A DNA stretch of 64,000 nt from a virus. This document shows positions 1-64,000 of the stretch, piece after piece. How positions within the stretch are numbered: position 1 is the first letter of the stretch; each line of letters begins with the position of its first letter. The notes under the pieces were generated by a model that was given only the letters and a program-made list of their open reading frames with translations, made no database searches and was not told the origin of the DNA. Made by a program: the position numbers and the translations under genes. Location: the IMG/VR virus record IMGVR_UViG_3300042558_005646, one strand, 5' to 3'.

Positions 1-177
1 AATTTCGGATATTACTGGTTTCTTTTATTGACTCCTTTTGTAGTATATCCTTTTGCATGGTCAGGACATTATTTTTTCGAAAAGAATCAACCAGCAGCCT
101 TCAAGGATCCTTTAAAGGCAAAGATCAGTGATTGGATTATGTTATGGGATATTTTGAAAGGGAAAATAGAAATATAA
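1..177 (+). CDS. DUF962/Mpo1-like membrane protein, 5'-truncated by the window edge
   Basis: Not in the ORF track. Frame 1 reads ...YPFAWSGHYFFEKNQPAAFKDPLKAKISDWIMLWDILKGKIEI*, matching the DUF962 motif W.GH.FFEKN.PA.F. Confidence 0.75.
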   Translation, partial: NFGYYWFLLLTPFVVYPFAWSGHYFFEKNQPAAFKDPLKAKISDWIMLWDILKGKIEI

Positions 178-980
178 TGAATTTGTTATTATGGATAAAT
201 CAATCAAATGGCGACACTCTGACTGCTATACCTTTAATGGAAGCAATAATAAAACAATTTCCTAATGTAAATATCAAATTTGCATGTTTCAAAAGTCAAT
301 CTTATTTAGTAAGACATTTGCCTATACAAATTATTGAAGCCGACGGTAATTACAGAAACCTCGTAATGAGAACAAGACCGGATTATTTTTTGAGGAAAAT
401 TAAACCATTCATTAAACCAGAAGATACTCTAATTCATCTTTGGGGTGGTCTTTATAATTTAAAGCACATTTGGCAGGATCAAATCAAAACATTCAATCAA
501 CAATGCGCAAATAATAATATAAATTTATTTCTTGATAATTCAGAATTTGGGTATATTGAGTTACCTATAGTTGATGTAAATGTAAAAGCAAATGCAGTTT
601 ATGTAGAAAATAGTCAACCAGTTAGCGGACAAACTAATTTTCAGTATGATATGTATAAATTGGGCTTGATGTTTCCAAGAATTAATTTTTATACTGTTGG
701 ACCAATTAATTTTTCTGCAAATAATGTACATGATTGTAGCAAAAAATCTTTAATAGAACTTTCTAGTATTTCCAGAAAATGTAAACTTATTTTAGGAAAA
801 GGAAGTGGTCCTTTTTTCTGTACATTAAATGAAGAAAACAAACATAAAACGAAGGTCTTGGCGGGCTTAATGGGTGGATTTAGATATAAGTTTTGGAATC
901 TAAATGATGAAAATACATTACTACTTGATACTGAACAAGAAATATTTGAGCTATTAAGGCCAATAAATAGAGGTCAATGA
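177..980 (+). CDS. Glycosyltransferase family 9-like protein
   Basis: N-terminal NGDTLTAIPLMEAIIKQFP resembles the GT9 GD...P motif; C-terminal LILGKGSGPF. Start placed at the ATG overlapping the upstream TAA (TAATG). Confidence 0.6.
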   Translation: MNLLLWINQSNGDTLTAIPLMEAIIKQFPNVNIKFACFKSQSYLVRHLPIQIIEADGNYRNLVMRTRPDYFLRKIKPFIKPEDTLIHLWGGLYNLKHIWQDQIKTFNQQCANNNINLFLDNSEFGYIELPIVDVNVKANAVYVENSQPVSGQTNFQYDMYKLGLMFPRINFYTVGPINFSANNVHDCSKKSLIELSSISRKCKLILGKGSGPFFCTLNEENKHKTKVLAGLMGGFRYKFWNLNDENTLLLDTEQEIFELLRPINRGQ

Positions 981-1028
981 AGATCTCTATTTATTGGCCT
1001 TTAAATTCAGTTCTAATTGATTTTATTT

Positions 1029-2339
1029 TTATTTGTCAAAAAAACTATCCAAAACATCACTTATATAATAAATTTGTTCCGGTGTAATTACTGGAGATGT
1101 ACCTAAAAAGAAAGTATCAGTGGTTACCTTTTTAGCTACAGGAAAATCACCAAGATCCATATCACCAACCAAATGACTATAAGCTGGTTGCATAAGAATA
1201 TTTCCAGCAAAATATGGTCTAGTTTGAATTTTTTTAGATTCTAAATATTGACATAAATCACTTCTCTTAAATGGTGCGTTATCTTTTATAGTAATAGGAA
1301 ATGCAAACCAATTAACATCTGAATTTTTTTGTGCTACTGGAAGAACAAAGTATTCTTCATACTTGCTAAAAATATCAAAAAGCAACTTATGATTTCTTTG
1401 GCGAAGTTTCTTAATTTCATTAAGTTTATCAATTTGAGCCAACAACATACTAGCTTGAACTTCGATTGGTTTTAAATTATAACCAATTTCCTCATACACA
1501 TACTTGTGATCAAAAACTTCACCTGGGATACTTGGCAACCATTCAGAAAATCTTTTATTACAAGCTCCACATTCTGTAATATTTTGTTTACCAATACAGA
1601 AACAGCCACGCCCCCAATCACGAAAAGAACGAATTACTTTTTCAAGATTTTCATCATTACAAACAACTAATCCACCCTCACCACAAGTAATGTGATGAGC
1701 AGGATAAAAAGAGCAAGAAGCCATTGCGCCAAAGCTGCCTAAGGGATTACCATCAAATGACGATCCAAGAGCATCACAGCAATCTTCTAACAAAATCAAC
1801 CCATAATGGTCGATGATATCTAATAGCCTATACATGTCAGGAGGATTACCAAGTACATGAGCAAATGTAATTATCTTGATCTCTGGGTCAGCCTGCAATG
1901 TGGCTTCAACATCGTCTAAGTTCAAGTTCAATCCATCTAATGAAATATCTACAAAGACTGGCTTAAAACCACACTGAAATATGGGATTGATTGTAGTGGG
2001 AAATCCAGCAATAGGAGTTAGTACTTTGGTTCCTTCAGGCAAATTTAAGTATCTTTTTGACTTAATTGCTGACATCATAAGAAGATTTGAACTGCTACCA
2101 GAGTTTGTCAATAAAGCATGGTTTTTGCCAAATAAAGAAGCTAATTTCTTTTCAGCTTTATAGGCTTCAGCACCAAGAACTAACCAACCATCTAGAAGAG
2201 TTGATACTGATCTAACAATTTCAGTATGATCAAAGTAAGGCCCAGCATAATGTACATGATCTTTTCCTGGTCTCCAACTCTTATTTGGTTCATTCTTGAT
2301 ATACTCTTCTACTAATTTAAGCAATTCTTCTTTGGTCAT
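1029..2339 (-). CDS. rfbH: CDP-4-keto-6-deoxyglucose 3-dehydratase (RfbH/DdhC, DegT family)
   Basis: NSGSSSNLL, EDCCDALGS, SFYPAHHITCGEGG (His replaces the Schiff-base Lys) and a Cys cluster RDWGRGCFC...CGAC. Confidence 0.9.
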   Translation of the reverse strand: MTKEELLKLVEEYIKNEPNKSWRPGKDHVHYAGPYFDHTEIVRSVSTLLDGWLVLGAEAYKAEKKLASLFGKNHALLTNSGSSSNLLMMSAIKSKRYLNLPEGTKVLTPIAGFPTTINPIFQCGFKPVFVDISLDGLNLNLDDVEATLQADPEIKIITFAHVLGNPPDMYRLLDIIDHYGLILLEDCCDALGSSFDGNPLGSFGAMASCSFYPAHHITCGEGGLVVCNDENLEKVIRSFRDWGRGCFCIGKQNITECGACNKRFSEWLPSIPGEVFDHKYVYEEIGYNLKPIEVQASMLLAQIDKLNEIKKLRQRNHKLLFDIFSKYEEYFVLPVAQKNSDVNWFAFPITIKDNAPFKRSDLCQYLESKKIQTRPYFAGNILMQPAYSHLVGDMDLGDFPVAKKVTTDTFFLGTSPVITPEQIYYISDVLDSFFDK

Positions 2340-2364
2340 ATAATAATTTTACCATTATTTAAAT

Positions 2365-2396
2365 AAAAAAAGAGGAGTATTTCTACTCCTCTTTTT
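2365..2396 (-). terminator. Intrinsic terminator after the major capsid gene
   Basis: AAAAAGAGGAGTA-GAAA-TACTCCTCTTTTT followed by a T tract. Confidence 0.85.
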
Positions 2397-2412
2397 CATG
2401 ACTAGTTTAGAA

Positions 2413-3267
2413 TTAGCTAACGGTAATTCTTGAAACTGCATAGTCATTGATGAGAGCAAAACCGAGCTCTTCGTAAACAACCCATCCGAGTCTAAGTCTC
2501 TTTGGATCGTCTGCTGGGAGAACAGTAATGTCTTGGCGAACTGGCATTGCACCAACGAATTGGGCAGGTGCGAGAACGTAGACAGAGTTCTTAGGAACCA
2601 TTGTGGAGACATGGATGTCTGCAGAATAAATATGTCCGTAAAGACCAGTCATAAGGATATCTCTTTGAGTTGCCTCATCGAAGAATTCCTTACCCCAGTT
2701 ACGGATATCCTTGTATCTTTGTGGGTGAAGAACAACCTTAGCACCGATCAACTCGTGCTCTTCAATGAGGGTCAACGCAAGGTTGATATTCTCTGGTTGA
2801 AGGGTACCGGAAACGGAAATTGCTTGGTCAGTTGGAACACCAGCATTGATAACCTTGAAGACTTCAGTATCTTCTTGTCTTTGGAGGGAGTCCTTAGCAC
2901 GGACTTGAGCTCTATCAACAATGTAGAATCTTCTTTGGCGGATTTCGTTCAATCTGATTTGTGGGTGTGCAGCTAATTCAACTGTAGGAACGAGAAGCTC
3001 TTCAGCCTCAACCTCAGCTGTTGGAACAGCACCACGCTTAGGAATGACGTATGACTTTACAGCAACGTCTCTTTCGTAGCGAGCAAGAGCACCTTGTGGG
3101 AGCTCATCAACCATCAAAAGCTTGCGCCCGATGGCTTGGTACATGAGGGAAGTCTTGATTGGCTCAACCATTGCTTGTGCAAGAGCTGTGCGTCCCTCTG
3201 GAGTCTCGAGAGCCATTGCAATAATGGATTCTCTTTGCTCATTTGTGTTTCTCTTAATCATTGACAT
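2413..3267 (-). CDS. Major capsid protein (HK97 fold)
   Basis: 284 aa; last gene of the portal-protease-scaffold-decoration series; strong RBS (AAAGGAG) and a downstream terminator. Confidence 0.8.
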   Translation of the reverse strand: MSMIKRNTNEQRESIIAMALETPEGRTALAQAMVEPIKTSLMYQAIGRKLLMVDELPQGALARYERDVAVKSYVIPKRGAVPTAEVEAEELLVPTVELAAHPQIRLNEIRQRRFYIVDRAQVRAKDSLQRQEDTEVFKVINAGVPTDQAISVSGTLQPENINLALTLIEEHELIGAKVVLHPQRYKDIRNWGKEFFDEATQRDILMTGLYGHIYSADIHVSTMVPKNSVYVLAPAQFVGAMPVRQDITVLPADDPKRLRLGWVVYEELGFALINDYAVSRITVS

Positions 3268-3300
3268 TTGAATAATTCTCCTTTAAAAATTCTTTACCGA

Positions 3301-3951
3301 TTAGATGCCGTTAAGTTGGGTGAAGTAAAGAAGGCCAGCAGCAGAGTCATAAGAATCAACTCTACCAACAATAACGCCGTCTGTACCAGCTGTACTCAAC
3401 TTTACAAGCTTACCAGCATTGGCAGAAGCACCTGCAACAGTAAGAAGATCACCAGCAGTAGGGGTCCATGCAGCACCGTCAGTTGTGACGTTAGTTGATG
3501 CAGTAGCTGCAAATCTATCAGTAATAAATTGTGCACCTGGGGTGTTGAAAACTCCAACACCTCTTCTTGGGCCTTCATATCCTGAAGAACCAGCTGTAGG
3601 GTTAGTAACACCATTGACGTTTTCAGCTAAGAAGTCGCCAATAGCTCTCTTTGAAACAACGTAGAAACCGTTGTTATTTGCTTGAAGAACACCACTTGAA
3701 TCGGTGTATGAAGCACCAACTGGATCAGCAAGGATCATAGTGTTGCCAGTTCTTGCAGTATCATCTGCAGAGAATCCAACGAATCTACCAAGTTGTTGTG
3801 AAAGTGTGGTAAAACCAGTAGCCGCTCTAAAAGCAGCAGAAACTGTTCCATCAGCGGTGCTGATCATAAGAGCATCACCAGCAAGGAATGAAGCAGAAGC
3901 AGCTGTGTTGTAGTTAGCAACTACGAGTGTGTTTAATGCACGAATAGCCAT
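3301..3951 (-). CDS. Putative capsid decoration/cement protein
   Basis: 216 aa, Gly/Ala/Thr-rich, immediately upstream of the capsid gene; GDLL...GKL pattern typical of decoration proteins. Confidence 0.55.
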   Translation of the reverse strand: MAIRALNTLVVANYNTAASASFLAGDALMISTADGTVSAAFRAATGFTTLSQQLGRFVGFSADDTARTGNTMILADPVGASYTDSSGVLQANNNGFYVVSKRAIGDFLAENVNGVTNPTAGSSGYEGPRRGVGVFNTPGAQFITDRFAATASTNVTTDGAAWTPTAGDLLTVAGASANAGKLVKLSTAGTDGVIVGRVDSYDSAAGLLYFTQLNGI

Positions 3952-3983
3952 TTTATATTTCTCCTAATTATTTGTTGAGGAAA

Positions 3984-5648
3984 TTATCCCTCGATTTTTG
4001 GCATTGTAAAAGCGCCTTTGAGAGCACTTTGGATGTCAAGAGCTGCACTATTGGTGTTTACACCACTAAATGCAGGAGATGTAGATACGCCTAATGTAGA
4101 AGCGGTTCTAGTACTCATTCTTTCGGCAGCAGCAGCTGCAACTCTTTCAGTTGAAGATTGTGCTGACTTAAGTAAGAGTTTGGTTTGTCTGATCATTGAA
4201 TCAGCTTTAAGACCATCATTAATCATTTGTTCTGCATATGAATCAACTTCTTCGGAAGTAATAATTCCTGCTAATGCTAATTTTGTAGCACAGCTATAAG
4301 AAGTTTTGACTCTTGCAAGATCAACTGCAGCAGACTTGTCCATCTCAACTTGAGTGTAAGCGTCTTGCAATTGTTGTTGAGTATTATTGATTTTCTTTTG
4401 AGTATTGACATGATTTTCAGTGTCAACATTTTGTGCTTCAACTTCTTTGTCCTTGGAGCCAGCGTTTGATGAGCAATCTTTATTTGCACAACGAGTTGCT
4501 TCATCATTCATTTCTGCTTCAGACAGTCTCATCGATGCACCACAAGAAGTGCATTCACAATCATGCTTTGCTTCTTCATCTCTGGATGCACCAACAGTTC
4601 TAGTGGTCTTATGTGGCATTGAAGGCATTTGAGTTGGGATGTGAGGATGATCAACATCCAAACCTTCAGATGGTGTTTCCAAATGATCCCAATCAACTGT
4701 ATACTCTAATGAACCATCTCCAGAACCTTCAAGTTTTGAAGGCTTTGTAACTGTTGGAAATTGTAAAGAAGTTGGGTTGTTGGTAGGAACATGTTGATCT
4801 GCCCAAGTTGGGTTCTCTTCTTTTTGTGAATTCTCACCAGGCATTGTCATGCTTGGATATTCAATTTCACCCTTCATATCAACCATATCTTCGTTATACT
4901 TAAATGAGGCTGACGCTGGATAAGTCTCTTCTTCAGAAGCAATCTTCATGAGAATTTCTTCTCTTTCAGCTCTTCTCAATAGAGCTTCTCTCTGTGCCTT
5001 GCGCTCAGCCAATGCTTGTTTAGTCATTGATCTAACCTCGTTGCTTTTTTTCATAAATTGGTTTTCATTGTCTTCTTCATCATCTGATTCATCTTCAGAA
5101 TCCATATCATCATCATCGTTAAAATGAGTGACATCTTCATCATCATCTTCATCAGAATCAACATCTCCGCCAAGAAGATTATCTAGCGCCTCTTGCACAG
5201 CTTTTTGTGCTTGGTCAACCATATCAGCGGGAACTTCAATCTCAAAAGTGGCGACATCATCACTATCTTCTACTTCGTCTTCGTCGTCCATATCTTCATC
5301 AGACATGTCATCATCATCTACATCTTCTGAATCTTCATCACTCTCAAAGTGATGAAATTCCATATCATCTTCATCATCTTCAGATTCATCGTTTGCGAAG
5401 TCAACAGTCTCTTTGCCCTCATCAAGGTCCAAACTTGAAACAACAATACCAGCTTGCTTTGCAATATTTGGAAGATATTTTGCTCTGATAGCATGGGCTA
5501 CAACAATTGCCTCATCTTTTTCAAGTGAAGCTGTTTTTTCCATATCAGAAGCGCAATTTTTTAAATCTTCCTTATCAGTTGCATTGATTTCAGCTAATCT
5601 CATTGCTGCAAATCTCTCCTGATTGGCTCTATTCGAATTTTTATTCAT
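3984..5648 (-). CDS. Putative capsid scaffolding protein
   Basis: 554 aa, long D/E tracts, helical segments and a Cys cluster; lies between protease and decoration/capsid genes. Confidence 0.55.
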   Translation of the reverse strand: MNKNSNRANQERFAAMRLAEINATDKEDLKNCASDMEKTASLEKDEAIVVAHAIRAKYLPNIAKQAGIVVSSLDLDEGKETVDFANDESEDDEDDMEFHHFESDEDSEDVDDDDMSDEDMDDEDEVEDSDDVATFEIEVPADMVDQAQKAVQEALDNLLGGDVDSDEDDDEDVTHFNDDDDMDSEDESDDEEDNENQFMKKSNEVRSMTKQALAERKAQREALLRRAEREEILMKIASEEETYPASASFKYNEDMVDMKGEIEYPSMTMPGENSQKEENPTWADQHVPTNNPTSLQFPTVTKPSKLEGSGDGSLEYTVDWDHLETPSEGLDVDHPHIPTQMPSMPHKTTRTVGASRDEEAKHDCECTSCGASMRLSEAEMNDEATRCANKDCSSNAGSKDKEVEAQNVDTENHVNTQKKINNTQQQLQDAYTQVEMDKSAAVDLARVKTSYSCATKLALAGIITSEEVDSYAEQMINDGLKADSMIRQTKLLLKSAQSSTERVAAAAAERMSTRTASTLGVSTSPAFSGVNTNSAALDIQSALKGAFTMPKIEG

Positions 5649-5728
5649 TTTTATGCTGCTTCCCTTAATAAAATAAAATCTTTTATCAAAGAATCTATAA
5701 ATTAGTTATTTATAAACTTTTTTTAAAC

Positions 5729-5755
5729 TTCTAGATAACTTGTTTTTACACCTTT
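5729..5755 (-). promoter_or_regulatory. Putative late promoter AAAGG-N17-TAGAA
   Basis: Same bipartite motif recurs upstream of several structural genes. Confidence 0.55.
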
Positions 5756-5758
5756 TTT

Positions 5759-5799
5759 AAAGAAAATAGTGAGAGAGCAAATCTCTCACTATTTTCTTT
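5759..5799 (-). terminator. Hairpin terminator after the protease gene
   Basis: AAGAAAATAGTGAGAGA / TCTCTCACTATTTTCTT inverted repeat with a 5-nt loop. Confidence 0.8.
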
Positions 5800-5803
5800 A
5801 TGA

Positions 5804-8800
5804 TTAATCAATCCATGTGATAGAAACATCAAGCTTTGATGGATCTTTTCTGGATGCATGTACACTAGTTCTAGAGTAATTTCCACACTTATAACAGAAT
5901 GTATTATTCTTTACCTTATGAGCTTCTCTATTTCCACATGATGGGCAAACCATACCAATAGGAAGCATAGAAACTGCAGTCTTATCAAAGTTTGGTAGTG
6001 CAGTTTTGAGGTATATATCAGAATCAACTGTGGCAGATAATCTGACCATAGTTTTGATTTCAGATGCTACAGGACCCATGCCTGGAGCTGCTGGAGAAGG
6101 TGTAGGAGTTTCAGTTGGAGCAGTAGCAGCTCCAAGACCCATATCTGGGCCTAATCCCATAGGTTCTTCTTCCATTGATGACTTACCCTTATCTCCCATT
6201 GAAATTAATTCAATTTGTTGAAGAATTTTGTAAGTTGTTCCACAGCTTTGACAGTCTGCATTTGATTCAGAAATGTTTACATCGTCTGCTCCACAAACAG
6301 GACAAACGCTTCCCCATGGTTTCTTTTCACCTGGCTCAGCAATAGCATCCATATCTTCAGATGCGTTCATATCTGTTCCACCAGTCAATGAAGAAATTCC
6401 TAAATCACCACCACCAGGAGCGCCAGCACCCATACCTGGATCAACAGGACCTGCAGCAGGACCGGCTGGAGCAGGAGCACCCATACCTGGGGCAACTTGT
6501 GCATATTTTGATAGAATAGAGTCTCTACGATTCTTTCTAGCAAGTCTAGCACCTTCGGTCATAATTACAGGCATTTCTTCTGTAATTTCGGCATTCATTT
6601 CGCCATCTGCTTCATCTGTCTTGAAAGTCTTTGAAGATGATGTTGATACTGTTGCAGTTACATCACCATTTTCTGATACAATTAAGTCAGTGAAAGAGAA
6701 AGTACCTGGATCTACTTGGAAGCCATGTCCTTGAAGAACTTCAATTGCTTTTTGCTTGAATGAATCATCAAAGTTGCTGTCACTAGGTTGCATACCATCT
6801 AAGTCTTCAGATCTACAGATAAATCTGATGCAATCTGACTTGCTTTGGGTAACAGTCATACCAGCTGTTCTTTCAGAAGCAATTACAGCTTTTGCAACTA
6901 ATTTTTCTGCAACTTCAAATTCTTCACAAAGTCTCTTTGCAGCCTTAGCAATTCTTCTTGTGCTGATGCCAAAGTTTGTTGAGTAGTCTGCCAACCATCC
7001 AACAACATTATCAGAAATATTCTTTGTTGAAGCAGTCTTTACGCCCCAGAATTCTCTTCTTGCTCTAGCTCTTAATCTGCCATCAGTTGCAGTTGCAGTT
7101 TTAGCTCTATCAATAGCAGCCATCAATTGTTTTTCTGGCATTGCTTCAACAGAATCAACTACTTCATCAGGAGTTGTTCCAGTTTCTTTTGATGACATTG
7201 CCATTGCAGAAATTGCAGACTTAAGATCATCTTTTGAAATAAGATCAGCATCAGCATCTACAGCTGACATTAAAGCAGACTTAAGTTCTTCATTTTTAGA
7301 AGGAGCAGTCTCTACGTCTAGTCCTTCTTCAGGAACAGAAGCTTGTCCCATAAGAAGTTCAGCAATTCTTGAAACACCTTCTTTGGTCATCTCGCCTTCT
7401 TCAACGGCAACTGAAAGTGCATCAGCAAGATCTTGAGCTGTTACTTCTGAAGTAACAGCTGCACCTAATTGCTTGAGAATTGCAGATACAGAATTTTCTG
7501 GTTCAGCATTGCCACCAAAGAAATCAACCTTTTCTGCTTTATCTGCTTCCATATCAGTTCCAGCAGCAGCAGTTCCAATCATTTCAGGAAGCATTGGTTC
7601 TTCAGCTAATGTTTGCGCAACTCTAACAATTGTCTTAGGAGTTTCAAGCGATGAAATTACAGCCTTGCCCAAGGCATTGATTGTAGCAGCCATAATTTCG
7701 TGAGCACTTGCAGAGCCCTCTGTACGGCAGCAAGCTAATTGTTTTTCTAAAACTTCAGTTGGAACACCATGAGTTACTTCATCTACCAATTCAGTTAAGG
7801 ACTTGCAAACTTCTTCATCCTTGACTCTTCTGCCATAAAGTCCAGCATCTCCAAGAAGAATTTCCTTGACTGCATCTTGGCTTGCACCTGTTTGTTTTGA
7901 TTTAAGAGTAAGTTCACGAACTTGATTGATAACACCAGTATTCTTGCTCTTAACGCCATCAACCAAGTTATCATATGACTCACCACTTCTAACTTCATCA
8001 AGTTGTCTTTCTCTTTCATCAAGTCTTTCTTTGACATCAAGTAAAGCAGTCTTGACAAATTGTGAGTAGTCCTTGAGTAAATCAGCAGCAACTCTTGTTC
8101 CTTGTCCATTTTCCATTAAACCAATTTGGTTTTCATTAAGGATAGGTTCCCAAGCAGTTCTTTTTCCATTTGTGTAACCTGTAATCGAACCATCAGTAGA
8201 AAGAACAACTCTATTACCTGCATTATCCTCGACTTTAAAATCGATTGTAACTGCAGCAGCAAGTTTTTTTCTTTGCTCTGATGCAATCTTTGCAAAGTGA
8301 TCCATTTGATTTCTGCTCCCCGCCACGAAAGGCGTATTTGTTTTTATATTTTTGCTTCTTTCATTAGCAACCCTAATGACATTATCAATACTTTTTTGAA
8401 TTTCTGAATTGTCACTTAAATTATTTTTCAAATTTAATATGCTTTGAGATAAATTCAAAATTTTATTGGAAGATGAACTGCTTTGAGTACTAGCAAAAAC
8501 TTCTCTTTTACCATCTCTTGAAGCCCATACCAAATTGTGCGAGCTAGAGGCTAATGCAACTCCGCCTCCAACCTGACTATCTTGATCTTCAGAATAAGTA
8601 AGATCCATTACTTTTCCAACAGATTCAGTTGGTGCATAATTTGCCAAACCAACATTGGCATTCATCGGAGAAGCTTGTGGGGCTTGTCCTTGTTGTAAAT
8701 TTTGAGGTTGATTTATTTGTTGAGGTCTTTGACCACTACCAACATCAACACCGTCGTCAATCATGTCTTGCATTGTTGATTGAAGTTCAGCCATTGATTT

Positions 8801-9940
8801 TGTAACTTTGCCAACATGTCCAAGATCTACATTGTCTTTTCGGGCAAACATATTCATAACTGCTACTTCAAGGAAGTTTAGTGATAAATTGATCAAGTCC
8901 AAGATATTAAGGCCAGATCTTGGATCAATACCTAATGCGCCAAGAACAGCTGCAACAGTAGAATTCTGATTTGCACCCTGCCCTGCTAGTAAAGGCCCAC
9001 CAACTAATGTCCCAGCTTGTTGAGCTAGTCTTACTGCTGTTTTGGCAGTTGCATTTGCAACTCTTAGACAATTTTCATATTCAGGTCTTGAGATATTGTC
9101 ATGTGGAGCACCTTGAAGAGCCAATACAATATTTGAAGAAATTTCATTTGCTTTTTTCTCTAAATTTGTCGCTGCATCAAGAACGTCATCTACATCATAT
9201 ATTTCTTGAATTTCACAAGATTCAAAAGCACCATCACCAACACAAGAAAGCTCAATGAACTTTACTCCGTAGTTTTTCTCATATGCTTTTTTGCCTGATT
9301 CAGGGTAAATTTTCCCTTTATATTTTTTGAGGTGTTCACAATAATCTCTTTCGGTATAGGCTTTATTTCCACAAACCGAACAAACGCCCCATTCAACACT
9401 TGCTCCCATAGAAACGTCATGGATTACACCAGTGCGGATATTTCTAGCAATATCTGGATAAGCTTCTTCATCTACAAAGAAAGTACAATACACACAGTCT
9501 TCTTTTTCGTCCCACTCTGCATATACAACCATTCCTTTTGCTTGCTCGATATCATCATTCTTGTGGTTTGTATAGATAGGAACGCCTTCAAAAGTTTTGT
9601 AGGCTGGAATTTTCTTGCCTTTAATTTCAGTTTCTTTGAGTAATTCTTCTTTGGAAAATAAGTCACCATTTGCATTTACTACGTCAGCATCTATGGCTCT
9701 AGCTCTTACCCATAGCAATTTAGCACCTTTACGTGCTTGCATTTCTCTGACAATATCGAAATCTTTGTATTTTTCTAGGACTTCTTTTGGATCTGCATAG
9801 AGAGATTGAAGACCGATTTTTGCTGCCTCTCTCATATTTGAAGAAGCAGTCTTGATAATATAATCTCTAGCTATATTTCGGTCATTTTCGTTGAGGAAAC
9901 TATTTATTGTTATAGCTCCACCTTTTGCAACCTTGTACAT
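5804..9940 (-). CDS. Capsid maturation protease with a long C-terminal extension
   Basis: N-terminal domain with YTNH, HDVSMGA and IELSCVGDGAF (HK97/assemblin-like His and Ser motifs); two C-terminal Zn ribbons; 1378 aa. Confidence 0.75.
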   Translation of the reverse strand: MYKVAKGGAITINSFLNENDRNIARDYIIKTASSNMREAAKIGLQSLYADPKEVLEKYKDFDIVREMQARKGAKLLWVRARAIDADVVNANGDLFSKEELLKETEIKGKKIPAYKTFEGVPIYTNHKNDDIEQAKGMVVYAEWDEKEDCVYCTFFVDEEAYPDIARNIRTGVIHDVSMGASVEWGVCSVCGNKAYTERDYCEHLKKYKGKIYPESGKKAYEKNYGVKFIELSCVGDGAFESCEIQEIYDVDDVLDAATNLEKKANEISSNIVLALQGAPHDNISRPEYENCLRVANATAKTAVRLAQQAGTLVGGPLLAGQGANQNSTVAAVLGALGIDPRSGLNILDLINLSLNFLEVAVMNMFARKDNVDLGHVGKVTKSMAELQSTMQDMIDDGVDVGSGQRPQQINQPQNLQQGQAPQASPMNANVGLANYAPTESVGKVMDLTYSEDQDSQVGGGVALASSSHNLVWASRDGKREVFASTQSSSSSNKILNLSQSILNLKNNLSDNSEIQKSIDNVIRVANERSKNIKTNTPFVAGSRNQMDHFAKIASEQRKKLAAAVTIDFKVEDNAGNRVVLSTDGSITGYTNGKRTAWEPILNENQIGLMENGQGTRVAADLLKDYSQFVKTALLDVKERLDERERQLDEVRSGESYDNLVDGVKSKNTGVINQVRELTLKSKQTGASQDAVKEILLGDAGLYGRRVKDEEVCKSLTELVDEVTHGVPTEVLEKQLACCRTEGSASAHEIMAATINALGKAVISSLETPKTIVRVAQTLAEEPMLPEMIGTAAAGTDMEADKAEKVDFFGGNAEPENSVSAILKQLGAAVTSEVTAQDLADALSVAVEEGEMTKEGVSRIAELLMGQASVPEEGLDVETAPSKNEELKSALMSAVDADADLISKDDLKSAISAMAMSSKETGTTPDEVVDSVEAMPEKQLMAAIDRAKTATATDGRLRARARREFWGVKTASTKNISDNVVGWLADYSTNFGISTRRIAKAAKRLCEEFEVAEKLVAKAVIASERTAGMTVTQSKSDCIRFICRSEDLDGMQPSDSNFDDSFKQKAIEVLQGHGFQVDPGTFSFTDLIVSENGDVTATVSTSSSKTFKTDEADGEMNAEITEEMPVIMTEGARLARKNRRDSILSKYAQVAPGMGAPAPAGPAAGPVDPGMGAGAPGGGDLGISSLTGGTDMNASEDMDAIAEPGEKKPWGSVCPVCGADDVNISESNADCQSCGTTYKILQQIELISMGDKGKSSMEEEPMGLGPDMGLGAATAPTETPTPSPAAPGMGPVASEIKTMVRLSATVDSDIYLKTALPNFDKTAVSMLPIGMVCPSCGNREAHKVKNNTFCYKCGNYSRTSVHASRKDPSKLDVSITWID

Positions 9941-9980
9941 ATATTCAATCCTTAAAAAATAAAGTTATCAATAGGATTTG

Positions 9981-10007
9981 TTCTATTTTTGACCTATTAA
10001 GACCTGT
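9981..10007 (-). promoter_or_regulatory. Putative late promoter ACAGG-N17-TAGAA
   Basis: Matches the recurrent motif with identical spacing. Confidence 0.5.
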
Positions 10008-10013
10008 AAAATT

Positions 10014-10039
10014 TAAACCCGTCGAAATCGACGGGTTTA
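10014..10039 (-). terminator. Hairpin terminator after the portal gene
   Basis: TAAACCCGTCGA-nn-TCGACGGGTTTA. Confidence 0.8.
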
Positions 10040-10065
10040 TTGTACAGTGACAAACTATTCTATAA

Positions 10066-12435
10066 TTATAGATATTCCGAATTACCCTCTCCCATACCTG
10101 TTCTTCGCTTAATTACTTTAATTAACACGTTTAAACAATCTTGAGGATGATCATTCAATTCTTTATCTGTAAATCTGATGATAATCCAGCCATTTGCAGC
10201 CAATTCAGAATCTCTACGTTTATCTTTTGCAATTTTGTCTGGGTTATTATGCCAAATTTCACCATCTGCCTCAATTCCAAGTTTCAAGTTTGGAATAGCT
10301 GCATCTAGTTGATAATCCATTGTAGGACCAGCAGAATATTGTGCATATAAGGGAAAAGGCATGTTTAAAGACATCATCAGTCCATAAAGTTTCTTTTCAA
10401 GATTAGTAAACATTTTTGGTTGCTGAGAAACATCTACTTTCTTTTTTGCATATTTTTTTATTGAATCGTTTTCGTTGCTGGCAAATTGATAAATCTCTTC
10501 TAGAGCATAATTATTTAATGGATGAGAATTATCACCACCCATAATTGGTATATACAAAGTGCCGAATAATCCATCATATTCATCTGGTAAAGGACCTAAT
10601 GATCCTCTGCCTGTTACTGGAGTTAATGATTTCAAGAAACCTTCATGGGCTGCAGATTTGATTTTCTTGCTAGCAGTTCTTACGCCTGAATTTTTTGCCT
10701 CTATTCTTTCAGTGTAAATTTCATTAATTGTAGAACTAGCAACTTTGTAGAACTTATTCATTACAGAAGCTGTAGGTGCAGCTCCTGGAGCGGCAGGTGC
10801 AGGAGGTGGAGCACCACCAGCAGGAGGCGTACCACCAACTGAAAGATCAGCAGGAGGTGGCATTCCTTCAATACCAGCAGATGCATTGGGTGTTGCTGCT
10901 CCAAAACCTTGCCCAGTAACACCACCACTCTGAAAACTTAATGAAACATTAGGAGTACCAAAAGATTGATCATTTACAAAGTTTGCACCTTGTTCAAATC
11001 TAAGTCTTTCAATTTCTTGATCAGAGTCAAGCCCGAAAGCTTCAATCAATGAAACGTTGGAAATCACTCCATTTTGATTTGCAGTGACAAGCATTTGCAA
11101 CTTACCAGTATCATCACGCAATTGCAGATCATCAAATTTGATTTTTGGATAGACTAATTCGTCTTGTCCTCTCTCGCCTTCAATTACAAAGCCATTCCAT
11201 TTTGCAACTGGCATGAAAACATTTTGTTCAATCCAATGGGCTACTTCTCTTCTAAATGTCTCTAATCTTTGAGCCATTGCAAGAAGTCCAACTTGAGCGT
11301 TTCCATAAGTTGGGCCCTCACCATTCAACAGAGCTTTGTTGAGCATAACGCCGTCTAAGATTTCTTGTTCAATAAGTTCAAATTCACCAGTTAGAGGATG
11401 AATTTTACCAGTAGCTCCATACCATTCAAGATCAAAATTGTGGTGAGTAACAAGAGTCAAGTTTGGATCATTGGCAATAGATGCCAATTCATCTTGCACG
11501 TTGTCAATATCTTCTTGTGATGCTGGTCTTGTATCACTACCAATCTTTACAACCTTGATTGGTAAGATAAGACGTTCTGCAATCATATATTGTGCTTGAC
11601 GTAATTTATCTTTGTAAGTTAAGATTGGAAATAATGGGCGAATCATAGAAATTCCATAATCTTCCCATGGGTTTGATCCATACTTAAAATGGTGGATAGA
11701 AATAGGATTCAACTTAATTGGATTACCCTGAATAATCATCTTTTTGATGTTGTCAGGAATTGAATCGTAAATTTCTTTAGGATTTCTTTCGTTTACAATT
11801 CTTATTTCTTCAGCAGATGGTCGATAAGCATAGCTTCCAGCTTGATCAATCATTCCTGGAGTTTTAATTACAGAATCTGGATTAAGAATTGAAATTGATT
11901 TCCAAGTAGCACCATCATGTTGACATTCTTGATTTTTGTCATCATCCCAGTTAGATCCATGACAATGTGGGCAGTCCAATGAAAGGAGCACAAAAGAATC
12001 ACCTAATAAGTGATATGTTTTGGAAATTTCTGGCAGCCATTTTTGAAAGTTAAGAGATTCTACTAACTTTTCAAAGTAATCTTTTACGTAAGATGAAGAA
12101 CATTCTAATTTCCATCCAGAGAAAGGATAGTTAGTATAGAAATTAATGGCTGCAGCAATTTTTGGTTCATTGTTTCTCCACCAGTTTGCCCAAAGATAAA
12201 CTTCACGTCGAGCATTTGGGATTTGAAACGATGATGGAGTAAGAAATGGTGAATAGAAGTTAGGAGCTGTAGTAACTGTGTTTATGCTTGCAGTTCTAGT
12301 GACGCTTGGTCCTAATCCTAGACCAATTCGACTACTTGCATAATTTCTCTCTACAGTAGTTGTGCTTGTTGGTGCTCCTGATACTTGTGTTGCTGCTGTT
12401 CTGATAGCAGAAGCCAATGATGTTCTATTTGCCAT
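10066..12435 (-). CDS. Portal protein fused to a C-terminal DUF559/Vsr-like endonuclease domain
   Basis: Portal-like core (IHHFK...PW..YG.SMIRP, ILPIKVVKIG, PKIKFDDL); Pro/Gly linker; C-terminal LDAAIPNLKLGIEADGEIWH...DKRRDSELAANGWIIIRF. Confidence 0.75.
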   Translation of the reverse strand: MANRTSLASAIRTAATQVSGAPTSTTTVERNYASSRIGLGLGPSVTRTASINTVTTAPNFYSPFLTPSSFQIPNARREVYLWANWWRNNEPKIAAAINFYTNYPFSGWKLECSSSYVKDYFEKLVESLNFQKWLPEISKTYHLLGDSFVLLSLDCPHCHGSNWDDDKNQECQHDGATWKSISILNPDSVIKTPGMIDQAGSYAYRPSAEEIRIVNERNPKEIYDSIPDNIKKMIIQGNPIKLNPISIHHFKYGSNPWEDYGISMIRPLFPILTYKDKLRQAQYMIAERLILPIKVVKIGSDTRPASQEDIDNVQDELASIANDPNLTLVTHHNFDLEWYGATGKIHPLTGEFELIEQEILDGVMLNKALLNGEGPTYGNAQVGLLAMAQRLETFRREVAHWIEQNVFMPVAKWNGFVIEGERGQDELVYPKIKFDDLQLRDDTGKLQMLVTANQNGVISNVSLIEAFGLDSDQEIERLRFEQGANFVNDQSFGTPNVSLSFQSGGVTGQGFGAATPNASAGIEGMPPPADLSVGGTPPAGGAPPPAPAAPGAAPTASVMNKFYKVASSTINEIYTERIEAKNSGVRTASKKIKSAAHEGFLKSLTPVTGRGSLGPLPDEYDGLFGTLYIPIMGGDNSHPLNNYALEEIYQFASNENDSIKKYAKKKVDVSQQPKMFTNLEKKLYGLMMSLNMPFPLYAQYSAGPTMDYQLDAAIPNLKLGIEADGEIWHNNPDKIAKDKRRDSELAANGWIIIRFTDKELNDHPQDCLNVLIKVIKRRTGMGEGNSEYL

Positions 12436-12468
12436 AACATATATTATACCGTTCTATAAAAATAGAAC

Positions 12469-13011
12469 TTAATACCAAGTTTGATTGGATGGTTTATTAC
12501 CGAAAAGGATAGGGTCTTGTTTACCTTTTAATGCTTGATAATATCCTTCACCATTCTTAAAATGTTGAAAGCTATTTCCTTTTTCAATTGAACCCATACT
12601 TTGTGGATCTCTATTATTGTTTTGCTGTCTTGAGCCTTCCAATTGATCTTCTAATGTTGTGACTTCAGGCGCATCATGATATGGAGAGTGTCTACGAGCT
12701 TCTATAGATGCAGATTGAGGGGAAATAATAAATTGTCCATTATTATCCATATTCATTCTATGAGGCCGTTGAACCAAGAGATCCCAAATTTCTTTTTGTT
12801 GTTCTTGATTCATATTGTAATATTGATCAAGAGTTTTGCCCATTTTATCTAAAATGCCAGCAAGTTCATCATAAAGTCCTGCAGGCTCATTGTCTACATC
12901 ATGAATTTCATCTATTTTAGAATTTGATGTTGAATCAATAGTGTCAAGAGGCTTTTCTCCTGACAAATTGACGCCACCACCAATTTGGGCTAAAACTTGC
13001 TTATACCACAT
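12469..13011 (-). CDS. Putative internal head protein with MWY leader
   Basis: Starts MWYKQVLAQ; contains LEDQLE; within the head cluster. Confidence 0.45.
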   Translation of the reverse strand: MWYKQVLAQIGGGVNLSGEKPLDTIDSTSNSKIDEIHDVDNEPAGLYDELAGILDKMGKTLDQYYNMNQEQQKEIWDLLVQRPHRMNMDNNGQFIISPQSASIEARRHSPYHDAPEVTTLEDQLEGSRQQNNNRDPQSMGSIEKGNSFQHFKNGEGYYQALKGKQDPILFGNKPSNQTWY

Positions 13012-14656
13012 CGTCGTATTCTTCTCTTTTAGATTCCATGATGTAATCTAAACCAAGTTCATCAGCAAATTTCTTAAGATCATCATCTGAAAATTGATGA
13101 CCAAAGCTATCTTCGTCTTCGTCATTCAATAAAGTTTCGATATTAACAGTGATCTTCTTGTTTTGTCTTGTATCTTCTAGTTGTTTATCCATAGGAACAT
13201 CAACTATATTTTTCTTTCTTGTTTCACCAAGAATTTGCTCTTGATTAAGTTCTTTTTTGGATGCAGTCTTATCTAACTGTTGAATAATGGATTCTTTTGG
13301 TTCAGCTTTGTCTTTGTTCAATTCATCTCTGTAATTGATTGGATCTTTACCGTTGACATTCAATTGATCAGCATAAGATTCTTCCATTTCACCACGATGA
13401 GTATAAAGTCCATCAGAATCAAGTTGATCTTCTAGTACTTCATCAGTAACAGATTCTTGGTTATTCAATTTTCTCAATAAAGCTTCAAGGTATTCTGTGC
13501 CTTTTTGTTCTTTTCTAGGAAGTTGTGAGTCAATTGTTTTCAAAGAATCAGATTGAGCTTGTTTAGGGCGCATAACAGGCTTGTCGCCTTGTTGATGGCC
13601 ATAACTGGATTGCTTGGCATCTGACAATTGTTTTTCCATTGAATCATCGACATTTTGTTTGCCTCTGATTTTATTAGCGCCCCTATCAGAATTGTCAAAT
13701 CTAGCTTCAAATCCAATTTCACCTTCAGTGAGTTTTTTGGATCTTTCGCCTTCCTTAAGTTCAAGAGCATTGGCTTCATTATCAGGATGCTTATGAACAT
13801 CAAGTCTAGCCATAACTTCATCATGAGATTGGAAAGCAACTTTAAGCCAATCTTGATATGCACAAGTTACAGTTCCATCTTTGCCAACTCTTGAGTCTAT
13901 ACAATTTTCTCTACACTTGGATATTTCCATAGGAATTGGAGCTTTGTATCCTTGCATTTTTCCTTTAGGACACAATAAATAAGGCTCATTGGCTTGTGTA
14001 AATAAAGTTGTATATGCAACTCTTCTATTTTCTTTTGGTGTGATTTCTGAATACCAATTGTGTAAATAGTTTGCAATTTTGACAGCTAAGTTTTTGTTTC
14101 CTGACAAAACAATTTTTCTAGCATTTGCAATTTTGCTAAGTCTAATTTCTGAAGAACAAAATGCTGTAAGTTTATCAAGTGTATTAATCGTTTCAATTTG
14201 CCAAAAACCTGATGACTTTTCACTATTCTTGTAAGCAACTCTTTCCATTCTAGCTGCTTCATTATCTTTGTTCAAGAAATTTTGAATAGCCATATATGCA
14301 TAACGGAGAGTATTTCTTTCTTCAGCAACTCTAATATTGTTTAAATTATTAAATGCCTGATGTAAATGATGATGTGCATCTTTTTTTGGAAGAGCTACTA
14401 TCTTCATAATGTGCTCAGGACCACCCATATTTTTGAAGGCTGAAATTACTGGATCATCACCAAAATCATCCATTCCTAAAACGTGAAATGGAGAAGACAT
14501 TGGCATAGAATCTCCATCTCCAAGACCTGATAAAGTATCTTGAAGCATACGAAGCAATCCATTACCACCAACTTCTGATTTTTTTTCTAAAATCTTTTCA
14601 ATTTTTTCAGGATCGTGTGTCTCGTATGTAGCTTTGATTTTATATCCTTTGTCCAT
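13001..14656 (-). CDS. Putative head protein with repeated ExQL motifs
   Basis: 551 aa; several [KR]VA/KTA sites, a Cys-rich segment and six E/D-x-Q-L-like repeats. Confidence 0.45.
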   Translation of the reverse strand: MDKGYKIKATYETHDPEKIEKILEKKSEVGGNGLLRMLQDTLSGLGDGDSMPMSSPFHVLGMDDFGDDPVISAFKNMGGPEHIMKIVALPKKDAHHHLHQAFNNLNNIRVAEERNTLRYAYMAIQNFLNKDNEAARMERVAYKNSEKSSGFWQIETINTLDKLTAFCSSEIRLSKIANARKIVLSGNKNLAVKIANYLHNWYSEITPKENRRVAYTTLFTQANEPYLLCPKGKMQGYKAPIPMEISKCRENCIDSRVGKDGTVTCAYQDWLKVAFQSHDEVMARLDVHKHPDNEANALELKEGERSKKLTEGEIGFEARFDNSDRGANKIRGKQNVDDSMEKQLSDAKQSSYGHQQGDKPVMRPKQAQSDSLKTIDSQLPRKEQKGTEYLEALLRKLNNQESVTDEVLEDQLDSDGLYTHRGEMEESYADQLNVNGKDPINYRDELNKDKAEPKESIIQQLDKTASKKELNQEQILGETRKKNIVDVPMDKQLEDTRQNKKITVNIETLLNDEDEDSFGHQFSDDDLKKFADELGLDYIMESKREEYDDVV

Positions 14657-14658
14657 AA

Positions 14659-15648
14659 TTATTTACCCAATCCTAAGTTTGATAATTCTTCTTTATCAAA
14701 ACCTCTATCCTGAAGTGCTGCCTTAATTTGTTTTAATTCTTCTGATACGCCTTTTTTATCTGCAGCATCTTTGAAATCACCTTGTTTGGTTGTTTTGGAG
14801 TAATCTTGTAAATCCATAAGAAAACAAGCTCTCATAATCAACTCAGGCGTAGATCTTTTTTCAAAATTTGGTTTTGCATTATAATCAAAAGCTGCAGTTT
14901 TTACTGAAGCATTCTTGTTACCTTTTTCTTCAGTATCATTTATCTGCTCTATTGTTTCTTCAACATCTTTAGTTTCTTTCTCGACTTCTTCTTTTTTGTC
15001 AAGTAATCTTTCAAGATCCACAACATTGGCAGTTTTTTTAGATTTTTTTGGTTTTTCTTCTTTATCTTTGCCTTGCTCTAGTTTTTTGTTGTATTCTTTA
15101 ACAATATCTACAGCACGTTCAATTGTCTCTTTATTCCAGTACTTGAGTTTTGAAATGTATCTAACAATATCGTTCTTTTCGACACCGTGATCAAGCAATT
15201 TACCCACTTTACCCATTAAAACACGGAATGGATTGCCTCTAGTTTTCTTTTTCTTTTTGACCTGTGCTGTTTTTGAATTGTTGTACACGTTTTTAGCCTC
15301 GGATAAATAAGTTTCTTCAATCTTATTCGCTATATCAGAATAGCTTGGATCTAATTCTTGAGTAATTGGATCTTTAGTTCTTGTTCTACTATTATTTGAC
15401 ATAATTAGTGCTTTAGATAACTTATATAATTGATGTCTTAAGCTTTCATCTTGCACTCTGTCTGCTATGACAGTAACTTCATCTGAAAGTTCACCGTAGT
15501 TCTCATTAGCAGATTTGACCTTGTTCATCAACTGTCTCATTTCATCTTTGGTTACACCTTCGGCATTTTCACCACTCAAGGGAATATTGTTAATCCCATT
15601 TGCAGGATTTGAAGCTAAAGGTGGTTCAATTTGAGACAGTTTATTCAT
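14659..15648 (-). CDS. Putative head-associated protein
   Basis: 329 aa; KTAQ, KTAN and KTAA sites; translationally coupled in the head operon. Confidence 0.45.
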   Translation of the reverse strand: MNKLSQIEPPLASNPANGINNIPLSGENAEGVTKDEMRQLMNKVKSANENYGELSDEVTVIADRVQDESLRHQLYKLSKALIMSNNSRTRTKDPITQELDPSYSDIANKIEETYLSEAKNVYNNSKTAQVKKKKKTRGNPFRVLMGKVGKLLDHGVEKNDIVRYISKLKYWNKETIERAVDIVKEYNKKLEQGKDKEEKPKKSKKTANVVDLERLLDKKEEVEKETKDVEETIEQINDTEEKGNKNASVKTAAFDYNAKPNFEKRSTPELIMRACFLMDLQDYSKTTKQGDFKDAADKKGVSEELKQIKAALQDRGFDKEELSNLGLGK

Positions 15649-16463
15649 TAATCTAAATCGTCAAAGTTTATGTCAATACTATTATAAATTTCATTAACAG
15701 TTTTAGCTCTATTTAGAGATTTACTGTTCATGTCATTTTGAATATTTTTCTTAATTGCTAATCTTTCATTTCTGATCTTTTCTTGATTTGCAATTCTCAT
15801 TGATTCTCTAGAATCCAGAGCAGATGGATCTATCATTCCAAATGTAGAATTGAATTCATTGTCAGATGATGTTCTTAAGATTGAATGTGCTCTTGAGGAA
15901 ACTACAGAAGATTGTCTCAAGTTATTTATTTGGCTTTCTTCCCAAGCTTTATGACGAGTTGCTTTAGCTTCTCTTACTCTTTGATTTTCAATAATCGATT
16001 GCTCGCTTGTAGAAGATTGAGAATTCAAGAATTCTTCAGAAATTGCAATCATATCAGGGTTGAAAATAGAAGCAGATCTTGACAACATTGCATTCATATA
16101 TTCATCTGCTGAAAATGCTTTTAAACCACTAGTTGTAGTTCTTGCAGTCTCACCAGAATCAAATTGTGATCCAGCTCTTCTGATTGCACCAAAATCCTGT
16201 GATAAAATTCTTTCTTCCATAGAGGTTTCTCTTAAGTCTTGATAAGTAGATGGACCTTGAATTTTTTCCCAAGATTTATTGATATTATTTGCTTCTTTTG
16301 TAAAACCAATATTTTGTTTAGAGATTGACTGTCTGTTGGCCGTAGAATTTCTTTTTAACTCTGCATAAGGATCTTCTTCAACTTCAACTTGAGCGCCAAT
16401 GAATCTCTTTTCCAAGAATGTTGGAATATTTTCGATTTCTGATACTTTTCTAAATCTGCTCAT
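15648..16463 (-). CDS. Putative head-associated protein
   Basis: Start reassigned to MSRFRKVS (AGGA RBS upstream). Confidence 0.45.
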   Translation of the reverse strand: MSRFRKVSEIENIPTFLEKRFIGAQVEVEEDPYAELKRNSTANRQSISKQNIGFTKEANNINKSWEKIQGPSTYQDLRETSMEERILSQDFGAIRRAGSQFDSGETARTTTSGLKAFSADEYMNAMLSRSASIFNPDMIAISEEFLNSQSSTSEQSIIENQRVREAKATRHKAWEESQINNLRQSSVVSSRAHSILRTSSDNEFNSTFGMIDPSALDSRESMRIANQEKIRNERLAIKKNIQNDMNSKSLNRAKTVNEIYNSIDINFDDLD

Positions 16464-16486
16464 GTTTATTATCCTGTTGTTACTTT

Positions 16487-16530
16487 TCAAGAATGTCCCA
16501 GGGCAAAAGCCCTGGGACTATTTTTCTTGA
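16487..16530. terminator. Strong hairpin (terminator or processing site)
   Basis: GTCCCAGGGC-AAAA-GCCCTGGGAC core, extendable by TCAAGAA/TTCTTGA. Confidence 0.7.
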
Positions 16531-16542
16531 GGATTATTTTTA

Positions 16543-17613
16543 CTACTTGTCGTATTTCTTGGTGAAGAGTGCATCAATCCACTCTTGATCACCATAACCA
16601 AGTTCATTTTTCCAGTAATCAATAATTCTGGAATAGTCTGCATCTGAAAGGGTTGCAACTTTGATCATTGAAGAAGCTGCAGCAACCTTTACATTTGTTT
16701 CAAGGCCAGAAGCAAGAACATTCTTGATATCGGATAAATTGTCAACTTCAGGTGTGGATGTTTCGCCTAATCTAGCATTTACATACTCAATTGGGAAACC
16801 TTCTGCTAAAGCCTTAGCAGCAAATGCTCTTCTTGCAGCAGATGAGAATGCTTTAACTTCCTTCATTTCTGAATCCTTTCCGCATTCACATTTTTTGCCA
16901 GCATAAACTCCGCCACATTTTTCACATTCTTTGTCCATAGCTGCTTCTTTCTTTTCTTCCATCTTTTCAGCAACTCTTTGAACCAAGGATTCTCTGTAAG
17001 CTTTTCTTTGTGCAAGCTTTACATTTGCCTCTTGTTGTGCTTGTACTTGGCGCTCGATTTTGCCAGCTAATCTGACTCTTCTATCATGACGAGCAGCAAG
17101 GATAGCATTCTTGAGATCTTCATCACCAGCAGCTACAGCAGCTTCTACTGCTTCAGCTGATAATTGTGATGCATGGTTGAAGTGAAAAGCCTTCTTTTCA
17201 GCTTTAGACTTAGGACCTTTTCTCTTCATAGGACCTTTGTCAGCTTTTTCTTCATCATCATGACCTTCGTCTTCATCTTCATCTTCAGAATCTTCAGACT
17301 TCTTCTTGCCCTTGCCATTCTCTTCCATCCACTTTCTCAAGCCTTCTGGAAGACCTTTCTTGGCTTCTTTGCCCATACCTGATTTGTGATCCATCCCAGA
17401 TTCAGCGTCATGATCATCGTGATCTTCGCCTTGTAATCTATCGACTTCTTCATCACCAATAGCGTCGATAAGAGCTTTGAGACCCTTGTTCTCTTTAGGC
17501 TCTTTGGCTTCAGCTAATCTTTGATTAAAGTTGTCCCAATCAATTCCTTGGAAAACCAAGTCAGAATCAAGAGGATCTTCTTGAAATCTGTTTGGGAAAA
17601 TTCTATCTGCCAT
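16543..17613 (-). CDS. Putative head/scaffold-like protein
   Basis: 356 aa, charged, coiled coil and CxxC...CxC; own promoter-like motif and strong RBS GAGGAG. Confidence 0.45.
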   Translation of the reverse strand: MADRIFPNRFQEDPLDSDLVFQGIDWDNFNQRLAEAKEPKENKGLKALIDAIGDEEVDRLQGEDHDDHDAESGMDHKSGMGKEAKKGLPEGLRKWMEENGKGKKKSEDSEDEDEDEGHDDEEKADKGPMKRKGPKSKAEKKAFHFNHASQLSAEAVEAAVAAGDEDLKNAILAARHDRRVRLAGKIERQVQAQQEANVKLAQRKAYRESLVQRVAEKMEEKKEAAMDKECEKCGGVYAGKKCECGKDSEMKEVKAFSSAARRAFAAKALAEGFPIEYVNARLGETSTPEVDNLSDIKNVLASGLETNVKVAAASSMIKVATLSDADYSRIIDYWKNELGYGDQEWIDALFTKKYDK

Positions 17614-17653
17614 AATTAATTTTTCTCCTCAAGAAAAAATACATTAAGAAAAT

Positions 17654-17680
17654 TTCTAAATTTAATGCTCAAATTCCTTT
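17654..17680 (-). promoter_or_regulatory. Putative late promoter AAAGG-N17-TAGAA
   Basis: AAAGGAATTTGAGCATTAAATTTAGAA. Confidence 0.6.
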
Positions 17681-17691
17681 AATGCATCTAT

Positions 17692-18072
17692 TTATGTTTT
17701 TTTACTCAAAATTAGTTTCTTGCCCTTCAAGAGCAATTTGTCTCCAATACCAATCTTTAGTTTTTTAAACAAGCCTTTATTTGCTTCTACAATAAATACA
17801 ACGTTGTTAGAATCTGGAGAAACAGATTTTGGATCATCTGCTTCCATATCTTTAAAGTCCACAATCTTATGATTTTTGTCTAAAAAAGCTAAAGAAAGTG
17901 GAAATGACACATTCTTATTCCAAAAAGAATAACAATCAGGATAATCAAAAGTAAAATAAACTACTTCATATTCTCCCAAAGGTTCTGCATGCATCAATCC
18001 TTTACTTCGTAATTTATCAGTATCTGCTACAAACCTAACATCGAATTCATCACGGAATTCTTCATTAGTGAG
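17692..18072 (-). CDS. DUF192 domain, in frame behind the TGA of the upstream gene
   Basis: VADTDKLRSKGLM...FWNKNVSFPLSLAFLD...VEANKG; the conserved VADT...GLM segment starts upstream of the first start codon (17997). Confidence 0.7.
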   Translation of the reverse strand, partial: LTNEEFRDEFDVRFVADTDKLRSKGLMHAEPLGEYEVVYFTFDYPDCYSFWNKNVSFPLSLAFLDKNHKIVDFKDMEADDPKSVSPDSNNVVFIVEANKGLFKKLKIGIGDKLLLKGKKLILSKKT

Positions 18073-18564
18073 TCATGAACCAACTTTTTTAAATTTATTT
18101 GAAGATGCTTTCACACTTCTTGCGTCTTCAAGATCAAATCTATCTTTGGTTCTTTGCTTTCTAAATTCATTAACATTATCTATGCTCAAATAATGATCAC
18201 GTAATGCTAATCTTGCTCTTTCAGTCAATTCTACAGATCTACCATAACCTGTAAGTAATCCAGCAGTTTTCATAGCTAAAAGATCATTATCAGAAATTTC
18301 AGTAGGAACTCCACATACTTTGCTGTCTTTGTGTAAAGCAACATAGCTAGCAGCAGTAACTAAAGCATCTGTATTTGCATCAATTGACTTAAGCATTTCC
18401 AAATATTTTTCACTTAATTTAGCTGCTTCTGCTTTTTTAGGAGCTTGTGAAACACCAAGAAGTTGAATTTGAATATCAGAAAGTCCAAGACCTTCCATTG
18501 ATGGTCCGTCAAATAATTCTGCATGCAAATCTAAAGAGTGTACTGGCTTAATTGGTATAGGCAT
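18073..18564 (-). CDS. Putative head-cluster protein, possible readthrough partner of DUF192
   Basis: 163 aa ending KKVGS-TGA; AAAGGA RBS. Confidence 0.55.
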   Translation of the reverse strand: MPIPIKPVHSLDLHAELFDGPSMEGLGLSDIQIQLLGVSQAPKKAEAAKLSEKYLEMLKSIDANTDALVTAASYVALHKDSKVCGVPTEISDNDLLAMKTAGLLTGYGRSVELTERARLALRDHYLSIDNVNEFRKQRTKDRFDLEDARSVKASSNKFKKVGS

Positions 18565-18578
18565 AATTTTTTATTCCT

Positions 18579-19037
18579 TTATCTAATTGGTAATCTATTT
18601 TTCCAACCATTTCCTTCATCAACATTTTTCTGATAGGTTTCTTCCCAAGAAAATTTATCGCACAAATCAGCTCCGCTATGAATTGCCATAGATGGGCTTG
18701 ATGCTGGATTACCTGGGTCTACATAAGCAGGACCAGGAACATTATCAGGACCATGTAATTGTCCTTCTATATTTGCACCATCAGCTTCTCCACCCAAATC
18801 CATATATTCTTTTGGAACTTTTCTAGGATTTATTTTTTGTCTCCAATAGTCATTTTGTTTTGTTTCTTCTTCTATTTCCTCATATGGAACCAAAGAAACA
18901 TTTGGAGATTGAGTTATTGATTGCTGTGGATAATATTGTGCAATTTTTTCAAACAACTTATCTGACTTTAAGTATTCGCCAGATTTATCCAATCTTGAAC
19001 ATATTTTTATAATTGTTTGAATTGATTTAGCATTCAT
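18579..19037 (-). CDS. Putative internal head protein with LDxxG leader
   Basis: N-terminus RLDKSGEYLKSDKLFEKIAQ; contains IEGQL. Confidence 0.45.
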   Translation of the reverse strand: MNAKSIQTIIKICSRLDKSGEYLKSDKLFEKIAQYYPQQSITQSPNVSLVPYEEIEEETKQNDYWRQKINPRKVPKEYMDLGGEADGANIEGQLHGPDNVPGPAYVDPGNPASSPSMAIHSGADLCDKFSWEETYQKNVDEGNGWKNRLPIR

Positions 19038-19049
19038 GATTTTGAACCT

Positions 19050-20042
19050 TTAAAGACTATGACCCGATATCCCGTAGAATGCAGATCCTGGATACGATTC
19101 TTCAACGCCTTTAGGTTCTTTGTTTGAAGGATCGATAAAATCTAAATAATTTGTATCTTTTTTCTTTGGATTCAATTGCTGTTCAAAAGAAACGAAAGGA
19201 TCAATATCTTTTGTTGCTTCTGATTTAGGGGCAATATCTTTTGGCGCATATATATTTGGTTTTGTATCAGGATCAGGGTAAGACAATAAAGTGTCTTTCA
19301 AGCCATACTCTTGGAATCCATCTTCATTTGGAGTTTTTTCAATCATCAAATGATTTATATAATCATTGAAATCTTCACCGTGAGTTAGGATGGGAGTTTT
19401 TCCAATTGGAACATAACTAAATTGATTTTCATCAAATTCATTTCGTTCTTCAGGATATTCTTTTGTCATCCTGTTTCTTCTTGCAATTTCATAGTCTTCT
19501 GCAATACGATTTATTGACTTATCTGAAATGGCAAAATGTAATCTTTCTGGCTTATCTGGATCTTTGTATTCTTCTCTTGGATATTTGAAATCTTTATTGT
19601 ATTTATGACGATCTTCTAAGGATTGCTCCATAGTCATCATATGCTCTTTTTTTGGCTGATAATGATCTCGTATATATGCTGGACTATTTTTCATTAAGTC
19701 GCTTGCTGCATTTTCTAAAGATTTTTTGTAATTATGTAATTGAGCTCTAAATTTAGCTCTTAATCTTTCCTCAGGAGTAAGTTCGTAAGGAATTAATTCT
19801 TCATAATTTTTATGTTGTGGAGTCAATCTTGACTCTATATTGACATCTCTTGTATCAGGTTCAATATGGGTACGTCTTAACAATTTATCGAAGCTTGAAT
19901 CTTCGTCTACGTATAAATTGATTTCATGTCCACCTCGGTTTCCACCACCACGACCGATAGGACTACCACCAGGCTGAAATGGAGCTCCATTCCCTCCACC
20001 GCCTACACCACCAAATTGAGCTGTTCTGATATTGTTAGACAT
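19050..20042 (-). CDS. Putative internal head protein
   Basis: Starts MSNNIRTAQ followed by a Gly-rich segment; FEQQL and MEQSL motifs. Confidence 0.45.
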   Translation of the reverse strand: MSNNIRTAQFGGVGGGGNGAPFQPGGSPIGRGGGNRGGHEINLYVDEDSSFDKLLRRTHIEPDTRDVNIESRLTPQHKNYEELIPYELTPEERLRAKFRAQLHNYKKSLENAASDLMKNSPAYIRDHYQPKKEHMMTMEQSLEDRHKYNKDFKYPREEYKDPDKPERLHFAISDKSINRIAEDYEIARRNRMTKEYPEERNEFDENQFSYVPIGKTPILTHGEDFNDYINHLMIEKTPNEDGFQEYGLKDTLLSYPDPDTKPNIYAPKDIAPKSEATKDIDPFVSFEQQLNPKKKDTNYLDFIDPSNKEPKGVEESYPGSAFYGISGHSL

Positions 20043-20076
20043 AATGAATTGTTCTTATAAATAAAAATAATTACCT

Positions 20077-22188
20077 TTATCTTCTATTTAAATTGACCAT
20101 TTTTGATCTTGGCAATCTAATCATAATTTTAGATGTTAAGCATTCAAATGCTACAGCAGCGACTGCATCACAAATATCATCTTTATATCCAGAAAGTGCC
20201 TCAATGTAATATCTTTTGCCTTTCCATTTTTTCTGCAAAAATAAAAATTGAATTTTTGCTTCTTGTATTTCATTTAAAGATATAAGCCTATTATCTAAAT
20301 CTCTATATTCTCCACCAGGCAAATCATAAATATCAATTCGGTCATCACGGATTAATTGTGATAATTCAGTGTAAATTTTTTCCTTGTATTCTTTATTAAA
20401 TTGGCGCTCTACAATTGGGACTCTTCTTGATTGCAATTTAATTAATGATGATTGAGAATTCCATTGATCAATAGAAACTTGCTTGAATTTGAATTTATGA
20501 TGTAAATCGATTACATAATCTTCAACTTCGCTTTCTTTTACAGGTTGATTTTTAGTTTTAGGATTCCAAAAATGTACATGATCAATCACAACTCTTTTGA
20601 GTGGTTGAAAATCAGGCCCAATTTGACCATACATATTTTCAGTATGAGCAATTACAAGAGCGTAGTAGTCTGACGTTCTGGCAGGGTCTAAGTGGCAAAA
20701 ATATTCAAAATGTCCCTCTGCCATTTCTTTTCTTTTGACCATAGACATTGAAGCGAACATTCTGTCTATATCTTCAGAATTAAACATAGGGTCAGAGGAT
20801 GAAGCACCAAATTCAGCTCCATACTGCATCTGAAATTCTTGAGGATCTTTCTTCTTTTGCCCATCCAACCATTCTTTGTCAATGTTTGGATTTGTAAGCC
20901 AAGTAGGAAGTCTCATCACAAGAGTTGTTGGATCTTCTTGTCTATTTTCGTGAAGATCATATAACAACCCAAGAGGACCTTTAGGGTTGGAAAGAAGCAT
21001 CATTTTGCCATCTTTACCAAATGTAGCAAGAGATGGCTTTAAGTCATCATAAAGAGCGTAGTCAACACCAGATTCAGGATTATCTCCAGCCATAGCAGCA
21101 ACTTCGTCCATAATAATTGCCCAACAAGTTAAACCAACAAGACCTGAAGCATTACTACTACCACATCGCAATACCAAAGAACCCGCAAAAAGATTGATAT
21201 TTTGCTCTTTTCTTCTTACATTCTCTTCTCTATCATGTTCTGTATAAAATCGCATTTCAAGCTCTGTATCTTTGCCAATATAAGGAGCAAAGAATGGAGA
21301 AGCTAGAACTGTTTGTTTGATTTTTGAGAAGATTGCTTTTTTAGCCTGTTCTTCATTACGAGCAACATTGAGAAGAACAACTTCATCAAATTCCATCAAG
21401 CCATATCTAGCTTGAGGGTGACCCATAGAAATCAATCTATATAATTCATAAAGAGCCATAGCAGACACAAGGAATGACTTACCCGAACGTCTGCCAAGCA
21501 CTAAAACTAATTCTTCAAATTTATATCTTTTTTTGCATTTTTCTTGAACTTGCATCCTTAATTTTGGGTCAAATTCTTCGGAATAAAGTAAGTCGAATTC
21601 ACTTTGAAAAGCATCAATTATTGGTCTTGCTTCTAATACCTCAACTTGTCTTTCAGCATCTGGGTTAGTTGCTTCATCTTTTGCAAATTTATATCTTTCA
21701 TCTCTAACTTCATTTTTAAGACGCTTACATTGAAGACAAGGTGAATTGACGACATTGAAAATTGTTTTGAATTGTCTTTTTTCTGCACGGGCTTTTAAAA
21801 ATTCATTTTCGTTCTTTTGGATATAATCCCAAACACATCCTTTGCAATCTTCTTGATTGTCAGATTCATTTATTACAAGGTTAGTATTGCCTTCTTGCCC
21901 CATATAAAAACATTTAAGTATAAGTTTTTGCCAAGGATAAGGTCTTAGATTACAAAAATATGGATGTTCAATAAATGTAATAATGTCTACAATTTGGTCA
22001 GGGTTAAATCTGTCTTTAGGAGGTTTGACTGGAGGTGCTACTTCTTGTCTTGTAGCAGGAGCAATTTCATCTACAAAATCTTCGGCATATTCCGTGCCTT
22101 TGAATAATTCTGTAACTGAATTTGCTTGCTGTAATAATTGACTTCGTAATTCGTTTGAAGATTTAACGACTGGAGTTGGCTTTCTCAT
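20077..22188 (-). CDS. terL: Terminase large subunit
   Basis: Walker A GRRSGKS, Walker B IIMDEVA, coupling motif LSNP, RNase H-like HLDPARTSD, DQWNS and KDDICDA. Confidence 0.92.
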   Translation of the reverse strand: MRKPTPVVKSSNELRSQLLQQANSVTELFKGTEYAEDFVDEIAPATRQEVAPPVKPPKDRFNPDQIVDIITFIEHPYFCNLRPYPWQKLILKCFYMGQEGNTNLVINESDNQEDCKGCVWDYIQKNENEFLKARAEKRQFKTIFNVVNSPCLQCKRLKNEVRDERYKFAKDEATNPDAERQVEVLEARPIIDAFQSEFDLLYSEEFDPKLRMQVQEKCKKRYKFEELVLVLGRRSGKSFLVSAMALYELYRLISMGHPQARYGLMEFDEVVLLNVARNEEQAKKAIFSKIKQTVLASPFFAPYIGKDTELEMRFYTEHDREENVRRKEQNINLFAGSLVLRCGSSNASGLVGLTCWAIIMDEVAAMAGDNPESGVDYALYDDLKPSLATFGKDGKMMLLSNPKGPLGLLYDLHENRQEDPTTLVMRLPTWLTNPNIDKEWLDGQKKKDPQEFQMQYGAEFGASSSDPMFNSEDIDRMFASMSMVKRKEMAEGHFEYFCHLDPARTSDYYALVIAHTENMYGQIGPDFQPLKRVVIDHVHFWNPKTKNQPVKESEVEDYVIDLHHKFKFKQVSIDQWNSQSSLIKLQSRRVPIVERQFNKEYKEKIYTELSQLIRDDRIDIYDLPGGEYRDLDNRLISLNEIQEAKIQFLFLQKKWKGKRYYIEALSGYKDDICDAVAAVAFECLTSKIMIRLPRSKMVNLNRR

Positions 22189-22868
22189 TAATTATCTTGT
22201 TGGATCTTATTTCTCAAAGCTACAATTTCTTCTCTGATAATTCTTTTATCTGCTTCACTTTCCATTTTTTCGTGAAGATTAGCTAAAATTTCAAATATAT
22301 TGATGTCAAAGATTCCACGATTATCTCTCGAGTCTTTGACATTGAGAATTTTAGAAATTAATTTCTCAACCATAGCTGCTCTTTTAAGTTTCATGTCATT
22401 ATTTTTAGAGCAGTCAATGCCACGAACATCATCAAGTTCTACAAGTAAAGCAGTAAGGGCTAATTGATGTTCACGAAAAATCCATGGAGCGATAAGTTCT
22501 TCTCTTTGTTCGTAGTTCTTAAGACCAGAAGTTGAGATTTTTTTGAAATCACAGTGTTGTTCCATATGAGTATTAATTTGCATCCAGTTCATCTGTGCAT
22601 CAAAATACTGATGGAAAAATCTAATTACCGATTGATTTTTTCTTCCACTGTCTAAATATACGTGTTCTACTAAATCTCTAAATGGTGAAGTACAAATCGC
22701 ACATCTAGGTTCTATGAATTGAGGATAAGATATATCACTCATATTGTCAGGAGGAAGAGGCATTAATGGCTTATCGCCTTCTTTCAAATCCCTGAACATT
22801 CTCGATGGTTTCTTGGGTCCTTCATCAGGAACAATAAGAGCATCTACAGTTTCTTTTTTCGATTCCAT
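22188..22868 (-). CDS. Putative terminase small subunit
   Basis: Directly upstream of and overlapping terL; CAIC plus a helical HTH-like region followed by a helical oligomerisation-like segment. Confidence 0.55.
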   Translation of the reverse strand: MESKKETVDALIVPDEGPKKPSRMFRDLKEGDKPLMPLPPDNMSDISYPQFIEPRCAICTSPFRDLVEHVYLDSGRKNQSVIRFFHQYFDAQMNWMQINTHMEQHCDFKKISTSGLKNYEQREELIAPWIFREHQLALTALLVELDDVRGIDCSKNNDMKLKRAAMVEKLISKILNVKDSRDNRGIFDINIFEILANLHEKMESEADKRIIREEIVALRNKIQQDN

Positions 22869-22887
22869 TTCTTTAGTTATACAAGCA

Positions 22888-22915
22888 AAACAAGCCGCAT
22901 AAATGCGGCTTGTTT
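22888..22915 (-). terminator. Hairpin terminator
   Basis: AAACAAGCCGCAT-nn-ATGCGGCTTGTTT. Confidence 0.8.
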
Positions 22916-22934
22916 CTTTCTGTTAGGATATAAA

Positions 22935-23648
22935 TTAGTCTTTTAAGGCTCTTTTGAGTCTTTGATATGGAGAAACTGTATCTACAGCTTTTACCATAAA
23001 TTCGTCAGCAAGACCAAAATCAACATAATTCCCGCCTATAAATTTATCACTGGATGAAGTTGCATTTGTCAAATCAACTTCAGCAGTTCCCTTCTTCATG
23101 GATACAACATATTTATTTTTAGAAGCTGTTTTAATTTGAGCTTCTTGAGATTGTGCTAAAAGAACATTGTTAAGAAGTGTTTCTTCAATAAAAGGCTTTA
23201 AAGATGCATGAAGATTTCCTCTTCCAGTTCTACTTTCTTTAGCAGCTTCAGTAATTCTTAACCAAAATCCAAGCCCTTTTTCGTCAGTTTTTACAATTGA
23301 ATGAGGACCAGTGCAAAGTCTCTTGACAAATTCCTTCGCAGATAATTTGGTCAAAGATCTTTCAATAATAGGAGCGCAGTCAGAATATCTTGTTGGGACT
23401 ACAGCAACTTCGATAGCAGTATTTTGTGCAACTTCTTCAGCACTATCAAATAATTTAGAAGCTACTCTGTTTGCAATGTCTAAATCAAAATTATCAGCTG
23501 CAAGTAATTCTACAACTTCGGACTTTTCAAAACCTTGATTTTTGTATTTTTGAGCTTGACTATTGGCAACAACGAAAACACCATCATTATGTGACTTTAA
23601 TTCATTGCGCCAGTTGTAAATCATGTCATTTGTGTTATTTTCAGACAC
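22935..23648 (-). CDS. Hypothetical protein (head cluster)
   Basis: 237 aa, GTG start with AGGGAG RBS; RVAS and KTAS sites. Confidence 0.5.
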   Translation of the reverse strand: MSENNTNDMIYNWRNELKSHNDGVFVVANSQAQKYKNQGFEKSEVVELLAADNFDLDIANRVASKLFDSAEEVAQNTAIEVAVVPTRYSDCAPIIERSLTKLSAKEFVKRLCTGPHSIVKTDEKGLGFWLRITEAAKESRTGRGNLHASLKPFIEETLLNNVLLAQSQEAQIKTASKNKYVVSMKKGTAEVDLTNATSSSDKFIGGNYVDFGLADEFMVKAVDTVSPYQRLKRALKD

Positions 23649-23787
23649 TTATCTTATCTCCCTTAGATTTTTTTGATCCCCACCAACAAAAGGACTTAAA
23701 TAAATAAACCTCTAGACGTGCTTGAAAAGTCGTAGAGGTTTTTGTGGAACATATTAGTATAATACGAGAATTTCAAAAATATATTCC

Positions 23788-23815
23788 AAAGGTTAAATTA
23801 GTACATTTGTAAAAT
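23788..23815 (+). promoter_or_regulatory. Putative late promoter AAAGG-N17-TAAAAT
   Basis: Matches the recurrent motif; 9 nt upstream of the ATG of the 903-aa gene. Confidence 0.5.
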
Positions 23816-23824
23816 AAAAAATAT

Positions 23825-26536
23825 ATGTGGTACTCAAAAATTATCGAATCTGCAACAGCCTGGGACGTTTTATCTACTAAAGAAGTTTTGTGGGCTGGCT
23901 CTTTCTCTAGAACTTTCAAAGATTTTTCATTTTACGATCCAAATGAAAACCCTACTATGACTGCTATGCTCAAGTTTATAGGAGATATAGAAAAGGGCAG
24001 AACTGGTGATTCAATTATTGATAAATATCTTGAGAAAGCGAAAAATGACGGCAGTACTTTGTCTGACATTTCAATTTTTTCTTATAATTTATCAAAATTT
24101 ATTGATAATGAAATGAAAAAACAAGGAAGTTCTGCTAATACAGATATGATGAAAGTATTAGACTTTCTTGGCAAACTCAATGAATATATAAAATCAAGAG
24201 GCGGAAATGGCATAGAACTTGGTGATAGAATTCCAGATATTGACAAAGTAAAATCATCTGTCAATAGCACTCTTGGTATGGGATTTACCACATTAAATTT
24301 ACTCTTGAAAAAAGGCACGAGTATGAATGAGGCACTAGCTATGTTTATCATTCGTGGAGATGATGTTAACTTACTAGGATATCCTCTTTCTCAACAAAGA
24401 AACTTGCTTGTTTATCAACTTCTTGAAGCCAGACCAGAATTAGAATATTTTCAAAATCAAGAAAATGTTGTAAATTTAATTAGACGTGGAGAGGGAAAAT
24501 TCTATTTTCCAAACATCAAAGAATACATTTTTTCAGGTATTACCGAAAGCAAAATTTTAGAAATTGTTTTTGAGTTATTATTGAAAGATTTTGATCAAGT
24601 AGATGTTGCAAGTATGCTTCACTATCTTCCAAACAAAACTCAAATTAACGTAGCTGTAAAAATCGATGAATACCCACAGTACGATAGATTTTGCCAAAAT
24701 ATAGCAGAAAAGTTATACTCAAGTATCGGTGAGTATGATTTTGATCAAGATGTTTTATTAATAAGAAAACTTAAATCTTTCAAAAAATTTATGGATCTTA
24801 TTGATAGTAAAGGTGATCAATGCTCTCCTTTATTTATAATCAAGGGAATTGCAAAACCACAAGTTATTATAAATTATTTAGATAAAAATCCAGAAGATTA
24901 TGAAAAATTTGATGTTAATTTATTAGACAGCCTTGGCAGTGAAATTAAAAACCAAATTCAACAAAAAGGCAAAGCTGCAAAAGCCAGAATTCAATCTGAT
25001 GGTTTTGCTCTTTTAGAAAAAGCACAACAAGAAGGAGTTATAAAAATAATTAAAGCTTCTGACACTGCTTTTAATTATGCTTACGGAAAAGGACCAAAAA
25101 GAGACCCAGCACCACAAGGTATGTCTGAAAGCGAACAAAGACAAAAAGAAAAGTCTGATGAAATATTTTCAAAGTTCCAACAGTCATATGAAGATCGTAT
25201 GCAACAAGAAGCTCCATTTGCTGGCGTAAGTACTGAAGATATAAGTAAATATGCTGATCAAATGGTGATTGTAGAATTTAGCACTTATAGCTTAAAGAAT
25301 TTTATGCGAGAAAATAATGTGCCTAAATTAAAAATAGGTCCTGTAGATTTTACTGATGAGAAATGGGGTGGATTATTTGTACCTAAATTTCCAACAAAAG
25401 ATATGGGTCCACGTCCAGCAATTATTATCAAAACAGATATATGGTCTCAATTAGCTTTTCATAGAAAATTAGCTGAAAATATTGGAATGGATGCTAATCA
25501 TTATCTTGAAGCCACTAAAAGACACGAAGTAGCTCACGCATTACAGTATCTTCAATCTGGAGATTTGATGATGGAAGATTCTGTAGCTTTAAATCCAGAA
25601 TTGACTCCTGAAGAAGCTTACATATCTGATCCTTCTGAACTATATGCAAGAATTCACGGAGATATACCTTATCTGGCTAGAATCTTTGATGCTCATATTG
25701 GAAAATTGATGGCAGATCCAAAAATCTATCAAGCTGCCAAAGAACAATGGATTCTAGATATCCAGGATGAAATGATTCACTTGATGTCAGGTGGAACAAA
25801 TGCTAAAAGATTACTTGAAGATATGGAGACTGGTAGATTTGGAACTTACACCTCATCTACAGGACAAACAATTACATTAACTGATCCTCTTGAAGTAATT
25901 AATAAAAAATTACAGCGTCAAAGAAACAGATTGGAAATGATTTTTCACGAGACTTTTCAAATTCAAGGAAGACGTGATTATAGAAGAGGGTTGATTGGTA
26001 AGAAAAATCAATTAGCTCAACAAATTGAATCTACCCCTATTTATTCTTCTGAAAGAACCAAACTCGAAAAAGAATTAAAAGAAGTTGAAACAAATTTAGT
26101 TGAATCAGGGAGAATGCTTATCTTTGATGTGAAAGATGTATCTGAGGCTGTAGTTGAGGGATATTTAGCAGATTACTATAGCAAAATTGCGAAAGCTGTA
26201 GCAGATGGCTTACTTACAACAGATACAATTAATCCTCAAGGCGAAGATCAAAGAGTAGAAAATCAGCAATTACGTGAAGAAGCTAAAAAACAAGAACCAC
26301 CAACAGCACAAGACATTAAACAACACGCAAGATTTCAAATTCAACAAACAGAGCCTATCCCGAGTGGCAGAAAGATTGACGTTATTATTCCAAGATATAA
26401 AGGTACTGGAAGACCACCTGGCAATTTTCCAGGCTTTGATGATGCAGAAAAAGATGATCAACAAGTTGATATTACTATAGAAAGAAAAGAAGACAAAATT
26501 GCTAGCGTTTTCAATTACAGAAAATTAATCAAATAA
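23825..26536 (+). CDS. Large MWY-leader protein with a zincin metallopeptidase motif
   Basis: MWYSKIIESA leader; RHEVAHALQ followed by SDPSELYAR. Confidence 0.55.
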   Translation: MWYSKIIESATAWDVLSTKEVLWAGSFSRTFKDFSFYDPNENPTMTAMLKFIGDIEKGRTGDSIIDKYLEKAKNDGSTLSDISIFSYNLSKFIDNEMKKQGSSANTDMMKVLDFLGKLNEYIKSRGGNGIELGDRIPDIDKVKSSVNSTLGMGFTTLNLLLKKGTSMNEALAMFIIRGDDVNLLGYPLSQQRNLLVYQLLEARPELEYFQNQENVVNLIRRGEGKFYFPNIKEYIFSGITESKILEIVFELLLKDFDQVDVASMLHYLPNKTQINVAVKIDEYPQYDRFCQNIAEKLYSSIGEYDFDQDVLLIRKLKSFKKFMDLIDSKGDQCSPLFIIKGIAKPQVIINYLDKNPEDYEKFDVNLLDSLGSEIKNQIQQKGKAAKARIQSDGFALLEKAQQEGVIKIIKASDTAFNYAYGKGPKRDPAPQGMSESEQRQKEKSDEIFSKFQQSYEDRMQQEAPFAGVSTEDISKYADQMVIVEFSTYSLKNFMRENNVPKLKIGPVDFTDEKWGGLFVPKFPTKDMGPRPAIIIKTDIWSQLAFHRKLAENIGMDANHYLEATKRHEVAHALQYLQSGDLMMEDSVALNPELTPEEAYISDPSELYARIHGDIPYLARIFDAHIGKLMADPKIYQAAKEQWILDIQDEMIHLMSGGTNAKRLLEDMETGRFGTYTSSTGQTITLTDPLEVINKKLQRQRNRLEMIFHETFQIQGRRDYRRGLIGKKNQLAQQIESTPIYSSERTKLEKELKEVETNLVESGRMLIFDVKDVSEAVVEGYLADYYSKIAKAVADGLLTTDTINPQGEDQRVENQQLREEAKKQEPPTAQDIKQHARFQIQQTEPIPSGRKIDVIIPRYKGTGRPPGNFPGFDDAEKDDQQVDITIERKEDKIASVFNYRKLIK

Positions 26537-27091
26537 GAAATCTTCACCAAGAATTAGTTTCATTTGTTCAAGGGCTTTTGATAATCTTTTTGAAAAAGCC
26601 CCTTGAGTAATACCTAGAGTTTCAGCACATTCTTTTTGATCTAATCCATCGAAGAAATAGACTTGGATTACTTCCTTGCTTTTTTCACTCAATTGATCCA
26701 TAGCTTGATGTATACAAATTACATTGTCAATCTTATTAAATGGATCTTCATATTCTTCAGGAAAATAATCATCATCTGAAATTTCTTCTTTTGGGAAATA
26801 TTTATCAGCGGTATATCTGAATAAATTTATGTCTATTCTTGTTGATAAGAAATAAGAAAAATAAGATAACTTTGGATCATATTGGTCGATTAATTTCTTG
26901 AGAACAAATATAGAATCACTTAAAATATCTTCTCTATGCGAAGAAAGCCGAGATTCTTTTTGAACAATTCTTTTAACTGATGAAATAAAGAGAGGTTTAT
27001 AGAATTCATATAATTCAAAAAGTGCTTCTTCATTTCCAGCTTTGTATTTATGTAAAAGCTGGTTGATCTCATCGTAATTATTCTCGGCCAT
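26525..27091 (-). CDS. Sigma-70 family (ECF-size) sigma factor ending in EDFLFD
   Basis: Region 2-like (YKAGNEEALFELY, DQYDPKLSYFSYF) and region 4 HTH (LDQKECAETLGITQGAFSKRL). Confidence 0.85.
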   Translation of the reverse strand: MAENNYDEINQLLHKYKAGNEEALFELYEFYKPLFISSVKRIVQKESRLSSHREDILSDSIFVLKKLIDQYDPKLSYFSYFLSTRIDINLFRYTADKYFPKEEISDDDYFPEEYEDPFNKIDNVICIHQAMDQLSEKSKEVIQVYFFDGLDQKECAETLGITQGAFSKRLSKALEQMKLILGEDFLFD

Positions 27092-27098
27092 ACAGAGA

Positions 27099-28100
27099 TT
27101 ATACAGAGGTGAGTTTTGAAATTAGAATGGGAACTGAATGATTGACTGAACCATTTGAGCGTAAATCAATAATACTATCAACAAGCAAAGTAATCATTTT
27201 CGAGTATTGCGCTGGGCTGTACATATTATCTTTGCTCGATTGGATACGAATTCTTATGGGATTTTGAACTTTCACTGTGAAAGTAGGCTCTTTGTATTCA
27301 TCACTTAAATACTTGCCCAGCAAATCCCGTAATTCAACTTTTTCTTGAACTTCAGTAAAGTGGTGATATTTCTTATTAGTCTCTGATATAACAAGCATAA
27401 AGTTTAATTGACTTAATAAGACAAGTAAGAATCCTTGCTCTCCCATAGAATCAATAAGAAGATCTATTTTTGTCAAGCAATAATCCAAATTCTTATTCAT
27501 CAGTTGTTCGATAAATTCGAATATGTCGCATTCTTCATTGAAAGACGCATTTTGGATGTCACGCAGAAATATTTTGTCTGTGTAAGAAATTATCTTTTCT
27601 AATTCCTTGAAAAGAATATCAATGTCATAGCAGATAATTTCTTTCTTACTGCCTGATTGCTTAGACTTGATACGCAATACAGGGCAGACCTCAACAAGAT
27701 GATTCAAAGTCTCACCATTGATGTTTGCGTTGTTTTTTAACACATAATTATTTATATGACGTTTGAGTGCATTGAAATCTCCGACAAGTGGATAACTACA
27801 ATCAAAAATCAAGTTATTCTTCTTGGCTTTTGCTATAAGAGACAATCTTCCATCAAAACTATCATCTTCATACAAAATGACGTGATTGCTGCCTAATTTC
27901 TCACTCTTTTCTTGAATAAGCTTGATATCTTCATTAGAAATATTTGTATGAATATATACATTTTTATTATCAAAGAATTTAGAATAATTATTAATTATCT
28001 TTTCAACATTGTTATCAATAAGAAGAATAAGACCAGGGAATTCTTCCTTGATCTTATTCAATGCTAGAGTTGTTGATCCGTAATAAATTCTTGGAAACAT
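27099..28100 (-). CDS. holA: DNA polymerase III delta-like clamp loader subunit
   Basis: ELEKIISY and DIFEFIEQL delta-like motifs; adjacent to the clamp gene. Confidence 0.65.
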   Translation of the reverse strand: MFPRIYYGSTTLALNKIKEEFPGLILLIDNNVEKIINNYSKFFDNKNVYIHTNISNEDIKLIQEKSEKLGSNHVILYEDDSFDGRLSLIAKAKKNNLIFDCSYPLVGDFNALKRHINNYVLKNNANINGETLNHLVEVCPVLRIKSKQSGSKKEIICYDIDILFKELEKIISYTDKIFLRDIQNASFNEECDIFEFIEQLMNKNLDYCLTKIDLLIDSMGEQGFLLVLLSQLNFMLVISETNKKYHHFTEVQEKVELRDLLGKYLSDEYKEPTFTVKVQNPIRIRIQSSKDNMYSPAQYSKMITLLVDSIIDLRSNGSVNHSVPILISKLTSV

Positions 28101-28101
28101 A

Positions 28102-29199
28102 TTAATCCATTGGGAAAAGAATGTGCTTAAAGTTTTCAGCTTCGAGCATCAATAAAATAAAATCATTATGCTTTATAAAATTAAGTTTTAATTTCTTGCT
28201 ATCGAGCAAATCCAAAACTCTTATCAAATGAGAAGAAACATAAGATACAGATAAAATTTCATAATTTTCAACTTCAATGGTATCTACAACAGCATTTTTT
28301 TCATTACTTGTTGCTGATATCACGATCTTGTTGATGTCAAGAGTTAAGTTTATCATATGAGAATTTGTAATATTGGATACAAACTTAACACTCTTTACCA
28401 ATGCATCTTTTTCTAAATCGAGTGAAAGAAAAAATTGATCACTGAAAAATTGATTGAAGTTTGAAAAGATCTTCTCGTAAGTATTTTTCTCAAGATTGCA
28501 AGATAATTCTCCACCATTCCAGGTCAAATAAATTTTGCTATTATAAAGAGAGAAAACGATGCCAGGTATTTTTTCAATATAATAAAGAACTACATCTGAA
28601 ATTGTTTTGGAAATCAGATAAGATTGTTGTAATTCATATTTTTTACCAAACACGCTAATTCTATGCTTGTCTGAAGATTGAGTGTTTATTTTTCCATCTT
28701 CTATAAACCAAAGAATAGAAGTGTAAGGATGTTCATCAAAATCAGGTGCGCAAGAAAATGAAGTCATTTTTATACTGTGAACAAAATCATCTGCTGTAAT
28801 ATCTAGCGTTTCTAAATCTTGAGAAAAACTAACAATAAAATTATCAACAGGAACGGTAGCCAAAGATACTCTAGTTTTCTTGTTTCCAAAGATGAGTAAA
28901 TTGTCGGCAGGGCTATAAATAAATTGAACTTCTTCTGTTGGAAAGTTATTTAAAGCATTGAAAAAAGAAGACACGTCTAAGCCAAATGTTCCATCTTCTG
29001 TAGGTTGAACATTTGTAAGTAAAAACTTTGAACAACAGAAATTGTTTTCTGTCTGTACGTAAAGCTTCCCATCAATTGAATGAAAAATAAGACTACTTGA
29101 TGCAGCTTTATTTTCACGCATAGATAGCTTCGATTTTTCGATTTTATTAAGTAAGGCAAAACAAACGAGATGTTCTGCCTTATTCAACTTAAATTTCAA
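28102..29199 (-). CDS. dnaN: DNA polymerase III beta sliding clamp
   Basis: About 365 aa with three-domain beta-clamp spacing; SSDKHRIS equivalent of ATDGHRLA; TTG start overlapping the purA stop. Confidence 0.75.
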   Translation of the reverse strand: MKFKLNKAEHLVCFALLNKIEKSKLSMRENKAASSSLIFHSIDGKLYVQTENNFCCSKFLLTNVQPTEDGTFGLDVSSFFNALNNFPTEEVQFIYSPADNLLIFGNKKTRVSLATVPVDNFIVSFSQDLETLDITADDFVHSIKMTSFSCAPDFDEHPYTSILWFIEDGKINTQSSDKHRISVFGKKYELQQSYLISKTISDVVLYYIEKIPGIVFSLYNSKIYLTWNGGELSCNLEKNTYEKIFSNFNQFFSDQFFLSLDLEKDALVKSVKFVSNITNSHMINLTLDINKIVISATSNEKNAVVDTIEVENYEILSVSYVSSHLIRVLDLLDSKKLKLNFIKHNDFILLMLEAENFKHILFPMD

Positions 29200-30191
29200 T
29201 GCAGTTGTCCTTGAAATTGGATAAATACACCAGGAAGAACCATTCCAACTTCTTTCCAAATATTAGAAACAAATGTATCTTCATTTGCACAAGAAATCAA
29301 CATATTATTTTCGTAATAATTCCAAGCGCTGTCAACTTGTCGAAGAACATCCATTTTGTTGATAATAAGCTTTGTAACACCATTCATTTGACAAGCAGTT
29401 ATGACTTCTTGGATATTTAGCCAGTCGATTTGTCTTGGTCGTCCGGTTGTGGCTCCATACTCTTGACCAATTTCTCTGAGTTGTTCAAATCGCTCGTCAT
29501 CTTTTTGGTATCCTTTAGCTCCAACATAGGTAGAATAACACTTGATAACCCCGACAACATCCCGTACTTGCTTATAATTGAAACCATTGTTTAATACTGC
29601 TCCTACTCCAGTGTTTGATGAAGTGACATAAGGATAATCACCAAAGTCAATATCAAGCCAATATCCTTGAGCACCTTCAGCTAAAAATTTCTTGGGTGAA
29701 GAATGAATAAGGCTGTGCATATCAACAAGATATGGTGCCAATTCTGGAACATCTTTAGCACGAAGACCTGTGCGACCAACTTTGTCTTTATAACAAGGGC
29801 CATTTCCAGTGCGAGTTGTTCCAATAGTTGTATCTTTGGAATCTTCGTCAATATGTTCTTGGGTAATTATGTGTGCGTTTTCTGCAATCTTTAAAAGCGA
29901 TGTATTGAATCCAAGTCCTTCAAGATACGCAAGTTCGTCAAATAATTTTTGCGTATTGATAACACAACCATTACCAATGACACTAGGAATGCCATGCAGA
30001 ACGCCACAAGGAACAAGATGCGTAACAATTTTCTCTCCATTGATGTAAATTGTATGACCAGCATTTCCTCCACCGTTAAAACGGACAACGTAGTCATATT
30101 CACCTGATGCAGCCATTTGATTGGCTATTTTGCCCTTGCCTTCATCACCATACTGCATACCGATAACTACATCAACAATTGAAGTTTCCAT
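29196..30191 (-). CDS. purA: Adenylosuccinate synthetase, short form
   Basis: GMQYGDEGKG, GGGNAGHT, EGAQG, YPYVTSS, EYGATTGRPR. Confidence 0.92.
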   Translation of the reverse strand: METSIVDVVIGMQYGDEGKGKIANQMAASGEYDYVVRFNGGGNAGHTIYINGEKIVTHLVPCGVLHGIPSVIGNGCVINTQKLFDELAYLEGLGFNTSLLKIAENAHIITQEHIDEDSKDTTIGTTRTGNGPCYKDKVGRTGLRAKDVPELAPYLVDMHSLIHSSPKKFLAEGAQGYWLDIDFGDYPYVTSSNTGVGAVLNNGFNYKQVRDVVGVIKCYSTYVGAKGYQKDDERFEQLREIGQEYGATTGRPRQIDWLNIQEVITACQMNGVTKLIINKMDVLRQVDSAWNYYENNMLISCANEDTFVSNIWKEVGMVLPGVFIQFQGQLH

Positions 30192-30197
30192 ATGCAC

Positions 30198-30226
30198 ATT
30201 CTACTTCATTGTAGAGATGCAAGCAA
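30198..30226 (-). promoter_or_regulatory. Sigma-70-type promoter, probably leaderless, for purA
   Basis: TTGCTT-N17-TAGAAT-N6-ATG with no Shine-Dalgarno sequence. Confidence 0.55.
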
Positions 30227-30227
30227 G

Positions 30228-30851
30228 TTATAATTCTATGTCTTTTTCTTCGTCAAAAAACTCTCTATCATCAATACCATTTACAACAACATCAACGTGT
30301 GTATCTGGGAATTTTTGTCGAACTTTTTCCATTGCTTCTTCTTTGCTGTAATCTTCAAGGGTCAAATTTGAAGTGAAAACTACATCGTGAGAAATTTCTT
30401 CGGCATCTTCTTCCTCACCATATAAATTTTCTAATCCAGGGATAGAAAGCTGATCTGTTAAGAGTTTGCCCTCTTTGTCAGAACCTTTTGATAATGATTT
30501 TAATGATAAAGGATCTAAAAAGAAAAATTTCCATACTCCACTTTCAGGAAATAAAATAATTTGAGGATAAATTGCAAAATGTCTTCTTGTTCCTTTGGAT
30601 CTTTCAACAAGTTGTTCCATAGGATCTTTTGATGGATCTACAGTGAACTTTTCATCTCCAAGAACCTCTACAATATCTCTGCCTTGTTTTCTTGCTTTAG
30701 TTAATGCAAAATCAGAATATGTCTCTGGATTTCTATACACAGTATCAAAGTCTAAATCTGATTGATCTATTGCAACTTTGGTAAATTTGTCAGCAAGTTT
30801 GAAGCATCCTAAATTGTCTAGGATAGAAGCAGTGCGAAGAAAATTTATCAT
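30228..30851 (-). CDS. Hypothetical protein with LDxxG leader
   Basis: MINFLRTASILDNLGCFKLADKFTKVA. Confidence 0.5.
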   Translation of the reverse strand: MINFLRTASILDNLGCFKLADKFTKVAIDQSDLDFDTVYRNPETYSDFALTKARKQGRDIVEVLGDEKFTVDPSKDPMEQLVERSKGTRRHFAIYPQIILFPESGVWKFFFLDPLSLKSLSKGSDKEGKLLTDQLSIPGLENLYGEEEDAEEISHDVVFTSNLTLEDYSKEEAMEKVRQKFPDTHVDVVVNGIDDREFFDEEKDIEL

Positions 30852-31555
30852 AACTTACTTTTTGGCACTTTATGAGTAGCATCCTTCTTCTCATCATCTT
30901 TGAATTGAGTATAAACTTCAGATGCTTTTTTTCTAATTCTTGTAAGTGCATTGTCAACACATTTGGCTGGAACACTTAGTGTTTGTGAAATTTCTTTATA
31001 TGAAGAATTGTGGCCATACTCAACAAATATATCTGCCTCTAATGGCGTAAGCTTGTCCATCAATAGTTCTGAGTTTAATTCTAGTTCTTCTCTAACAATA
31101 AGATCTTCTACTAAATTTACTTCTGGAGATTCATCATAAGGATTTTTCTTATCAGGGATATAGTCTCCCAAAGAATGGAAATTACCATCGTCATTTAAAA
31201 TAAAAGGAGCGTCAAGCGAAATAGAATCATTCAAAGCTGAATTCTTCATTCTTTTCGCTGACGCTATAGCTGTTGCAAGATGTCTTTTACAAACTAAATT
31301 TACGCAAAAGTTCTTAAATGTTGTATCTTTAGTACAATCGTAGGAATTTACCGCTTTAAATACACCTAATCTCAATTCTTGCATTACATCTTCTCTGTCT
31401 CCACCGACTATGAAAAAGTGTGGTGCAATCTTTTTGAGATCTGGTTCTACCATCTTGAGCAGTTTTTTAAAGGCTGCTTCATTACCTGCTTTTGCTCTAT
31501 TGACTATTCTTACTATTCTGAAATCTTCGGTTGCCATCAAAACTCCCGAAGGCAT
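30848..31555 (-). CDS. sigH: SigH-like sigma factor
   Basis: GGDREDVMQELRLGVFKAVNSYD, KRHLATAIASAKRMKNSALNDSISLDAP and SYKEIS...KCVDNALTRIRKK align with recalled B. subtilis SigH motifs. Confidence 0.8.
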   Translation of the reverse strand: MPSGVLMATEDFRIVRIVNRAKAGNEAAFKKLLKMVEPDLKKIAPHFFIVGGDREDVMQELRLGVFKAVNSYDCTKDTTFKNFCVNLVCKRHLATAIASAKRMKNSALNDSISLDAPFILNDDGNFHSLGDYIPDKKNPYDESPEVNLVEDLIVREELELNSELLMDKLTPLEADIFVEYGHNSSYKEISQTLSVPAKCVDNALTRIRKKASEVYTQFKDDEKKDATHKVPKSKL

Positions 31556-31577
31556 AATTCATTATAAAAACTTCTTT

Positions 31578-32639
31578 TTACGCCTTTTCCCTATTTGCGT
31601 ACTTTTCTATAATTTTGAGGATACCTGTAGTTGCAACAATATCCTCAGAGACAGTTTGCCTTATATCTTTTGAAATGTTATACAATTGTTCTGCGATATC
31701 TATAAGCAACAAAGTATCAACAGACTTGGCTATTTCTTCTATATCAGGGACTCTTTCACCCTTTTTTGTCTTTATTACAACATATCTGAATGCTGTTATG
31801 AAGATTTGAGATGTTTCAAGTAATAAATTACCTAAGTTTCTTCCCTCTGCATTGGAAGCTTGAATTATTCTAAAAGCATTGGCAAAATCTTCATTGATAA
31901 CACAAAAAGAAAGATCAATTGCTAATTGTTTTGGTGATCTATCAAGCAACTCTCTAATGTTTTCTTCTGATATATCACTCATAGAAGCTTGTTCAAGAAT
32001 AGAAAGAGCAGTTCTAGCACTTCCTTCAGCATCAGTTGCAATAAGATTCAAGGCTTCTTCGTCATAAACAAGATTTTCTTTCTCACAAACTTCTTCTAAT
32101 AATTGAACAAGATTTTGCTTGGTCAATTTCTTCATAAGAAAAGTCTGACAACGAGTATGTATTGCACGAAGAATTTTATGTGGGTCAGTTGTGCAAAAGA
32201 AAAACTTTACATACGCTGGTGGTTCTTCAGTAAGCTTAATTAGAGATGTTTGCGCTTGAGTGGTAAGCATTTGAGCTTCATCAAGAATAAAAATCTTGTA
32301 CTTACCCAAAGTTGGAGCAAGACGAGATAGTTGAACTACATTTTCTCGAATATGATCAACACCATTATTTACAGCGCAATTAATTTCATAAACATCAGGA
32401 TGCTCATCACTCAACACCATATCCTTCAAATCATCTTGATCGTCATTACAAAGAAGATGAGCTGAAGCAACACGGGCAAGAGTTGTCTTACCAGTGCCAG
32501 GAGGACCAGCTAAGATGTAAGCATGAGTAGTCCTTTTATTCTGAATCTGTGTTTCAAGAATTTCAGCAGATTTACTACCCTTGATATCCTTAAATGTTCT
32601 AGGGCGATATTTATTGTAATAGCTTTGACTAATCATCAT
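31578..32639 (-). CDS. dnaX: DNA polymerase III gamma/tau subunit (gamma-sized)
   Basis: KYRPRTF, GPPGTGKT, ILDEAQML, EEPP, RCQ. Confidence 0.9.
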   Translation of the reverse strand: MMISQSYYNKYRPRTFKDIKGSKSAEILETQIQNKRTTHAYILAGPPGTGKTTLARVASAHLLCNDDQDDLKDMVLSDEHPDVYEINCAVNNGVDHIRENVVQLSRLAPTLGKYKIFILDEAQMLTTQAQTSLIKLTEEPPAYVKFFFCTTDPHKILRAIHTRCQTFLMKKLTKQNLVQLLEEVCEKENLVYDEEALNLIATDAEGSARTALSILEQASMSDISEENIRELLDRSPKQLAIDLSFCVINEDFANAFRIIQASNAEGRNLGNLLLETSQIFITAFRYVVIKTKKGERVPDIEEIAKSVDTLLLIDIAEQLYNISKDIRQTVSEDIVATTGILKIIEKYANREKA

Positions 32640-33111
32640 CTTCCATTGGTAAAATTAAAGGTAAAGCGTGAGTGCCATCCAACAATGAAGGCAATCCATC
32701 TTTCAATATCCAGTATGGACCATATCCGGCTCTAACAAAGTATTCTGTAATAAAGCCAAAATCCTGTACATCGAATGAACGAATTTTACCATCTTGTGAA
32801 GGACTTATAGAGTACAAGCAACGGAAAATAATCCATTCTTTTTTTGACTGCTCTAATTCTTCCCAGAGATCAGACCAGACTCCAAGGCAATAAACTTTAC
32901 CATTGCCAAGAGATTGTAAAATTCCCCTAGCCCAAGATTGAGTTAACCCCGACATAATATATGGCGGGGCATTCTTTCCTTTATATCCATCCATTTCAAC
33001 AAAGTGAACTAAATCTAAGTTTACATATCCTATAAATGGATAATATTTAGAAATAAGTTTTTCTGCAATTTCTTTGCATTCAATAGATTCAATAAATTCT
33101 GGATCACTCAT
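32629..33111 (-). CDS. Phage metallopeptidase-like protein lacking the HE motif
   Basis: Layout (EIAEKLI, W..L...KEWII, DVQDF) resembles the putative phage metallopeptidase family, but HExxH is absent. Confidence 0.4.
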   Translation of the reverse strand: MSDPEFIESIECKEIAEKLISKYYPFIGYVNLDLVHFVEMDGYKGKNAPPYIMSGLTQSWARGILQSLGNGKVYCLGVWSDLWEELEQSKKEWIIFRCLYSISPSQDGKIRSFDVQDFGFITEYFVRAGYGPYWILKDGLPSLLDGTHALPLILPMEDDD

Positions 33112-33443
33112 AATGATAACTGAGTAACTGCTACAACTTGACCACTCTCATCACGAATTGCTGTTGGACCTGTATCTACACTAAATACATCTTCACGATC
33201 AAATGGAATGAACTCCATTGATACTCTGTTGACTATGTAATAAACACCATCTTCAGGATCAGGAAGATTTACAATCTTTTCAAAATGAGTTTCAGCAACA
33301 GGAACGCTTGCAACTTTACCAATAATTCTTTGTTTAGTTTGAACAAAGCAAGGATTTTCTGCCCTTGGTAAAGTTCCATATCCTGAAATTGTAATATCGT
33401 GTCCAATTAAGTTCACAAATTTTTTAAATTCTGGATACATCAT
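33108..33443 (-). CDS. Hypothetical protein
   Basis: NLIGHDI...LPDPEDGVYYIV...RDESGQVVA resembles a small protein family often seen in phages. Confidence 0.5.
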   Translation of the reverse strand: MMYPEFKKFVNLIGHDITISGYGTLPRAENPCFVQTKQRIIGKVASVPVAETHFEKIVNLPDPEDGVYYIVNRVSMEFIPFDREDVFSVDTGPTAIRDESGQVVAVTQLSL

Positions 33444-33817
33444 AAATCTATCCCTGCTACACCTTCATTGCGCTTTGGCTGACAAACAAAGGCTGACTGA
33501 TCTCCATTAGCTCTCAAATCATTTATAAGAACTCTAGACCCACCGCCAATGCCCATTACTAATTGATCATAAACAATACCAGCATAAGAAAGCTGCTTGA
33601 CTGTTACATCTCGCAAGCTTTCTTTACGTCCAGTAGTAAGAATGATCTTATAGCCTTTGCTATCCCATTCACGAACCTTGTCTACGGTTCCGTGAATAAT
33701 TTTAGGTTGATATCCAGGTTTGGCAATTTCAGTAGGATCACCTTGTTCCCAAAGTGTTCCATCTAAATCACAAAAAATAGTGTAATTCTTTGTGGCTTGG
33801 TCAATGTTATGTTCCAT
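33440..33817 (-). CDS. HAD-superfamily phosphatase
   Basis: CDLDGTL, LTTGR, INDLR. Confidence 0.8.
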   Translation of the reverse strand: MEHNIDQATKNYTIFCDLDGTLWEQGDPTEIAKPGYQPKIIHGTVDKVREWDSKGYKIILTTGRKESLRDVTVKQLSYAGIVYDQLVMGIGGGSRVLINDLRANGDQSAFVCQPKRNEGVAGIDL

Positions 33818-34338
33818 TACTTACCTGTACTACCCAATCCACCCTTGCGGGATGTCTTGTCAGTTGAAGTAAATTCTTCAACTTCTACAAGTTCGTGATC
33901 TGCCAACTTTGCTACAACCATTTGAGCAATTCGATCACCATGCTTGATTGAAAATGGAATCTTGTTGTGGTTAATAAGAATAACCTTAAGTTCAAAATCT
34001 TCTCCATCGCCACAATAATCACTGTCAATAGTGCCTGGAGTATTGAGAACTGTGACGCCAAATTTTGCAGCTAAACCGGAACGAGGGCGAATTTGGATCT
34101 CGTACCCATTTGGAATATTTACATTCAAGCCAGTAGGAACAATCAAAGTTGAATGTGGAGCAATAAGAGTTTGCTCATCATAAGATTCCTTAAGCCAAGC
34201 ACAAAGATCATACCCAGCAGCACTCTCAGTTGCCTTCTTGGGAATTACTGCGCTCTCACGAAAAGCTTTAATTTCAACTGTTGCCTTAGCAACAGTAGGC
34301 ATATTTACTGTAACTTGTCCACTACCTGATGCAGCCAT
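33817..34338 (-). CDS. dut: dUTPase (trimeric)
   Basis: AAGYDL, RPRSGLA, GTIDSDY, GDRIAQ, RKGGLGSTG. Confidence 0.95.
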   Translation of the reverse strand: MAASGSGQVTVNMPTVAKATVEIKAFRESAVIPKKATESAAGYDLCAWLKESYDEQTLIAPHSTLIVPTGLNVNIPNGYEIQIRPRSGLAAKFGVTVLNTPGTIDSDYCGDGEDFELKVILINHNKIPFSIKHGDRIAQMVVAKLADHELVEVEEFTSTDKTSRKGGLGSTGK

Positions 34339-34339
34339 A

Positions 34340-34657
34340 TTAAATTCCTTCCTCATTCTTAATCATATCGGCAGTAATCTCTTCATCATCTGGATTGAAG
34401 ATAAGAGATAATGGATGTTCACGATTCTTGAGAGCAATCGAAAAATTGATAAGTTCTCTACCTTCCAAATAACGATCCATTTTGGTCAATTCTTTGATAT
34501 CATCCAACGATAAAACAGCAGCATAAACTCTTTCAGACTTTACATCTTGAAGTTGAAGCCAAATAAATTGAACAATTGTAGGCTCATCTTCAGTGCCTTC
34601 ATCTTCTTTCAATACTGCATCTAAAATTTTTACTTCTCTAACTACTGATTTTGCCAT
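34340..34657 (-). CDS. Hypothetical protein
   Basis: 105-aa ORF heading the dut-dnaX operon; extended -10 box 6 nt upstream. Confidence 0.55.
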   Translation of the reverse strand: MAKSVVREVKILDAVLKEDEGTEDEPTIVQFIWLQLQDVKSERVYAAVLSLDDIKELTKMDRYLEGRELINFSIALKNREHPLSLIFNPDDEEITADMIKNEEGI

Positions 34658-34669
34658 ACAAGGATTTTA

Positions 34670-34685
34670 CCACAACATATAGTAA
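34670..34685. promoter_or_regulatory. NrdR-box-like site
   Basis: CCACAACATATAGTAA versus the consensus acaCwAtATaTwGtgt; only one copy found. Confidence 0.4.
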
Positions 34686-34694
34686 AAGTAAATT

Positions 34695-36647
34695 ATGTGG
34701 TATAGAATTGCACAAGAAAGATCTGTATTTAGACCTAGAGAATGGAAAAGTGAAGTTAAAAAAGAAGCTGATGGTACATCACTAACTTTTTATAGTCCTG
34801 CTAGACGTGTAAAAAATAAAACAAAATATGACCCAAGAGGTTCTTATTTTGGATTTTATCAAGAATATCCAAATATAAGAATTTTATTCAAATATCCTAA
34901 AGATTATGGGTCTTTGGATGATCCTTATAATAATATGTTAGAGTTTAATATACCGCAATCAGAAATAAACGAGATATTAAAAAGAGTTCTCAATGTATTA
35001 TCCAAATATAATAAAGGTTTTTTCCATGGTGAGACTATTGTAAATATTGTCTCTGAAATTCATCCTGATAAAGCTTCTGGGGTTAAACCTGCAGCATTTG
35101 CTGAATTAGGTGGTAATAAAGTTTTCTCTGACAAAGATAGTATTGCAATGGCGTTGGATCACGAAATTGGACATCTTTTAACAGATTTTCAACCACTTGA
35201 TGAAGAAAAAAAAATGATGACAGAAGGTTCTCCATCAATTTATGGTGAGGAGAGCTACAAGGAAGCTTTTGCTGAGGCATTTGAACTTCTGATGAAAAAG
35301 GGATACAATTTCAGATTTGAAGAAACTTCTCAAAATAACATTAAACAAAATAAACTTTTAGATTATGTTCGAAAAAAAATAAACCCTTCGGATTTTATAA
35401 ATTTACAATTTACCGAACCTGTCGAAAGTGGAAAATTTAATTTTAATGAAAATAAAGAAAAAGATTTATCTGATTATAATGCAGCTAGACATACTGCTTT
35501 AGTTGGCGCTTTTCAAAATGCCATAGATAAATTCAAGGGTGATAAAAATTCTTATGCAAAATCTTTATTATCAAATAAACAAAAAATTAACGAAATAGTC
35601 AAATATGTTAATGGATTGATGATGTTTATCAACAATCCTGCAAATCAAAAAGAAATAGATTTAGCTGTTAAAACAATTGGTATATCTTCTGATAAAAAAC
35701 CTAATCCTAATTCTTTTAATATTAATGGGACAAGATTTAATAAAATACTTGAAAAAGATGCGAGTACAAGTGTAAGTAAATTTTATTTACCAAAAGCAAT
35801 CAAAGACTTTATAGACATTAATATTGGAATGGCAAAATATTATGGACCTTCCAAAGTGCTTAACTCATTAATTTCTCAACCTAAACCTTATCATCCATTA
35901 GATGAATATATGCCAACTGAGTTATCTTACTTAGAAAAAGATCCAAAAAACTTTGGAGAATTTTGGGATCCTAGATACTCTATTAACAAAATACCAAAAA
36001 ATAAATTAAATAAAATTCCACAAGTCTCTGTTTTTGATCAACTTGTACCAGTTGATGAGTTGGAATATAAAATTGGTCAAAGCATTATCAATGCAAGCTC
36101 TTCAAAAAATAACACTTATTTAAACGATAGTTTTGAAATTGAATATCTAGCTAATAATTTAATAAAACAAATTTTTCCTCCACTTAATTATAAAAATCCA
36201 GAAGACTATCTTTATTACGATTTTCATTTAGATAGCTCTGGAGATTATAGTTTAGACACAAATGCAGTGGAACAAAAAATAAACAATGCAATTAACACAA
36301 GCGAATTTACAAAAAAAATGAATGACGCTCAAAAGAAAAAAATTGCATATGAATTGCGAACAAGAATAAATAGAGTTAAAAATTCTCATACAAATATATT
36401 AAACAAAACCATAGAAGAAGGAGATATTTTTGGAGATTCAAGCTTATTCCCAGGCGGTAAGTTTAGAAATATTGGATCAAGCATAAATGTAGCTAAACAA
36501 GCAGTAGACAAATTATTTACTGCAAAAATTCCAAGAAGAAATTTATTATTTATGAGAATTTATAACAATACTGGAATATCTGAAAAACAAAAACAAGAAT
36601 TGTTAAATTACTACAAATCCAAACAAGCGCAAGTTTTAAGGAAATAA
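34695..36647 (+). CDS. MWY-leader protein with a zincin motif
   Basis: MWYRIAQ leader; LDHEIGHLL followed by EAFAEAF. Confidence 0.55.
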   Translation: MWYRIAQERSVFRPREWKSEVKKEADGTSLTFYSPARRVKNKTKYDPRGSYFGFYQEYPNIRILFKYPKDYGSLDDPYNNMLEFNIPQSEINEILKRVLNVLSKYNKGFFHGETIVNIVSEIHPDKASGVKPAAFAELGGNKVFSDKDSIAMALDHEIGHLLTDFQPLDEEKKMMTEGSPSIYGEESYKEAFAEAFELLMKKGYNFRFEETSQNNIKQNKLLDYVRKKINPSDFINLQFTEPVESGKFNFNENKEKDLSDYNAARHTALVGAFQNAIDKFKGDKNSYAKSLLSNKQKINEIVKYVNGLMMFINNPANQKEIDLAVKTIGISSDKKPNPNSFNINGTRFNKILEKDASTSVSKFYLPKAIKDFIDINIGMAKYYGPSKVLNSLISQPKPYHPLDEYMPTELSYLEKDPKNFGEFWDPRYSINKIPKNKLNKIPQVSVFDQLVPVDELEYKIGQSIINASSSKNNTYLNDSFEIEYLANNLIKQIFPPLNYKNPEDYLYYDFHLDSSGDYSLDTNAVEQKINNAINTSEFTKKMNDAQKKKIAYELRTRINRVKNSHTNILNKTIEEGDIFGDSSLFPGGKFRNIGSSINVAKQAVDKLFTAKIPRRNLLFMRIYNNTGISEKQKQELLNYYKSKQAQVLRK

Positions 36648-36648
36648 T

Positions 36649-37011
36649 ATGTGGTACAAATTTGCCCAAGAACAAAATGATATTCTAGAATTAATCAATT
36701 TCTTCATAAATAAATATCCAGAAATTGTTTTAAGAATCAATGAATATGAAAACAAAATCAAATTAGATAAAATATTTATCCCCAAAGAAATGAGAGGGAT
36801 TGGCATAGGAACAGAAATAATTACTGCTCTTAAAGAATATAGCCAAAGAGTAAACAAACCAATTGTCCTCAACCCTGAACCTGAAAAAGGTAAAAAAGGT
36901 GCTCTTCAAAGATTTTATGAGCGAAATGAATTTGTAGATAATGCTGGAAGAAGAAAAGATTATGATTTAACAGACACATTTTCCAGAACTATGTACTATA
37001 AACCAAAATAA
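36649..37011 (+). CDS. MWY-leader GNAT acetyltransferase
   Basis: MWYKFAQ leader; IFIPKEMRGIGIGT acetyl-CoA motif; LQRFYERNEF. Confidence 0.75.
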   Translation: MWYKFAQEQNDILELINFFINKYPEIVLRINEYENKIKLDKIFIPKEMRGIGIGTEIITALKEYSQRVNKPIVLNPEPEKGKKGALQRFYERNEFVDNAGRRKDYDLTDTFSRTMYYKPK

Positions 37012-37040
37012 AAAAAGAGGGGAGAAATCCCCTCTTTTTT
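37011..37040. terminator. Bidirectional terminator
   Basis: AAAAAAGAGGGGA-GAAA-TCCCCTCTTTTTT between convergent genes. Confidence 0.9.
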
Positions 37041-39484
37041 TATGCTCCGCAGCTTTCGCAATCTGGATTGTCTAGAGAACATACCTTTGCTGTAAATTCA
37101 CTAGGATCAAAATCCTTCATTTGCTCCATTTCTTTAGGTTTTTCTACTTCTTGAATTGATGCACTTGAAAGATCAATTCCAAGGCCCTTTAATGCTTGTG
37201 CTTTAGGCTTGACACGTAAGTAATACATACCTGTTTTAAGACCTAATTTCCAACCATACATATGAGCAGAAGACAATTTACTTGCAGTTGGTTCAGCCAT
37301 AAACATATTCAATGATTGTGATTGATCAATAAAAAATGAACGATCACGAGCCATTTCAAGAATAGACTTTCCCTTCATCTCCCAAACTGTCTTGTAAACT
37401 TCCTTGATGTCAGTTGGAATTTCAGGAATGTTTTGTACTGATCCATTCTCATTGAATAGCTTCAATCTAACATTGTCACTCCAGATACCCAAATTTACAA
37501 GATCTTCTACTAAATGCTTATTGATAACAGCATATTCACCACTCAAAGTATTACGCTTATAGAGATTGGTAGTGAAAGGCTCAAAACATTCATTATTTCC
37601 AAGAATTTGAGCTGTTGAAGCTGTAGGCATTGGAGCAACAAGAAGTGAATTTCTCAAACCAAATTGCTTGATTTCTTCTTTGAGCGTTGAAAAATCCCAC
37701 ATACCGGAAAGATCATTTTCAGTAAGTCCCCAGAGGTCATATTGTAGTAAACCTTGAGATGCTGGAGATCCTTCAAAAGACGCATAAGAGCCATATTGCT
37801 TAGCCAAGTCCTTAGACGCAGTAAGAGCAGCAAAATAAATTGTTTCAAAGATATCTTTGTTCAATTTTTTTGCTTCATCTGATTCGAAAGGTAAACCCAT
37901 CATAACAAAGGTATCAGCCAAACCTTGAACACCTAAACCAATTGGACGATGCTTGTTATTTGAGTTCTTTGTTTCAGGAGTTGGGTAGAAATTTACATCA
38001 ATAACTTGATTCAAATTAACTGTTGCTTGGTAAACAACTTCATATAAGAATTTGAAGTCATACTTGCGTAATTTCTTATCCTTCTCACGAACTTTACCAG
38101 ATGGAATCATTACATACTTTGGCAATGCAACAGAAGCAAGATTACATACAGCAATCTCATCTTTATCTGTATATTCCAAAATTTCTGTACAGAGGTTTGA
38201 AGATTTGATTGTTCCAAGATTCTTCTGATTGCTCTTGTAATTACACGCATCCTTATAAAGCATATAAGGAGTGCCGGTCTCAACCTGTGAATCAAGAATT
38301 TTTTCCCACAATTCACGAGCCTTAATTGTTTTGAGAGCTTTACCTTCAGACTCATACTTCTCAAAAAGTTCAGTAAAAGATTTCTTGTCCGGAGAATCAT
38401 AAGCATCAATCAAGCCTGGAACTTGGTCAGGAGAGAATAAAGACCAATTACCATCAGCCTCAACACGCTTCATAAACAAGTCAGGAATCCACATAGCTAA
38501 GAACAAGTCTCTAGCACGTAATTCTTCCTTACCTTGGTTCTTACGAAGTTCAAGAAAGTCAAAGATATCACCGTGCCAAGGCTCAAGATAAACAGCAATT
38601 GAACCCTTACGCTTTCCACCACCCTGATCAACATAACGTGCAGTTTCATTGAACACCTTGAGCATTGGGATAATTCCATTAGAATATCCATTAGTACCCT
38701 TGATATAACTACCCTTAGCACGAATCTTGTGAATGTTGATACCAATTCCACCAGCAGATTGAGAAATCAAAGCACAATCTGAAAGTGTCTTGTAGATGCC
38801 TGGAATACTGTCATCATCAATATCAAGCAAGAAACAAGATGATAATTGAGGACGATTAGTTGAAGCGTTAAAAAGAGTTGGAGTAGCGTGAGTAAAAAGA
38901 CCTTGAGAAAGCATATCGTAAGTCTTCTGAACCATCTCTAAATTTTCACGCCAAATACCAACGGCAACACGCATATAAAGATGTTGAGGTGTTTCAGCTG
39001 CCTCACCATCAATTTTGAGTAGATAAGATTTACGTAAAGTCATAAATCCAAAATAATCAAAATTGAAGTCTCTATCATGAACGATCATTCCATCAAGTTC
39101 TCGTGAATGCTTAACAATGACATCATAAACTTCATCAGATATCATTCCAGCCTTTTCACCAGTCTTAGGATTAATGTATTCGTAAAGCTTCTTTGCAATT
39201 ACAGAAAAATCTTTTTCAACATTTTTGTATAGAGCAGTGATGGCAATACGAGCAGCCAATTTACCAAAGTCAGGATGAACAGTGACCATAGATGCAGCAG
39301 TCTCAGAACTAAGCTGATCAAGCTCAGTGCTAGAAACACCATCATAAAGTCCAGATACAACTTTTGTGCTTACAATGTCTGGATCAACACGTTCATTTAA
39401 GCCATATGTAAGCTTCTTGATACGTGAGGAAATCTTTTCTAATTTTAGTGGTTCTCTTCCACCATTACGCTTGATAATATCCAT
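37040..39484 (-). CDS. nrdA: Ribonucleotide reductase class Ia alpha subunit
   Basis: N-terminal ATP cone, ATPTLFN, LSSCF, SSNLCTEI, APMPTAST, C-terminal CxxxxxxCxxC. Confidence 0.97.
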   Translation of the reverse strand: MDIIKRNGGREPLKLEKISSRIKKLTYGLNERVDPDIVSTKVVSGLYDGVSSTELDQLSSETAASMVTVHPDFGKLAARIAITALYKNVEKDFSVIAKKLYEYINPKTGEKAGMISDEVYDVIVKHSRELDGMIVHDRDFNFDYFGFMTLRKSYLLKIDGEAAETPQHLYMRVAVGIWRENLEMVQKTYDMLSQGLFTHATPTLFNASTNRPQLSSCFLLDIDDDSIPGIYKTLSDCALISQSAGGIGINIHKIRAKGSYIKGTNGYSNGIIPMLKVFNETARYVDQGGGKRKGSIAVYLEPWHGDIFDFLELRKNQGKEELRARDLFLAMWIPDLFMKRVEADGNWSLFSPDQVPGLIDAYDSPDKKSFTELFEKYESEGKALKTIKARELWEKILDSQVETGTPYMLYKDACNYKSNQKNLGTIKSSNLCTEILEYTDKDEIAVCNLASVALPKYVMIPSGKVREKDKKLRKYDFKFLYEVVYQATVNLNQVIDVNFYPTPETKNSNNKHRPIGLGVQGLADTFVMMGLPFESDEAKKLNKDIFETIYFAALTASKDLAKQYGSYASFEGSPASQGLLQYDLWGLTENDLSGMWDFSTLKEEIKQFGLRNSLLVAPMPTASTAQILGNNECFEPFTTNLYKRNTLSGEYAVINKHLVEDLVNLGIWSDNVRLKLFNENGSVQNIPEIPTDIKEVYKTVWEMKGKSILEMARDRSFFIDQSQSLNMFMAEPTASKLSSAHMYGWKLGLKTGMYYLRVKPKAQALKGLGIDLSSASIQEVEKPKEMEQMKDFDPSEFTAKVCSLDNPDCESCGA

Positions 39485-39486
39485 GA

Positions 39487-40443
39487 CTAAAAGTCCTCAT
39501 CAAATGAAATTTGCTCTTGAACTTCACCAACCCCACTCTTTACATAGTCAGCAACACGCTTCTCAAAGAAGTTGGTCTTGTTCTGCAAAGCAATATTAGC
39601 CATAAAGTCAAAAGGATTATCTGTATTATAGACTTTTCCTACGCCCAAATCCATCAACAGACGATCAGAAACATACTCTAAATACTGTTTCATCAATTCA
39701 GAATTCATACCAATCAAAGATACTGGCAATGCTTCAGTAATAAATTCTTTCTCAATCACAAGAGCAGAATCAATAATCTCAAGGATACGTTCACGGGAAA
39801 GCTTATTCTCGATATGGTTCTTGTATAGATGAACTGCGAAATCTGTATGCAATCCTTCATCACGAGAAATCAATTCGTTCGAGAATGAAAGACCAGGCAT
39901 CAAACCACGCTTCTTGAGCCAGAAAATTGAACAGAAAGATCCAGAAAAGAAAATTCCCTCAACAGCAGCAAAAGCGATAAGACGCTCTACAAAAGATTCA
40001 GATCCAATCCACTTGAGAGCCCATTCTGCTTTCTTTTGCACGGCAGGAACAGTATCAATTGCGTTGAAAAGATGATTTTGCTCTTCTTTATCTTTGATGT
40101 ATGTGTCAATAAGAAGGGAGTATGTCTCGGAGTGGATATTCTCCATCATAATTTGGAAACCATAGAAAAATTTAGCTTCTGTATACTGTACTTCAGCAAC
40201 AAAATTCTCTGCTAAATTTTCATTAACAATACCATCAGATGCAGCAAAGAATGCCAAAACGTGCTTGACAAAATGCTGTTCTCCTTCATTTAGCTTTTCC
40301 CAATCAGTGTGGTCTTGTGCTAAATCAATTTCTTCAGCAGTCCAGAAGACCTGCTGTGCTTTCTTGTAATAATCCCAAATGTCGTGATGTTCAATTGGGA
40401 ATAAAACGAAACGATTTTTATTCTCTTGAAGTATTTTTTCCAT
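39487..40443 (-). CDS. nrdB: Ribonucleotide reductase class Ia beta subunit
   Basis: [40 protein letters not shown]. Confidence 0.97.
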
Positions 40444-40453
40444 ATTTTTGACA

Positions 40454-40493
40454 ATAAAAAATATCTGAAAGAAATCAATCAGATATTTTTTAT
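40454..40493. promoter_or_regulatory. 15-bp perfect inverted repeat upstream of nrdB
   Basis: ATAAAAAATATCTGA-N10-TCAGATATTTTTTAT. Confidence 0.5.
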
Positions 40494-40518
40494 CCCTTCC
40501 TTTAATTAGTATGAGGTA

Positions 40519-40962
40519 TTAATTGTAATTCTGCAACTCGAACGGGTCCAAATTTTTAAGCTTTTTGATTAGTTCTTCTAGCCTCTTTTTATATAATCTG
40601 TTCGCAATAATATAATCTAACAATCTTTCTTGAACTACAGATTTATCTAAGTCTTTTTCATCAAGCGAATCAATAATTTCATCAACTTTCTTTAGAAAAG
40701 CTGTGTCTAAAACCAATTGAGCTTGTGGATTATCTGCCCTAAAACCAGATGGATGTATATCTAATGATGACAGAACAATGGCTGGATTTAAGTTCCTGGA
40801 CTCTTCAATAAGATTTGTCCAGGAGTGATATTTGCTGACTATATTATTCTCTTTTGGCGAAACAAATTCCTCAACAGAAATGTTAATAATTCCGTTGTTT
40901 TTCTTAGCAAAGTAGTCTGATAAAAATTGTCTTTTTTGCTCCAACCAGCTATTTTTTCTCAT
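40519..40962 (-). CDS. Hypothetical protein
   Basis: 147-aa ORF in operon context. Confidence 0.5.
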   Translation of the reverse strand: MRKNSWLEQKRQFLSDYFAKKNNGIINISVEEFVSPKENNIVSKYHSWTNLIEESRNLNPAIVLSSLDIHPSGFRADNPQAQLVLDTAFLKKVDEIIDSLDEKDLDKSVVQERLLDYIIANRLYKKRLEELIKKLKNLDPFELQNYN

Positions 40963-40964
40963 TT

Positions 40965-41351
40965 TTACAATGCAAACTTGATATCAATCGCAAAAATACG
41001 TGTTGAAATTCCTTTAGTCTTCTTGCCAGCCACTTCAGCATTGTATTCTGATTGACGGCAAATAAGAACAGATCCATTTGTGAGACTTTCAATTTCTCTT
41101 GAAGCTAGTCTAAACGCTGTCATAACTGAACTCATAGCAGTAGGTCCGACAGATAATACTCTAACATATTCATGGTCTTTCAAAACATGCAAAATACTAC
41201 GACTCAAGCCTACTGGATCTGTAGGTCTTCTTGTTGGATCTTCTGCATTTGGATCTCCACCTCTTGCTTTTAAAATCCTTGGATCATTTGTCTTATTCTT
41301 CGACTTATCATTTGTGGCAATAGTGCTCACAGGTTCATCAAGCTTGTCCAT
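40965..41351 (-). CDS. SpoVS-like (Alba-fold) protein
   Basis: ILKA...DPVGLSRSILHVL...VLSVGPTAMSSVMTAF...LIC aligns with the recalled SpoVS pattern ILKV...PNSVAGAL...IQAIGAGALNQAVKA...LIC. Confidence 0.65.
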   Translation of the reverse strand: MDKLDEPVSTIATNDKSKNKTNDPRILKARGGDPNAEDPTRRPTDPVGLSRSILHVLKDHEYVRVLSVGPTAMSSVMTAFRLASREIESLTNGSVLICRQSEYNAEVAGKKTKGISTRIFAIDIKFAL

Positions 41352-41353
41352 TT

Positions 41354-42328
41354 TTAATTTTCCTCAATTCCAATCAAAGACATTTTCGTCTTTATATTTT
41401 CTACAGCTTTATTGAATTCTGAAGCTGTACAACCATACATTTTAGAGTCATATTTGAGTTTTGATGAACCATTCAAAATAGTAGTAATAATTTTATTTTC
41501 AACATCATTTAAAGATAAACTTAGCAAATTATTTACTTTATTATCATCTTTTAAACTATCGTAATAACAAACATCTTCACTATCATCTTCTTCCGACATA
41601 TATACGCTTAAGGCTCTTGGTGAAACTGTTTGATAGTCTGGATAAAGTTCATTGAATTTCTGAAAAAGCATAGATGAGTGCTTTGATAAAATATGCTTTT
41701 TGATAATTGCTGTTCTTTGAATTATCATACATTTTTCGCAGCATCCATCTTTTTTATCTTCACAATCTTCTAAGCATTCATAAGATCTTGGCATTTTATG
41801 AGACTTGCAAAAATTACATCTTTCAAGCTCTTCTAAAACTATACCCGTGTTTCTTAAATGGTCCCAAAGAATATGGTGATGATGTAACAAAATATGTGTG
41901 GAAAGAGGGTTCACCCACTTATCACAAATTGGACATTTTTGTGATGGATTTCTCTTACCAGCATTATCAGCTTTTACTAAGTTGATATAATTGTGCTGTA
42001 AAGCTCCAATAAAATAGTTTTTGAATTCCCCACTTCCTCCATAACGAGATACTTTTCTCGTATTGCGGGGTTTCCAATTTGATAAGACATTACAGAAAAT
42101 CTTTATATAATCTGATGCAAAGTCTTCTTGTGAATCATACAAATAATGGTATTGATTCCACCATTCTTGCATGTGTAAATAAGGCGGATAAAGTTTACAT
42201 ACTTCTTTGTAATTGCGATCTATCCGCCATTTGTTTCCAGTCAATAAAGCTTCTTGGTATTTTAGAATTGCCTTTTCTAAATTTTCTTGAGTCCTTATCT
42301 TTGCTTGTTTTGTAATATCCTCGTTCAC
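41354..42328 (-). CDS. Sigma-like protein with a zinc-finger insertion
   Basis: Region 2-like SQEDF...EFKNYF, central CPIC...H..HH and Cys clusters, C-terminal HTH-like helices. Confidence 0.5.
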   Translation of the reverse strand: MNEDITKQAKIRTQENLEKAILKYQEALLTGNKWRIDRNYKEVCKLYPPYLHMQEWWNQYHYLYDSQEDFASDYIKIFCNVLSNWKPRNTRKVSRYGGSGEFKNYFIGALQHNYINLVKADNAGKRNPSQKCPICDKWVNPLSTHILLHHHHILWDHLRNTGIVLEELERCNFCKSHKMPRSYECLEDCEDKKDGCCEKCMIIQRTAIIKKHILSKHSSMLFQKFNELYPDYQTVSPRALSVYMSEEDDSEDVCYYDSLKDDNKVNNLLSLSLNDVENKIITTILNGSSKLKYDSKMYGCTASEFNKAVENIKTKMSLIGIEEN

Positions 42329-42381
42329 TTAAGATCCCTCGTTGATATTACAATTATAGTGATGTTTTTAAAAATTAGAAA

Positions 42382-44175
42382 TCAACTGGAAGCTTTTATA
42401 TCCTCAAGAATCATAACTAAGTTATTATTTCCAGACCAGTTATCAATTTCAACAGTATAAACTACGTCTACTTTGTCACCAGGTTTGTATTCATTGCAAA
42501 TATATCCTCGCCTCCAAGCATTAGCAGCTACCCAAGTTTTTTCACCATTGGATAATTTAAGTTTTGCATGCTTACCTTGAGTCAACGATTTTACGTCCAC
42601 AATTGTCAAGTTTTTTGATATAAAAATGGGAGTGTGATTCATACTGCCAAAAGGAGATATCTTTGACAAATGAGCATATGTTTTGATGTTTAGTTCACCA
42701 AAAGGCATACGAGCATCAATTTCTATAATTTTCTCACTGCTTGGTTCACCTAATTTGTCTTGAGCATAATTATTTAATGCTTCTCTCATTGCTGGAATAT
42801 TCTTTATAGGAAGTTCAAAACCAGCAGCAAAAGCATGACCCCCGCAAACAGTACTGCCATCTGCTCTTTTCTTGAATAATTTCCAAGCTTCTTCTGACTT
42901 GAGAGCATCCAAGATATTAAAATCACGAGTAGAACGACAAGAACCTTTAGCATATCCATCTTTCTTAAACGAACAAACCAAAGTAGGCTTGTTGTACATT
43001 TCTGCAATTTTACCAGCAATAAGACCAATCAATCCTGGGTGCCAATCTTCTTCACCCAAAATCAATATATGTTCTTTCTCTAAATCAAAATTTCTCTCAA
43101 CAAAATCTATTGCTTGTTGAGTTGCTTTCTCTTGCTGCTCTTGTCTCTTAGTATTAGCATTGTTCATCTGCTTGGCAAGATTAGCTGCTGTAATGTCATC
43201 TTTAGACAGCATCAAGGATAAAGCAGTACCAGCATCAGCAAGTCTACCTATAGCATTGATTCTTGGACCAATTTGAAATCCAATTGTAGTGGGAGTAACT
43301 TCTTTCACACCAGCAATACGTAGAAGCTCCTTGATACCAGGCTTATTGCTGTTAGAAAGAATCGAACAACCATAATTTACAATAACTCTGTTCTCATCAA
43401 TCATTGGAGCAACGTCAGCTACTGTTCCCAATGCAGCAAATTCAATAAGTTCATCTACATATTCAAAAACATTAAGCTTACGATAACGAGCCAAGCCAAG
43501 CATTAGCTTAAAAGCAATTCCACAACCAGCCAAGTAATCAAATGGATATCTCTCAAAATTATCTTTCTTATAGGACTTGAAATGTTCACCTGGATAAAAA
43601 GGATCATCTCTGTTTGGGTTTACAACTGCCATTGCATCAGGCAAAGATCCATCTTCACTAGGATGATGGTGATCAGTAATAATTAAGTCAAGATTTTTTT
43701 CTTTTGCATATGCTCCAGTTTCAAACGCTACAATTCCGCAGTCAACACTCATCAGTAGAGTTGCTCCAGATGCTAAGGCTTGATCAACTGAATGAATCTT
43801 GATGTCATATCCATCTTCCATTCTATGAGGAACTTTGTAATCTATATTTGCTCCCATTTTCTGGAGAGCAGTAACAACAATAGCTGTAGAAGTAATTCCA
43901 TCTACGTCATAATCTCCCCATACAAATATTTTCTCTCCTGAGTCAATAGCTTTACTGATACGTTCAATTGCAATATCAGCATCAGGAAGAGACATGGGAT
44001 TATGTAGTTTATTAATTTTCAAGTCTAAGAATTGTTCAGCTTTATCTATTGAATCAATTCCACGAGTCATCATAACTTGAGCAACTGGGATAGGTATTTC
44101 TAAATCGTATGCAAGTTCTTTGACATCTTGCATACTACATTCTCTCATTTTCCAAATTGTTTCGATTCTATCCAT
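42382..44175 (-). CDS. recJ: ssDNA exonuclease RecJ
   Basis: GDYDVDGITS, VDCGI, TDHH, LGTVADV, PRINAIGR, GGHAFAAG. Confidence 0.95.
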   Translation of the reverse strand: MDRIETIWKMRECSMQDVKELAYDLEIPIPVAQVMMTRGIDSIDKAEQFLDLKINKLHNPMSLPDADIAIERISKAIDSGEKIFVWGDYDVDGITSTAIVVTALQKMGANIDYKVPHRMEDGYDIKIHSVDQALASGATLLMSVDCGIVAFETGAYAKEKNLDLIITDHHHPSEDGSLPDAMAVVNPNRDDPFYPGEHFKSYKKDNFERYPFDYLAGCGIAFKLMLGLARYRKLNVFEYVDELIEFAALGTVADVAPMIDENRVIVNYGCSILSNSNKPGIKELLRIAGVKEVTPTTIGFQIGPRINAIGRLADAGTALSLMLSKDDITAANLAKQMNNANTKRQEQQEKATQQAIDFVERNFDLEKEHILILGEEDWHPGLIGLIAGKIAEMYNKPTLVCSFKKDGYAKGSCRSTRDFNILDALKSEEAWKLFKKRADGSTVCGGHAFAAGFELPIKNIPAMREALNNYAQDKLGEPSSEKIIEIDARMPFGELNIKTYAHLSKISPFGSMNHTPIFISKNLTIVDVKSLTQGKHAKLKLSNGEKTWVAANAWRRGYICNEYKPGDKVDVVYTVEIDNWSGNNNLVMILEDIKASS

Positions 44176-44932
44176 TATTAGCCCCAATATATAAAGTTTT
44201 CTTACCAGATTCAATCATTTTTTGAATAGTTTCATCCAAGAATGAAACTTCAAATTTTTGCGCAAAGTCATCAGGATCCATACCAAGAGGAAGAAATAAT
44301 CTCAAAGCATTCAGGCCTAATTCTTCAATTTTATTAATTACTTTTTCAGATGCAATTTTTCCAGCATCATCGGCATCCATTACAACAACAAGATTATCAC
44401 AGTATCTGGATGCTAAGGCAACTTGATGATCAGATATAGCAGTTCCGCAAAGGGCAACAGTATTTTCCAATCCATTGTCATAGAAAGAATAAACGTCAAA
44501 ATATCCTTCTGTCAATATAAGATAATTCTTTTGACGTGCCATTGTTTTAGCGATATCGAGAAAGAATAAATTTTTATTCTTTTGATAAGGTTCGTTTATC
44601 CATTTGCCTTTTGACCATTTGTTTATTTTGTCAGCACACCTAGCTGGTTCATGTCCGTAAAGGTCCCAAAAAGCTTGAACAGTTTGATCTTTTAATTCTG
44701 GGATTTGCCTACCAGCAAGAGCAATAAAATTTCCATGAACGTCTTTAATAGGAACAATTAATCTGCCTTTTAGTAATGAAAATTCGTATCTGGAGTATGA
44801 AGGGCAAAATGCTACTAAATTGTTTTCTATTATCTTTTTTGAAAGATTTCTAGTTTTAAAATATTCTTGAACAACTTTGTTTTCATTGTAGTTGCGTAGA
44901 AATTGATTGTAGTTCAATTCAAAGCTGTTCAT
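44168..44932 (-). CDS. dnaG: DNA primase catalytic/TOPRIM core without the zinc-binding domain
   Basis: RLIVPI...AGR, TEGYFDV, CGTA, MDADDAG; no CHC2 motif. Confidence 0.85.
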   Translation of the reverse strand: MNSFELNYNQFLRNYNENKVVQEYFKTRNLSKKIIENNLVAFCPSYSRYEFSLLKGRLIVPIKDVHGNFIALAGRQIPELKDQTVQAFWDLYGHEPARCADKINKWSKGKWINEPYQKNKNLFFLDIAKTMARQKNYLILTEGYFDVYSFYDNGLENTVALCGTAISDHQVALASRYCDNLVVVMDADDAGKIASEKVINKIEELGLNALRLFLPLGMDPDDFAQKFEVSFLDETIQKMIESGKKTLYIGANNG

Positions 44933-45008
44933 CAGTAAATTGTATCATTAAAGGAAAGAAAAGCAATTTGTAGGAAAAATATTGTAGTTTTCCCCAAAGG
45001 ATAGATAA

Positions 45009-45713
45009 ATGAATAAATTTCAAAAATTATCTCAATTAAGTAAAGACATAGAATTATTAGAGAATGCTGGCAAAATTAAAGCAGCAGAAGTTCTTCATAA
45101 AAAGTTTATCAGAGAAGCTCAATATGCAATGCCTCAGATGATGTCAATGATGCCTCAGATGATGCCAATGATGCCTCAAATGATGCCAATGATGCCTCAA
45201 ATGATGGCAAGACCAACAATCGCTCCAACAGCTCTAGCCAGACCAGTTGTCACACCTGCACCAATGCCTATAGCCCAACCAAGAACAACTCCTGTTCAAA
45301 CAATAGGTACACCAAATCCAGGAGTTAGTCCAGCACCAACTCCTGCTCCTAAACCCGTCCCAAGTCCAGGCAATATGAAGATAGCTCCAGAACCTTCACC
45401 AGCACCACCTCCGCCACCTTCTGGACAAACAACACCACCAAAGCCAACACCCACAGAAGGTGGAAATTATGGAATGATTCCTGGACCTGGCGGTAAAACA
45501 ATTTTTACTGACCCTGGTACTGGAAATGCAGTAGATCCCCCTGGCAGCCAAGATTTGTTTGATACCTTTTACGGCCAATTGCAAGATGCTAACAGATATC
45601 CAGAACCTCACAGAAGTCAATATTTACAGTTCTTACGTGGCAAAATTAATGATAATAAAAAGAAATTAGGCGATAGACTGTTTGGCAGTTTATTTGATGT
45701 GTATTTAAGATAA
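45009..45713 (+). CDS. LExxG-leader protein with Met/Pro repeats
   Basis: N-terminus LLENAGKIKAAEVLHKKFIREAQ, then MPQMMxM repeats and a Pro-rich linker. Confidence 0.55.
   Translation: MNKFQKLSQLSKDIELLENAGKIKAAEVLHKKFIREAQYAMPQMMSMMPQMMPMMPQMMPMMPQMMARPTIAPTALARPVVTPAPMPIAQPRTTPVQTIGTPNPGVSPAPTPAPKPVPSPGNMKIAPEPSPAPPPPPSGQTTPPKPTPTEGGNYGMIPGPGGKTIFTDPGTGNAVDPPGSQDLFDTFYGQLQDANRYPEPHRSQYLQFLRGKINDNKKKLGDRLFGSLFDVYLR
45129..45212 (+). repeat. 21-bp tandem repeat x4 encoding MPQMM(S/P)M
   Basis: ATGCCTCA(G/A)ATGATGnCAAnn repeated four times. Confidence 0.9.
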
Positions 45714-46537
45714 TGAGTTTTTTTCAAAAGTTATCACAAATTAACAAAGACATCGTATTACTTGAATCTTTTGGAGATTTTAAGGCTGCCGATGTTTTGC
45801 ATAAAAAATTCATCAGAGAAGCACAAAATGAAGTGGAGCCAATTTCTTACTCGAATAAAGATAAAAAAAGAGGTTCAATTTATAAAAAAAGATTCAATGA
45901 TAAGCTTAACAGAGGTTTATTAGTGAAAGATGAAAATAAAGATAAGTTTATAAGTTCGATATACGCTGATAGTTTTTTTTATGATGAAGATAAAGAACAA
46001 CTTGAAAGTTTGATAAGACAAACAATTAAACCAGCTGCTCCATCTAGTACTGTTATTCCATCTTCAACATCGAATCCACAACAAAATTTCACAGAACTTC
46101 AAACAGATTTAGCTAAAGATTATATGGCACAGCTTAATGCAGCAAAAGGTGAATGGGATTTAGATTTTATTAAAATGCAGTATGAGAGACAAGGACTTCC
46201 CCCATTTGAAGCTAAGATTTTAGATGATCTTATAATCAAAATTAAAAGTTCAAAACGTAATAAGTTAATGACTGGCTTGAAATCTGACTTAGATGCCGTA
46301 AATGCAACTCCTGGAACTAACACTGAATTTATTAATTTAAATGAATCATCTATACCTAAACTTCAAGCTAGAATTGACCATTATAGACAAAAAATTAATA
46401 AATACAAAATTACTAAAGATCCAGCTATGCATAAATATCTTAAAAAATTCATTAAAAAAAATTATGATAATAATTTATTAGATTCAAAATCATATGTGAC
46501 GTTTATGAAAGAATTGGGAATCAACATTCCTACATAA
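45713..46537 (+). CDS. Paralogous LExxG-leader protein
   Basis: First 38 aa nearly identical to the upstream protein (LLESFGDFKAADVLHKKFIREAQ); remainder unrelated. Confidence 0.55.
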   Translation: MSFFQKLSQINKDIVLLESFGDFKAADVLHKKFIREAQNEVEPISYSNKDKKRGSIYKKRFNDKLNRGLLVKDENKDKFISSIYADSFFYDEDKEQLESLIRQTIKPAAPSSTVIPSSTSNPQQNFTELQTDLAKDYMAQLNAAKGEWDLDFIKMQYERQGLPPFEAKILDDLIIKIKSSKRNKLMTGLKSDLDAVNATPGTNTEFINLNESSIPKLQARIDHYRQKINKYKITKDPAMHKYLKKFIKKNYDNNLLDSKSYVTFMKELGINIPT

Positions 46538-46565
46538 AAAAATCCCCTCAAATGAGGGGATTTTT
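46538..46565. terminator. Bidirectional terminator
   Basis: AAAAATCCCCTCA-AA-TGAGGGGATTTTT. Confidence 0.9.
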
Positions 46566-46567
46566 AT

Positions 46568-47788
46568 TTAGTCTAGCATTTGCTTTGCAGCAATATCAAA
46601 ATCAATTCCACCATCGTCACCATCATCATCATCTTCATCTACATCGTCAGAAGATGGACCTTTACTGATTGCTTCAAGAAGATCAGTAAGTGGCTTACCA
46701 ACTACTTTCAAACGACCACAAATAAATTCAAATGCTGTAGTAGAATTATCATTACGAGTACGCTTTTCAGGAGCTGGTTGAACCAATAAAAGTTTACAGA
46801 ATTCATATGGGTCTTTAGATTCAATAACTTCTCCAGTATCAACGTTCGTATAAATAAACTTCTTACGAACTTCCTTGACGTATTCAAATCCCTTAGCCTT
46901 GGCCTTATAGAGAAATTCATCAACAGGATTAGTAGTTTCATCATCAGTGAACATAATCTTAAATTCACCAGTTACACCAGGCTGTCCGTAACGAGTTTTC
47001 ATAACAAGAACTTTGCTCTTGCCACCAATTACTACATCTTTACCTTCAGCATCCTTCTTGGTAACTTGTCCAGCAGCACCGTTGATCTTATTAATCCACA
47101 GACGCATATGTGTGAAGTAGTTCATTGCATTACCGCCAGAAGCAGTTTTCGCCATTGTTCCAGGCATCACCCCAGCGCCCATATAGAGCTGATTGATCAG
47201 TACAACAATAGTTCCAGATGCAGCAGTCTTAGCAGTTAAGTCTTTAGTTAGTCTTTTTACAAAACGAGCATGCAATCCAATAGTCTGAACTTGTTCCATA
47301 GATTTGACTAATTCATCGTTAGGTATCATTGCTGAAATTGAGTCAACAACAATTACAGAATAGTCTCCAGTTTCCACCATATACTTGAGTAGTTCACCGT
47401 ACTTTTCTGCAGAGCCAACATTTTCAATAAGTAAAAGTTGACTAGTGTTGACGCCACAAGATAAGGCACGTAAAGGATAGTATGAATTCTCAATGTTAAA
47501 GAAAGCACACTTCTTGCCCATTTTTTGAGCCTCAGCAATTAGCTTATAGCCAAGCCAAGTTTTGCCAGACTGTGATTCACCACAAAATTCAATCAATGTG
47601 CCAGTAGGAATTCCCATACCTGCTCCTAAGATTGAATCAACTTCAAACACACCTGTAGGAATAAATTCAATATTCTCTACATCACCAGACTTAATACACT
47701 TTTCGTCAATACCAAGTGCCTTAAGTTTCTGCTTCAATAAACGCTCTTGATCTTTGTCAATTGCTTCGTTTAGTTCTTTTCTAGCCAT
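46568..47788 (-). CDS. recA: RecA-family recombinase
   Basis: IPTG, GESQSGKT, VVDSISAM, LINQL, SGGNAMNYF. Confidence 0.9.
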   Translation of the reverse strand: MARKELNEAIDKDQERLLKQKLKALGIDEKCIKSGDVENIEFIPTGVFEVDSILGAGMGIPTGTLIEFCGESQSGKTWLGYKLIAEAQKMGKKCAFFNIENSYYPLRALSCGVNTSQLLLIENVGSAEKYGELLKYMVETGDYSVIVVDSISAMIPNDELVKSMEQVQTIGLHARFVKRLTKDLTAKTAASGTIVVLINQLYMGAGVMPGTMAKTASGGNAMNYFTHMRLWINKINGAAGQVTKKDAEGKDVVIGGKSKVLVMKTRYGQPGVTGEFKIMFTDDETTNPVDEFLYKAKAKGFEYVKEVRKKFIYTNVDTGEVIESKDPYEFCKLLLVQPAPEKRTRNDNSTTAFEFICGRLKVVGKPLTDLLEAISKGPSSDDVDEDDDDGDDGGIDFDIAAKQMLD

Positions 47789-47802
47789 ATTTTGCTCCTA
47801 AA

Positions 47803-47827
47803 AAGGGATGGAATAAATCCATCCCTT
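47803..47827 (-). terminator. Hairpin terminator between ssb and recA
   Basis: AAGGGATGGA-N5-TCCATCCCTT, then TTT and the recA RBS. Confidence 0.75.
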
Positions 47828-47832
47828 CAAGA

Positions 47833-48846
47833 TTACTTCTTTCCCATCCAGCCTAATGAGACGTCGCTATCATCATCGTCGTCATCATCATCTTCATCAA
47901 GAACTACAGCTTTTTTGGCAGTGCGAGCTGGCTTAGGAGCAGGAACGAATTCCTCTTCATCATCATCTTCATCTTCCTCAACAACTGGAGCTGGCTTAGC
48001 AACAGGCTTAGGAGCTTCAACAGGAGGTGAAACCTTGTAAGATGCGGATACAACTTCTGCTTCAGCATTCTTGGGAGCAGTGAATTTGAAGATCTTGGTC
48101 AATGGATATCCATAGGCAAAGAAATCTTCCCACTCAGGCATATTAGGATCTTCATCACGATCAGATTTGTAATTTACACGCTCTTTCATAAGATCTTCAG
48201 TAGATGGTTCGCCAGCCTTGCGAAGCAACTCAACCATTTCATCTGTAATATAAGTAGGCTTACCCTCAAAATAAAGAGTGTAATCTACTGAAAGAGGAGC
48301 TGGCTGACCAGTAGCTGTAGCAGTAATCTTTACACAAGGGGAATTACGAGTGCCATAATGACGACCATCGCCATCTTCATTCTCATTATCTTCATAATTC
48401 TGAATTGTCTGCTCAGCAATACGATTGAAGATGCTCTTACCCTTCTTAAGAATCTTTGGTGCCCAAGTACCATCTTCTTGCTTTTCAAGAACATTTTGAG
48501 CATACTGAGTAGTACCAATATAACCCATCTTTTTCCATGGGCACTGTGAAGGATCATCATGTCCAATTCGAACAAATGACTTATTCATGTCAGCGTCAGG
48601 GAATGGAACACGCTGAGTCTTTCCTCGAAGAGAAGAATCATTATTTGGATTTGGAACATAAACTTTGTCAGTGAATTCTGTAAAAGAAATCGGATCACCA
48701 ATAAGCTTTAGACGGCGAACAACCTTAGGTGTATCTTTGACAGAAAGGTTGACGAGAATATCCTGTAAACGAGGAAAAGAATTACGAGGCTGTGATGATG
48801 CATTTGATTGGGCAACCATCTTTGTAGCAGAAACACGTCGAGTCAT
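47833..48846 (-). CDS. Single-stranded DNA-binding protein (gp32-like)
   Basis: Aromatic-rich core, KILKKGKSIF segment, long acidic tail; adjacent to recA. Confidence 0.6.
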   Translation of the reverse strand: MTRRVSATKMVAQSNASSQPRNSFPRLQDILVNLSVKDTPKVVRRLKLIGDPISFTEFTDKVYVPNPNNDSSLRGKTQRVPFPDADMNKSFVRIGHDDPSQCPWKKMGYIGTTQYAQNVLEKQEDGTWAPKILKKGKSIFNRIAEQTIQNYEDNENEDGDGRHYGTRNSPCVKITATATGQPAPLSVDYTLYFEGKPTYITDEMVELLRKAGEPSTEDLMKERVNYKSDRDEDPNMPEWEDFFAYGYPLTKIFKFTAPKNAEAEVVSASYKVSPPVEAPKPVAKPAPVVEEDEDDDEEEFVPAPKPARTAKKAVVLDEDDDDDDDDSDVSLGWMGKK

Positions 48847-48923
48847 TTTATTTTTCTCCAATTGGGCTCTTCCGTCCCACATTTTTTAGTTTACTTTATG
48901 TTTTGTGCTTAAGCAATAGAAAT

Positions 48924-49673
48924 TTAGGAAATTCTTGCATTTCTAGTTTTTACTATAGCATTCCCTTTATTCATGGGAGTTTTATCTTTCGAGTAAAGAT
49001 TAGACATACCCTCTGAATTGAAGGATTGGTTGATTCTGGATAAAGCTTGATGCTCACGCAAAATTCTATCCATTTGAGATGCTGCAAATTCAATATTTTT
49101 CAAGTATTGCTCCAAATATGTTAGCAGCCTTTTGGAGTTTGTCATCGGAATGACAAATGGGTGTACAGTGAATGCAGCATTAGCATCTTTATCTTTTGCT
49201 GTCCCTGTAGATAATTTTATAGCCATTTCTCGAAGGTTTTTATGTGCTTGAGAAATCATTTCATAGTGAGCAAAAACAACAGACATTATTTCAGTCAATC
49301 TATTTCTGTACTGTACTTGTAAAGCATAAGCAGCTGAAAACGATTCAAATGCATAGTCATCTTTACTTGGAATAGAAACATCCCATTGCCTTATTTCTTT
49401 GCGAATTTCAATTTCATCATAGTATGGCAAAAGACTAATTGCATCTTGCCAAATTTGTACTTCTTTAGCAAATGAATCTTCAGTGACACCTTTGAGACGG
49501 CTTACTAAATCTTTTGAAAAATTGGGATCTTTCCATGAAACAGTTTCAGGCATAGGAGCCCAATCCAATGATGCAAGCAAAATTGAATTTTCTTCATCAA
49601 AATCTTCATCTTCTTCTGTCTTGATGTTAAAATCAGGATCTGCATATTCTTCGTATTCGTCAAAAATTCCCAT
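48924..49673 (-). CDS. Hypothetical helical protein (possible recombination mediator)
   Basis: Acidic N-terminus and coiled coils; between dnaE and ssb. Confidence 0.4.
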   Translation of the reverse strand: MGIFDEYEEYADPDFNIKTEEDEDFDEENSILLASLDWAPMPETVSWKDPNFSKDLVSRLKGVTEDSFAKEVQIWQDAISLLPYYDEIEIRKEIRQWDVSIPSKDDYAFESFSAAYALQVQYRNRLTEIMSVVFAHYEMISQAHKNLREMAIKLSTGTAKDKDANAAFTVHPFVIPMTNSKRLLTYLEQYLKNIEFAASQMDRILREHQALSRINQSFNSEGMSNLYSKDKTPMNKGNAIVKTRNARIS

Positions 49674-49681
49674 AATATTTC

Positions 49682-52600
49682 CTAATCAAATAAACCATCA
49701 CTCAATAAAGTCTTGATTGTTGATGAAGTAGATTTAGTCTTTCTTTCTTTGTTGTTAATTATATCATCATATGACACAGAATTTTTCTCTGAAAGTTTCT
49801 GCATCCTTAGAGAATTCTTTTCTTCTCTATTTCTTTCTGCAACAATATTGTCCCAGTATTCCATGAAATCTTCTACAACTTCAAATTGTAAAGTATCAGA
49901 CAAGCAACTTAATGCATCATGTTCTGCAAGAAATGCTACCATACCACGATTAGGACGAGCTCTGTAAGCTAAATCCTTACAATCTTCATACGGTTGATGC
50001 TCTACAATATCGATAGCTCTAGCACCTACACCCTTGATAGCAGAAAGAGGAAGTAAAATTTCGCCCTTTTTGTTTACAGTGGTTTCAACACCAGATTCAT
50101 TTACATTAGCTGCTTTTACTGGAATACGATCCATGCTACATTCTTTAAGTAGAACAGCAAGTTTATCTTCATCAAGTCTATCAATTTGAATACAAGCAGC
50201 CAACCACTCAGAAGGATAATAATTACGTAAATAAGCAGTGTAATAAGAAAGTAAAGCATACGAACAAGCGTGAGATCTATTAAACGCATATCCACCAAAT
50301 TTAGCCATCAATGCAAGAACTTCATCAACAATTGCTTCTGGAATTCCACGCTCTTTGCTTTTAGTAGAAAATAAATTACAAACATCATCAAAATCTTTTC
50401 CTGATTTTTTTGAAATTGCTTTACGTAATTTATCAACTTGCTGCCATGTGAAACCAGCCATATCACGAGCTAAGAACATAGCTTGCTCTTGATAAACCAT
50501 AATTCCATAAGTTACAGAAAGATGCTTTTCAATAATAGGATGAGCATATTGAATTGTTTCTGGATGTCTTTTGCCTTCTGCGTATTGAGGAATATAATCC
50601 ATAGGACCAGGACGATAAAGCGCAGCAACAGCAATCAAGTCTTCAATATTACTAGCATTTACATCACGAAGAGCTTGTTGCATTCCTTTTGATGCAAATT
50701 GGAATACGCTTGCAGTTTTACCTCTAGCATAAATGTTCTTGAAAATTTTTGCATCATCAAGATTAATCTTCTTGAAATCGATATCTTTATTATGTAGCCT
50801 CTTGATATGCTCCAAACATAAAGCAACTTGATGAAATGCAGCAAGTCCAAGAAAATCATATTTGACAAGCCCTACACGTTCGACATTTTTCATATCGTAT
50901 GCAGAACATAGGTTGCCTTTTGAATTTTCTATTGGAGCGTGAAGATACAGGGGTTCAGAACATACAAGAACACCAGAAGCGTGAACACCAAAATTAGAAT
51001 ATGTTCCAACTAATTGAATGGCGCTATCTAATTCTTCTTTCCACTGGTTATAGTAATGCTTAAACTCTTCATTTTCTTGAATAGTTTCTTCGATTGTTGT
51101 TCCTGGTTTTTTAGAAATACAAGCAGAAATCTTTAAAGCTTGATTGTGAAAATCATTAGGGTATGTATCTTGAAAATTTGTTGAAGCTTTAAGACATCCA
51201 ACAACAGAGTTTTTTGCAGCGTATTTACCCCAAGTACCAATTTGCGCTACGTGATCTTCTCCAAATCTATCTTTAGTCCAATCGATTACTTCAGAACGAC
51301 GAGAATCATCAATATCAGTATCAACGTCAGGAAGAGCGGCAACTTTAGAGATTACAAGACCATCACTAGGCATTTCTTCAGTAATTTCTAAAATATGAGC
51401 AGTCCAAAGTTGAGATTCATTATTCTTAGTTTTAATGCCCATTTTTGCAAGATTATAAATGTATGAAGAAAGACCTTGATTCTCCAATACCCATAATTCT
51501 TTTTCAATTTCAGGCTCAAATTTCTTATATTCAGGAAAATATTCTAACCATTGTTTGGTGATATTTCTTAACTTCTTACTGTAAGGAATTTGATCCATTT
51601 CACCATATTCATTGATGAATTGTTTTGCTGGAAATTCAGATATATCTATACTGTATTGAGTTCCACGGCCAGGGTTTAGGAAGCGTTCAAACATCAAATT
51701 CCAACGTACTGGATCTACATTACAAACCTCAAGACAGAAGTTTACTAATGATCCAACACCAGATCCACGAATGCCAAAATGGATGTCTTTATGCTTCATG
51801 AACTCGACTAATTCTCTTTGAATTAAGAAGTAGTCAGTTACACCCATGTACCAAATTTGACGCAATTCACTATCAAGACGAGCTAGATAATTGTTAGTAA
51901 ATAAATTTGCTTGACGTAAACCAGAGATACAAAGGAAAGCTAAATAAGCTTCATTTGCTTTGTGGTGAGGAAGTTTAGATTTCCAGAAATTATTGAACTC
52001 TTGATTGTCTTTTGGAATACGAGCAGCTGGAAGTAAGTGAGGAACGTCAAGCTTAAAGAAATCTTCCACCATTTCAGATATAAGGACAGAATTCTTTAAT
52101 GCATCAGGCACACTCGAACCAAAAATCTTATGCATATCATCATAAGGTTTTAGATAGAATTGATGACTTCCGTAAGCTTCTTTTTTGCCATTCTTCTTGT
52201 CAGTTCTGCTGTCTCTTTGATCACGCATTTGGATAAGAACATCATGGATTTTCCAGTCTAGTTTATCAAGATAGTGAACATCATTAGAAGCTACAACTGG
52301 AAGATCATATTTATTGGCAATATCTAGGAGGAAGGGCGTATTGTGTGCTTGTTCATCAATTCCGTGATGTTGCAATTCAATGAAATATCGATCTTGAAAT
52401 ACATTTTTGAAGCGATTGACAACACTATTAGCTGTTTCAACATCTTCTCTCATTAGGGATTGATTAAGTTCAGAAGCAAGACAGCCTGAAAGAGCAATTA
52501 CGCCTTCAGAGTGCTTTTCAATACAGCCCCAGTCAACACGAGGAGAATAATAGAAGGCATCAGGATCATTGCCAAGAGCGGAAAGAGAAAGAAGATTCTT

Positions 52601-52927
52601 ATATCCTGTTTCATTTTGAGCAAGAAGAGTTAGATGGTTTAATTTTTTACGCCGACCATCTTCTGTTTTACTCTTGTCAAAACGATCTTCACAAGTGTAA
52701 ACTTCTATGCCAATGATAGGTTTGATTGGATCTAAGGTGCTATAGGAGCGACAAGCTTCAACAAATTCTACAGCACCACCCATTTTTCCATGATCTGTAA
52801 TTGCTGCAGCTCGGAATCCCATTTCTCGTGCTTTAAGTGCATATTTGGCTGGAGTAGGGAGAGCATCTTGTATGGAAAAATGCGTATGGGCGTGTAAATG
52901 AACGAAATCTTTATTAGAACTACACAT
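49682..52927 (-). CDS. dnaE: DNA polymerase III alpha subunit
   Basis: PHP motifs HAH, TDHG, SNDVH; RGSG, FERFLNP, PDVDTD, HASG, KYDFLGL, YAFNRSHA; ends DGLFD. Confidence 0.96.
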   Translation of the reverse strand: MCSSNKDFVHLHAHTHFSIQDALPTPAKYALKAREMGFRAAAITDHGKMGGAVEFVEACRSYSTLDPIKPIIGIEVYTCEDRFDKSKTEDGRRKKLNHLTLLAQNETGYKNLLSLSALGNDPDAFYYSPRVDWGCIEKHSEGVIALSGCLASELNQSLMREDVETANSVVNRFKNVFQDRYFIELQHHGIDEQAHNTPFLLDIANKYDLPVVASNDVHYLDKLDWKIHDVLIQMRDQRDSRTDKKNGKKEAYGSHQFYLKPYDDMHKIFGSSVPDALKNSVLISEMVEDFFKLDVPHLLPAARIPKDNQEFNNFWKSKLPHHKANEAYLAFLCISGLRQANLFTNNYLARLDSELRQIWYMGVTDYFLIQRELVEFMKHKDIHFGIRGSGVGSLVNFCLEVCNVDPVRWNLMFERFLNPGRGTQYSIDISEFPAKQFINEYGEMDQIPYSKKLRNITKQWLEYFPEYKKFEPEIEKELWVLENQGLSSYIYNLAKMGIKTKNNESQLWTAHILEITEEMPSDGLVISKVAALPDVDTDIDDSRRSEVIDWTKDRFGEDHVAQIGTWGKYAAKNSVVGCLKASTNFQDTYPNDFHNQALKISACISKKPGTTIEETIQENEEFKHYYNQWKEELDSAIQLVGTYSNFGVHASGVLVCSEPLYLHAPIENSKGNLCSAYDMKNVERVGLVKYDFLGLAAFHQVALCLEHIKRLHNKDIDFKKINLDDAKIFKNIYARGKTASVFQFASKGMQQALRDVNASNIEDLIAVAALYRPGPMDYIPQYAEGKRHPETIQYAHPIIEKHLSVTYGIMVYQEQAMFLARDMAGFTWQQVDKLRKAISKKSGKDFDDVCNLFSTKSKERGIPEAIVDEVLALMAKFGGYAFNRSHACSYALLSYYTAYLRNYYPSEWLAACIQIDRLDEDKLAVLLKECSMDRIPVKAANVNESGVETTVNKKGEILLPLSAIKGVGARAIDIVEHQPYEDCKDLAYRARPNRGMVAFLAEHDALSCLSDTLQFEVVEDFMEYWDNIVAERNREEKNSLRMQKLSEKNSVSYDDIINNKERKTKSTSSTIKTLLSDGLFD

Positions 52928-52977
52928 AAAATGCCTCTTTCACAAGCGCCGTCAAAGACAGTCATACACTTGTAATA

Positions 52978-53775
52978 TTAGAGAATTGCTTTATTGCGAC
53001 TCGAATAAAGTTTACCATTTTTTTCGTGATAATGCCTTGGTTCTAAATTAAGAATCAGGTTTTTATCAATTACTTTCAATGCCTTTGGACGAGTTCGCAA
53101 AGGCAATCTGTCAAACTCCAATAGCCTATAAGAATTAGAAATTTGTTTACAGATAATATAAGAATAATTTTTTTGGATGAGTTTGAGTTTCTTATACTCT
53201 TGCACTTGCTCATTTGTAAGGGATAATTTTGTCTTTTTTAAAGTTTTATCTATAACTTCGTGGTTTTGCCTTGAAGATATATATTTGCAATTTTTTATAG
53301 CATTTCTTATAGTAGATTCGCTTTGTCCAGTATAGAAAGAAATAGTTTGTATGGCTACTGGTCTTTCGTCTTCATAACGAGCAGTGAAAATAGAAATCAA
53401 TAATTCTTTGACATGTTTAGAACTTTGACTTTGAAGAGCTGAAATTGGAACTGCTACAGGTTTTGATCTAGTAATTTCAGGCTTTAGACGATTGATTATT
53501 CTGTTTATAGAAAATAAACAAACAGTCTTTTTACCTGTACTACCGTGAGGAGTTGTCCAATAAAGATCAACTCCTTTTTTTATTTTTTCATAAACAAAAG
53601 TAGATGAAAATTGAAATACTTTTTTAGCTATATTTAAAATTTCTTCAACAGGAACGATACCAGAATTATTCTCATCAATTAATTTGGAAATAGCCCAAAG
53701 AATATAAACATCCACTTCATTGTGTTTTAAGACTTGGGCTATTACTTCAGGATTGAGAATTATCGTTTTGGACAT
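52978..53775 (-). CDS. Putative HTH DNA-binding protein
   Basis: IQTISFYTGQSESTIRNAIK HTH-like segment; basic. Confidence 0.4.
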   Translation of the reverse strand: MSKTIILNPEVIAQVLKHNEVDVYILWAISKLIDENNSGIVPVEEILNIAKKVFQFSSTFVYEKIKKGVDLYWTTPHGSTGKKTVCLFSINRIINRLKPEITRSKPVAVPISALQSQSSKHVKELLISIFTARYEDERPVAIQTISFYTGQSESTIRNAIKNCKYISSRQNHEVIDKTLKKTKLSLTNEQVQEYKKLKLIQKNYSYIICKQISNSYRLLEFDRLPLRTRPKALKVIDKNLILNLEPRHYHEKNGKLYSSRNKAIL

Positions 53776-53992
53776 TGTTAGCTAAATCTTCTAGTATCTT
53801 ATTGGCTCCAGACCAAAAAATATACTCATAAATTTCTTCATCAGTATATCCTGGATTTTCTGCTAACATAAGCTGATTGATAAAATGAACTTTATTTGCA
53901 GTGAAACCTTTGACTAAAATATTAACTGGAATTTCTACTGGGGCCTTATCTAAAGTCATTTTTAGTTTTTCAATAATTTCAGTGCTGTTCAT
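53747..53992 (-). CDS. Hypothetical protein
   Basis: 81-aa ORF overlapping both neighbours. Confidence 0.45.
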   Translation of the reverse strand: MNSTEIIEKLKMTLDKAPVEIPVNILVKGFTANKVHFINQLMLAENPGYTDEEIYEYIFWSGANKILEDLANNVQNDNSQS

Positions 53993-54650
53993 TTAATTCT
54001 CCCATCTTTATTTTTGCATCTTTGATAAAAGTTTTCCATAGACTATTTAGGGCTTGATGATTATTTTTATGCAATTCGTCATCTATTTGCTTATAAACAG
54101 AATCAGTCCAATCAATAAATTTTGGATTTAAGTTGGTAAGCCTTTCGTATTTCTTAATCTTTTCAGAAAAAGCAATAAGGAAATTTACTTCACTTACTCC
54201 ACCAGGGTAATTGCTAGAATTGTTTTCTTTTTCAAGGTATTTCTTTATAGTATTGTTTACTTCACGCATAATATATTTAGCGTCAAAGTCAACAGTTTCT
54301 ATGTCAATATTTGCATATATAGAAAGCTTTTGAATTGCTTCTATAAAATTAAATCCTTCTACTTCTTGAACAAGCTTTATTAAGTCTCCAGATGCTCCAC
54401 AGCCAAAACAATTGTATGTATTTGAAGCAACGTTAACTCCAAAAGATGGATTATTGTCGTTGTGATCAGGCATTGGGCATCTTGTATTAGCCCAATCACT
54501 ATTTTTTGAAATTATAAAATCTGAATCGTAAACAGACTCCATAAATTCCATAATATTAATTGATTCAACAAGATTGTCAATAAAATTTCTTGTTATCTTA
54601 GTGCTGTTCAAAGAGCATCCAATCTGGAACTTGAAGTTCACGATCATCAT
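53979..54650 (-). CDS. Stand-alone primase zinc-binding (CHC2) domain protein
   Basis: CPMPDHNDNNPSF...YNCFGCGASGDLIKLV...F.EAI..L. Confidence 0.85.
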   Translation of the reverse strand: MMIVNFKFQIGCSLNSTKITRNFIDNLVESINIMEFMESVYDSDFIISKNSDWANTRCPMPDHNDNNPSFGVNVASNTYNCFGCGASGDLIKLVQEVEGFNFIEAIQKLSIYANIDIETVDFDAKYIMREVNNTIKKYLEKENNSSNYPGGVSEVNFLIAFSEKIKKYERLTNLNPKFIDWTDSVYKQIDDELHKNNHQALNSLWKTFIKDAKIKMGELNEQH

Positions 54651-56190
54651 CTAGATTTACTGGAGTGTAATCATCTTCTTCTTCAACTTGATCTTTGTCA
54701 AAAACATTATCATCAAATGCAGAAGCAGGACGTTTGATAGGAGTTTTGCCATCTGTTTTTGGCAATTCTTTAACAGTAGTATTTCCTGTGGCTACTCCAT
54801 GTAAGGCCAGAATTTGTTGTTGTTCTTCTTCTTCGAGTTCAGTAACTTTATTGAATTCTCTATTCATTCGGATAGGAAATGGATTAAACCAAGCATCACG
54901 CATTTTGACAGGATGCAAAATACAATATCCATGTTCTCTGTTGGGTTCCATAGCAATTGCGTAAGTACAAAGGTGCATCAAATTTTGTCCACCAGATGCA
55001 GCAGCTTGATCATAAGACATAAATTTCTTTTCATCTTTTGACTTACGTGAATCCCTAATTGTATCCCGATTGATCTGTTGAGCCGTAAGTACTGGAATAT
55101 TGTATCTTTTGGCAAGCAAAAACAAACCCTTTACAGCTTGAGACTGATTTTCCCAATCTTTTGCTCCAGCAGTTGCTTTACGCACAGTCATATTTCCAAT
55201 ATAGTCAACAACAAGTAAGTCTGGTTTACCTTTAGAAGCAATTAATTCTCTTATTTTTTGGTCAATGTATTCAGGAGTAGGATCTTCCATGTTGACATCG
55301 TATTCAAAATAAGGGCCATCTTCTTGAGATTTCAGACCATCATAAATTGTTTTCATTTCATCTGGAGATAAGTCAGTTCCCTTAATTTGATCATAAGGAA
55401 TTTCAAAACTTAATGAAACGTGGCGAAGCAAACAAAGCCAAGAGTTCATTTCAAAAGATAAGTAAAGAACTTTCTTTTTACAAACTTTATTTGCATGTAA
55501 AGCTGAGTTTAAGAGCATGACACTCTTACCACCAGAAGATGGAGCAAGGAATACAATAATTTGACCAGGCATCCAACCAAAAGTCTTAGAGTCTATGTTA
55601 CTAATTCCGCATTCAATACCTTTATATAATTCAGGTTGAGTAAGACGTTTTTGATATTCATTTTTGAAAAAATCAGCGCTATCTGAAACATCAAAATTTT
55701 GCTTGTCATTAAATGAATCAGTAATGTCAGCTTGAATAATATCTATCTTGTCTTGAATTGTTTCAATCGTCTTTTTCAAGTTGCCTTCAGAAAGATATTC
55801 ATTGGTTTCTTCAAAAGCTATTGTGAGGTTGCGAAGACCTGCAAATTTCTTGAGTTGTGAAATAACTTCAAAGAAATCATTTTCATCACAGTCAGAATTT
55901 TCAATTTCATCCCACAAAGAGACTAATTTACGTCTATCAATTTCTTTTACTTTGTGTTCATTGAGTTTAGATTCTAAGACAAATGAAGTTACAAGACTCC
56001 CTTTGCTTTCTTCCCAATATTGTTGAATAAGTGCAAATAAGCTTTTTGTATACGACAATTTCTCATTTTGTTCTTGAAAAACAAAATGATCTAGAGACAA
56101 GTTTCTCAAGAGTGCTTTGTCCATACACCTAGTACTTTTGGTGATTGCAGACAAACACATAATTTCCAATGTTCTTTGATCTAATTTCAT
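54598..56190 (-). CDS. dnaB: DnaB-like replicative helicase
   Basis: APSSGGKS, LSFEMN, VVDYIG, TAQQINR; ATGA overlap with the upstream stop. Confidence 0.85.
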   Translation of the reverse strand: MKLDQRTLEIMCLSAITKSTRCMDKALLRNLSLDHFVFQEQNEKLSYTKSLFALIQQYWEESKGSLVTSFVLESKLNEHKVKEIDRRKLVSLWDEIENSDCDENDFFEVISQLKKFAGLRNLTIAFEETNEYLSEGNLKKTIETIQDKIDIIQADITDSFNDKQNFDVSDSADFFKNEYQKRLTQPELYKGIECGISNIDSKTFGWMPGQIIVFLAPSSGGKSVMLLNSALHANKVCKKKVLYLSFEMNSWLCLLRHVSLSFEIPYDQIKGTDLSPDEMKTIYDGLKSQEDGPYFEYDVNMEDPTPEYIDQKIRELIASKGKPDLLVVDYIGNMTVRKATAGAKDWENQSQAVKGLFLLAKRYNIPVLTAQQINRDTIRDSRKSKDEKKFMSYDQAAASGGQNLMHLCTYAIAMEPNREHGYCILHPVKMRDAWFNPFPIRMNREFNKVTELEEEEQQQILALHGVATGNTTVKELPKTDGKTPIKRPASAFDDNVFDKDQVEEEDDYTPVNLDDDRELQVPDWMLFEQH

Positions 56191-56981
56191 CTTGTGTATG
56201 GCAATCTCATAGTTAAACAATTACGCAATAAGGAATTCCATCCTGAACTGCTACTAACAGAAGAAGCTCCCCCAGAAACCATTAGGACAAAAGGTTTTCC
56301 AGAGTTTACCCTGGATTTTGCTAGTCTGTCCAAATTTTGAGGAAATTGAGGATGAGTGTGTTTGTACTGTTCAATGCCATCAATTGCAATGAAATCAAGA
56401 TTTTTGAACTCTTCGTTCATTTTGTCGAATTCATCTTTTTTGTCAAAATCACTCAAGATGCTTATAATTTCAGTCCAATCATAATATTTGGCTGACAATC
56501 CTTTTTTTATTGCTGATTGAACAAGTACAGCAGCGATAAAAGTTTTTCCACTTCCAACTTTACCGTCAAATATCAATGACTGTAATTTGGTCCTCATGTT
56601 GCCTGTGTGAATAATGGTTGGAGAGTCATTGTTTAGGATGTTTACTAAATTCTTTTCAAAGTAAGTAAGCATTTTGTAAACTCTTTCACTGTTGATTTGC
56701 TCCATCCCCAAATCTCTTCCATGAGCGTCAGTTCGAGTGTTCCAATCATCAATAGTTTTACCAATAAAAATTCTTGGCACATTGGATTTAGCATATAGTT
56801 CTTTGAGAAATTTTTCTTTCTCACAAGAACACATTACAGATTTACCTTTTATGTTTGTGGTGTAGCCAGAATAATCACAAAGAGGACACCCAATGCCTTT
56901 GCTGATTTTGTATCTTCTAGCACCTTCTTTAAGGTTATCTACAGTAAGTCCCAGTATATCTTTGAAATCTGGCTCATTCAT
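56187..56981 (-). CDS. DnaC/IstB-like helicase loader ATPase
   Basis: CPLC...CSC, GKVGSGKT, FIAIDGI. Confidence 0.75.
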   Translation of the reverse strand: MNEPDFKDILGLTVDNLKEGARRYKISKGIGCPLCDYSGYTTNIKGKSVMCSCEKEKFLKELYAKSNVPRIFIGKTIDDWNTRTDAHGRDLGMEQINSERVYKMLTYFEKNLVNILNNDSPTIIHTGNMRTKLQSLIFDGKVGSGKTFIAAVLVQSAIKKGLSAKYYDWTEIISILSDFDKKDEFDKMNEEFKNLDFIAIDGIEQYKHTHPQFPQNLDRLAKSRVNSGKPFVLMVSGGASSVSSSSGWNSLLRNCLTMRLPYTR

Positions 56982-58585
56982 TACAAATCATCCTCGTTTT
57001 CATTGTATCGCTTAATTTCTGAATTGCTACTAGAGGCATTCCTGGCTCTTTCACTAGCCCAAGAACGCAAAAACTGTATCTCTTCTTTCATAAGTTTAGA
57101 CAATGGAACCGAGTCTTGTATAGCCTTTACAATGTCAGATGTAATAATTTCTCTCTTATCATCACTAAAGGCTTCATATAATGCTGCTTCTATGGCAGCT
57201 TCAATTTCAGCACCAGTGAAACTTTCAGATAAATCAGCCAATAATTCTAAATTGAAGTTTTTGGGATTTCTATTTCTTTTCTCAAGATGGATCTTAAAAA
57301 TAGTTTTTCTTTCTAATAACTTAGGAAGATCAACAAAGAAAATTTCATCAAATCTACCTTTTCTCAACAGTTCGGGAGGAAGTGAAGTCACATCATTAGC
57401 AGTAGCAACAACAAATACTGGAGATTGTCTATCCTGCATCCAAGTAAGCCAAGACCCTAAGACTCTAGAAGTTGTTCCGCCGTCTGTAGATCCTGAAGCT
57501 CTACTACCTGACATGCCTTTATCAATTTCATCGCACCAAAGAATGCAAGGTGCTACACTTTCTGCAACCTTGAAAACTTGACGCATATTTTGTTCAGAGC
57601 TTCCAACAAGCCCAGAGAAAACTTTGCCCATATCAAGTCTTAATAAAGGGAAATTCCAAAAAGAAGAAATAGCTTTGGCAAATAGTGATTTACCAGCACC
57701 TTGAATTCCAACAAGTAAAATACCTTTAGGATTTGCTGGTAGTCCGTAATCAAAAGCATCTTCAGAAAAAGCATCTTTACGTTTTTCAAGCCAAGACTTT
57801 AAACCCGTTAGGCCACCGATACTATTCATATCAGTAGGGTCATCAATCCAATCTAATAGGCCTGATTTACGAATAATATCTTTCTTTTGTTGGATAATTG
57901 ATTCAGGCAATAATGATGTGTGCTTAATCATACAATAAGTACAAACTTGCTCACATTCAGATATAGTCAAGCCTCTGAAGCAATTGACTACATTGTCAAG
58001 TTCTTCTTTAGAGTATGATGTTTGAAATTTAGCAGCAAGATCAGGTCTTTTAGATGCTTTGTCTAGAAGATAAGTAATTTTTTCTGTTATTTCATCTTTA
58101 CTAGGTAGTGGAAAATCAATCACAGGAACAGACTTTTCTAAATCTGTGGGTAATTCTAGTACTGAAGAAAGAATTATTATTGCTTTGTTTTCTGTGGAAA
58201 AATCAAAACTTAAGTTTTTTAATTGACGGACAACTTTAATTTCAACTTGCCCACGGTAATTTCCAGAACCAAAAAATTTGTTGTAATCTTTTAGCACCAA
58301 GATACAAAATTTATTCTTTGGTACTATAAGTTTTTTAAACCAGCCCAATACTTCTTCTTGATCTAAAACACATTCAGAAGCTTTTGCTGGTAAGAATTCT
58401 GGAAAAGTAGAATGTAATCCAGAAACAATATCCCATTTCAATAGATCCCAAGAAGTATCAGCTTTGGAACATAAACTTTCCAAAGCTGACATTACTCTAT
58501 TTTCTTCTTGAGAAACTAAATATAAGACAGTTCTTTTAGATCTTACAAGTAGCTCAATTTCATCAATTGTTTGATTGCTGTCCAT
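56981..58585 (-). CDS. Ycf46-like AAA+ ATPase
   Basis: GIQGAGKS, LWCDEIDK, ATAN, PPELLRKGRFDEIFFVDLP. Confidence 0.85.
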   Translation of the reverse strand: MDSNQTIDEIELLVRSKRTVLYLVSQEENRVMSALESLCSKADTSWDLLKWDIVSGLHSTFPEFLPAKASECVLDQEEVLGWFKKLIVPKNKFCILVLKDYNKFFGSGNYRGQVEIKVVRQLKNLSFDFSTENKAIIILSSVLELPTDLEKSVPVIDFPLPSKDEITEKITYLLDKASKRPDLAAKFQTSYSKEELDNVVNCFRGLTISECEQVCTYCMIKHTSLLPESIIQQKKDIIRKSGLLDWIDDPTDMNSIGGLTGLKSWLEKRKDAFSEDAFDYGLPANPKGILLVGIQGAGKSLFAKAISSFWNFPLLRLDMGKVFSGLVGSSEQNMRQVFKVAESVAPCILWCDEIDKGMSGSRASGSTDGGTTSRVLGSWLTWMQDRQSPVFVVATANDVTSLPPELLRKGRFDEIFFVDLPKLLERKTIFKIHLEKRNRNPKNFNLELLADLSESFTGAEIEAAIEAALYEAFSDDKREIITSDIVKAIQDSVPLSKLMKEEIQFLRSWASERARNASSSNSEIKRYNENEDDL

Positions 58586-59414
58586 TTAAAAACTTATCAA
58601 ATTGAAATCTTGGATTACCTGGATAATCTTCATCTCTCCACCAGGTTTCTTCCTTGTATTTAGCCGTGTATTTAGCGAAAATTTCACGCCAATCAAGTAA
58701 TTCAAATGTAGGAAGATATGGAGAACGGGAAATGGATTTTTGAAAAGTATCTTCTATAAGTTTCTTTTCTTCTGCTGAACCCTTAGAGAGAGTTTCAAAT
58801 AATTGATTCAATCCAGAAATAAAATCATCATTTGAAATTTTATGTGTATGGGCATAATAAGTACATACAATAGGAATTCCAAATTTGGAAAACAATTCTT
58901 TTGAACGTCCAAGTTTTGCCAGTTTCATAACTTCATCATAAATATCAATAAGAGTTGCAGAGCTGTTTGTATTAATGACATCCTGATAATAACGATTTAA
59001 ATAATGAGGAAATTCCATAAGCAAGAAATGTCCTGATCTTTGCATGATCATTGGCTTGTTGATGAAACACCAATCAATAAATTTCTTCGTCCATTCATTT
59101 TTATCAAGCTTATTGTCTTCCATAAAATCTGCAATGATGTTTATGATTTTATTATCCGATGTGTAAGTAACACGGTAAACACCATTAAAAGCTTTTTTAT
59201 ATTCATTGAAGAAATAGTCTGTAAAATTCTTTGCAGTCCAATCCTTAAGATCTTCTGGGGCATCTTTCAAAGTTTTAACTATAGGCTTCTTGCGTTGACG
59301 TTTATTTGCTTGAAATGGATTTGATAATTCAGATTGAAGAGGAATGTGTTGCATGTAAATACCTTTCACAAAATCATAAGTCGGATCACTAATTGCCTTC
59401 ATTTTCTTCCTCAA
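58563..59414 (-). CDS. Hypothetical protein (possible replication initiator)
   Basis: Upstream of the loader/helicase genes; no decisive motif. Confidence 0.35.
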   Translation of the reverse strand: MRKKMKAISDPTYDFVKGIYMQHIPLQSELSNPFQANKRQRKKPIVKTLKDAPEDLKDWTAKNFTDYFFNEYKKAFNGVYRVTYTSDNKIINIIADFMEDNKLDKNEWTKKFIDWCFINKPMIMQRSGHFLLMEFPHYLNRYYQDVINTNSSATLIDIYDEVMKLAKLGRSKELFSKFGIPIVCTYYAHTHKISNDDFISGLNQLFETLSKGSAEEKKLIEDTFQKSISRSPYLPTFELLDWREIFAKYTAKYKEETWWRDEDYPGNPRFQFDKFLNGQQSNN

Positions 59415-60114
59415 TTACATCAAAATTTTGCATATCTTTTATCTCTTCTATAGTAGTTTCTTTTACTTTGGCTATGCCATTTTCTTTATATACTAGATAA
59501 TTTTTTGATGATATAAGGGCAAATTTTTCTGGAGAGTGAGTGATGAGTATATTTTGCAAACCTAATTCCGTATTATATTTCTTCATAAATTTCAATAAAT
59601 ATTTCATTACACCATCCCTAGAAACAGCAGAAAATGCTTCATCTAAGAAATAAGCACCTGTGTATCCATTATAAGTTCCAAAGGCAATACGCAATACATA
59701 ACTGATTATTTCATGCAGTCCTCCTCCACTTGTTCCACGTAAAGGACGTTTTACTAACTCACCATCAATCAATTTTTCCATTACTGGCAGAATTGTAAAT
59801 TGACTTGTATTTTCACTTTCCTTTTGGCTTATTTCTTTCATTTCCATAGTGAAAGTATAATCTTGACTATACATATCTCTTGACCAAGCAGTAACTAATT
59901 CTTCAATTGAAGCAATTGCATTAAGTCTGGTTTCTTGTGCTATTTGGCGAATAAATATACTAGCTTTTTTGTTGAGTTCTTTGTCAACTTCTAACTCTTT
60001 TATCTTACTTTCTTGTTCTTCTAAAAGAGTTTGTAAGGTTTTGCGTTCTGCTTCAAGAGTAATTAACTCTCTTTCAAGTTTACTACAAAAGCTTTTTATT
60101 TGTTGAAGATCCAA
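59389..60114 (-). CDS. SbcC/Rad50 C-terminal half
   Basis: Coiled coil, signature SGGG, Walker B/D-loop FLDEAFSAV, H-loop ITHS; no Walker A. Confidence 0.85.
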   Translation of the reverse strand: MDLQQIKSFCSKLERELITLEAERKTLQTLLEEQESKIKELEVDKELNKKASIFIRQIAQETRLNAIASIEELVTAWSRDMYSQDYTFTMEMKEISQKESENTSQFTILPVMEKLIDGELVKRPLRGTSGGGLHEIISYVLRIAFGTYNGYTGAYFLDEAFSAVSRDGVMKYLLKFMKKYNTELGLQNILITHSPEKFALISSKNYLVYKENGIAKVKETTIEEIKDMQNFDVIEEENEGN

Positions 60115-60116
60115 GA

Positions 60117-60380
60117 CTACTCTCCTTCAAGTTCAGCAACTTTATCTTGTAATTCCTGAAGTTTGCTTTCTAATTCGGATTGCTTATTTGTAATTAAGTT
60201 CTTAAGATCTTTTGGTTTGCAGCCATAATTGTTTTTGCAAGTTTGTACTAAATCATCATATTCAGTTTTAAATTGCTCAAGTTGTGGAGATAAAACTTGA
60301 ACTTTACCTTCAGCATTTCCTTTTTTCTTTTTGTATCCTTCTATGTGATCTAGGATTTCTTTAGATGTCATTTTTTTCAT
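60117..60380 (-). CDS. Small coiled-coil protein
   Basis: 87 aa, heptad-rich, inside the sbcCD cluster. Confidence 0.6.
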   Translation of the reverse strand: MKKMTSKEILDHIEGYKKKKGNAEGKVQVLSPQLEQFKTEYDDLVQTCKNNYGCKPKDLKNLITNKQSELESKLQELQDKVAELEGE

Positions 60381-61378
60381 TCCCCCTTAATAGTCTTGGT
60401 ATTGACAGTCTTAACAGCATTGATAGCTAAATCAATAATTTCATTGCTAATATTAGCGTTTTCTGCTTTAGTTCTTAGTGCGGAGAGTTTATCATCAAGA
60501 TTTGTAAACTGCCATGATGTAGTTCTCATGTTTGCAACCTTAAGTTTAAACTCATGTGTATCTTTCTTAAGTTCTTTCGCTGCTTGCATTTCTTCAATCT
60601 TGAAAACTTCACTAGCTGGTTTTGCAGATTTAAGTTTGATATATTCTTCGTTTTGAATTTCACCATCCAATGTATAGTCAAGAATTAATATTTTAATGTC
60701 TTTTTCTAAATTGTCTCTTGACGCTGAATATCTGCTGATTGAACCAGGGTTTATAAATCGCTTTCCATCACTTCTTGTTTGCGTCATTTCATGATGTATA
60801 TGACCTGAAATGACTAGATTTGTATTGGGATGCAAAGGTGTATCCTCGAAAAGATAAGCATATTCAGCAAACCTATCAAGTTTTGTTGAGATTGATGCAT
60901 GACAAACCCAAATAATTGCTGATGAAGTTGTAAGAAAACCTTGCTTTATTTCTCTGTCTAGAGATGGAGTGTAATGAGCAAAAGATATACCCAAAGAAGG
61001 TTCATAGTCTTTCTTAATCAATAATCCAGCAGAAATAAGTGTTCCTAAAGCAGTCTTTTCAAGATTTGAAGAACTATCAAGATCGTGATTTCCTACACAA
61101 ATATAGATAGGAAATGACCAAGGTTTATTACCATTTGGTATACCTTTCAAAATTTCCAAAGTTTGATTTCGTAAAAGTGGTCCAACTTCATAAACTTCAA
61201 ATAGATCGCCAAGAAGAACAACGGCATCAAGCTTTCTTTCTTCAGCAATTTGAAAACATTCAATAAGCTTTGTTCTGATTGATAAACTATAATCATCAAG
61301 TCTATTTTTTGGTTGCCTGTCCATTAAATGGATATCACCAACAAACATGACTTTATTTTGTTTAATTATATTATTCAT
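60377..61378 (-). CDS. sbcD: SbcD/Mre11 nuclease
   Basis: GDIHL, LGDLFE, GNHD, GHIH, NPGS. Confidence 0.9.
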   Translation of the reverse strand: MNNIIKQNKVMFVGDIHLMDRQPKNRLDDYSLSIRTKLIECFQIAEERKLDAVVLLGDLFEVYEVGPLLRNQTLEILKGIPNGNKPWSFPIYICVGNHDLDSSSNLEKTALGTLISAGLLIKKDYEPSLGISFAHYTPSLDREIKQGFLTTSSAIIWVCHASISTKLDRFAEYAYLFEDTPLHPNTNLVISGHIHHEMTQTRSDGKRFINPGSISRYSASRDNLEKDIKILILDYTLDGEIQNEEYIKLKSAKPASEVFKIEEMQAAKELKKDTHEFKLKVANMRTTSWQFTNLDDKLSALRTKAENANISNEIIDLAINAVKTVNTKTIKGE

Positions 61379-62520
61379 GATAGTCTCTGGCACACACAGA
61401 ATCTTCCACAGGATTCACAGCTTTCAAAATTTTCTCTAGCGTAAGTCTCCAAAGATTCAATCTCTTCATCACATTCTTTGATAATTTGATTTAGTTTTTC
61501 AATATCTTCTAATTTAGCATCAATTTTTGAGTTTGTATTTTCAATATCAGAATCCAGCTTCTCCATAGTTAATAATTCAGTATGAATGGAATCACAGTTA
61601 GAAATAAGTTGACCTATATCACCTTCAGCAATTTCGTAATAATGATTGTAACTCTTTTCAGCAGTTTTATATTGAGTCACTTTATTTGAAATATTTTCGA
61701 TTAAAATAAGACCATCTGATATGTCATTATAATTTTTAGTCAACTCTGGAATAATTGTGCTATAAAGTTCTTCAAGTGCTTCATATTTGATTTTTTCATT
61801 TTTACAATCAACATATTGTTTGTAAGCTTTGTAAAAATCATCAACAAATTCTTCTAAAGTATCAATTTCAGACTCTAAATTTTCATAATCTTGAATGAGA
61901 TCTTTGAGCTTATTGAAATTTTCTATTCTTTCATCAAGATTTTCAAATGGCTTTAATTTTGTTTTGGTAGAATCAAGTTCGGCAGACACTCTTTTTATAT
62001 CCGCTGAAATTTTATTAACTTCAGAGTTAAGTAATGATCCTGCTTGTTCTAGATCATCTAATCTTAAGAGTTTTGAAATATCTTTTGGTATCGATGTATC
62101 TGTAGAATTGATAAGAAATAATTTATCTTCTTGAGTGGCAAAAGGAACATAAGCATGAGCTGTCCTTGGTGTATGTCCGATAAATTCTACAACATCTTTT
62201 GGAAGATCAGAGCCAAATTTTGCGTGTTTGACAAGTTCTAGTCCAAAATACTGATACTCTACTTCATTTACAGTGCCTTTAGTTCGTTTTAAGTAATCGC
62301 CATTCTTAAAAATGACAGTTATTTCAGTATTTTTCTGTCCATTTTTAACATCATATGACTTCCATTCATTCTCAAATACAAACATGAATGCACGAAACAA
62401 AGCTGACTTGCCACAGTCAGATGAACCTGTAATTACTGTCAAACCAGATCCAAAAGTTAAAAAAGTATCTTCGTGATTCTGAAAATTCTTTATACGAATG
62501 CTTTCTATATGCCTATTCAT
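61375..62520 (-). CDS. SbcC/Rad50 N-terminal half ending in a zinc hook
   Basis: IKNFQNH, Walker A GSSDCGKS, Q-loop ATQ, coiled coil, terminal CESCG. Confidence 0.85.
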   Translation of the reverse strand: MNRHIESIRIKNFQNHEDTFLTFGSGLTVITGSSDCGKSALFRAFMFVFENEWKSYDVKNGQKNTEITVIFKNGDYLKRTKGTVNEVEYQYFGLELVKHAKFGSDLPKDVVEFIGHTPRTAHAYVPFATQEDKLFLINSTDTSIPKDISKLLRLDDLEQAGSLLNSEVNKISADIKRVSAELDSTKTKLKPFENLDERIENFNKLKDLIQDYENLESEIDTLEEFVDDFYKAYKQYVDCKNEKIKYEALEELYSTIIPELTKNYNDISDGLILIENISNKVTQYKTAEKSYNHYYEIAEGDIGQLISNCDSIHTELLTMEKLDSDIENTNSKIDAKLEDIEKLNQIIKECDEEIESLETYARENFESCESCGRFCVCQRLS

Positions 62521-63002
62521 CGTATTAGCATTGTAGACAATATATCTGGAAAATGCAAGTCTACAAAATCTAATCTAGCTCTTTGGATAGAGCTTGGTAT
62601 ATCAAAAACATTTGGAATTTCAATTTTATATAGTTCTGCTCTAATTAATTTTATTGGATTGTTGGTCATAGGGCAACATTTATTTGTTTTGCCATTATGT
62701 AATTTATTGCAACTCATACAAAGAAATTCAGCAGACTTAAAATATGGTATGAAAAAATCAACTGTAATATCAAGTTCTATCTTACGAAATTTTATATATG
62801 TGTGATTATTAAAATCTTTATAATTATCACATATCTTTCTAAACGTATTTCCTTTATTGTCTACAGTCAAAGTAGATGGTATCTTGATTTCATAATCATT
62901 GGGAAAAACAAATTTAGTATCAGACAACATGCCTGGAACTGCCAAACAGCATAGGAGTTCATTGTTCATTTGTGAAAATCTATATAATGCTGGCTTCTTC
63001 AT
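62517..63002 (-). CDS. Hypothetical Cys-containing protein
   Basis: 161 aa with CMSC...CC. Confidence 0.45.
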   Translation of the reverse strand: MKKPALYRFSQMNNELLCCLAVPGMLSDTKFVFPNDYEIKIPSTLTVDNKGNTFRKICDNYKDFNNHTYIKFRKIELDITVDFFIPYFKSAEFLCMSCNKLHNGKTNKCCPMTNNPIKLIRAELYKIEIPNVFDIPSSIQRARLDFVDLHFPDILSTMLIR

Positions 63003-63013
63003 GGGAGGGAATT

Positions 63014-63211
63014 GTGAAAATTAGTATTGATCGGGATATGCTACTTACAGAATTATACGATTTACGAGCAATTTTGACAGAAGCAGCGTTAGAATCAGAT
63101 GAGGCTAGAAAAGGGAAGCTTAAGCTAGATGAGATTCTGACTATGATTATGAATAGCCCTCAATCAGAAAACAATTCATCTTATCCAAAGCCAAAATTAA
63201 GGAGAGGTTAA
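63014..63211 (+). CDS. Hypothetical protein
   Basis: GTG start with GGAGGGA RBS. Confidence 0.45.
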   Translation: MKISIDRDMLLTELYDLRAILTEAALESDEARKGKLKLDEILTMIMNSPQSENNSSYPKPKLRRG

Positions 63212-63441
63212 TGACACAGGTAAGACTGGAAGAAATTTTATCACAAGAACAAATTTCCAACAATGAATTAGCGGAAATATTAGGGGATATGTTTGTTTCA
63301 TTTAGCAAGCATCTGAAAGACTTAAAAAATCAATTGAGTTCTCTTAGTGAAGAATTGGACGACTTAAAAAAAGAAATCCAAGCTATAGAAGATCAATCTA
63401 AGCTTGGATTTGGAATAATTTTAGAGGATGAGGAAGATTAA
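63211..63441 (+). CDS. Small coiled-coil protein
   Basis: TAATG coupling and GGAG RBS. Confidence 0.5.
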   Translation: MTQVRLEEILSQEQISNNELAEILGDMFVSFSKHLKDLKNQLSSLSEELDDLKKEIQAIEDQSKLGFGIILEDEED

Positions 63442-63908
63442 TCTTCCTCATCAATCATTTTAATTCTGACAATAAATGGTTGATCTGTCTCATAACTAGC
63501 CCAAGTGGAAGAATCTATCTGATAAACGTCTGTACTTCCAGTGTGAGGACAAACAATATTAGGCTGATCATCCTTGCTGTTCATAACAACATCAATTACT
63601 GATAAACGATTACGATCTTTTTTGAACGCTGATTCATTCAAAGTTGTATCAAAATCAGTATCAATAATTCCCAAAGATCTTTCACCTTCTTCAGTTAGAT
63701 CATCGTCATCCATATCATCAAGAAGATCAATATCGTCCACAGGAACTTCAATTTCAACAGTTACGCCATCTCGTACAACATACATCTTTTCAAACTTCAT
63801 GTTATGTGAATCACCGTCCACTCCCATAAGTTCATCCATAGCAGCCCTAGTTTGTGCTTCAGCTGTTTTTTCATCTACAATTACGCCAGCAACTTTTCGT
63901 TCTTCCAT
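63438..63908 (-). CDS. Acidic hypothetical protein
   Basis: 156 aa; AGGA RBS; CPH motif near the C-terminus. Confidence 0.5.
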   Translation of the reverse strand: MEERKVAGVIVDEKTAEAQTRAAMDELMGVDGDSHNMKFEKMYVVRDGVTVEIEVPVDDIDLLDDMDDDDLTEEGERSLGIIDTDFDTTLNESAFKKDRNRLSVIDVVMNSKDDQPNIVCPHTGSTDVYQIDSSTWASYETDQPFIVRIKMIDEED

Positions 63909-64000
63909 CTTGTTTCCTATGCTATATTTTTGTCAGTAAAATCATAAAGATTGAAATTTATCTTTATTGGGTAATTTAATCCGCCAATAGGAATGAATGT

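Follow-up and report, generated by a model that had tools for sequence, protein, structure and literature searches.

The window analysed here is a 64,000-nucleotide stretch from an uncultured freshwater jumbo phage, a member of a clade of ~260-360 kb. Besides a candidate head maturation protease and a portal, it encodes four proteins, P0001 to P0004, that open with a common leader (Table 1). An earlier note, made from the DNA letters alone, had inferred from these leaders a helix-turn-helix propeptide that would serve as a second packaging tag and be removed at a shared Ala site. All four ORFs lie where that note placed them, and their translations begin with the motif it quoted. The leader, called the tag below, has the consensus L-x-K-I-A-x-x-L-D-x-x-G-x-Y-x-x-A-D-x-L-(T/F)-...-K-hydrophobic-A-Q.

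Table 1. Features of the window referred to in the text
Feature	Position	Strand	Basis or description
1378-aa protein, head-maturation-protease domain (residues 82-242)	5804-9940	-	phrog_18299, E 4.5e-21
Portal with C-terminal Vsr-like domain	10066-12435	-	[KR]-hydrophobic-A-[SAQ] strings outside the core
P0001	18579-19037	-	ORF list
P0001 hairpin tag, residues 1-34, ending LDKSGEYLKSDKLFEKIAQ	18936-19037	-	translation, HMM iE 2e-7
P0001 body	18579-18935	-	mostly low-confidence; acidic, Pro/Gly-rich; no Pfam/PHROG family
P0002	30228-30851	-	ORF list
P0002 hairpin tag, residues 1-27, MINFLRTASILDNLGCFKLADKFTKVA	30771-30851	-	HMM iE 3e-7; leave-out 1e-5
P0002 body	30228-30770	-	acidic, without known family
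Variable cassette island	44933-46567	+	between primase-like gene and RecA-like gene
P0003	45009-45713	+	ORF list
P0003 hairpin tag, residues 1-38, ending FIREAQ	45009-45122	+	BLASTP, HMM
P0003 body	45123-45713	+	(MPQMM)n repeats, Pro-rich low-complexity stretch, short C-terminal domain
P0004	45713-46537	+	ORF list
P0004 hairpin tag, residues 1-38, ending FIREAQ	45713-45826	+	BLASTP, HMM
P0004 body	45827-46537	+	Lys-rich, without known family

Pairwise BLASTP bore out the claim that similarity stops at the Ala/AQ junction, and the four bodies are mutually unrelated. The sole significant pair was P0003 and P0004, which match over residues 1-38 (74% identity, E 2e-15) and not beyond REAQ. P0001 and P0002 gave no significant pairwise match to the other tagged proteins of the window, and profiles were required to detect them; P0001 was also missed by a simple regular expression for the motif. 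An HMM of the P0001-orthologue leaders aligned precisely to the start of the P0002-family proteins (E 1e-6 to 4e-4). A refined leader HMM matched exactly P0001-P0004 in the window (iE 6e-12 to 3e-7) and nothing in three shuffled proteomes. With a leave-out HMM made solely of 22 non-orthologous copies from G001, a related 358-kb phage, the same proteins were the top four of the window (1e-7, 1e-5, 1e-3 and 0.015; next 0.69). P0003 and P0004 were the weakest members in this test, and G001_208450 bridges them to the main tag type.

The tag is the best-conserved section of P0001 across 20 orthologues. AF2 models it as two helices (residues 2-17 and 21-34, pLDDT 74-82); the body behind them is modelled with low confidence and is probably disordered. 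P0001 is a core gene of the clade and lies within the terminase/head gene block. P0002 is also a core gene, with leaders conserved among its orthologues; the start codon of P0002 and the stop codon of a sigma-like gene (30848-31555) overlap. P0003 and P0004 are located among replication genes, in a variable island. Roughly half of the relatives have no gene at this island; the others have one or two opposite-strand genes there, all of them hairpin-led. The leaders of these island genes are 58-87% identical, while their bodies fall into at least five unrelated groups; the G001 counterparts of P0003 and P0004 likewise have the leader alone in common with them. The only kin of the P0003 body are the island genes L145a, L149a and G001a. 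In the P0004 tag, 24 of 38 positions are invariant among orthologues down to 53% identity; a search for relatives of P0004 in IMG/VR found none. The island is a cassette locus in which the leader stays constant while the bodies are unrelated, and the behaviour of its tagged genes resembles that of the T4 internal-protein loci. The one conserved block upstream of the cassettes is also part of the divergent primase-like gene's 5' region, and because it is shared in this way it says nothing on timing.

The tag is widespread among relatives. It is carried by 26 of ~420 proteins in G001 and by ~20 of 341 in the more distant G002, which amounts to ~5-6% of the proteins. Most copies occupy the very N-terminus, and a few lie internally or at the very end of the protein; the phage copies are single or occur as two distant copies per protein, never as arrays. 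Carriers are soluble, as judged from TM-like segments (2/45 carriers compared to 85/664 other proteins). They are also enriched in the accessory genome, and their bodies are less conserved between genomes (38%, compared to 65% for other genes; p = 0.011). A worldwide profile search of 1.8 billion proteins returned 1288 cluster representatives. Among the best 150 of these matches, 97 had a single N-terminal copy, and the 76 bodies that were sufficiently long fell into 46 unrelated groups. A tblastn search of 50,697 phage records with a tagged protein gave no match, the module is absent from Bacillus phage G and LR756502, and the closest TerL match among cultured phages has 27.5% identity. No Pfam or PHROG family was found for the four window proteins or for ten G001 carriers, the protein atlas offered no clue to function, and our literature search found no description of the tag.

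What does the tag look like? Comparisons of its sequence identify it as a portable helical hairpin of 30-38 residues that resembles a solitary TPR unit of the TPR_10/TPR_12 (kinesin-light-chain, KLC) type, a likeness that is a new observation. The top multi-copy matches of the tag profile were TPR_10/TPR_12 proteins. In hhalign, tag alignment A2 matched 47 KLC-type repeats, a set drawn from proteins already matching the A2 profile, with a probability of 96.8% (E 2.7e-10, 34 columns). The four window families alone gave 94.3%, compared to ≤0.6% for column-shuffled profiles and 1.9% for a reversed profile. A2 retains the TPR signature (small residues at 8, 20 and 27, G15, Y17, and hydrophobic residues at 11 and 24), and the tag shares with TPR_10 and TPR_12 (PF13374 and PF13424; kinesin-light-chain/NPHP3) the order helix A, G-x-Y, helix B. 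The likeness is visible by eye (N-L-A-x-V-L-x-x-Q-G-K-Y-x-E-A-E in TPR_10/12, N-I-A-N-E-L-D-N-S-G-L-Y-K-E-A-N in the tag).

The tag nevertheless differs from these repeats. It is solitary or present as two distant copies, it is terminal, and it ends in K-hydrophobic-A-Q. Tandem arrays of at least three repeats, as in a TPR superhelix, were not found among the phage copies. Most copies score nothing in Pfam: a scan of ten tagged proteins (E up to 10) yielded a single TPR_10 match, in L118:10959-11288 (14.6 bits, E 0.035), P0001-P0004 had no TPR_10/TPR_12 match, and no tested protein reached the gathering threshold (27.5 bits for TPR_10, 30.1 bits for TPR_12).

The tag closes with a conserved junction, [KR]-hydrophobic-[AS]-x. 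Among the best 150 global matches, the ending [KR]-x-[AS]-x is shared by 96 of the 97 proteins with a single N-terminal tag. The junction is kept although the length of helix B shifts by about one turn, and in C-terminal carriers x-A-[SF]-[VI]-K falls exactly where the acidic linker meets the module. Q follows the junction Ala in 53% of cases, and E, Y, D, M or I in the others. Helix A itself contains a K-I-A-[NQ] string, so the junction "site" may in part be a structural signature of the hairpin fold. In the window the junctions are K-I-A-Q, K-V-A-I and R-E-A-Q, none of which fits I/L-x-E, and a T4 gp21-type protease with L/I-x-E sites was not found.

The same string recurs in head proteins. 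Head-module proteins contain 19 copies of [KR]-hydrophobic-[AS]-[QS] compared to 3.9 ± 2.2 in shuffles, a ~5-fold enrichment over shuffles that preserve composition and not helical periodicity. In the distant G002, 14 of these 19 sites are kept as the motif, compared to 9 of 28 pooled control motifs. In the portal, all [KR]-hydrophobic-A-[SAQ] strings (residues 12, 47, 92, 564 and 586) fall outside the core. A candidate enzyme for such junctions is the 1378-residue protein, whose protease domain has conserved His and Ser motifs and which itself bears 11 looser [KR]-hydrophobic-[AS]-[QSAK] strings. Its sole match was the PHROG profile in Table 1; Pfam (E up to 10) and phmmer against the PDB gave nothing, and an AF2 model on three sequences had a pLDDT of 46.

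The tag is probably a docking label and may serve to bring proteins into the phage head. We propose that the hairpin would act as a protein-protein docking label on dozens of unrelated, soluble and often disordered proteins, joined to the N-terminus or, less often, to the C-terminus of its cargo. The most likely destination would be the assembling prohead, where the tag would play the role of the T4 capsid targeting sequence (CTS). The head maturation protease would then cut at the [KR]-hydrophobic-[AS] junction and so release the cargo inside the capsid. Capsid loading with cleavage is the best single reading of these data, held tentatively. It is supported by the portability and TPR likeness of the module, by the cassette behaviour of its carriers, by the conserved junction with its enrichment and conservation in head proteins, by the place of P0001 in the terminase/head block and by the solubility of the carriers. 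We counted against it the usual retention of TPR-type hairpins, the failure of Pfam and AF2 to place the protease in a family, the shuffles that ignore helical periodicity, the C-terminal and internal copies, the overlap of P0002 with a sigma-factor gene, the position of P0003 and P0004 among replication genes, the variable residue after the Ala, and the K-I-A-[NQ] inside helix A. The propeptide reading of the earlier note survives in part: the two-helix hairpin, its portability and the conserved junction agree with it, while the C-terminal and interior copies, the TPR likeness and the gene contexts of P0002-P0004 do not.

The T4 CTS is among the closest parallels. It is found on the internal proteins IPI-III and Alt, from which gp21, the prohead protease, removes it (PMC3012670; Mullaney and Black 1996, as cited in PMC10052503). 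Both systems place a short, conserved terminal label, N-terminal in T4, on otherwise unrelated, fast-changing proteins in variable loci, with a conserved junction motif that recurs in head proteins and a phage-encoded head maturation protease. However, the CTS has ~10 residues, lacks a TPR hairpin and ends in L/I-x-E, whereas the hairpin tag, 30-38 residues long, closes with [KR]-hydrophobic-[AS], is C-terminal in some proteins and is present on ~5-6% of the proteome. Packaging and cleavage have been demonstrated for T4 and are proposed here for the hairpin tag.

A second parallel is provided by the substrates of SPN3US gp245 and by phiKZ, where head and ejection proteins of jumbo phages carry N-terminal propeptides (PMC10052503). 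Short (20-24 residues) and long propeptides are cut at a three-residue motif, the portal is processed, and ~80% of SPN3US head proteins are uncleaved (PMC10052503). Unlike the tag, the SPN3US propeptides are not a shared portable module, and their motif is A-x-E (PMC10052503). The likeness lies in the jumbo phage itself and in the many head-associated proteins, which are candidates here. Encapsulation peptides of microcompartments and cargo-loading peptides of encapsulins are likewise short, helical or linear in form; they may sit at the N- or the C-terminus of unrelated cargo, to which flexible linkers join them, and they dock inside a protein shell. They differ from the hairpin tag in sequence and fold, are not removed by proteolysis and do not belong to phage systems.

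If capsid loading is correct, the tag would mark, in sequence alone, a large and evolvable arsenal of proteins that an abundant group of uncultured phages injects with its DNA. This arsenal would hold candidate anti-defence and host-takeover factors, the fold would be one not previously known for capsid loading, and the tag would offer a 35-residue handle for packaging foreign proteins.

Nearly as likely is a docking or oligomerization domain that is retained and has no link to the capsid. Here the hairpin would stack with other hairpins, or bind a phage or host hub (for instance a chaperone, the machinery of transcription or replication, or the large proteins whose hairpin is C-terminal), and so gather diverse proteins; [KR]-hydrophobic-A-Q would then just mark where TPR helix B stops. 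TPR-type hairpins are usually interaction motifs that are retained in the mature protein. The TPR likeness, with the small inter-repeat packing residues kept, fits such a domain, as do the presence of the module at either terminus and in tandem, the K-I-A-[NQ] within helix A, and the neighbours of the core gene P0002 (sigma factor) and of P0003 and P0004 (replication). We searched G001-G003 with PF13424 for a phage-encoded multi-TPR hub and found 0 matches, although self-associating hairpins would need no multi-TPR partner. A retained domain leaves unexplained the 5-fold enrichment of the string in head proteins, its conservation there and its confinement to the portal linkers, as well as the retention of the junction despite the change in helix B length. 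If the tag is such a docking unit, it would be a rare example of a TPR motif that occurs singly and serves dozens of proteins as a portable connector.

The link to TPR_10/12 also leads to a structural hypothesis of hairpin stacking. In a more speculative picture, which we judge somewhat unlikely, the clade would have adapted one TPR unit as an address label for general use, recognized by a common partner in the prohead core or by other copies of itself and then trimmed by the head protease at K-hydrophobic-A. The labelled proteins would come largely from fast-exchanging cassettes and bring one hairpin each, and the hairpins might alternatively stack on one another into a "split TPR" superhelix.

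It is improbable that the tag is a decoy or inhibitor. In that role it would mimic a repeat of host TPR proteins and either insert into these proteins or compete with them; STAND/NLR-type defence sensors, co-chaperones and LapB-like regulators would be examples of such targets. By sequence, its nearest look-alikes are indeed TPR_10/12 arrays, several of which belong to NB-ARC/STAND proteins, and carriers are accessory-enriched, but the array matches come from 1.8 billion proteins and not necessarily from hosts. In some array members the hairpin is followed by a Zn ribbon weakly like the LapB rubredoxin domain, with Pfam Zn_ribbon_LapB scores (12-13 bits) far under the cut-off. A decoy would also leave the diversity of the bodies and the junction motif unexplained.

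A membrane-targeting or secretion signal is very improbable: N-terminal amphipathic helices common to unrelated proteins would suit one, but the tag has no hydrophobic core segment, TM-like segments are rare in carriers, C-terminal copies occur and the sequence is TPR-like. Equally remote, and largely refuted, is the idea that the four window proteins are ordinary paralogues diverged along their whole length, or share a chance amphipathic pattern; the lack of pairwise BLASTP matches for P0001 and P0002 would allow this, but profiles, even leave-out ones, are specific and hit the exact N-terminus with none in shuffled proteomes, homology past the leader was not found among the four, the tag is better conserved than the body, and at least 46 unrelated bodies worldwide bear it. 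The tag family is absent from Pfam and PHROGs, and its more than 1000 metagenome cluster representatives can now be annotated by profile.

The four open reading frames and their N-terminal strings were exactly as the earlier note had described them, and the leader family proposed for them (a two-helix element of 30-38 residues) was confirmed by sequence comparison. P0003 and P0004 shared residues 1-38 (74% identity, E 2e-15) and nothing beyond REAQ, so that similarity does stop at the end of the leader, as claimed. P0001 and P0002 gave no significant match in pairwise comparison with the other leader proteins. The leader was the best-conserved part of P0001 in 20 orthologues, down to ~35% identity, and an HMM of these leaders matched the P0002 family at the exact N-terminus (E 1e-6 to 4e-4). 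A refined HMM matched P0001-P0004 and no other protein of the window (iE 6e-12 to 3e-7), and gave zero matches in shuffled proteomes. With a leave-out HMM, built solely from 22 non-orthologous copies of G001, a large related phage contig, P0001-P0004 ranked as the top four (1e-7, 1e-5, 1e-3 and 0.015), and the next match was at 0.69. P0003 and P0004 are the most divergent subtype of the leader.

P0001 and P0002 are core genes of the clade. P0002 has an acidic C-terminal tail (...DDREFFDEEKDIEL), and its start codon overlaps the stop codon of a sigma-like gene (ATGA, 30848-30851), which suggests translational coupling. The P0003 body (the part beyond the leader) opens with Met/Pro/Gln repeats, (MPQMM)n, and continues as a long low-complexity stretch rich in Pro (residues 39-165, 45123-45500); this repeat type is also present in the G001 counterpart.

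Leader-bearing and other genes of the window
Feature	Position	Strand
Major capsid protein	2413-3267	
1378-aa protein with head-maturation-protease domain	5804-9940	
Portal fused to Vsr-like domain	10066-12435	-
MWY-tagged N-terminus	12469	
P0001, leader protein	18579-19037	-
Large terminase	20077-22188	
MWY-tagged 903-aa protein	23825-26536	+
P0002, leader protein	30228-30851	-
MWY-tagged 650-aa protein	34695-36647	+
MWY-tagged GNAT-like acetyltransferase	36649-37011	+
P0003, leader protein	45009-45713	+
P0004, leader protein	45713-46537	+

The window comes from the genome of an uncultured jumbo phage. It also encodes ribonucleotide reductase, two sigma-like factors and replication genes. By terminase it has 175 relatives in IMG/VR, among them the contigs G001 (358 kb) and G002 (316 kb). 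Terminase identity to the closest cultured phages is only ~27%. Gene order is collinear between the window and G001, with core genes 80-98% identical. AGGAG-like ribosome-binding sites precede head genes (3267-3290, 3951-3975, 5648-5670 and 17613-17640), which disfavours a host without Shine-Dalgarno use, despite distant nucleotide matches to Flavobacteriia phages.

The element is widespread in these relatives. Of ~420 genes in G001, 26 are carriers: the element lies at the very N-terminus in 22 and at the very C-terminus in 3, and one has a tandem pair. G002 has ~20 among 341. C-terminal carriers include three paralogues of ~900-1000 aa with an acidic linker ahead of the module, which is better conserved (64-73% identity) than the body (~35%). 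Searching metagenomes with the leader HMM, as the earlier note had proposed, gave 1288 matches at E <=1e-3 among 1.84 billion cluster representatives. Among the best 150 of these, 97 had a single N-terminal copy, 21 were multi-repeat TPR proteins, and the 76 bodies long enough for comparison fell into 46 unrelated groups. No carrier tested matched a family in Pfam or PHROG, and members of ten tag clusters that we looked up were unnamed or annotated as 'hypothetical protein'. Small hairpin proteins, most of them acidic, form tandem arrays of 5-7 at 145518-151650 in G001 (L118:5518-11650) and 28879-33894 in G002; in several, the hairpin is followed by a D/E-Y/F acidic patch and a CPxC...CxxC zinc ribbon with a weak, sub-threshold match to Pfam Zn_ribbon_LapB.

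The two-helix structure suggested earlier was borne out by an AlphaFold2 model of P0001 (20 orthologues), with helices at residues 2-17 and 21-34 joined by a turn (pLDDT 74-82); the body beyond was of low confidence. The multi-copy matches of the global search were TPR_10/TPR_12 proteins, which have a repeat (...MNNLANVLDNQGKYVEAE...) very similar to the consensus of the phage tags (...LNNIANELDNSGLYKEAN...). Profile-profile comparison of the tag with 47 such repeats gave 96.8% probability (E 2.7e-10, 34 columns), although drawing the repeats from proteins that match the tag profile biases this somewhat; the four window families alone gave 94.3%, compared to <=0.6% for twenty column-shuffled profiles and 1.9% for a reversed one. 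The agreement spans the canonical TPR signature positions. As the tag does not reach Pfam TPR thresholds (best score 14.6 bits, cut-off 27.5) and phage copies never occur in repeat arrays, it is a solitary TPR-like hairpin outside the Pfam TPR families. No TPR_12 array is encoded in G001-G003.

Helix B is short in P0001 and P0002 and about one turn longer in P0003, P0004 and the G001 arrays, and K-hydrophobic-A-(Q) closes both forms. A [KR]-x-[AS]-x ending was found in 96 of the 97 single N-terminal tags, with Q next in 53%, and x-A-[SF]-[VI]-K marks the linker/module boundary of C-terminal carriers. In head-module proteins (3301-20042), [KR]-hydrophobic-[AS]-[QS] occurred 19 times, compared to 3.9 +/- 2.2 in composition-preserving shuffles; for the rest of the window the values were 21 and 9.9 +/- 3.3. 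The motif was kept in G002 at 14/19 head sites, compared to 9/28 for five pooled control motifs, and it fell within the first 12 residues of 8 of the 62 window proteins (1.0 +/- 1.0 expected). In head proteins the motif, independently of the tag, behaves as a functional site would, and the pattern is the one to be expected of a maturation-protease site. In the portal, [KR]-hydrophobic-A-[SAQ] strings lie before the core (residues 12, 47 and 92) and in the linker to the Vsr/DUF559-like endonuclease domain (564 and 586), with none inside the core, which would fit release of this domain by processing. For the head protease, searches of Pfam (E up to 10) and the PDB gave no match that would assign it to a family. 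Part of the junction signal may be structural, since helix A also contains K-I-A-[NQ].

At the P0003/P0004 position, G001 genes share the leader alone (60-82% identity). In 18 relatives, compared with the RecA-like gene as the anchor, the interval between the primase-like and RecA-like genes (44933-46567) proved to be an island of cassettes that are present or absent, and about half of these relatives have nothing there. Occupied islands hold one or two opposite-strand genes, each beginning with the hairpin; across the relatives their leaders are 58-87% identical, and their bodies belong to five or more unrelated groups. P0003 and P0004 leader DNA is ~72% identical, with many of the differences at the third position of a codon, which indicates selection on the peptide. 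Carriers are enriched in the accessory genome: 38% of their bodies had a homologue in the other genome, compared to 65% of other genes (p = 0.011); with the two genomes exchanged, the values were 50% and 77% (p = 0.014).

A constant terminal tag, swappable bodies, a junction matching a motif of head proteins and a head protease encoded by the phage together parallel propeptide removal in jumbo phages (PMC10052503). The earlier note read the leader as a propeptide that acts as a packaging tag and is removed at the Ala site. The resemblance of the junction to a protease site argues for this reading; C-terminal and internal copies, the fact that P0002-P0004 lie among genes for transcription and replication, and the TPR-like nature of the tag all argue against a simple propeptide. 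We regard capsid loading with cleavage as a tentative proposal, somewhat short of an even chance. Somewhat less probable is that the tag stays on the protein as a module for oligomerisation or for docking to another partner, and a TPR decoy directed at host proteins is improbable. Ordinary paralogy or chance as the source of the shared leader is very improbable, as is a membrane signal, and the carriers are soluble.

A short MWY[KR]-x-A-Q tag at the N-termini of other window proteins is similar to helix A over its first half (...LNKIANELD, MVKIAQKLD), and a G002 protein (239438-240331) starts with MMNFRKIAQLATQHD and continues into a full hairpin. The MWY tag could be the same element in truncated form. 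The GNAT-like protein (Pfam E 1.5e-5, slightly below the cut-off) and the 650-aa protein have no counterpart in G001, where this position is taken by an MWY-tagged protein of 594 aa and two proteins of ~1000 aa that have C-terminal hairpins. The 903-aa protein ends in ...EDKIAS-VFNYRKLIK, and its orthologues keep K-x-A-S-V ~12-20 residues from the end. In G001 and G002 a similar string marks the linker/hairpin junction of the C-terminal carriers of ~1000 aa, so the tail could be what is left of a degenerate hairpin, or else a C-terminal propeptide.

Follow-up and report, generated by a model that had tools for sequence, protein, structure and literature searches.

A conserved C-terminal tail on a sigma factor encoded beside a phage sliding clamp: clamp-binding peptide or region 4.2 terminus?

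Introduction

In the genome, roughly 400 kb in size, of an uncultured jumbo phage from freshwater, a sigma factor is encoded next to the phage's own sliding clamp, and the question raised by this locus is whether the C-terminus of the sigma factor binds the clamp, as in T4 late transcription, or is the terminal segment that the sigma family has anyway. A first-pass annotation of the window (the whole 64,000-nucleotide stretch of DNA that was analysed) had stated that the 188-aa sigma factor, called sigmaT here, and the DNA polymerase DnaE both end in D-x-L-F-D, and that the sigma gene directly follows dnaN and holA on the same strand. Both statements were confirmed, the former from the ORF sequences. 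The same annotation went on to propose a clamp-coupled system analogous to that of T4, and this proposal stood only in part.

The replication and sigma operon

The region is a replication and transcription control operon in the order dnaX, SigH-like sigma factor, purA, DnaN-type clamp, delta subunit and sigmaT. Upstream of sigmaT it consists of the following features.

31578..32639, minus strand: dnaX, clamp-loader ATPase, from family matches
30848..31555, minus strand: second sigma factor, SigH-like, 235 aa, with the canonical S-E-V-Y-x-Q-F followed by a basic extension
29196..30197, minus strand: purA, adenylosuccinate synthetase-like, the upstream neighbour, named from its translation
28102..29199, minus strand: dnaN, DnaN-type sliding clamp, 365 aa, TTG start, PHROG 947 (E 7e-20)
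27099..28100, minus strand: holA-like clamp-loader delta subunit, 333 aa, NCBIfam holA and Pfam delta_C
27969..27980, minus strand: K-F-F-D in delta, residues 41-44, family pattern S-x-hydrophobic-[FI]-D

The genes of the clamp, delta and sigmaT lie on one strand with gaps of 1 and 7 nt, and the TTG start of dnaN overlaps the purA stop (T-T-G-A). The block dnaX-sigma2-purA-dnaN-holA-sigma was present in all 80 of the 80 related viral contigs, and the order dnaN-holA-sigma is also kept in distant relatives. The phage has at least two sigma factors. Since the second one also lies among the clamp-loader genes and has no hydrophobic C-terminal end, adjacency alone is uninformative.

Judged by profile matches, the clamp is homologous to the three-domain beta clamps over its full length: its family profile matched 47 PDB beta clamps (best E 2.4e-21, positions 7-370). 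The identity to bacterial clamps is only about 20%, and no relative of the phage clamp was found among the GenBank phages searched. The delta subunit scored 44 bits against NCBIfam holA TIGR01128 (E 1.8e-11), short of the curated cut-off of 80, while Pfam DNA_pol3_delta_C was matched by 11 of the 14 delta orthologs (best E 7e-7) and the PDB delta structure 3zh9_B by the phage protein (E 0.005). The phage encodes a clamp and a loader (DnaN, dnaX, holA-like) of the bacterial type, not of the gp45/gp44/gp62 type. In a low-confidence alignment, F-F-D of delta falls on L73-F74 of E. coli delta, the residues that plug into the clamp in the delta-beta structure.

The sigma factor and its tail

26525..27091, minus strand: sigmaT, 188 aa, with sigma-2 at about residues 1-98, a disordered linker at 102-119 and sigma-4 at 121-181
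26528..26554, minus strand: C-terminal tail of sigmaT, last nine residues, ending F-L-F-D, core L-G-acid-D-F-L

Sequence profiles and the AlphaFold model both place sigmaT in the sigma-70 family. It matched Pfam Sigma70_r4_2 (E 2.7e-11) and NCBIfam TIGR02937, the sigma70-ECF superfamily (76 bits, above the cut-off of 42.9), the model contains both the sigma-2 and the sigma-4 domain, and it resembles the solved structures of SigB, sigma-E and sigma-70 (Z 9.8-11.4). Searches of Pfam, PHROGs and NCBIfam returned sigma families only and no homology to Mor/C, the family of Mu MuC.

Across about 100 orthologs (identity 50% or more) the core of the tail, L-G-acid-D-F-L, hardly changes, and the last 0-2 residues vary. 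In the model the tail appears flexible, with a pLDDT of about 58 that drops below 50 for the last three residues. Its conserved hydrophobic residues are adjacent to one another and do not have the spacing of an amphipathic helix. The conservation of the tail, which the first-pass annotation had named as a check on its proposal, holds within this large clade, but deeper orthologs lack the tail despite the order dnaN-holA-sigma: in lineages G015 and G016 and at locus L116 the arrangement dnaN-holA-sigma-orf237 is kept with no such tail, and the nearest orthologs beyond the main clade (30-32% identity) stop at the recognition helix.

Comparison of the sigma and DnaE tails

49682..52927, minus strand: DnaE polymerase, 1081 aa, with PHP, palm, fingers and HhH domains only
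49685..49708, minus strand: C-terminal tail of DnaE, last eight residues, ending G-L-F-D, presumed clamp-binding motif

DnaE has neither an OB domain nor a tau-binding domain, and its C-terminus consists of a basic linker and the tail. In the close clade the DnaE tails are conserved as two hydrophobic residues followed by S-D-x-L-F-D. DnaE stops right after its HhH domain, and so the tail is located where a clamp-binding motif is expected.

Whether the likeness of the two tails exceeds chance hinges on which test is used. In a 358-kb relative, only sigma and DnaE among the 392 ORFs have a hydrophobic-F-D end after an acid, and no third protein with the tail was found there. When a profile of the DnaE tail core was scanned over the C-termini of the same 392 ORFs, sigma ranked 5th, behind a tail-tube protein and a GroEL-like chaperonin, and better hits of this kind are read as chance matches. 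In the reverse test DnaE ranked 3rd. By profile scoring, the tail sequences are not similar above chance. Nor did the two tails co-vary, as cognate pairs were not significantly closer than non-cognate ones (p 0.06 with 14 pairs; p 0.11 with 7 lineages). The part of the sigma tail that is invariant is D-F-L, and not the L-F-D that it has in common with DnaE. An alternative register, namely two hydrophobic residues, a small residue, two acids and two hydrophobic residues, fits both sigma and DnaE in lineages G006 and G018. Compared with the bacterial consensus Q-L-[SD]-L-F (or Q-L-x-L-x-L), both tails are without the Q and the L of position 2.

Comparison with sigma region 4.2

With MAFFT, the sigmaT tail pairs with the ten C-terminal residues of E. 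coli sigma-70, 604-613, including L607, and also aligns with the conserved S/T-E-V-Y-x-Q-F/Y segment of the second sigma factor of the phage. When the structures are aligned, the model through residue 188 matches sigma-70 as far as residue 609, and it stops where solved sigma-4 domains have their C-termini, so the tail is no unusual extension. BLASTP gave no local alignment between sigmaT and the C-terminal part of sigma-70, and the alignment of the termini is based on MAFFT and structure comparison only. From these two alignments, sigmaT appears to carry the acid/Ser-aromatic-Leu terminal segment of region 4.2 after its recognition helix. In E. coli sigma-70, the terminal segment with L607 helps region 4 to dock on the beta-flap. 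[quoted passage not shown]

A comparable acid/Ser-aromatic-aliphatic end was found in 8 of the 83 outgroup sigma representatives (about 10%). The sigma factor of Bacillus phage Goe8 was tried as another test of terminal likeness and proved uninformative, as its match is internal to a longer protein.

Interpretation of the tail

The best explanation, which we hold with about as much belief as doubt, is that the sigmaT tail is the end of region 4.2 as the sigma family itself has it and not a dedicated clamp-binding peptide. Most likely sigmaT steers the RNA polymerase of the host to phage promoters having -35-like and -10-like elements, and the conserved D-F-L element most probably is the terminal segment of region 4.2 that docks region 4 on the beta-flap; we infer this docking role, as well as the promoter specificity and the timing of sigmaT. 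The likeness to DnaE would then come from the acidic-hydrophobic character that is common to both kinds of motif. The placement of a known beta-flap contact, L607, in the aligned segment is consistent with this explanation. So are the MAFFT and structural alignments with the sigma-70 terminus, the similar ends in roughly a tenth of the outgroup sigma factors, the low rank of sigma in the DnaE-tail scan, the absence of significant co-variation and the tail-less orthologs with unchanged synteny, all of which also weigh against the proposed coupling to the clamp. On the other hand, several results do not sit well with a region 4.2 segment. Orthologs of 30-32% identity that end at the recognition helix suggest that the tail is dispensable for a working sigma-4; the consecutive hydrophobic residues are not spaced as in an amphipathic helix; the low pLDDT is as expected of a flexible peptide; and in this phage and its close relatives the tail ends exactly as DnaE does, a property of only two of 392 proteins. 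The F-F-D of delta, at a position aligned with the clamp plug, also makes a phage-specific clamp signature of the form hydrophobic-F-D plausible.

The shared D-x-L-F-D end and the F-F-D of delta also speak for the proposal of clamp-coupled transcription, which we regard as possible though doubtful. The sigma tail would share one hydrophobic docking pocket of the phage DnaN with the DnaE tail and the delta plug, and a jumbo-phage lineage would have rebuilt replication-coupled late transcription of the T4 style out of parts of bacterial type. After loading at forks or nicks, clamps would slide to promoters and touch sigma-4 from the upstream side, in a way that resembles T4 gp45 with gp33 and gp55; they would act as mobile activators at late promoters of the -35/-10 type, so that late genes would be transcribed efficiently only from replicating DNA. 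In T4, gp33, which sits at the sigma-4 site on the flap, makes the essential clamp contact, and so a tail on sigma-4 is rightly placed. Clamp coupling further draws on the near invariance of the tail core, the register shared in G006 and G018, the position of the DnaE tail, the tight packing of dnaN-holA-sigma in all related loci and in distant relatives, the low tail confidence, and the precedents of T4 (PMC2988020) and Mu MuC (PMC12867686). Besides the points already named, the invariance of D-F-L instead of L-F-D, the variable last residues and the mismatch to the bacterial consensus stand against it. The T4 analogy of the first-pass annotation is supported by the conservation of tail and gene order, the DnaE tail position and F-F-D of delta, and undermined by the profile rank, the missing co-variation, the tail-less orthologs, the sigma-70-like terminus and the similar ends of unrelated sigma factors. 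An unlikely alternative is that the tail docks to some other partner, such as the host beta clamp, a phage anti-sigma factor or co-activator, or another surface of RNA polymerase. The strong conservation with low model confidence would agree with this, use of the host clamp by a phage transcription factor has a precedent in MuC, and two or more phage sigma factors need ordering in time; no candidate partner was identified, however, and the motif deviates from the bacterial clamp-binding consensus. Very improbable is pure coincidence, where the ending would be a neutral by-product of composition with no specific role. Acidic-hydrophobic C-termini are indeed common, and chance hits beat sigma in the profile test, but few stretches of the protein are as conserved as L-G-x-D-F-L across sequences whose identity has fallen to about 50%.

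This phage may therefore link late transcription to replication in a T4-like way. Should the tail bind the clamp, sigmaT would provide the first example of a sigma-70-family factor held directly by a beta-type sliding clamp, and the third independent case, after T4 and Mu, where the replication clamp times phage late genes; it would occur in an abundant group of freshwater jumbo phages and would suggest that clamp-activated transcription recurs as a solution. Should the tail be no more than the customary end of region 4, the phage operon for replication and sigma factors would be ordinary, if neatly organised, with the lesson that clamp-binding motifs are mimicked by the acidic-hydrophobic C-termini of sigma factors, for which such a reading would need binding data.

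Relation to known systems

Like T4, this phage has its own clamp, loader and polymerase together with a sigma-family factor, hydrophobic-acidic C-termini on the polymerase and the sigma-family factor, and a tail on the module at the flap site, as in gp33. The differences are that the clamp is a DnaN-type dimer, whereas that of T4 is a gp45/PCNA-type trimer; that sigmaT is a single protein with sigma-2 and a complete sigma-4, whereas T4 gp55 has sigma-2 only; that a gp33 homolog is absent; and that a -35-like element seems to be part of the promoters. For the present phage, tail-clamp binding and clamp dependence are proposals.

The first-pass annotation regarded an analogous system of a sigma-70-family factor and a DnaN-type clamp as undescribed; for a DnaN-type clamp in late transcription this is outdated: MuC of phage Mu, of the Mor/C family, uses the host E. 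coli beta clamp in late transcription (Ho and Harshey, PNAS 2026, PMC12867686). In both cases a DnaN-type clamp stimulates late transcription through short motifs of a transcription factor, as shown for MuC and proposed for sigmaT. MuC, however, binds DNA as an activator, acts together with sigma-70 and the clamp of the host, and has near-consensus motifs (Q-x-D-L-F); here a sigma factor is the candidate, and the phage supplies the clamp.

When compared to the region 4.2 C-terminus of sigma-70 (604-613), the phage tail likewise comes directly after the recognition helix and has an acid/Ser-aromatic-Leu core. It is 2-4 residues shorter and follows a Gly instead of an H-P-S-R turn, and sigmaT is a two-domain, ECF/group-3-like factor, for which such a segment is not the rule. 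As for the bacterial clamp-binding motifs (Pol III alpha, Pol II/IV, delta and others), the DnaE tail lies at the position of the internal motif of E. coli alpha and F-F-D of delta at that of L73-F74, whereas the phage signature is hydrophobic-F-D preceded by acids, with no Q and no L at position 2.

Candidate late promoters

The sequence AAAGG-N17-TAGAA before the head genes is a candidate promoter for sigmaT.

5729..5755, minus strand: candidate late promoter AAAGG-N17-TAGAA, upstream of a 554-aa head gene
17654..17680, minus strand: candidate late promoter AAAGG-N17-TAGAA, upstream of a 356-aa head-module gene
9981..10007, minus strand: one-mismatch copy ACAGG-N17-TAGAA, upstream of a 1378-aa head-module gene

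Exact matches to AAAGG-N15-19-TAGAA number 4 in the 64-kb window against 1.65 expected, which alone is not significant. Another sequence, GGAATA-N17-TATTAT before orf237, was considered as a general promoter class and rejected, with only 2 intergenic copies in 358 kb. What supports AAAGG-N17-TAGAA as a candidate comes from relatives: in the 358-kb relative, 4 of the 8 exact matches are intergenic even though non-coding sequence makes up 6% of the genome, and the motif is conserved at orthologous head genes.

Clamp, delta-like and sigma genes

The first-pass annotation had noted that a 188-aa sigma factor and DnaE of this virus share a C-terminal peptide, and had proposed that this peptide couples late transcription to the phage clamp. 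The shared ending was confirmed, since both proteins end in D-x-L-F-D and the identities of the sigma and clamp genes, and less firmly that of the delta gene, were upheld. As a hypothesis the coupling is reasonable and could be tested cheaply, yet the present evidence does not favour it. The features concerned are as follows.

28102-29199, minus strand: DnaN-type sliding clamp (PHROG 947, E = 7e-20; family profile against solved beta clamps)
27099-28100, minus strand: delta-like (holA-like) clamp-loader subunit (NCBIfam holA, Pfam delta_C, PDB delta chain)
26525-27091, minus strand: sigma-70-family factor, 188 aa (Pfam region 4, NCBIfam superfamily, predicted fold)
49682-52927, minus strand: DnaE (PHP, palm, finger and HhH domains)

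The clamp family profile (21 members) matches 47 solved beta clamps, the best with E = 2.4e-21. The delta assignment is less firm, yet consistent, with an NCBIfam holA match (E = 1.8e-11) under the cut-off, Pfam delta_C hits for 11 of the 14 orthologs, and a single PDB delta chain match (E = 0.005). For the sigma factor, Pfam region 4 was matched with E = 2.7e-11 and the NCBIfam sigma-70 superfamily cut-off was passed; its model has sigma-2 and sigma-4 domains joined by a disordered linker, and matches solved sigma factors when structures are compared. Homology places the protein in the sigma-70 family, and it is no homolog of gp55, gp33 or Mor/C.

Clamp, delta and sigma are three closely packed minus-strand genes, preceded in the same operon by purA, a 207-aa ORF, a SigH-like second sigma gene and dnaX. 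The TTG start of dnaN overlaps the purA stop as T-T-G-A (window 29196-29199). All of the loci checked, over 50, keep this overlap, which suggests that translation of the clamp is coupled to that of purA.

Relatives and gene order

No close relatives were found among GenBank phages. IMG/VR has at least 80 contigs related to the window, the longest measuring 358 kb (CheckV completeness 89%) and 379 kb, and the lineage is one of jumbo phages. The order dnaX-sigma2-purA-dnaN-holA-sigma-orf237 was found in 80 of 80 loci, and also in much more distant relatives. Between the window and the related genome G003, identities are 90% for DnaE, 92% for purA and 93% for the second sigma, but only 41% for dnaN, 62% for holA and 68% for the tailed sigma. 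In this pair (locus L026) and in others, dnaN and holA (window 27099-29199) diverge far faster than their neighbours, which points to a divergence hot spot, or possibly cassette exchange, centred on the clamp.

A 903-aa antisense ORF (window 23825-26536, plus strand) behaves like a movable cassette: in relatives it occupies one of two alternative sites, tailed sigma/orf237 or orf207/purA, and elsewhere is absent from both (loci listed for its placement: L013, L014, L018, L022, L024 and L026). It starts with M-W-Y, and M-W-Y plus a basic residue begins four unrelated proteins (gene starts at window 12469, 23825, 34695 and 36649).

The sigma and DnaE tails

The tail is conserved among about 100 sigma orthologs of at least 50% identity, with a nearly invariant core, L-G-acid-D-F-L. 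What follows the core, 0-2 residues, differs: about half have F-D, and the others L-D, S-F, one residue or nothing. The invariant part is thus D-F-L and not the L-F-D shared with DnaE. In remoter clades the end is still acidic and hydrophobic but takes other forms. Sigma and DnaE are both fitted better by a shifted register (two hydrophobics, a small residue, two acids, two hydrophobics), which also suits lineages G006 and G018. In lineages G015 and G016 (347 kb, 99% complete) and locus L116, the sigma carries no such tail although the clamp-delta-sigma-orf237 order is kept, and their DnaE does have one.

Bacterial alpha subunits have an OB fold and a tau-binding domain that are missing from the phage DnaE, in which the HhH domain is followed by a basic linker of low complexity and then a short tail. 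This tail, conserved in all clades behind the variable linker, sits just past the HhH domain, where E. coli alpha has its internal clamp-binding motif; it is very probably the polymerase's own clamp-binding motif. The delta family has a nearly invariant S-x-hydrophobic-[FI]-D element, which hhalign places on E. coli delta L73-F74, the clamp plug, in a low-confidence alignment whose start agrees with that of NCBIfam. This makes it plausible that the phage has a clamp signature of its own, hydrophobic-F-D, and in the window's clade the sigma ends in exactly this form.

When the DnaE-tail profile was run over the 392 proteins of the 358-kb relative, sigma ranked 5th, below a tail-tube protein, a GroEL-like chaperonin and a small ORF; in the reverse profile, built from sigma tails, DnaE ranked 3rd. 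By graded score the likeness is no greater than chance allows, and sigma and DnaE stand out only under the exact end-anchored pattern, which was chosen after the fact. Cognate sigma and DnaE tails were not significantly more similar than non-cognate ones, either in 14 non-independent pairs (p = 0.06) or in 7 lineages (p = 0.11). Adjacency to the clamp genes is not specific either: the gene of the second sigma lies just as much amid clamp-loader genes, yet that protein lacks a hydrophobic end.

Interpretation of the sigma tail

The most important point against the clamp inference is the match of the tail to an ordinary sigma terminus. MAFFT pairs it with E. coli sigma-70 residues 604-613 and, in the phage's second sigma, with the conserved segment S/T-E-V-Y-x-Q-F/Y; its invariant Phe falls on L607 of sigma-70, a residue whose substitution, with R541C, was used to disrupt the region 4/beta-flap contact (bioRxiv 10.1101/2022.01.24.477500). 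Compared as structures, the model can be aligned with sigma-70 as far as residue 609 of the latter, and with several solved sigma-4 domains to their extreme ends, so the tail is not an unusual extension; a comparable end motif occurs in 8 of 83 unrelated sigma representatives. We therefore lean, at about an even chance, towards a terminal region-4 element of the sigma family's own, which would steady sigma-4 or its flap docking. On this reading the phage would encode a sigma of the ordinary kind, expressed along with the replication genes and probably serving promoters with both -35-like and -10-like boxes.

A tail that ties late transcription to the phage clamp is possible but doubtful. It is geometrically sensible, as the sigma-4 recognition helix points its C-terminal end towards activators bound upstream, and the essential clamp contact of T4 is made by gp33, seated at the sigma-4 site on the flap (PMC2988020). 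The near-invariant core, the conserved synteny and the positions of the DnaE tail and delta element also agree with it; the chance-level likeness, the lack of co-variation, the tail-less orthologs in unchanged gene order, the non-specific adjacency and the ordinary-terminus alignment all stand against it. Docking of the tail to another partner, the host clamp included, is improbable, and a tail without any role very improbable.

As to the claim that such a system had not been described, our literature search found no paper on a sigma-70-family factor with a clamp-binding motif, but clamp activation is known from T4 late transcription (PMC2988020, PMC7892883) and, since 2025-26, from MuC of phage Mu with the E. 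coli beta clamp (PMC12867686). Neither gp55 and gp33 of T4 nor the Mor/C-family MuC is homologous to the tailed sigma.

Promoter candidates

The proposed late promoter AAAGG-N17-TAGAA is a fair candidate of the -35/-10 type. The number of exact matches in the window does not reach significance. Two of them, and a further copy with one mismatch, immediately precede head-module genes; at the orthologous head genes both pentamers are kept while the spacer has diverged. Of the 8 exact matches in the 358-kb relative, 4 are in the non-coding 6% of its genome.

Directly after the tailed sigma gene and before orf237 lies a promoter-like GGAATA-N17-TATTAT (window 23706-23787, minus strand), with a G+C-rich hairpin flanked by T-runs on both strands on its 3' side; every clade of relatives conserves the two, and the 358-kb relative has only 2 intergenic copies of the promoter-like element. 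A hairpin of terminator-like form within a leader suggests that the packaging/head operon is controlled by attenuation or antitermination, or else that this is a terminator with an odd upstream element. The ORF at window 41354-42328 has no Pfam or NCBIfam match.

Outside the window, the related genome G001 (IMGVR_UViG_3300027759_006101) has a dense one-strand array of the heptamer TTTCGAG among small genes at about 185-197 kb, with dozens of copies every 100-300 nt; genome-wide, upstream regions hold 11 against 1 expected. At about 159-176 kb, probably the early region, small genes are preceded by one host-type promoter after another (TTGTCAAA, about 17 nt, TATAAT-like; the -10 is extended in some).
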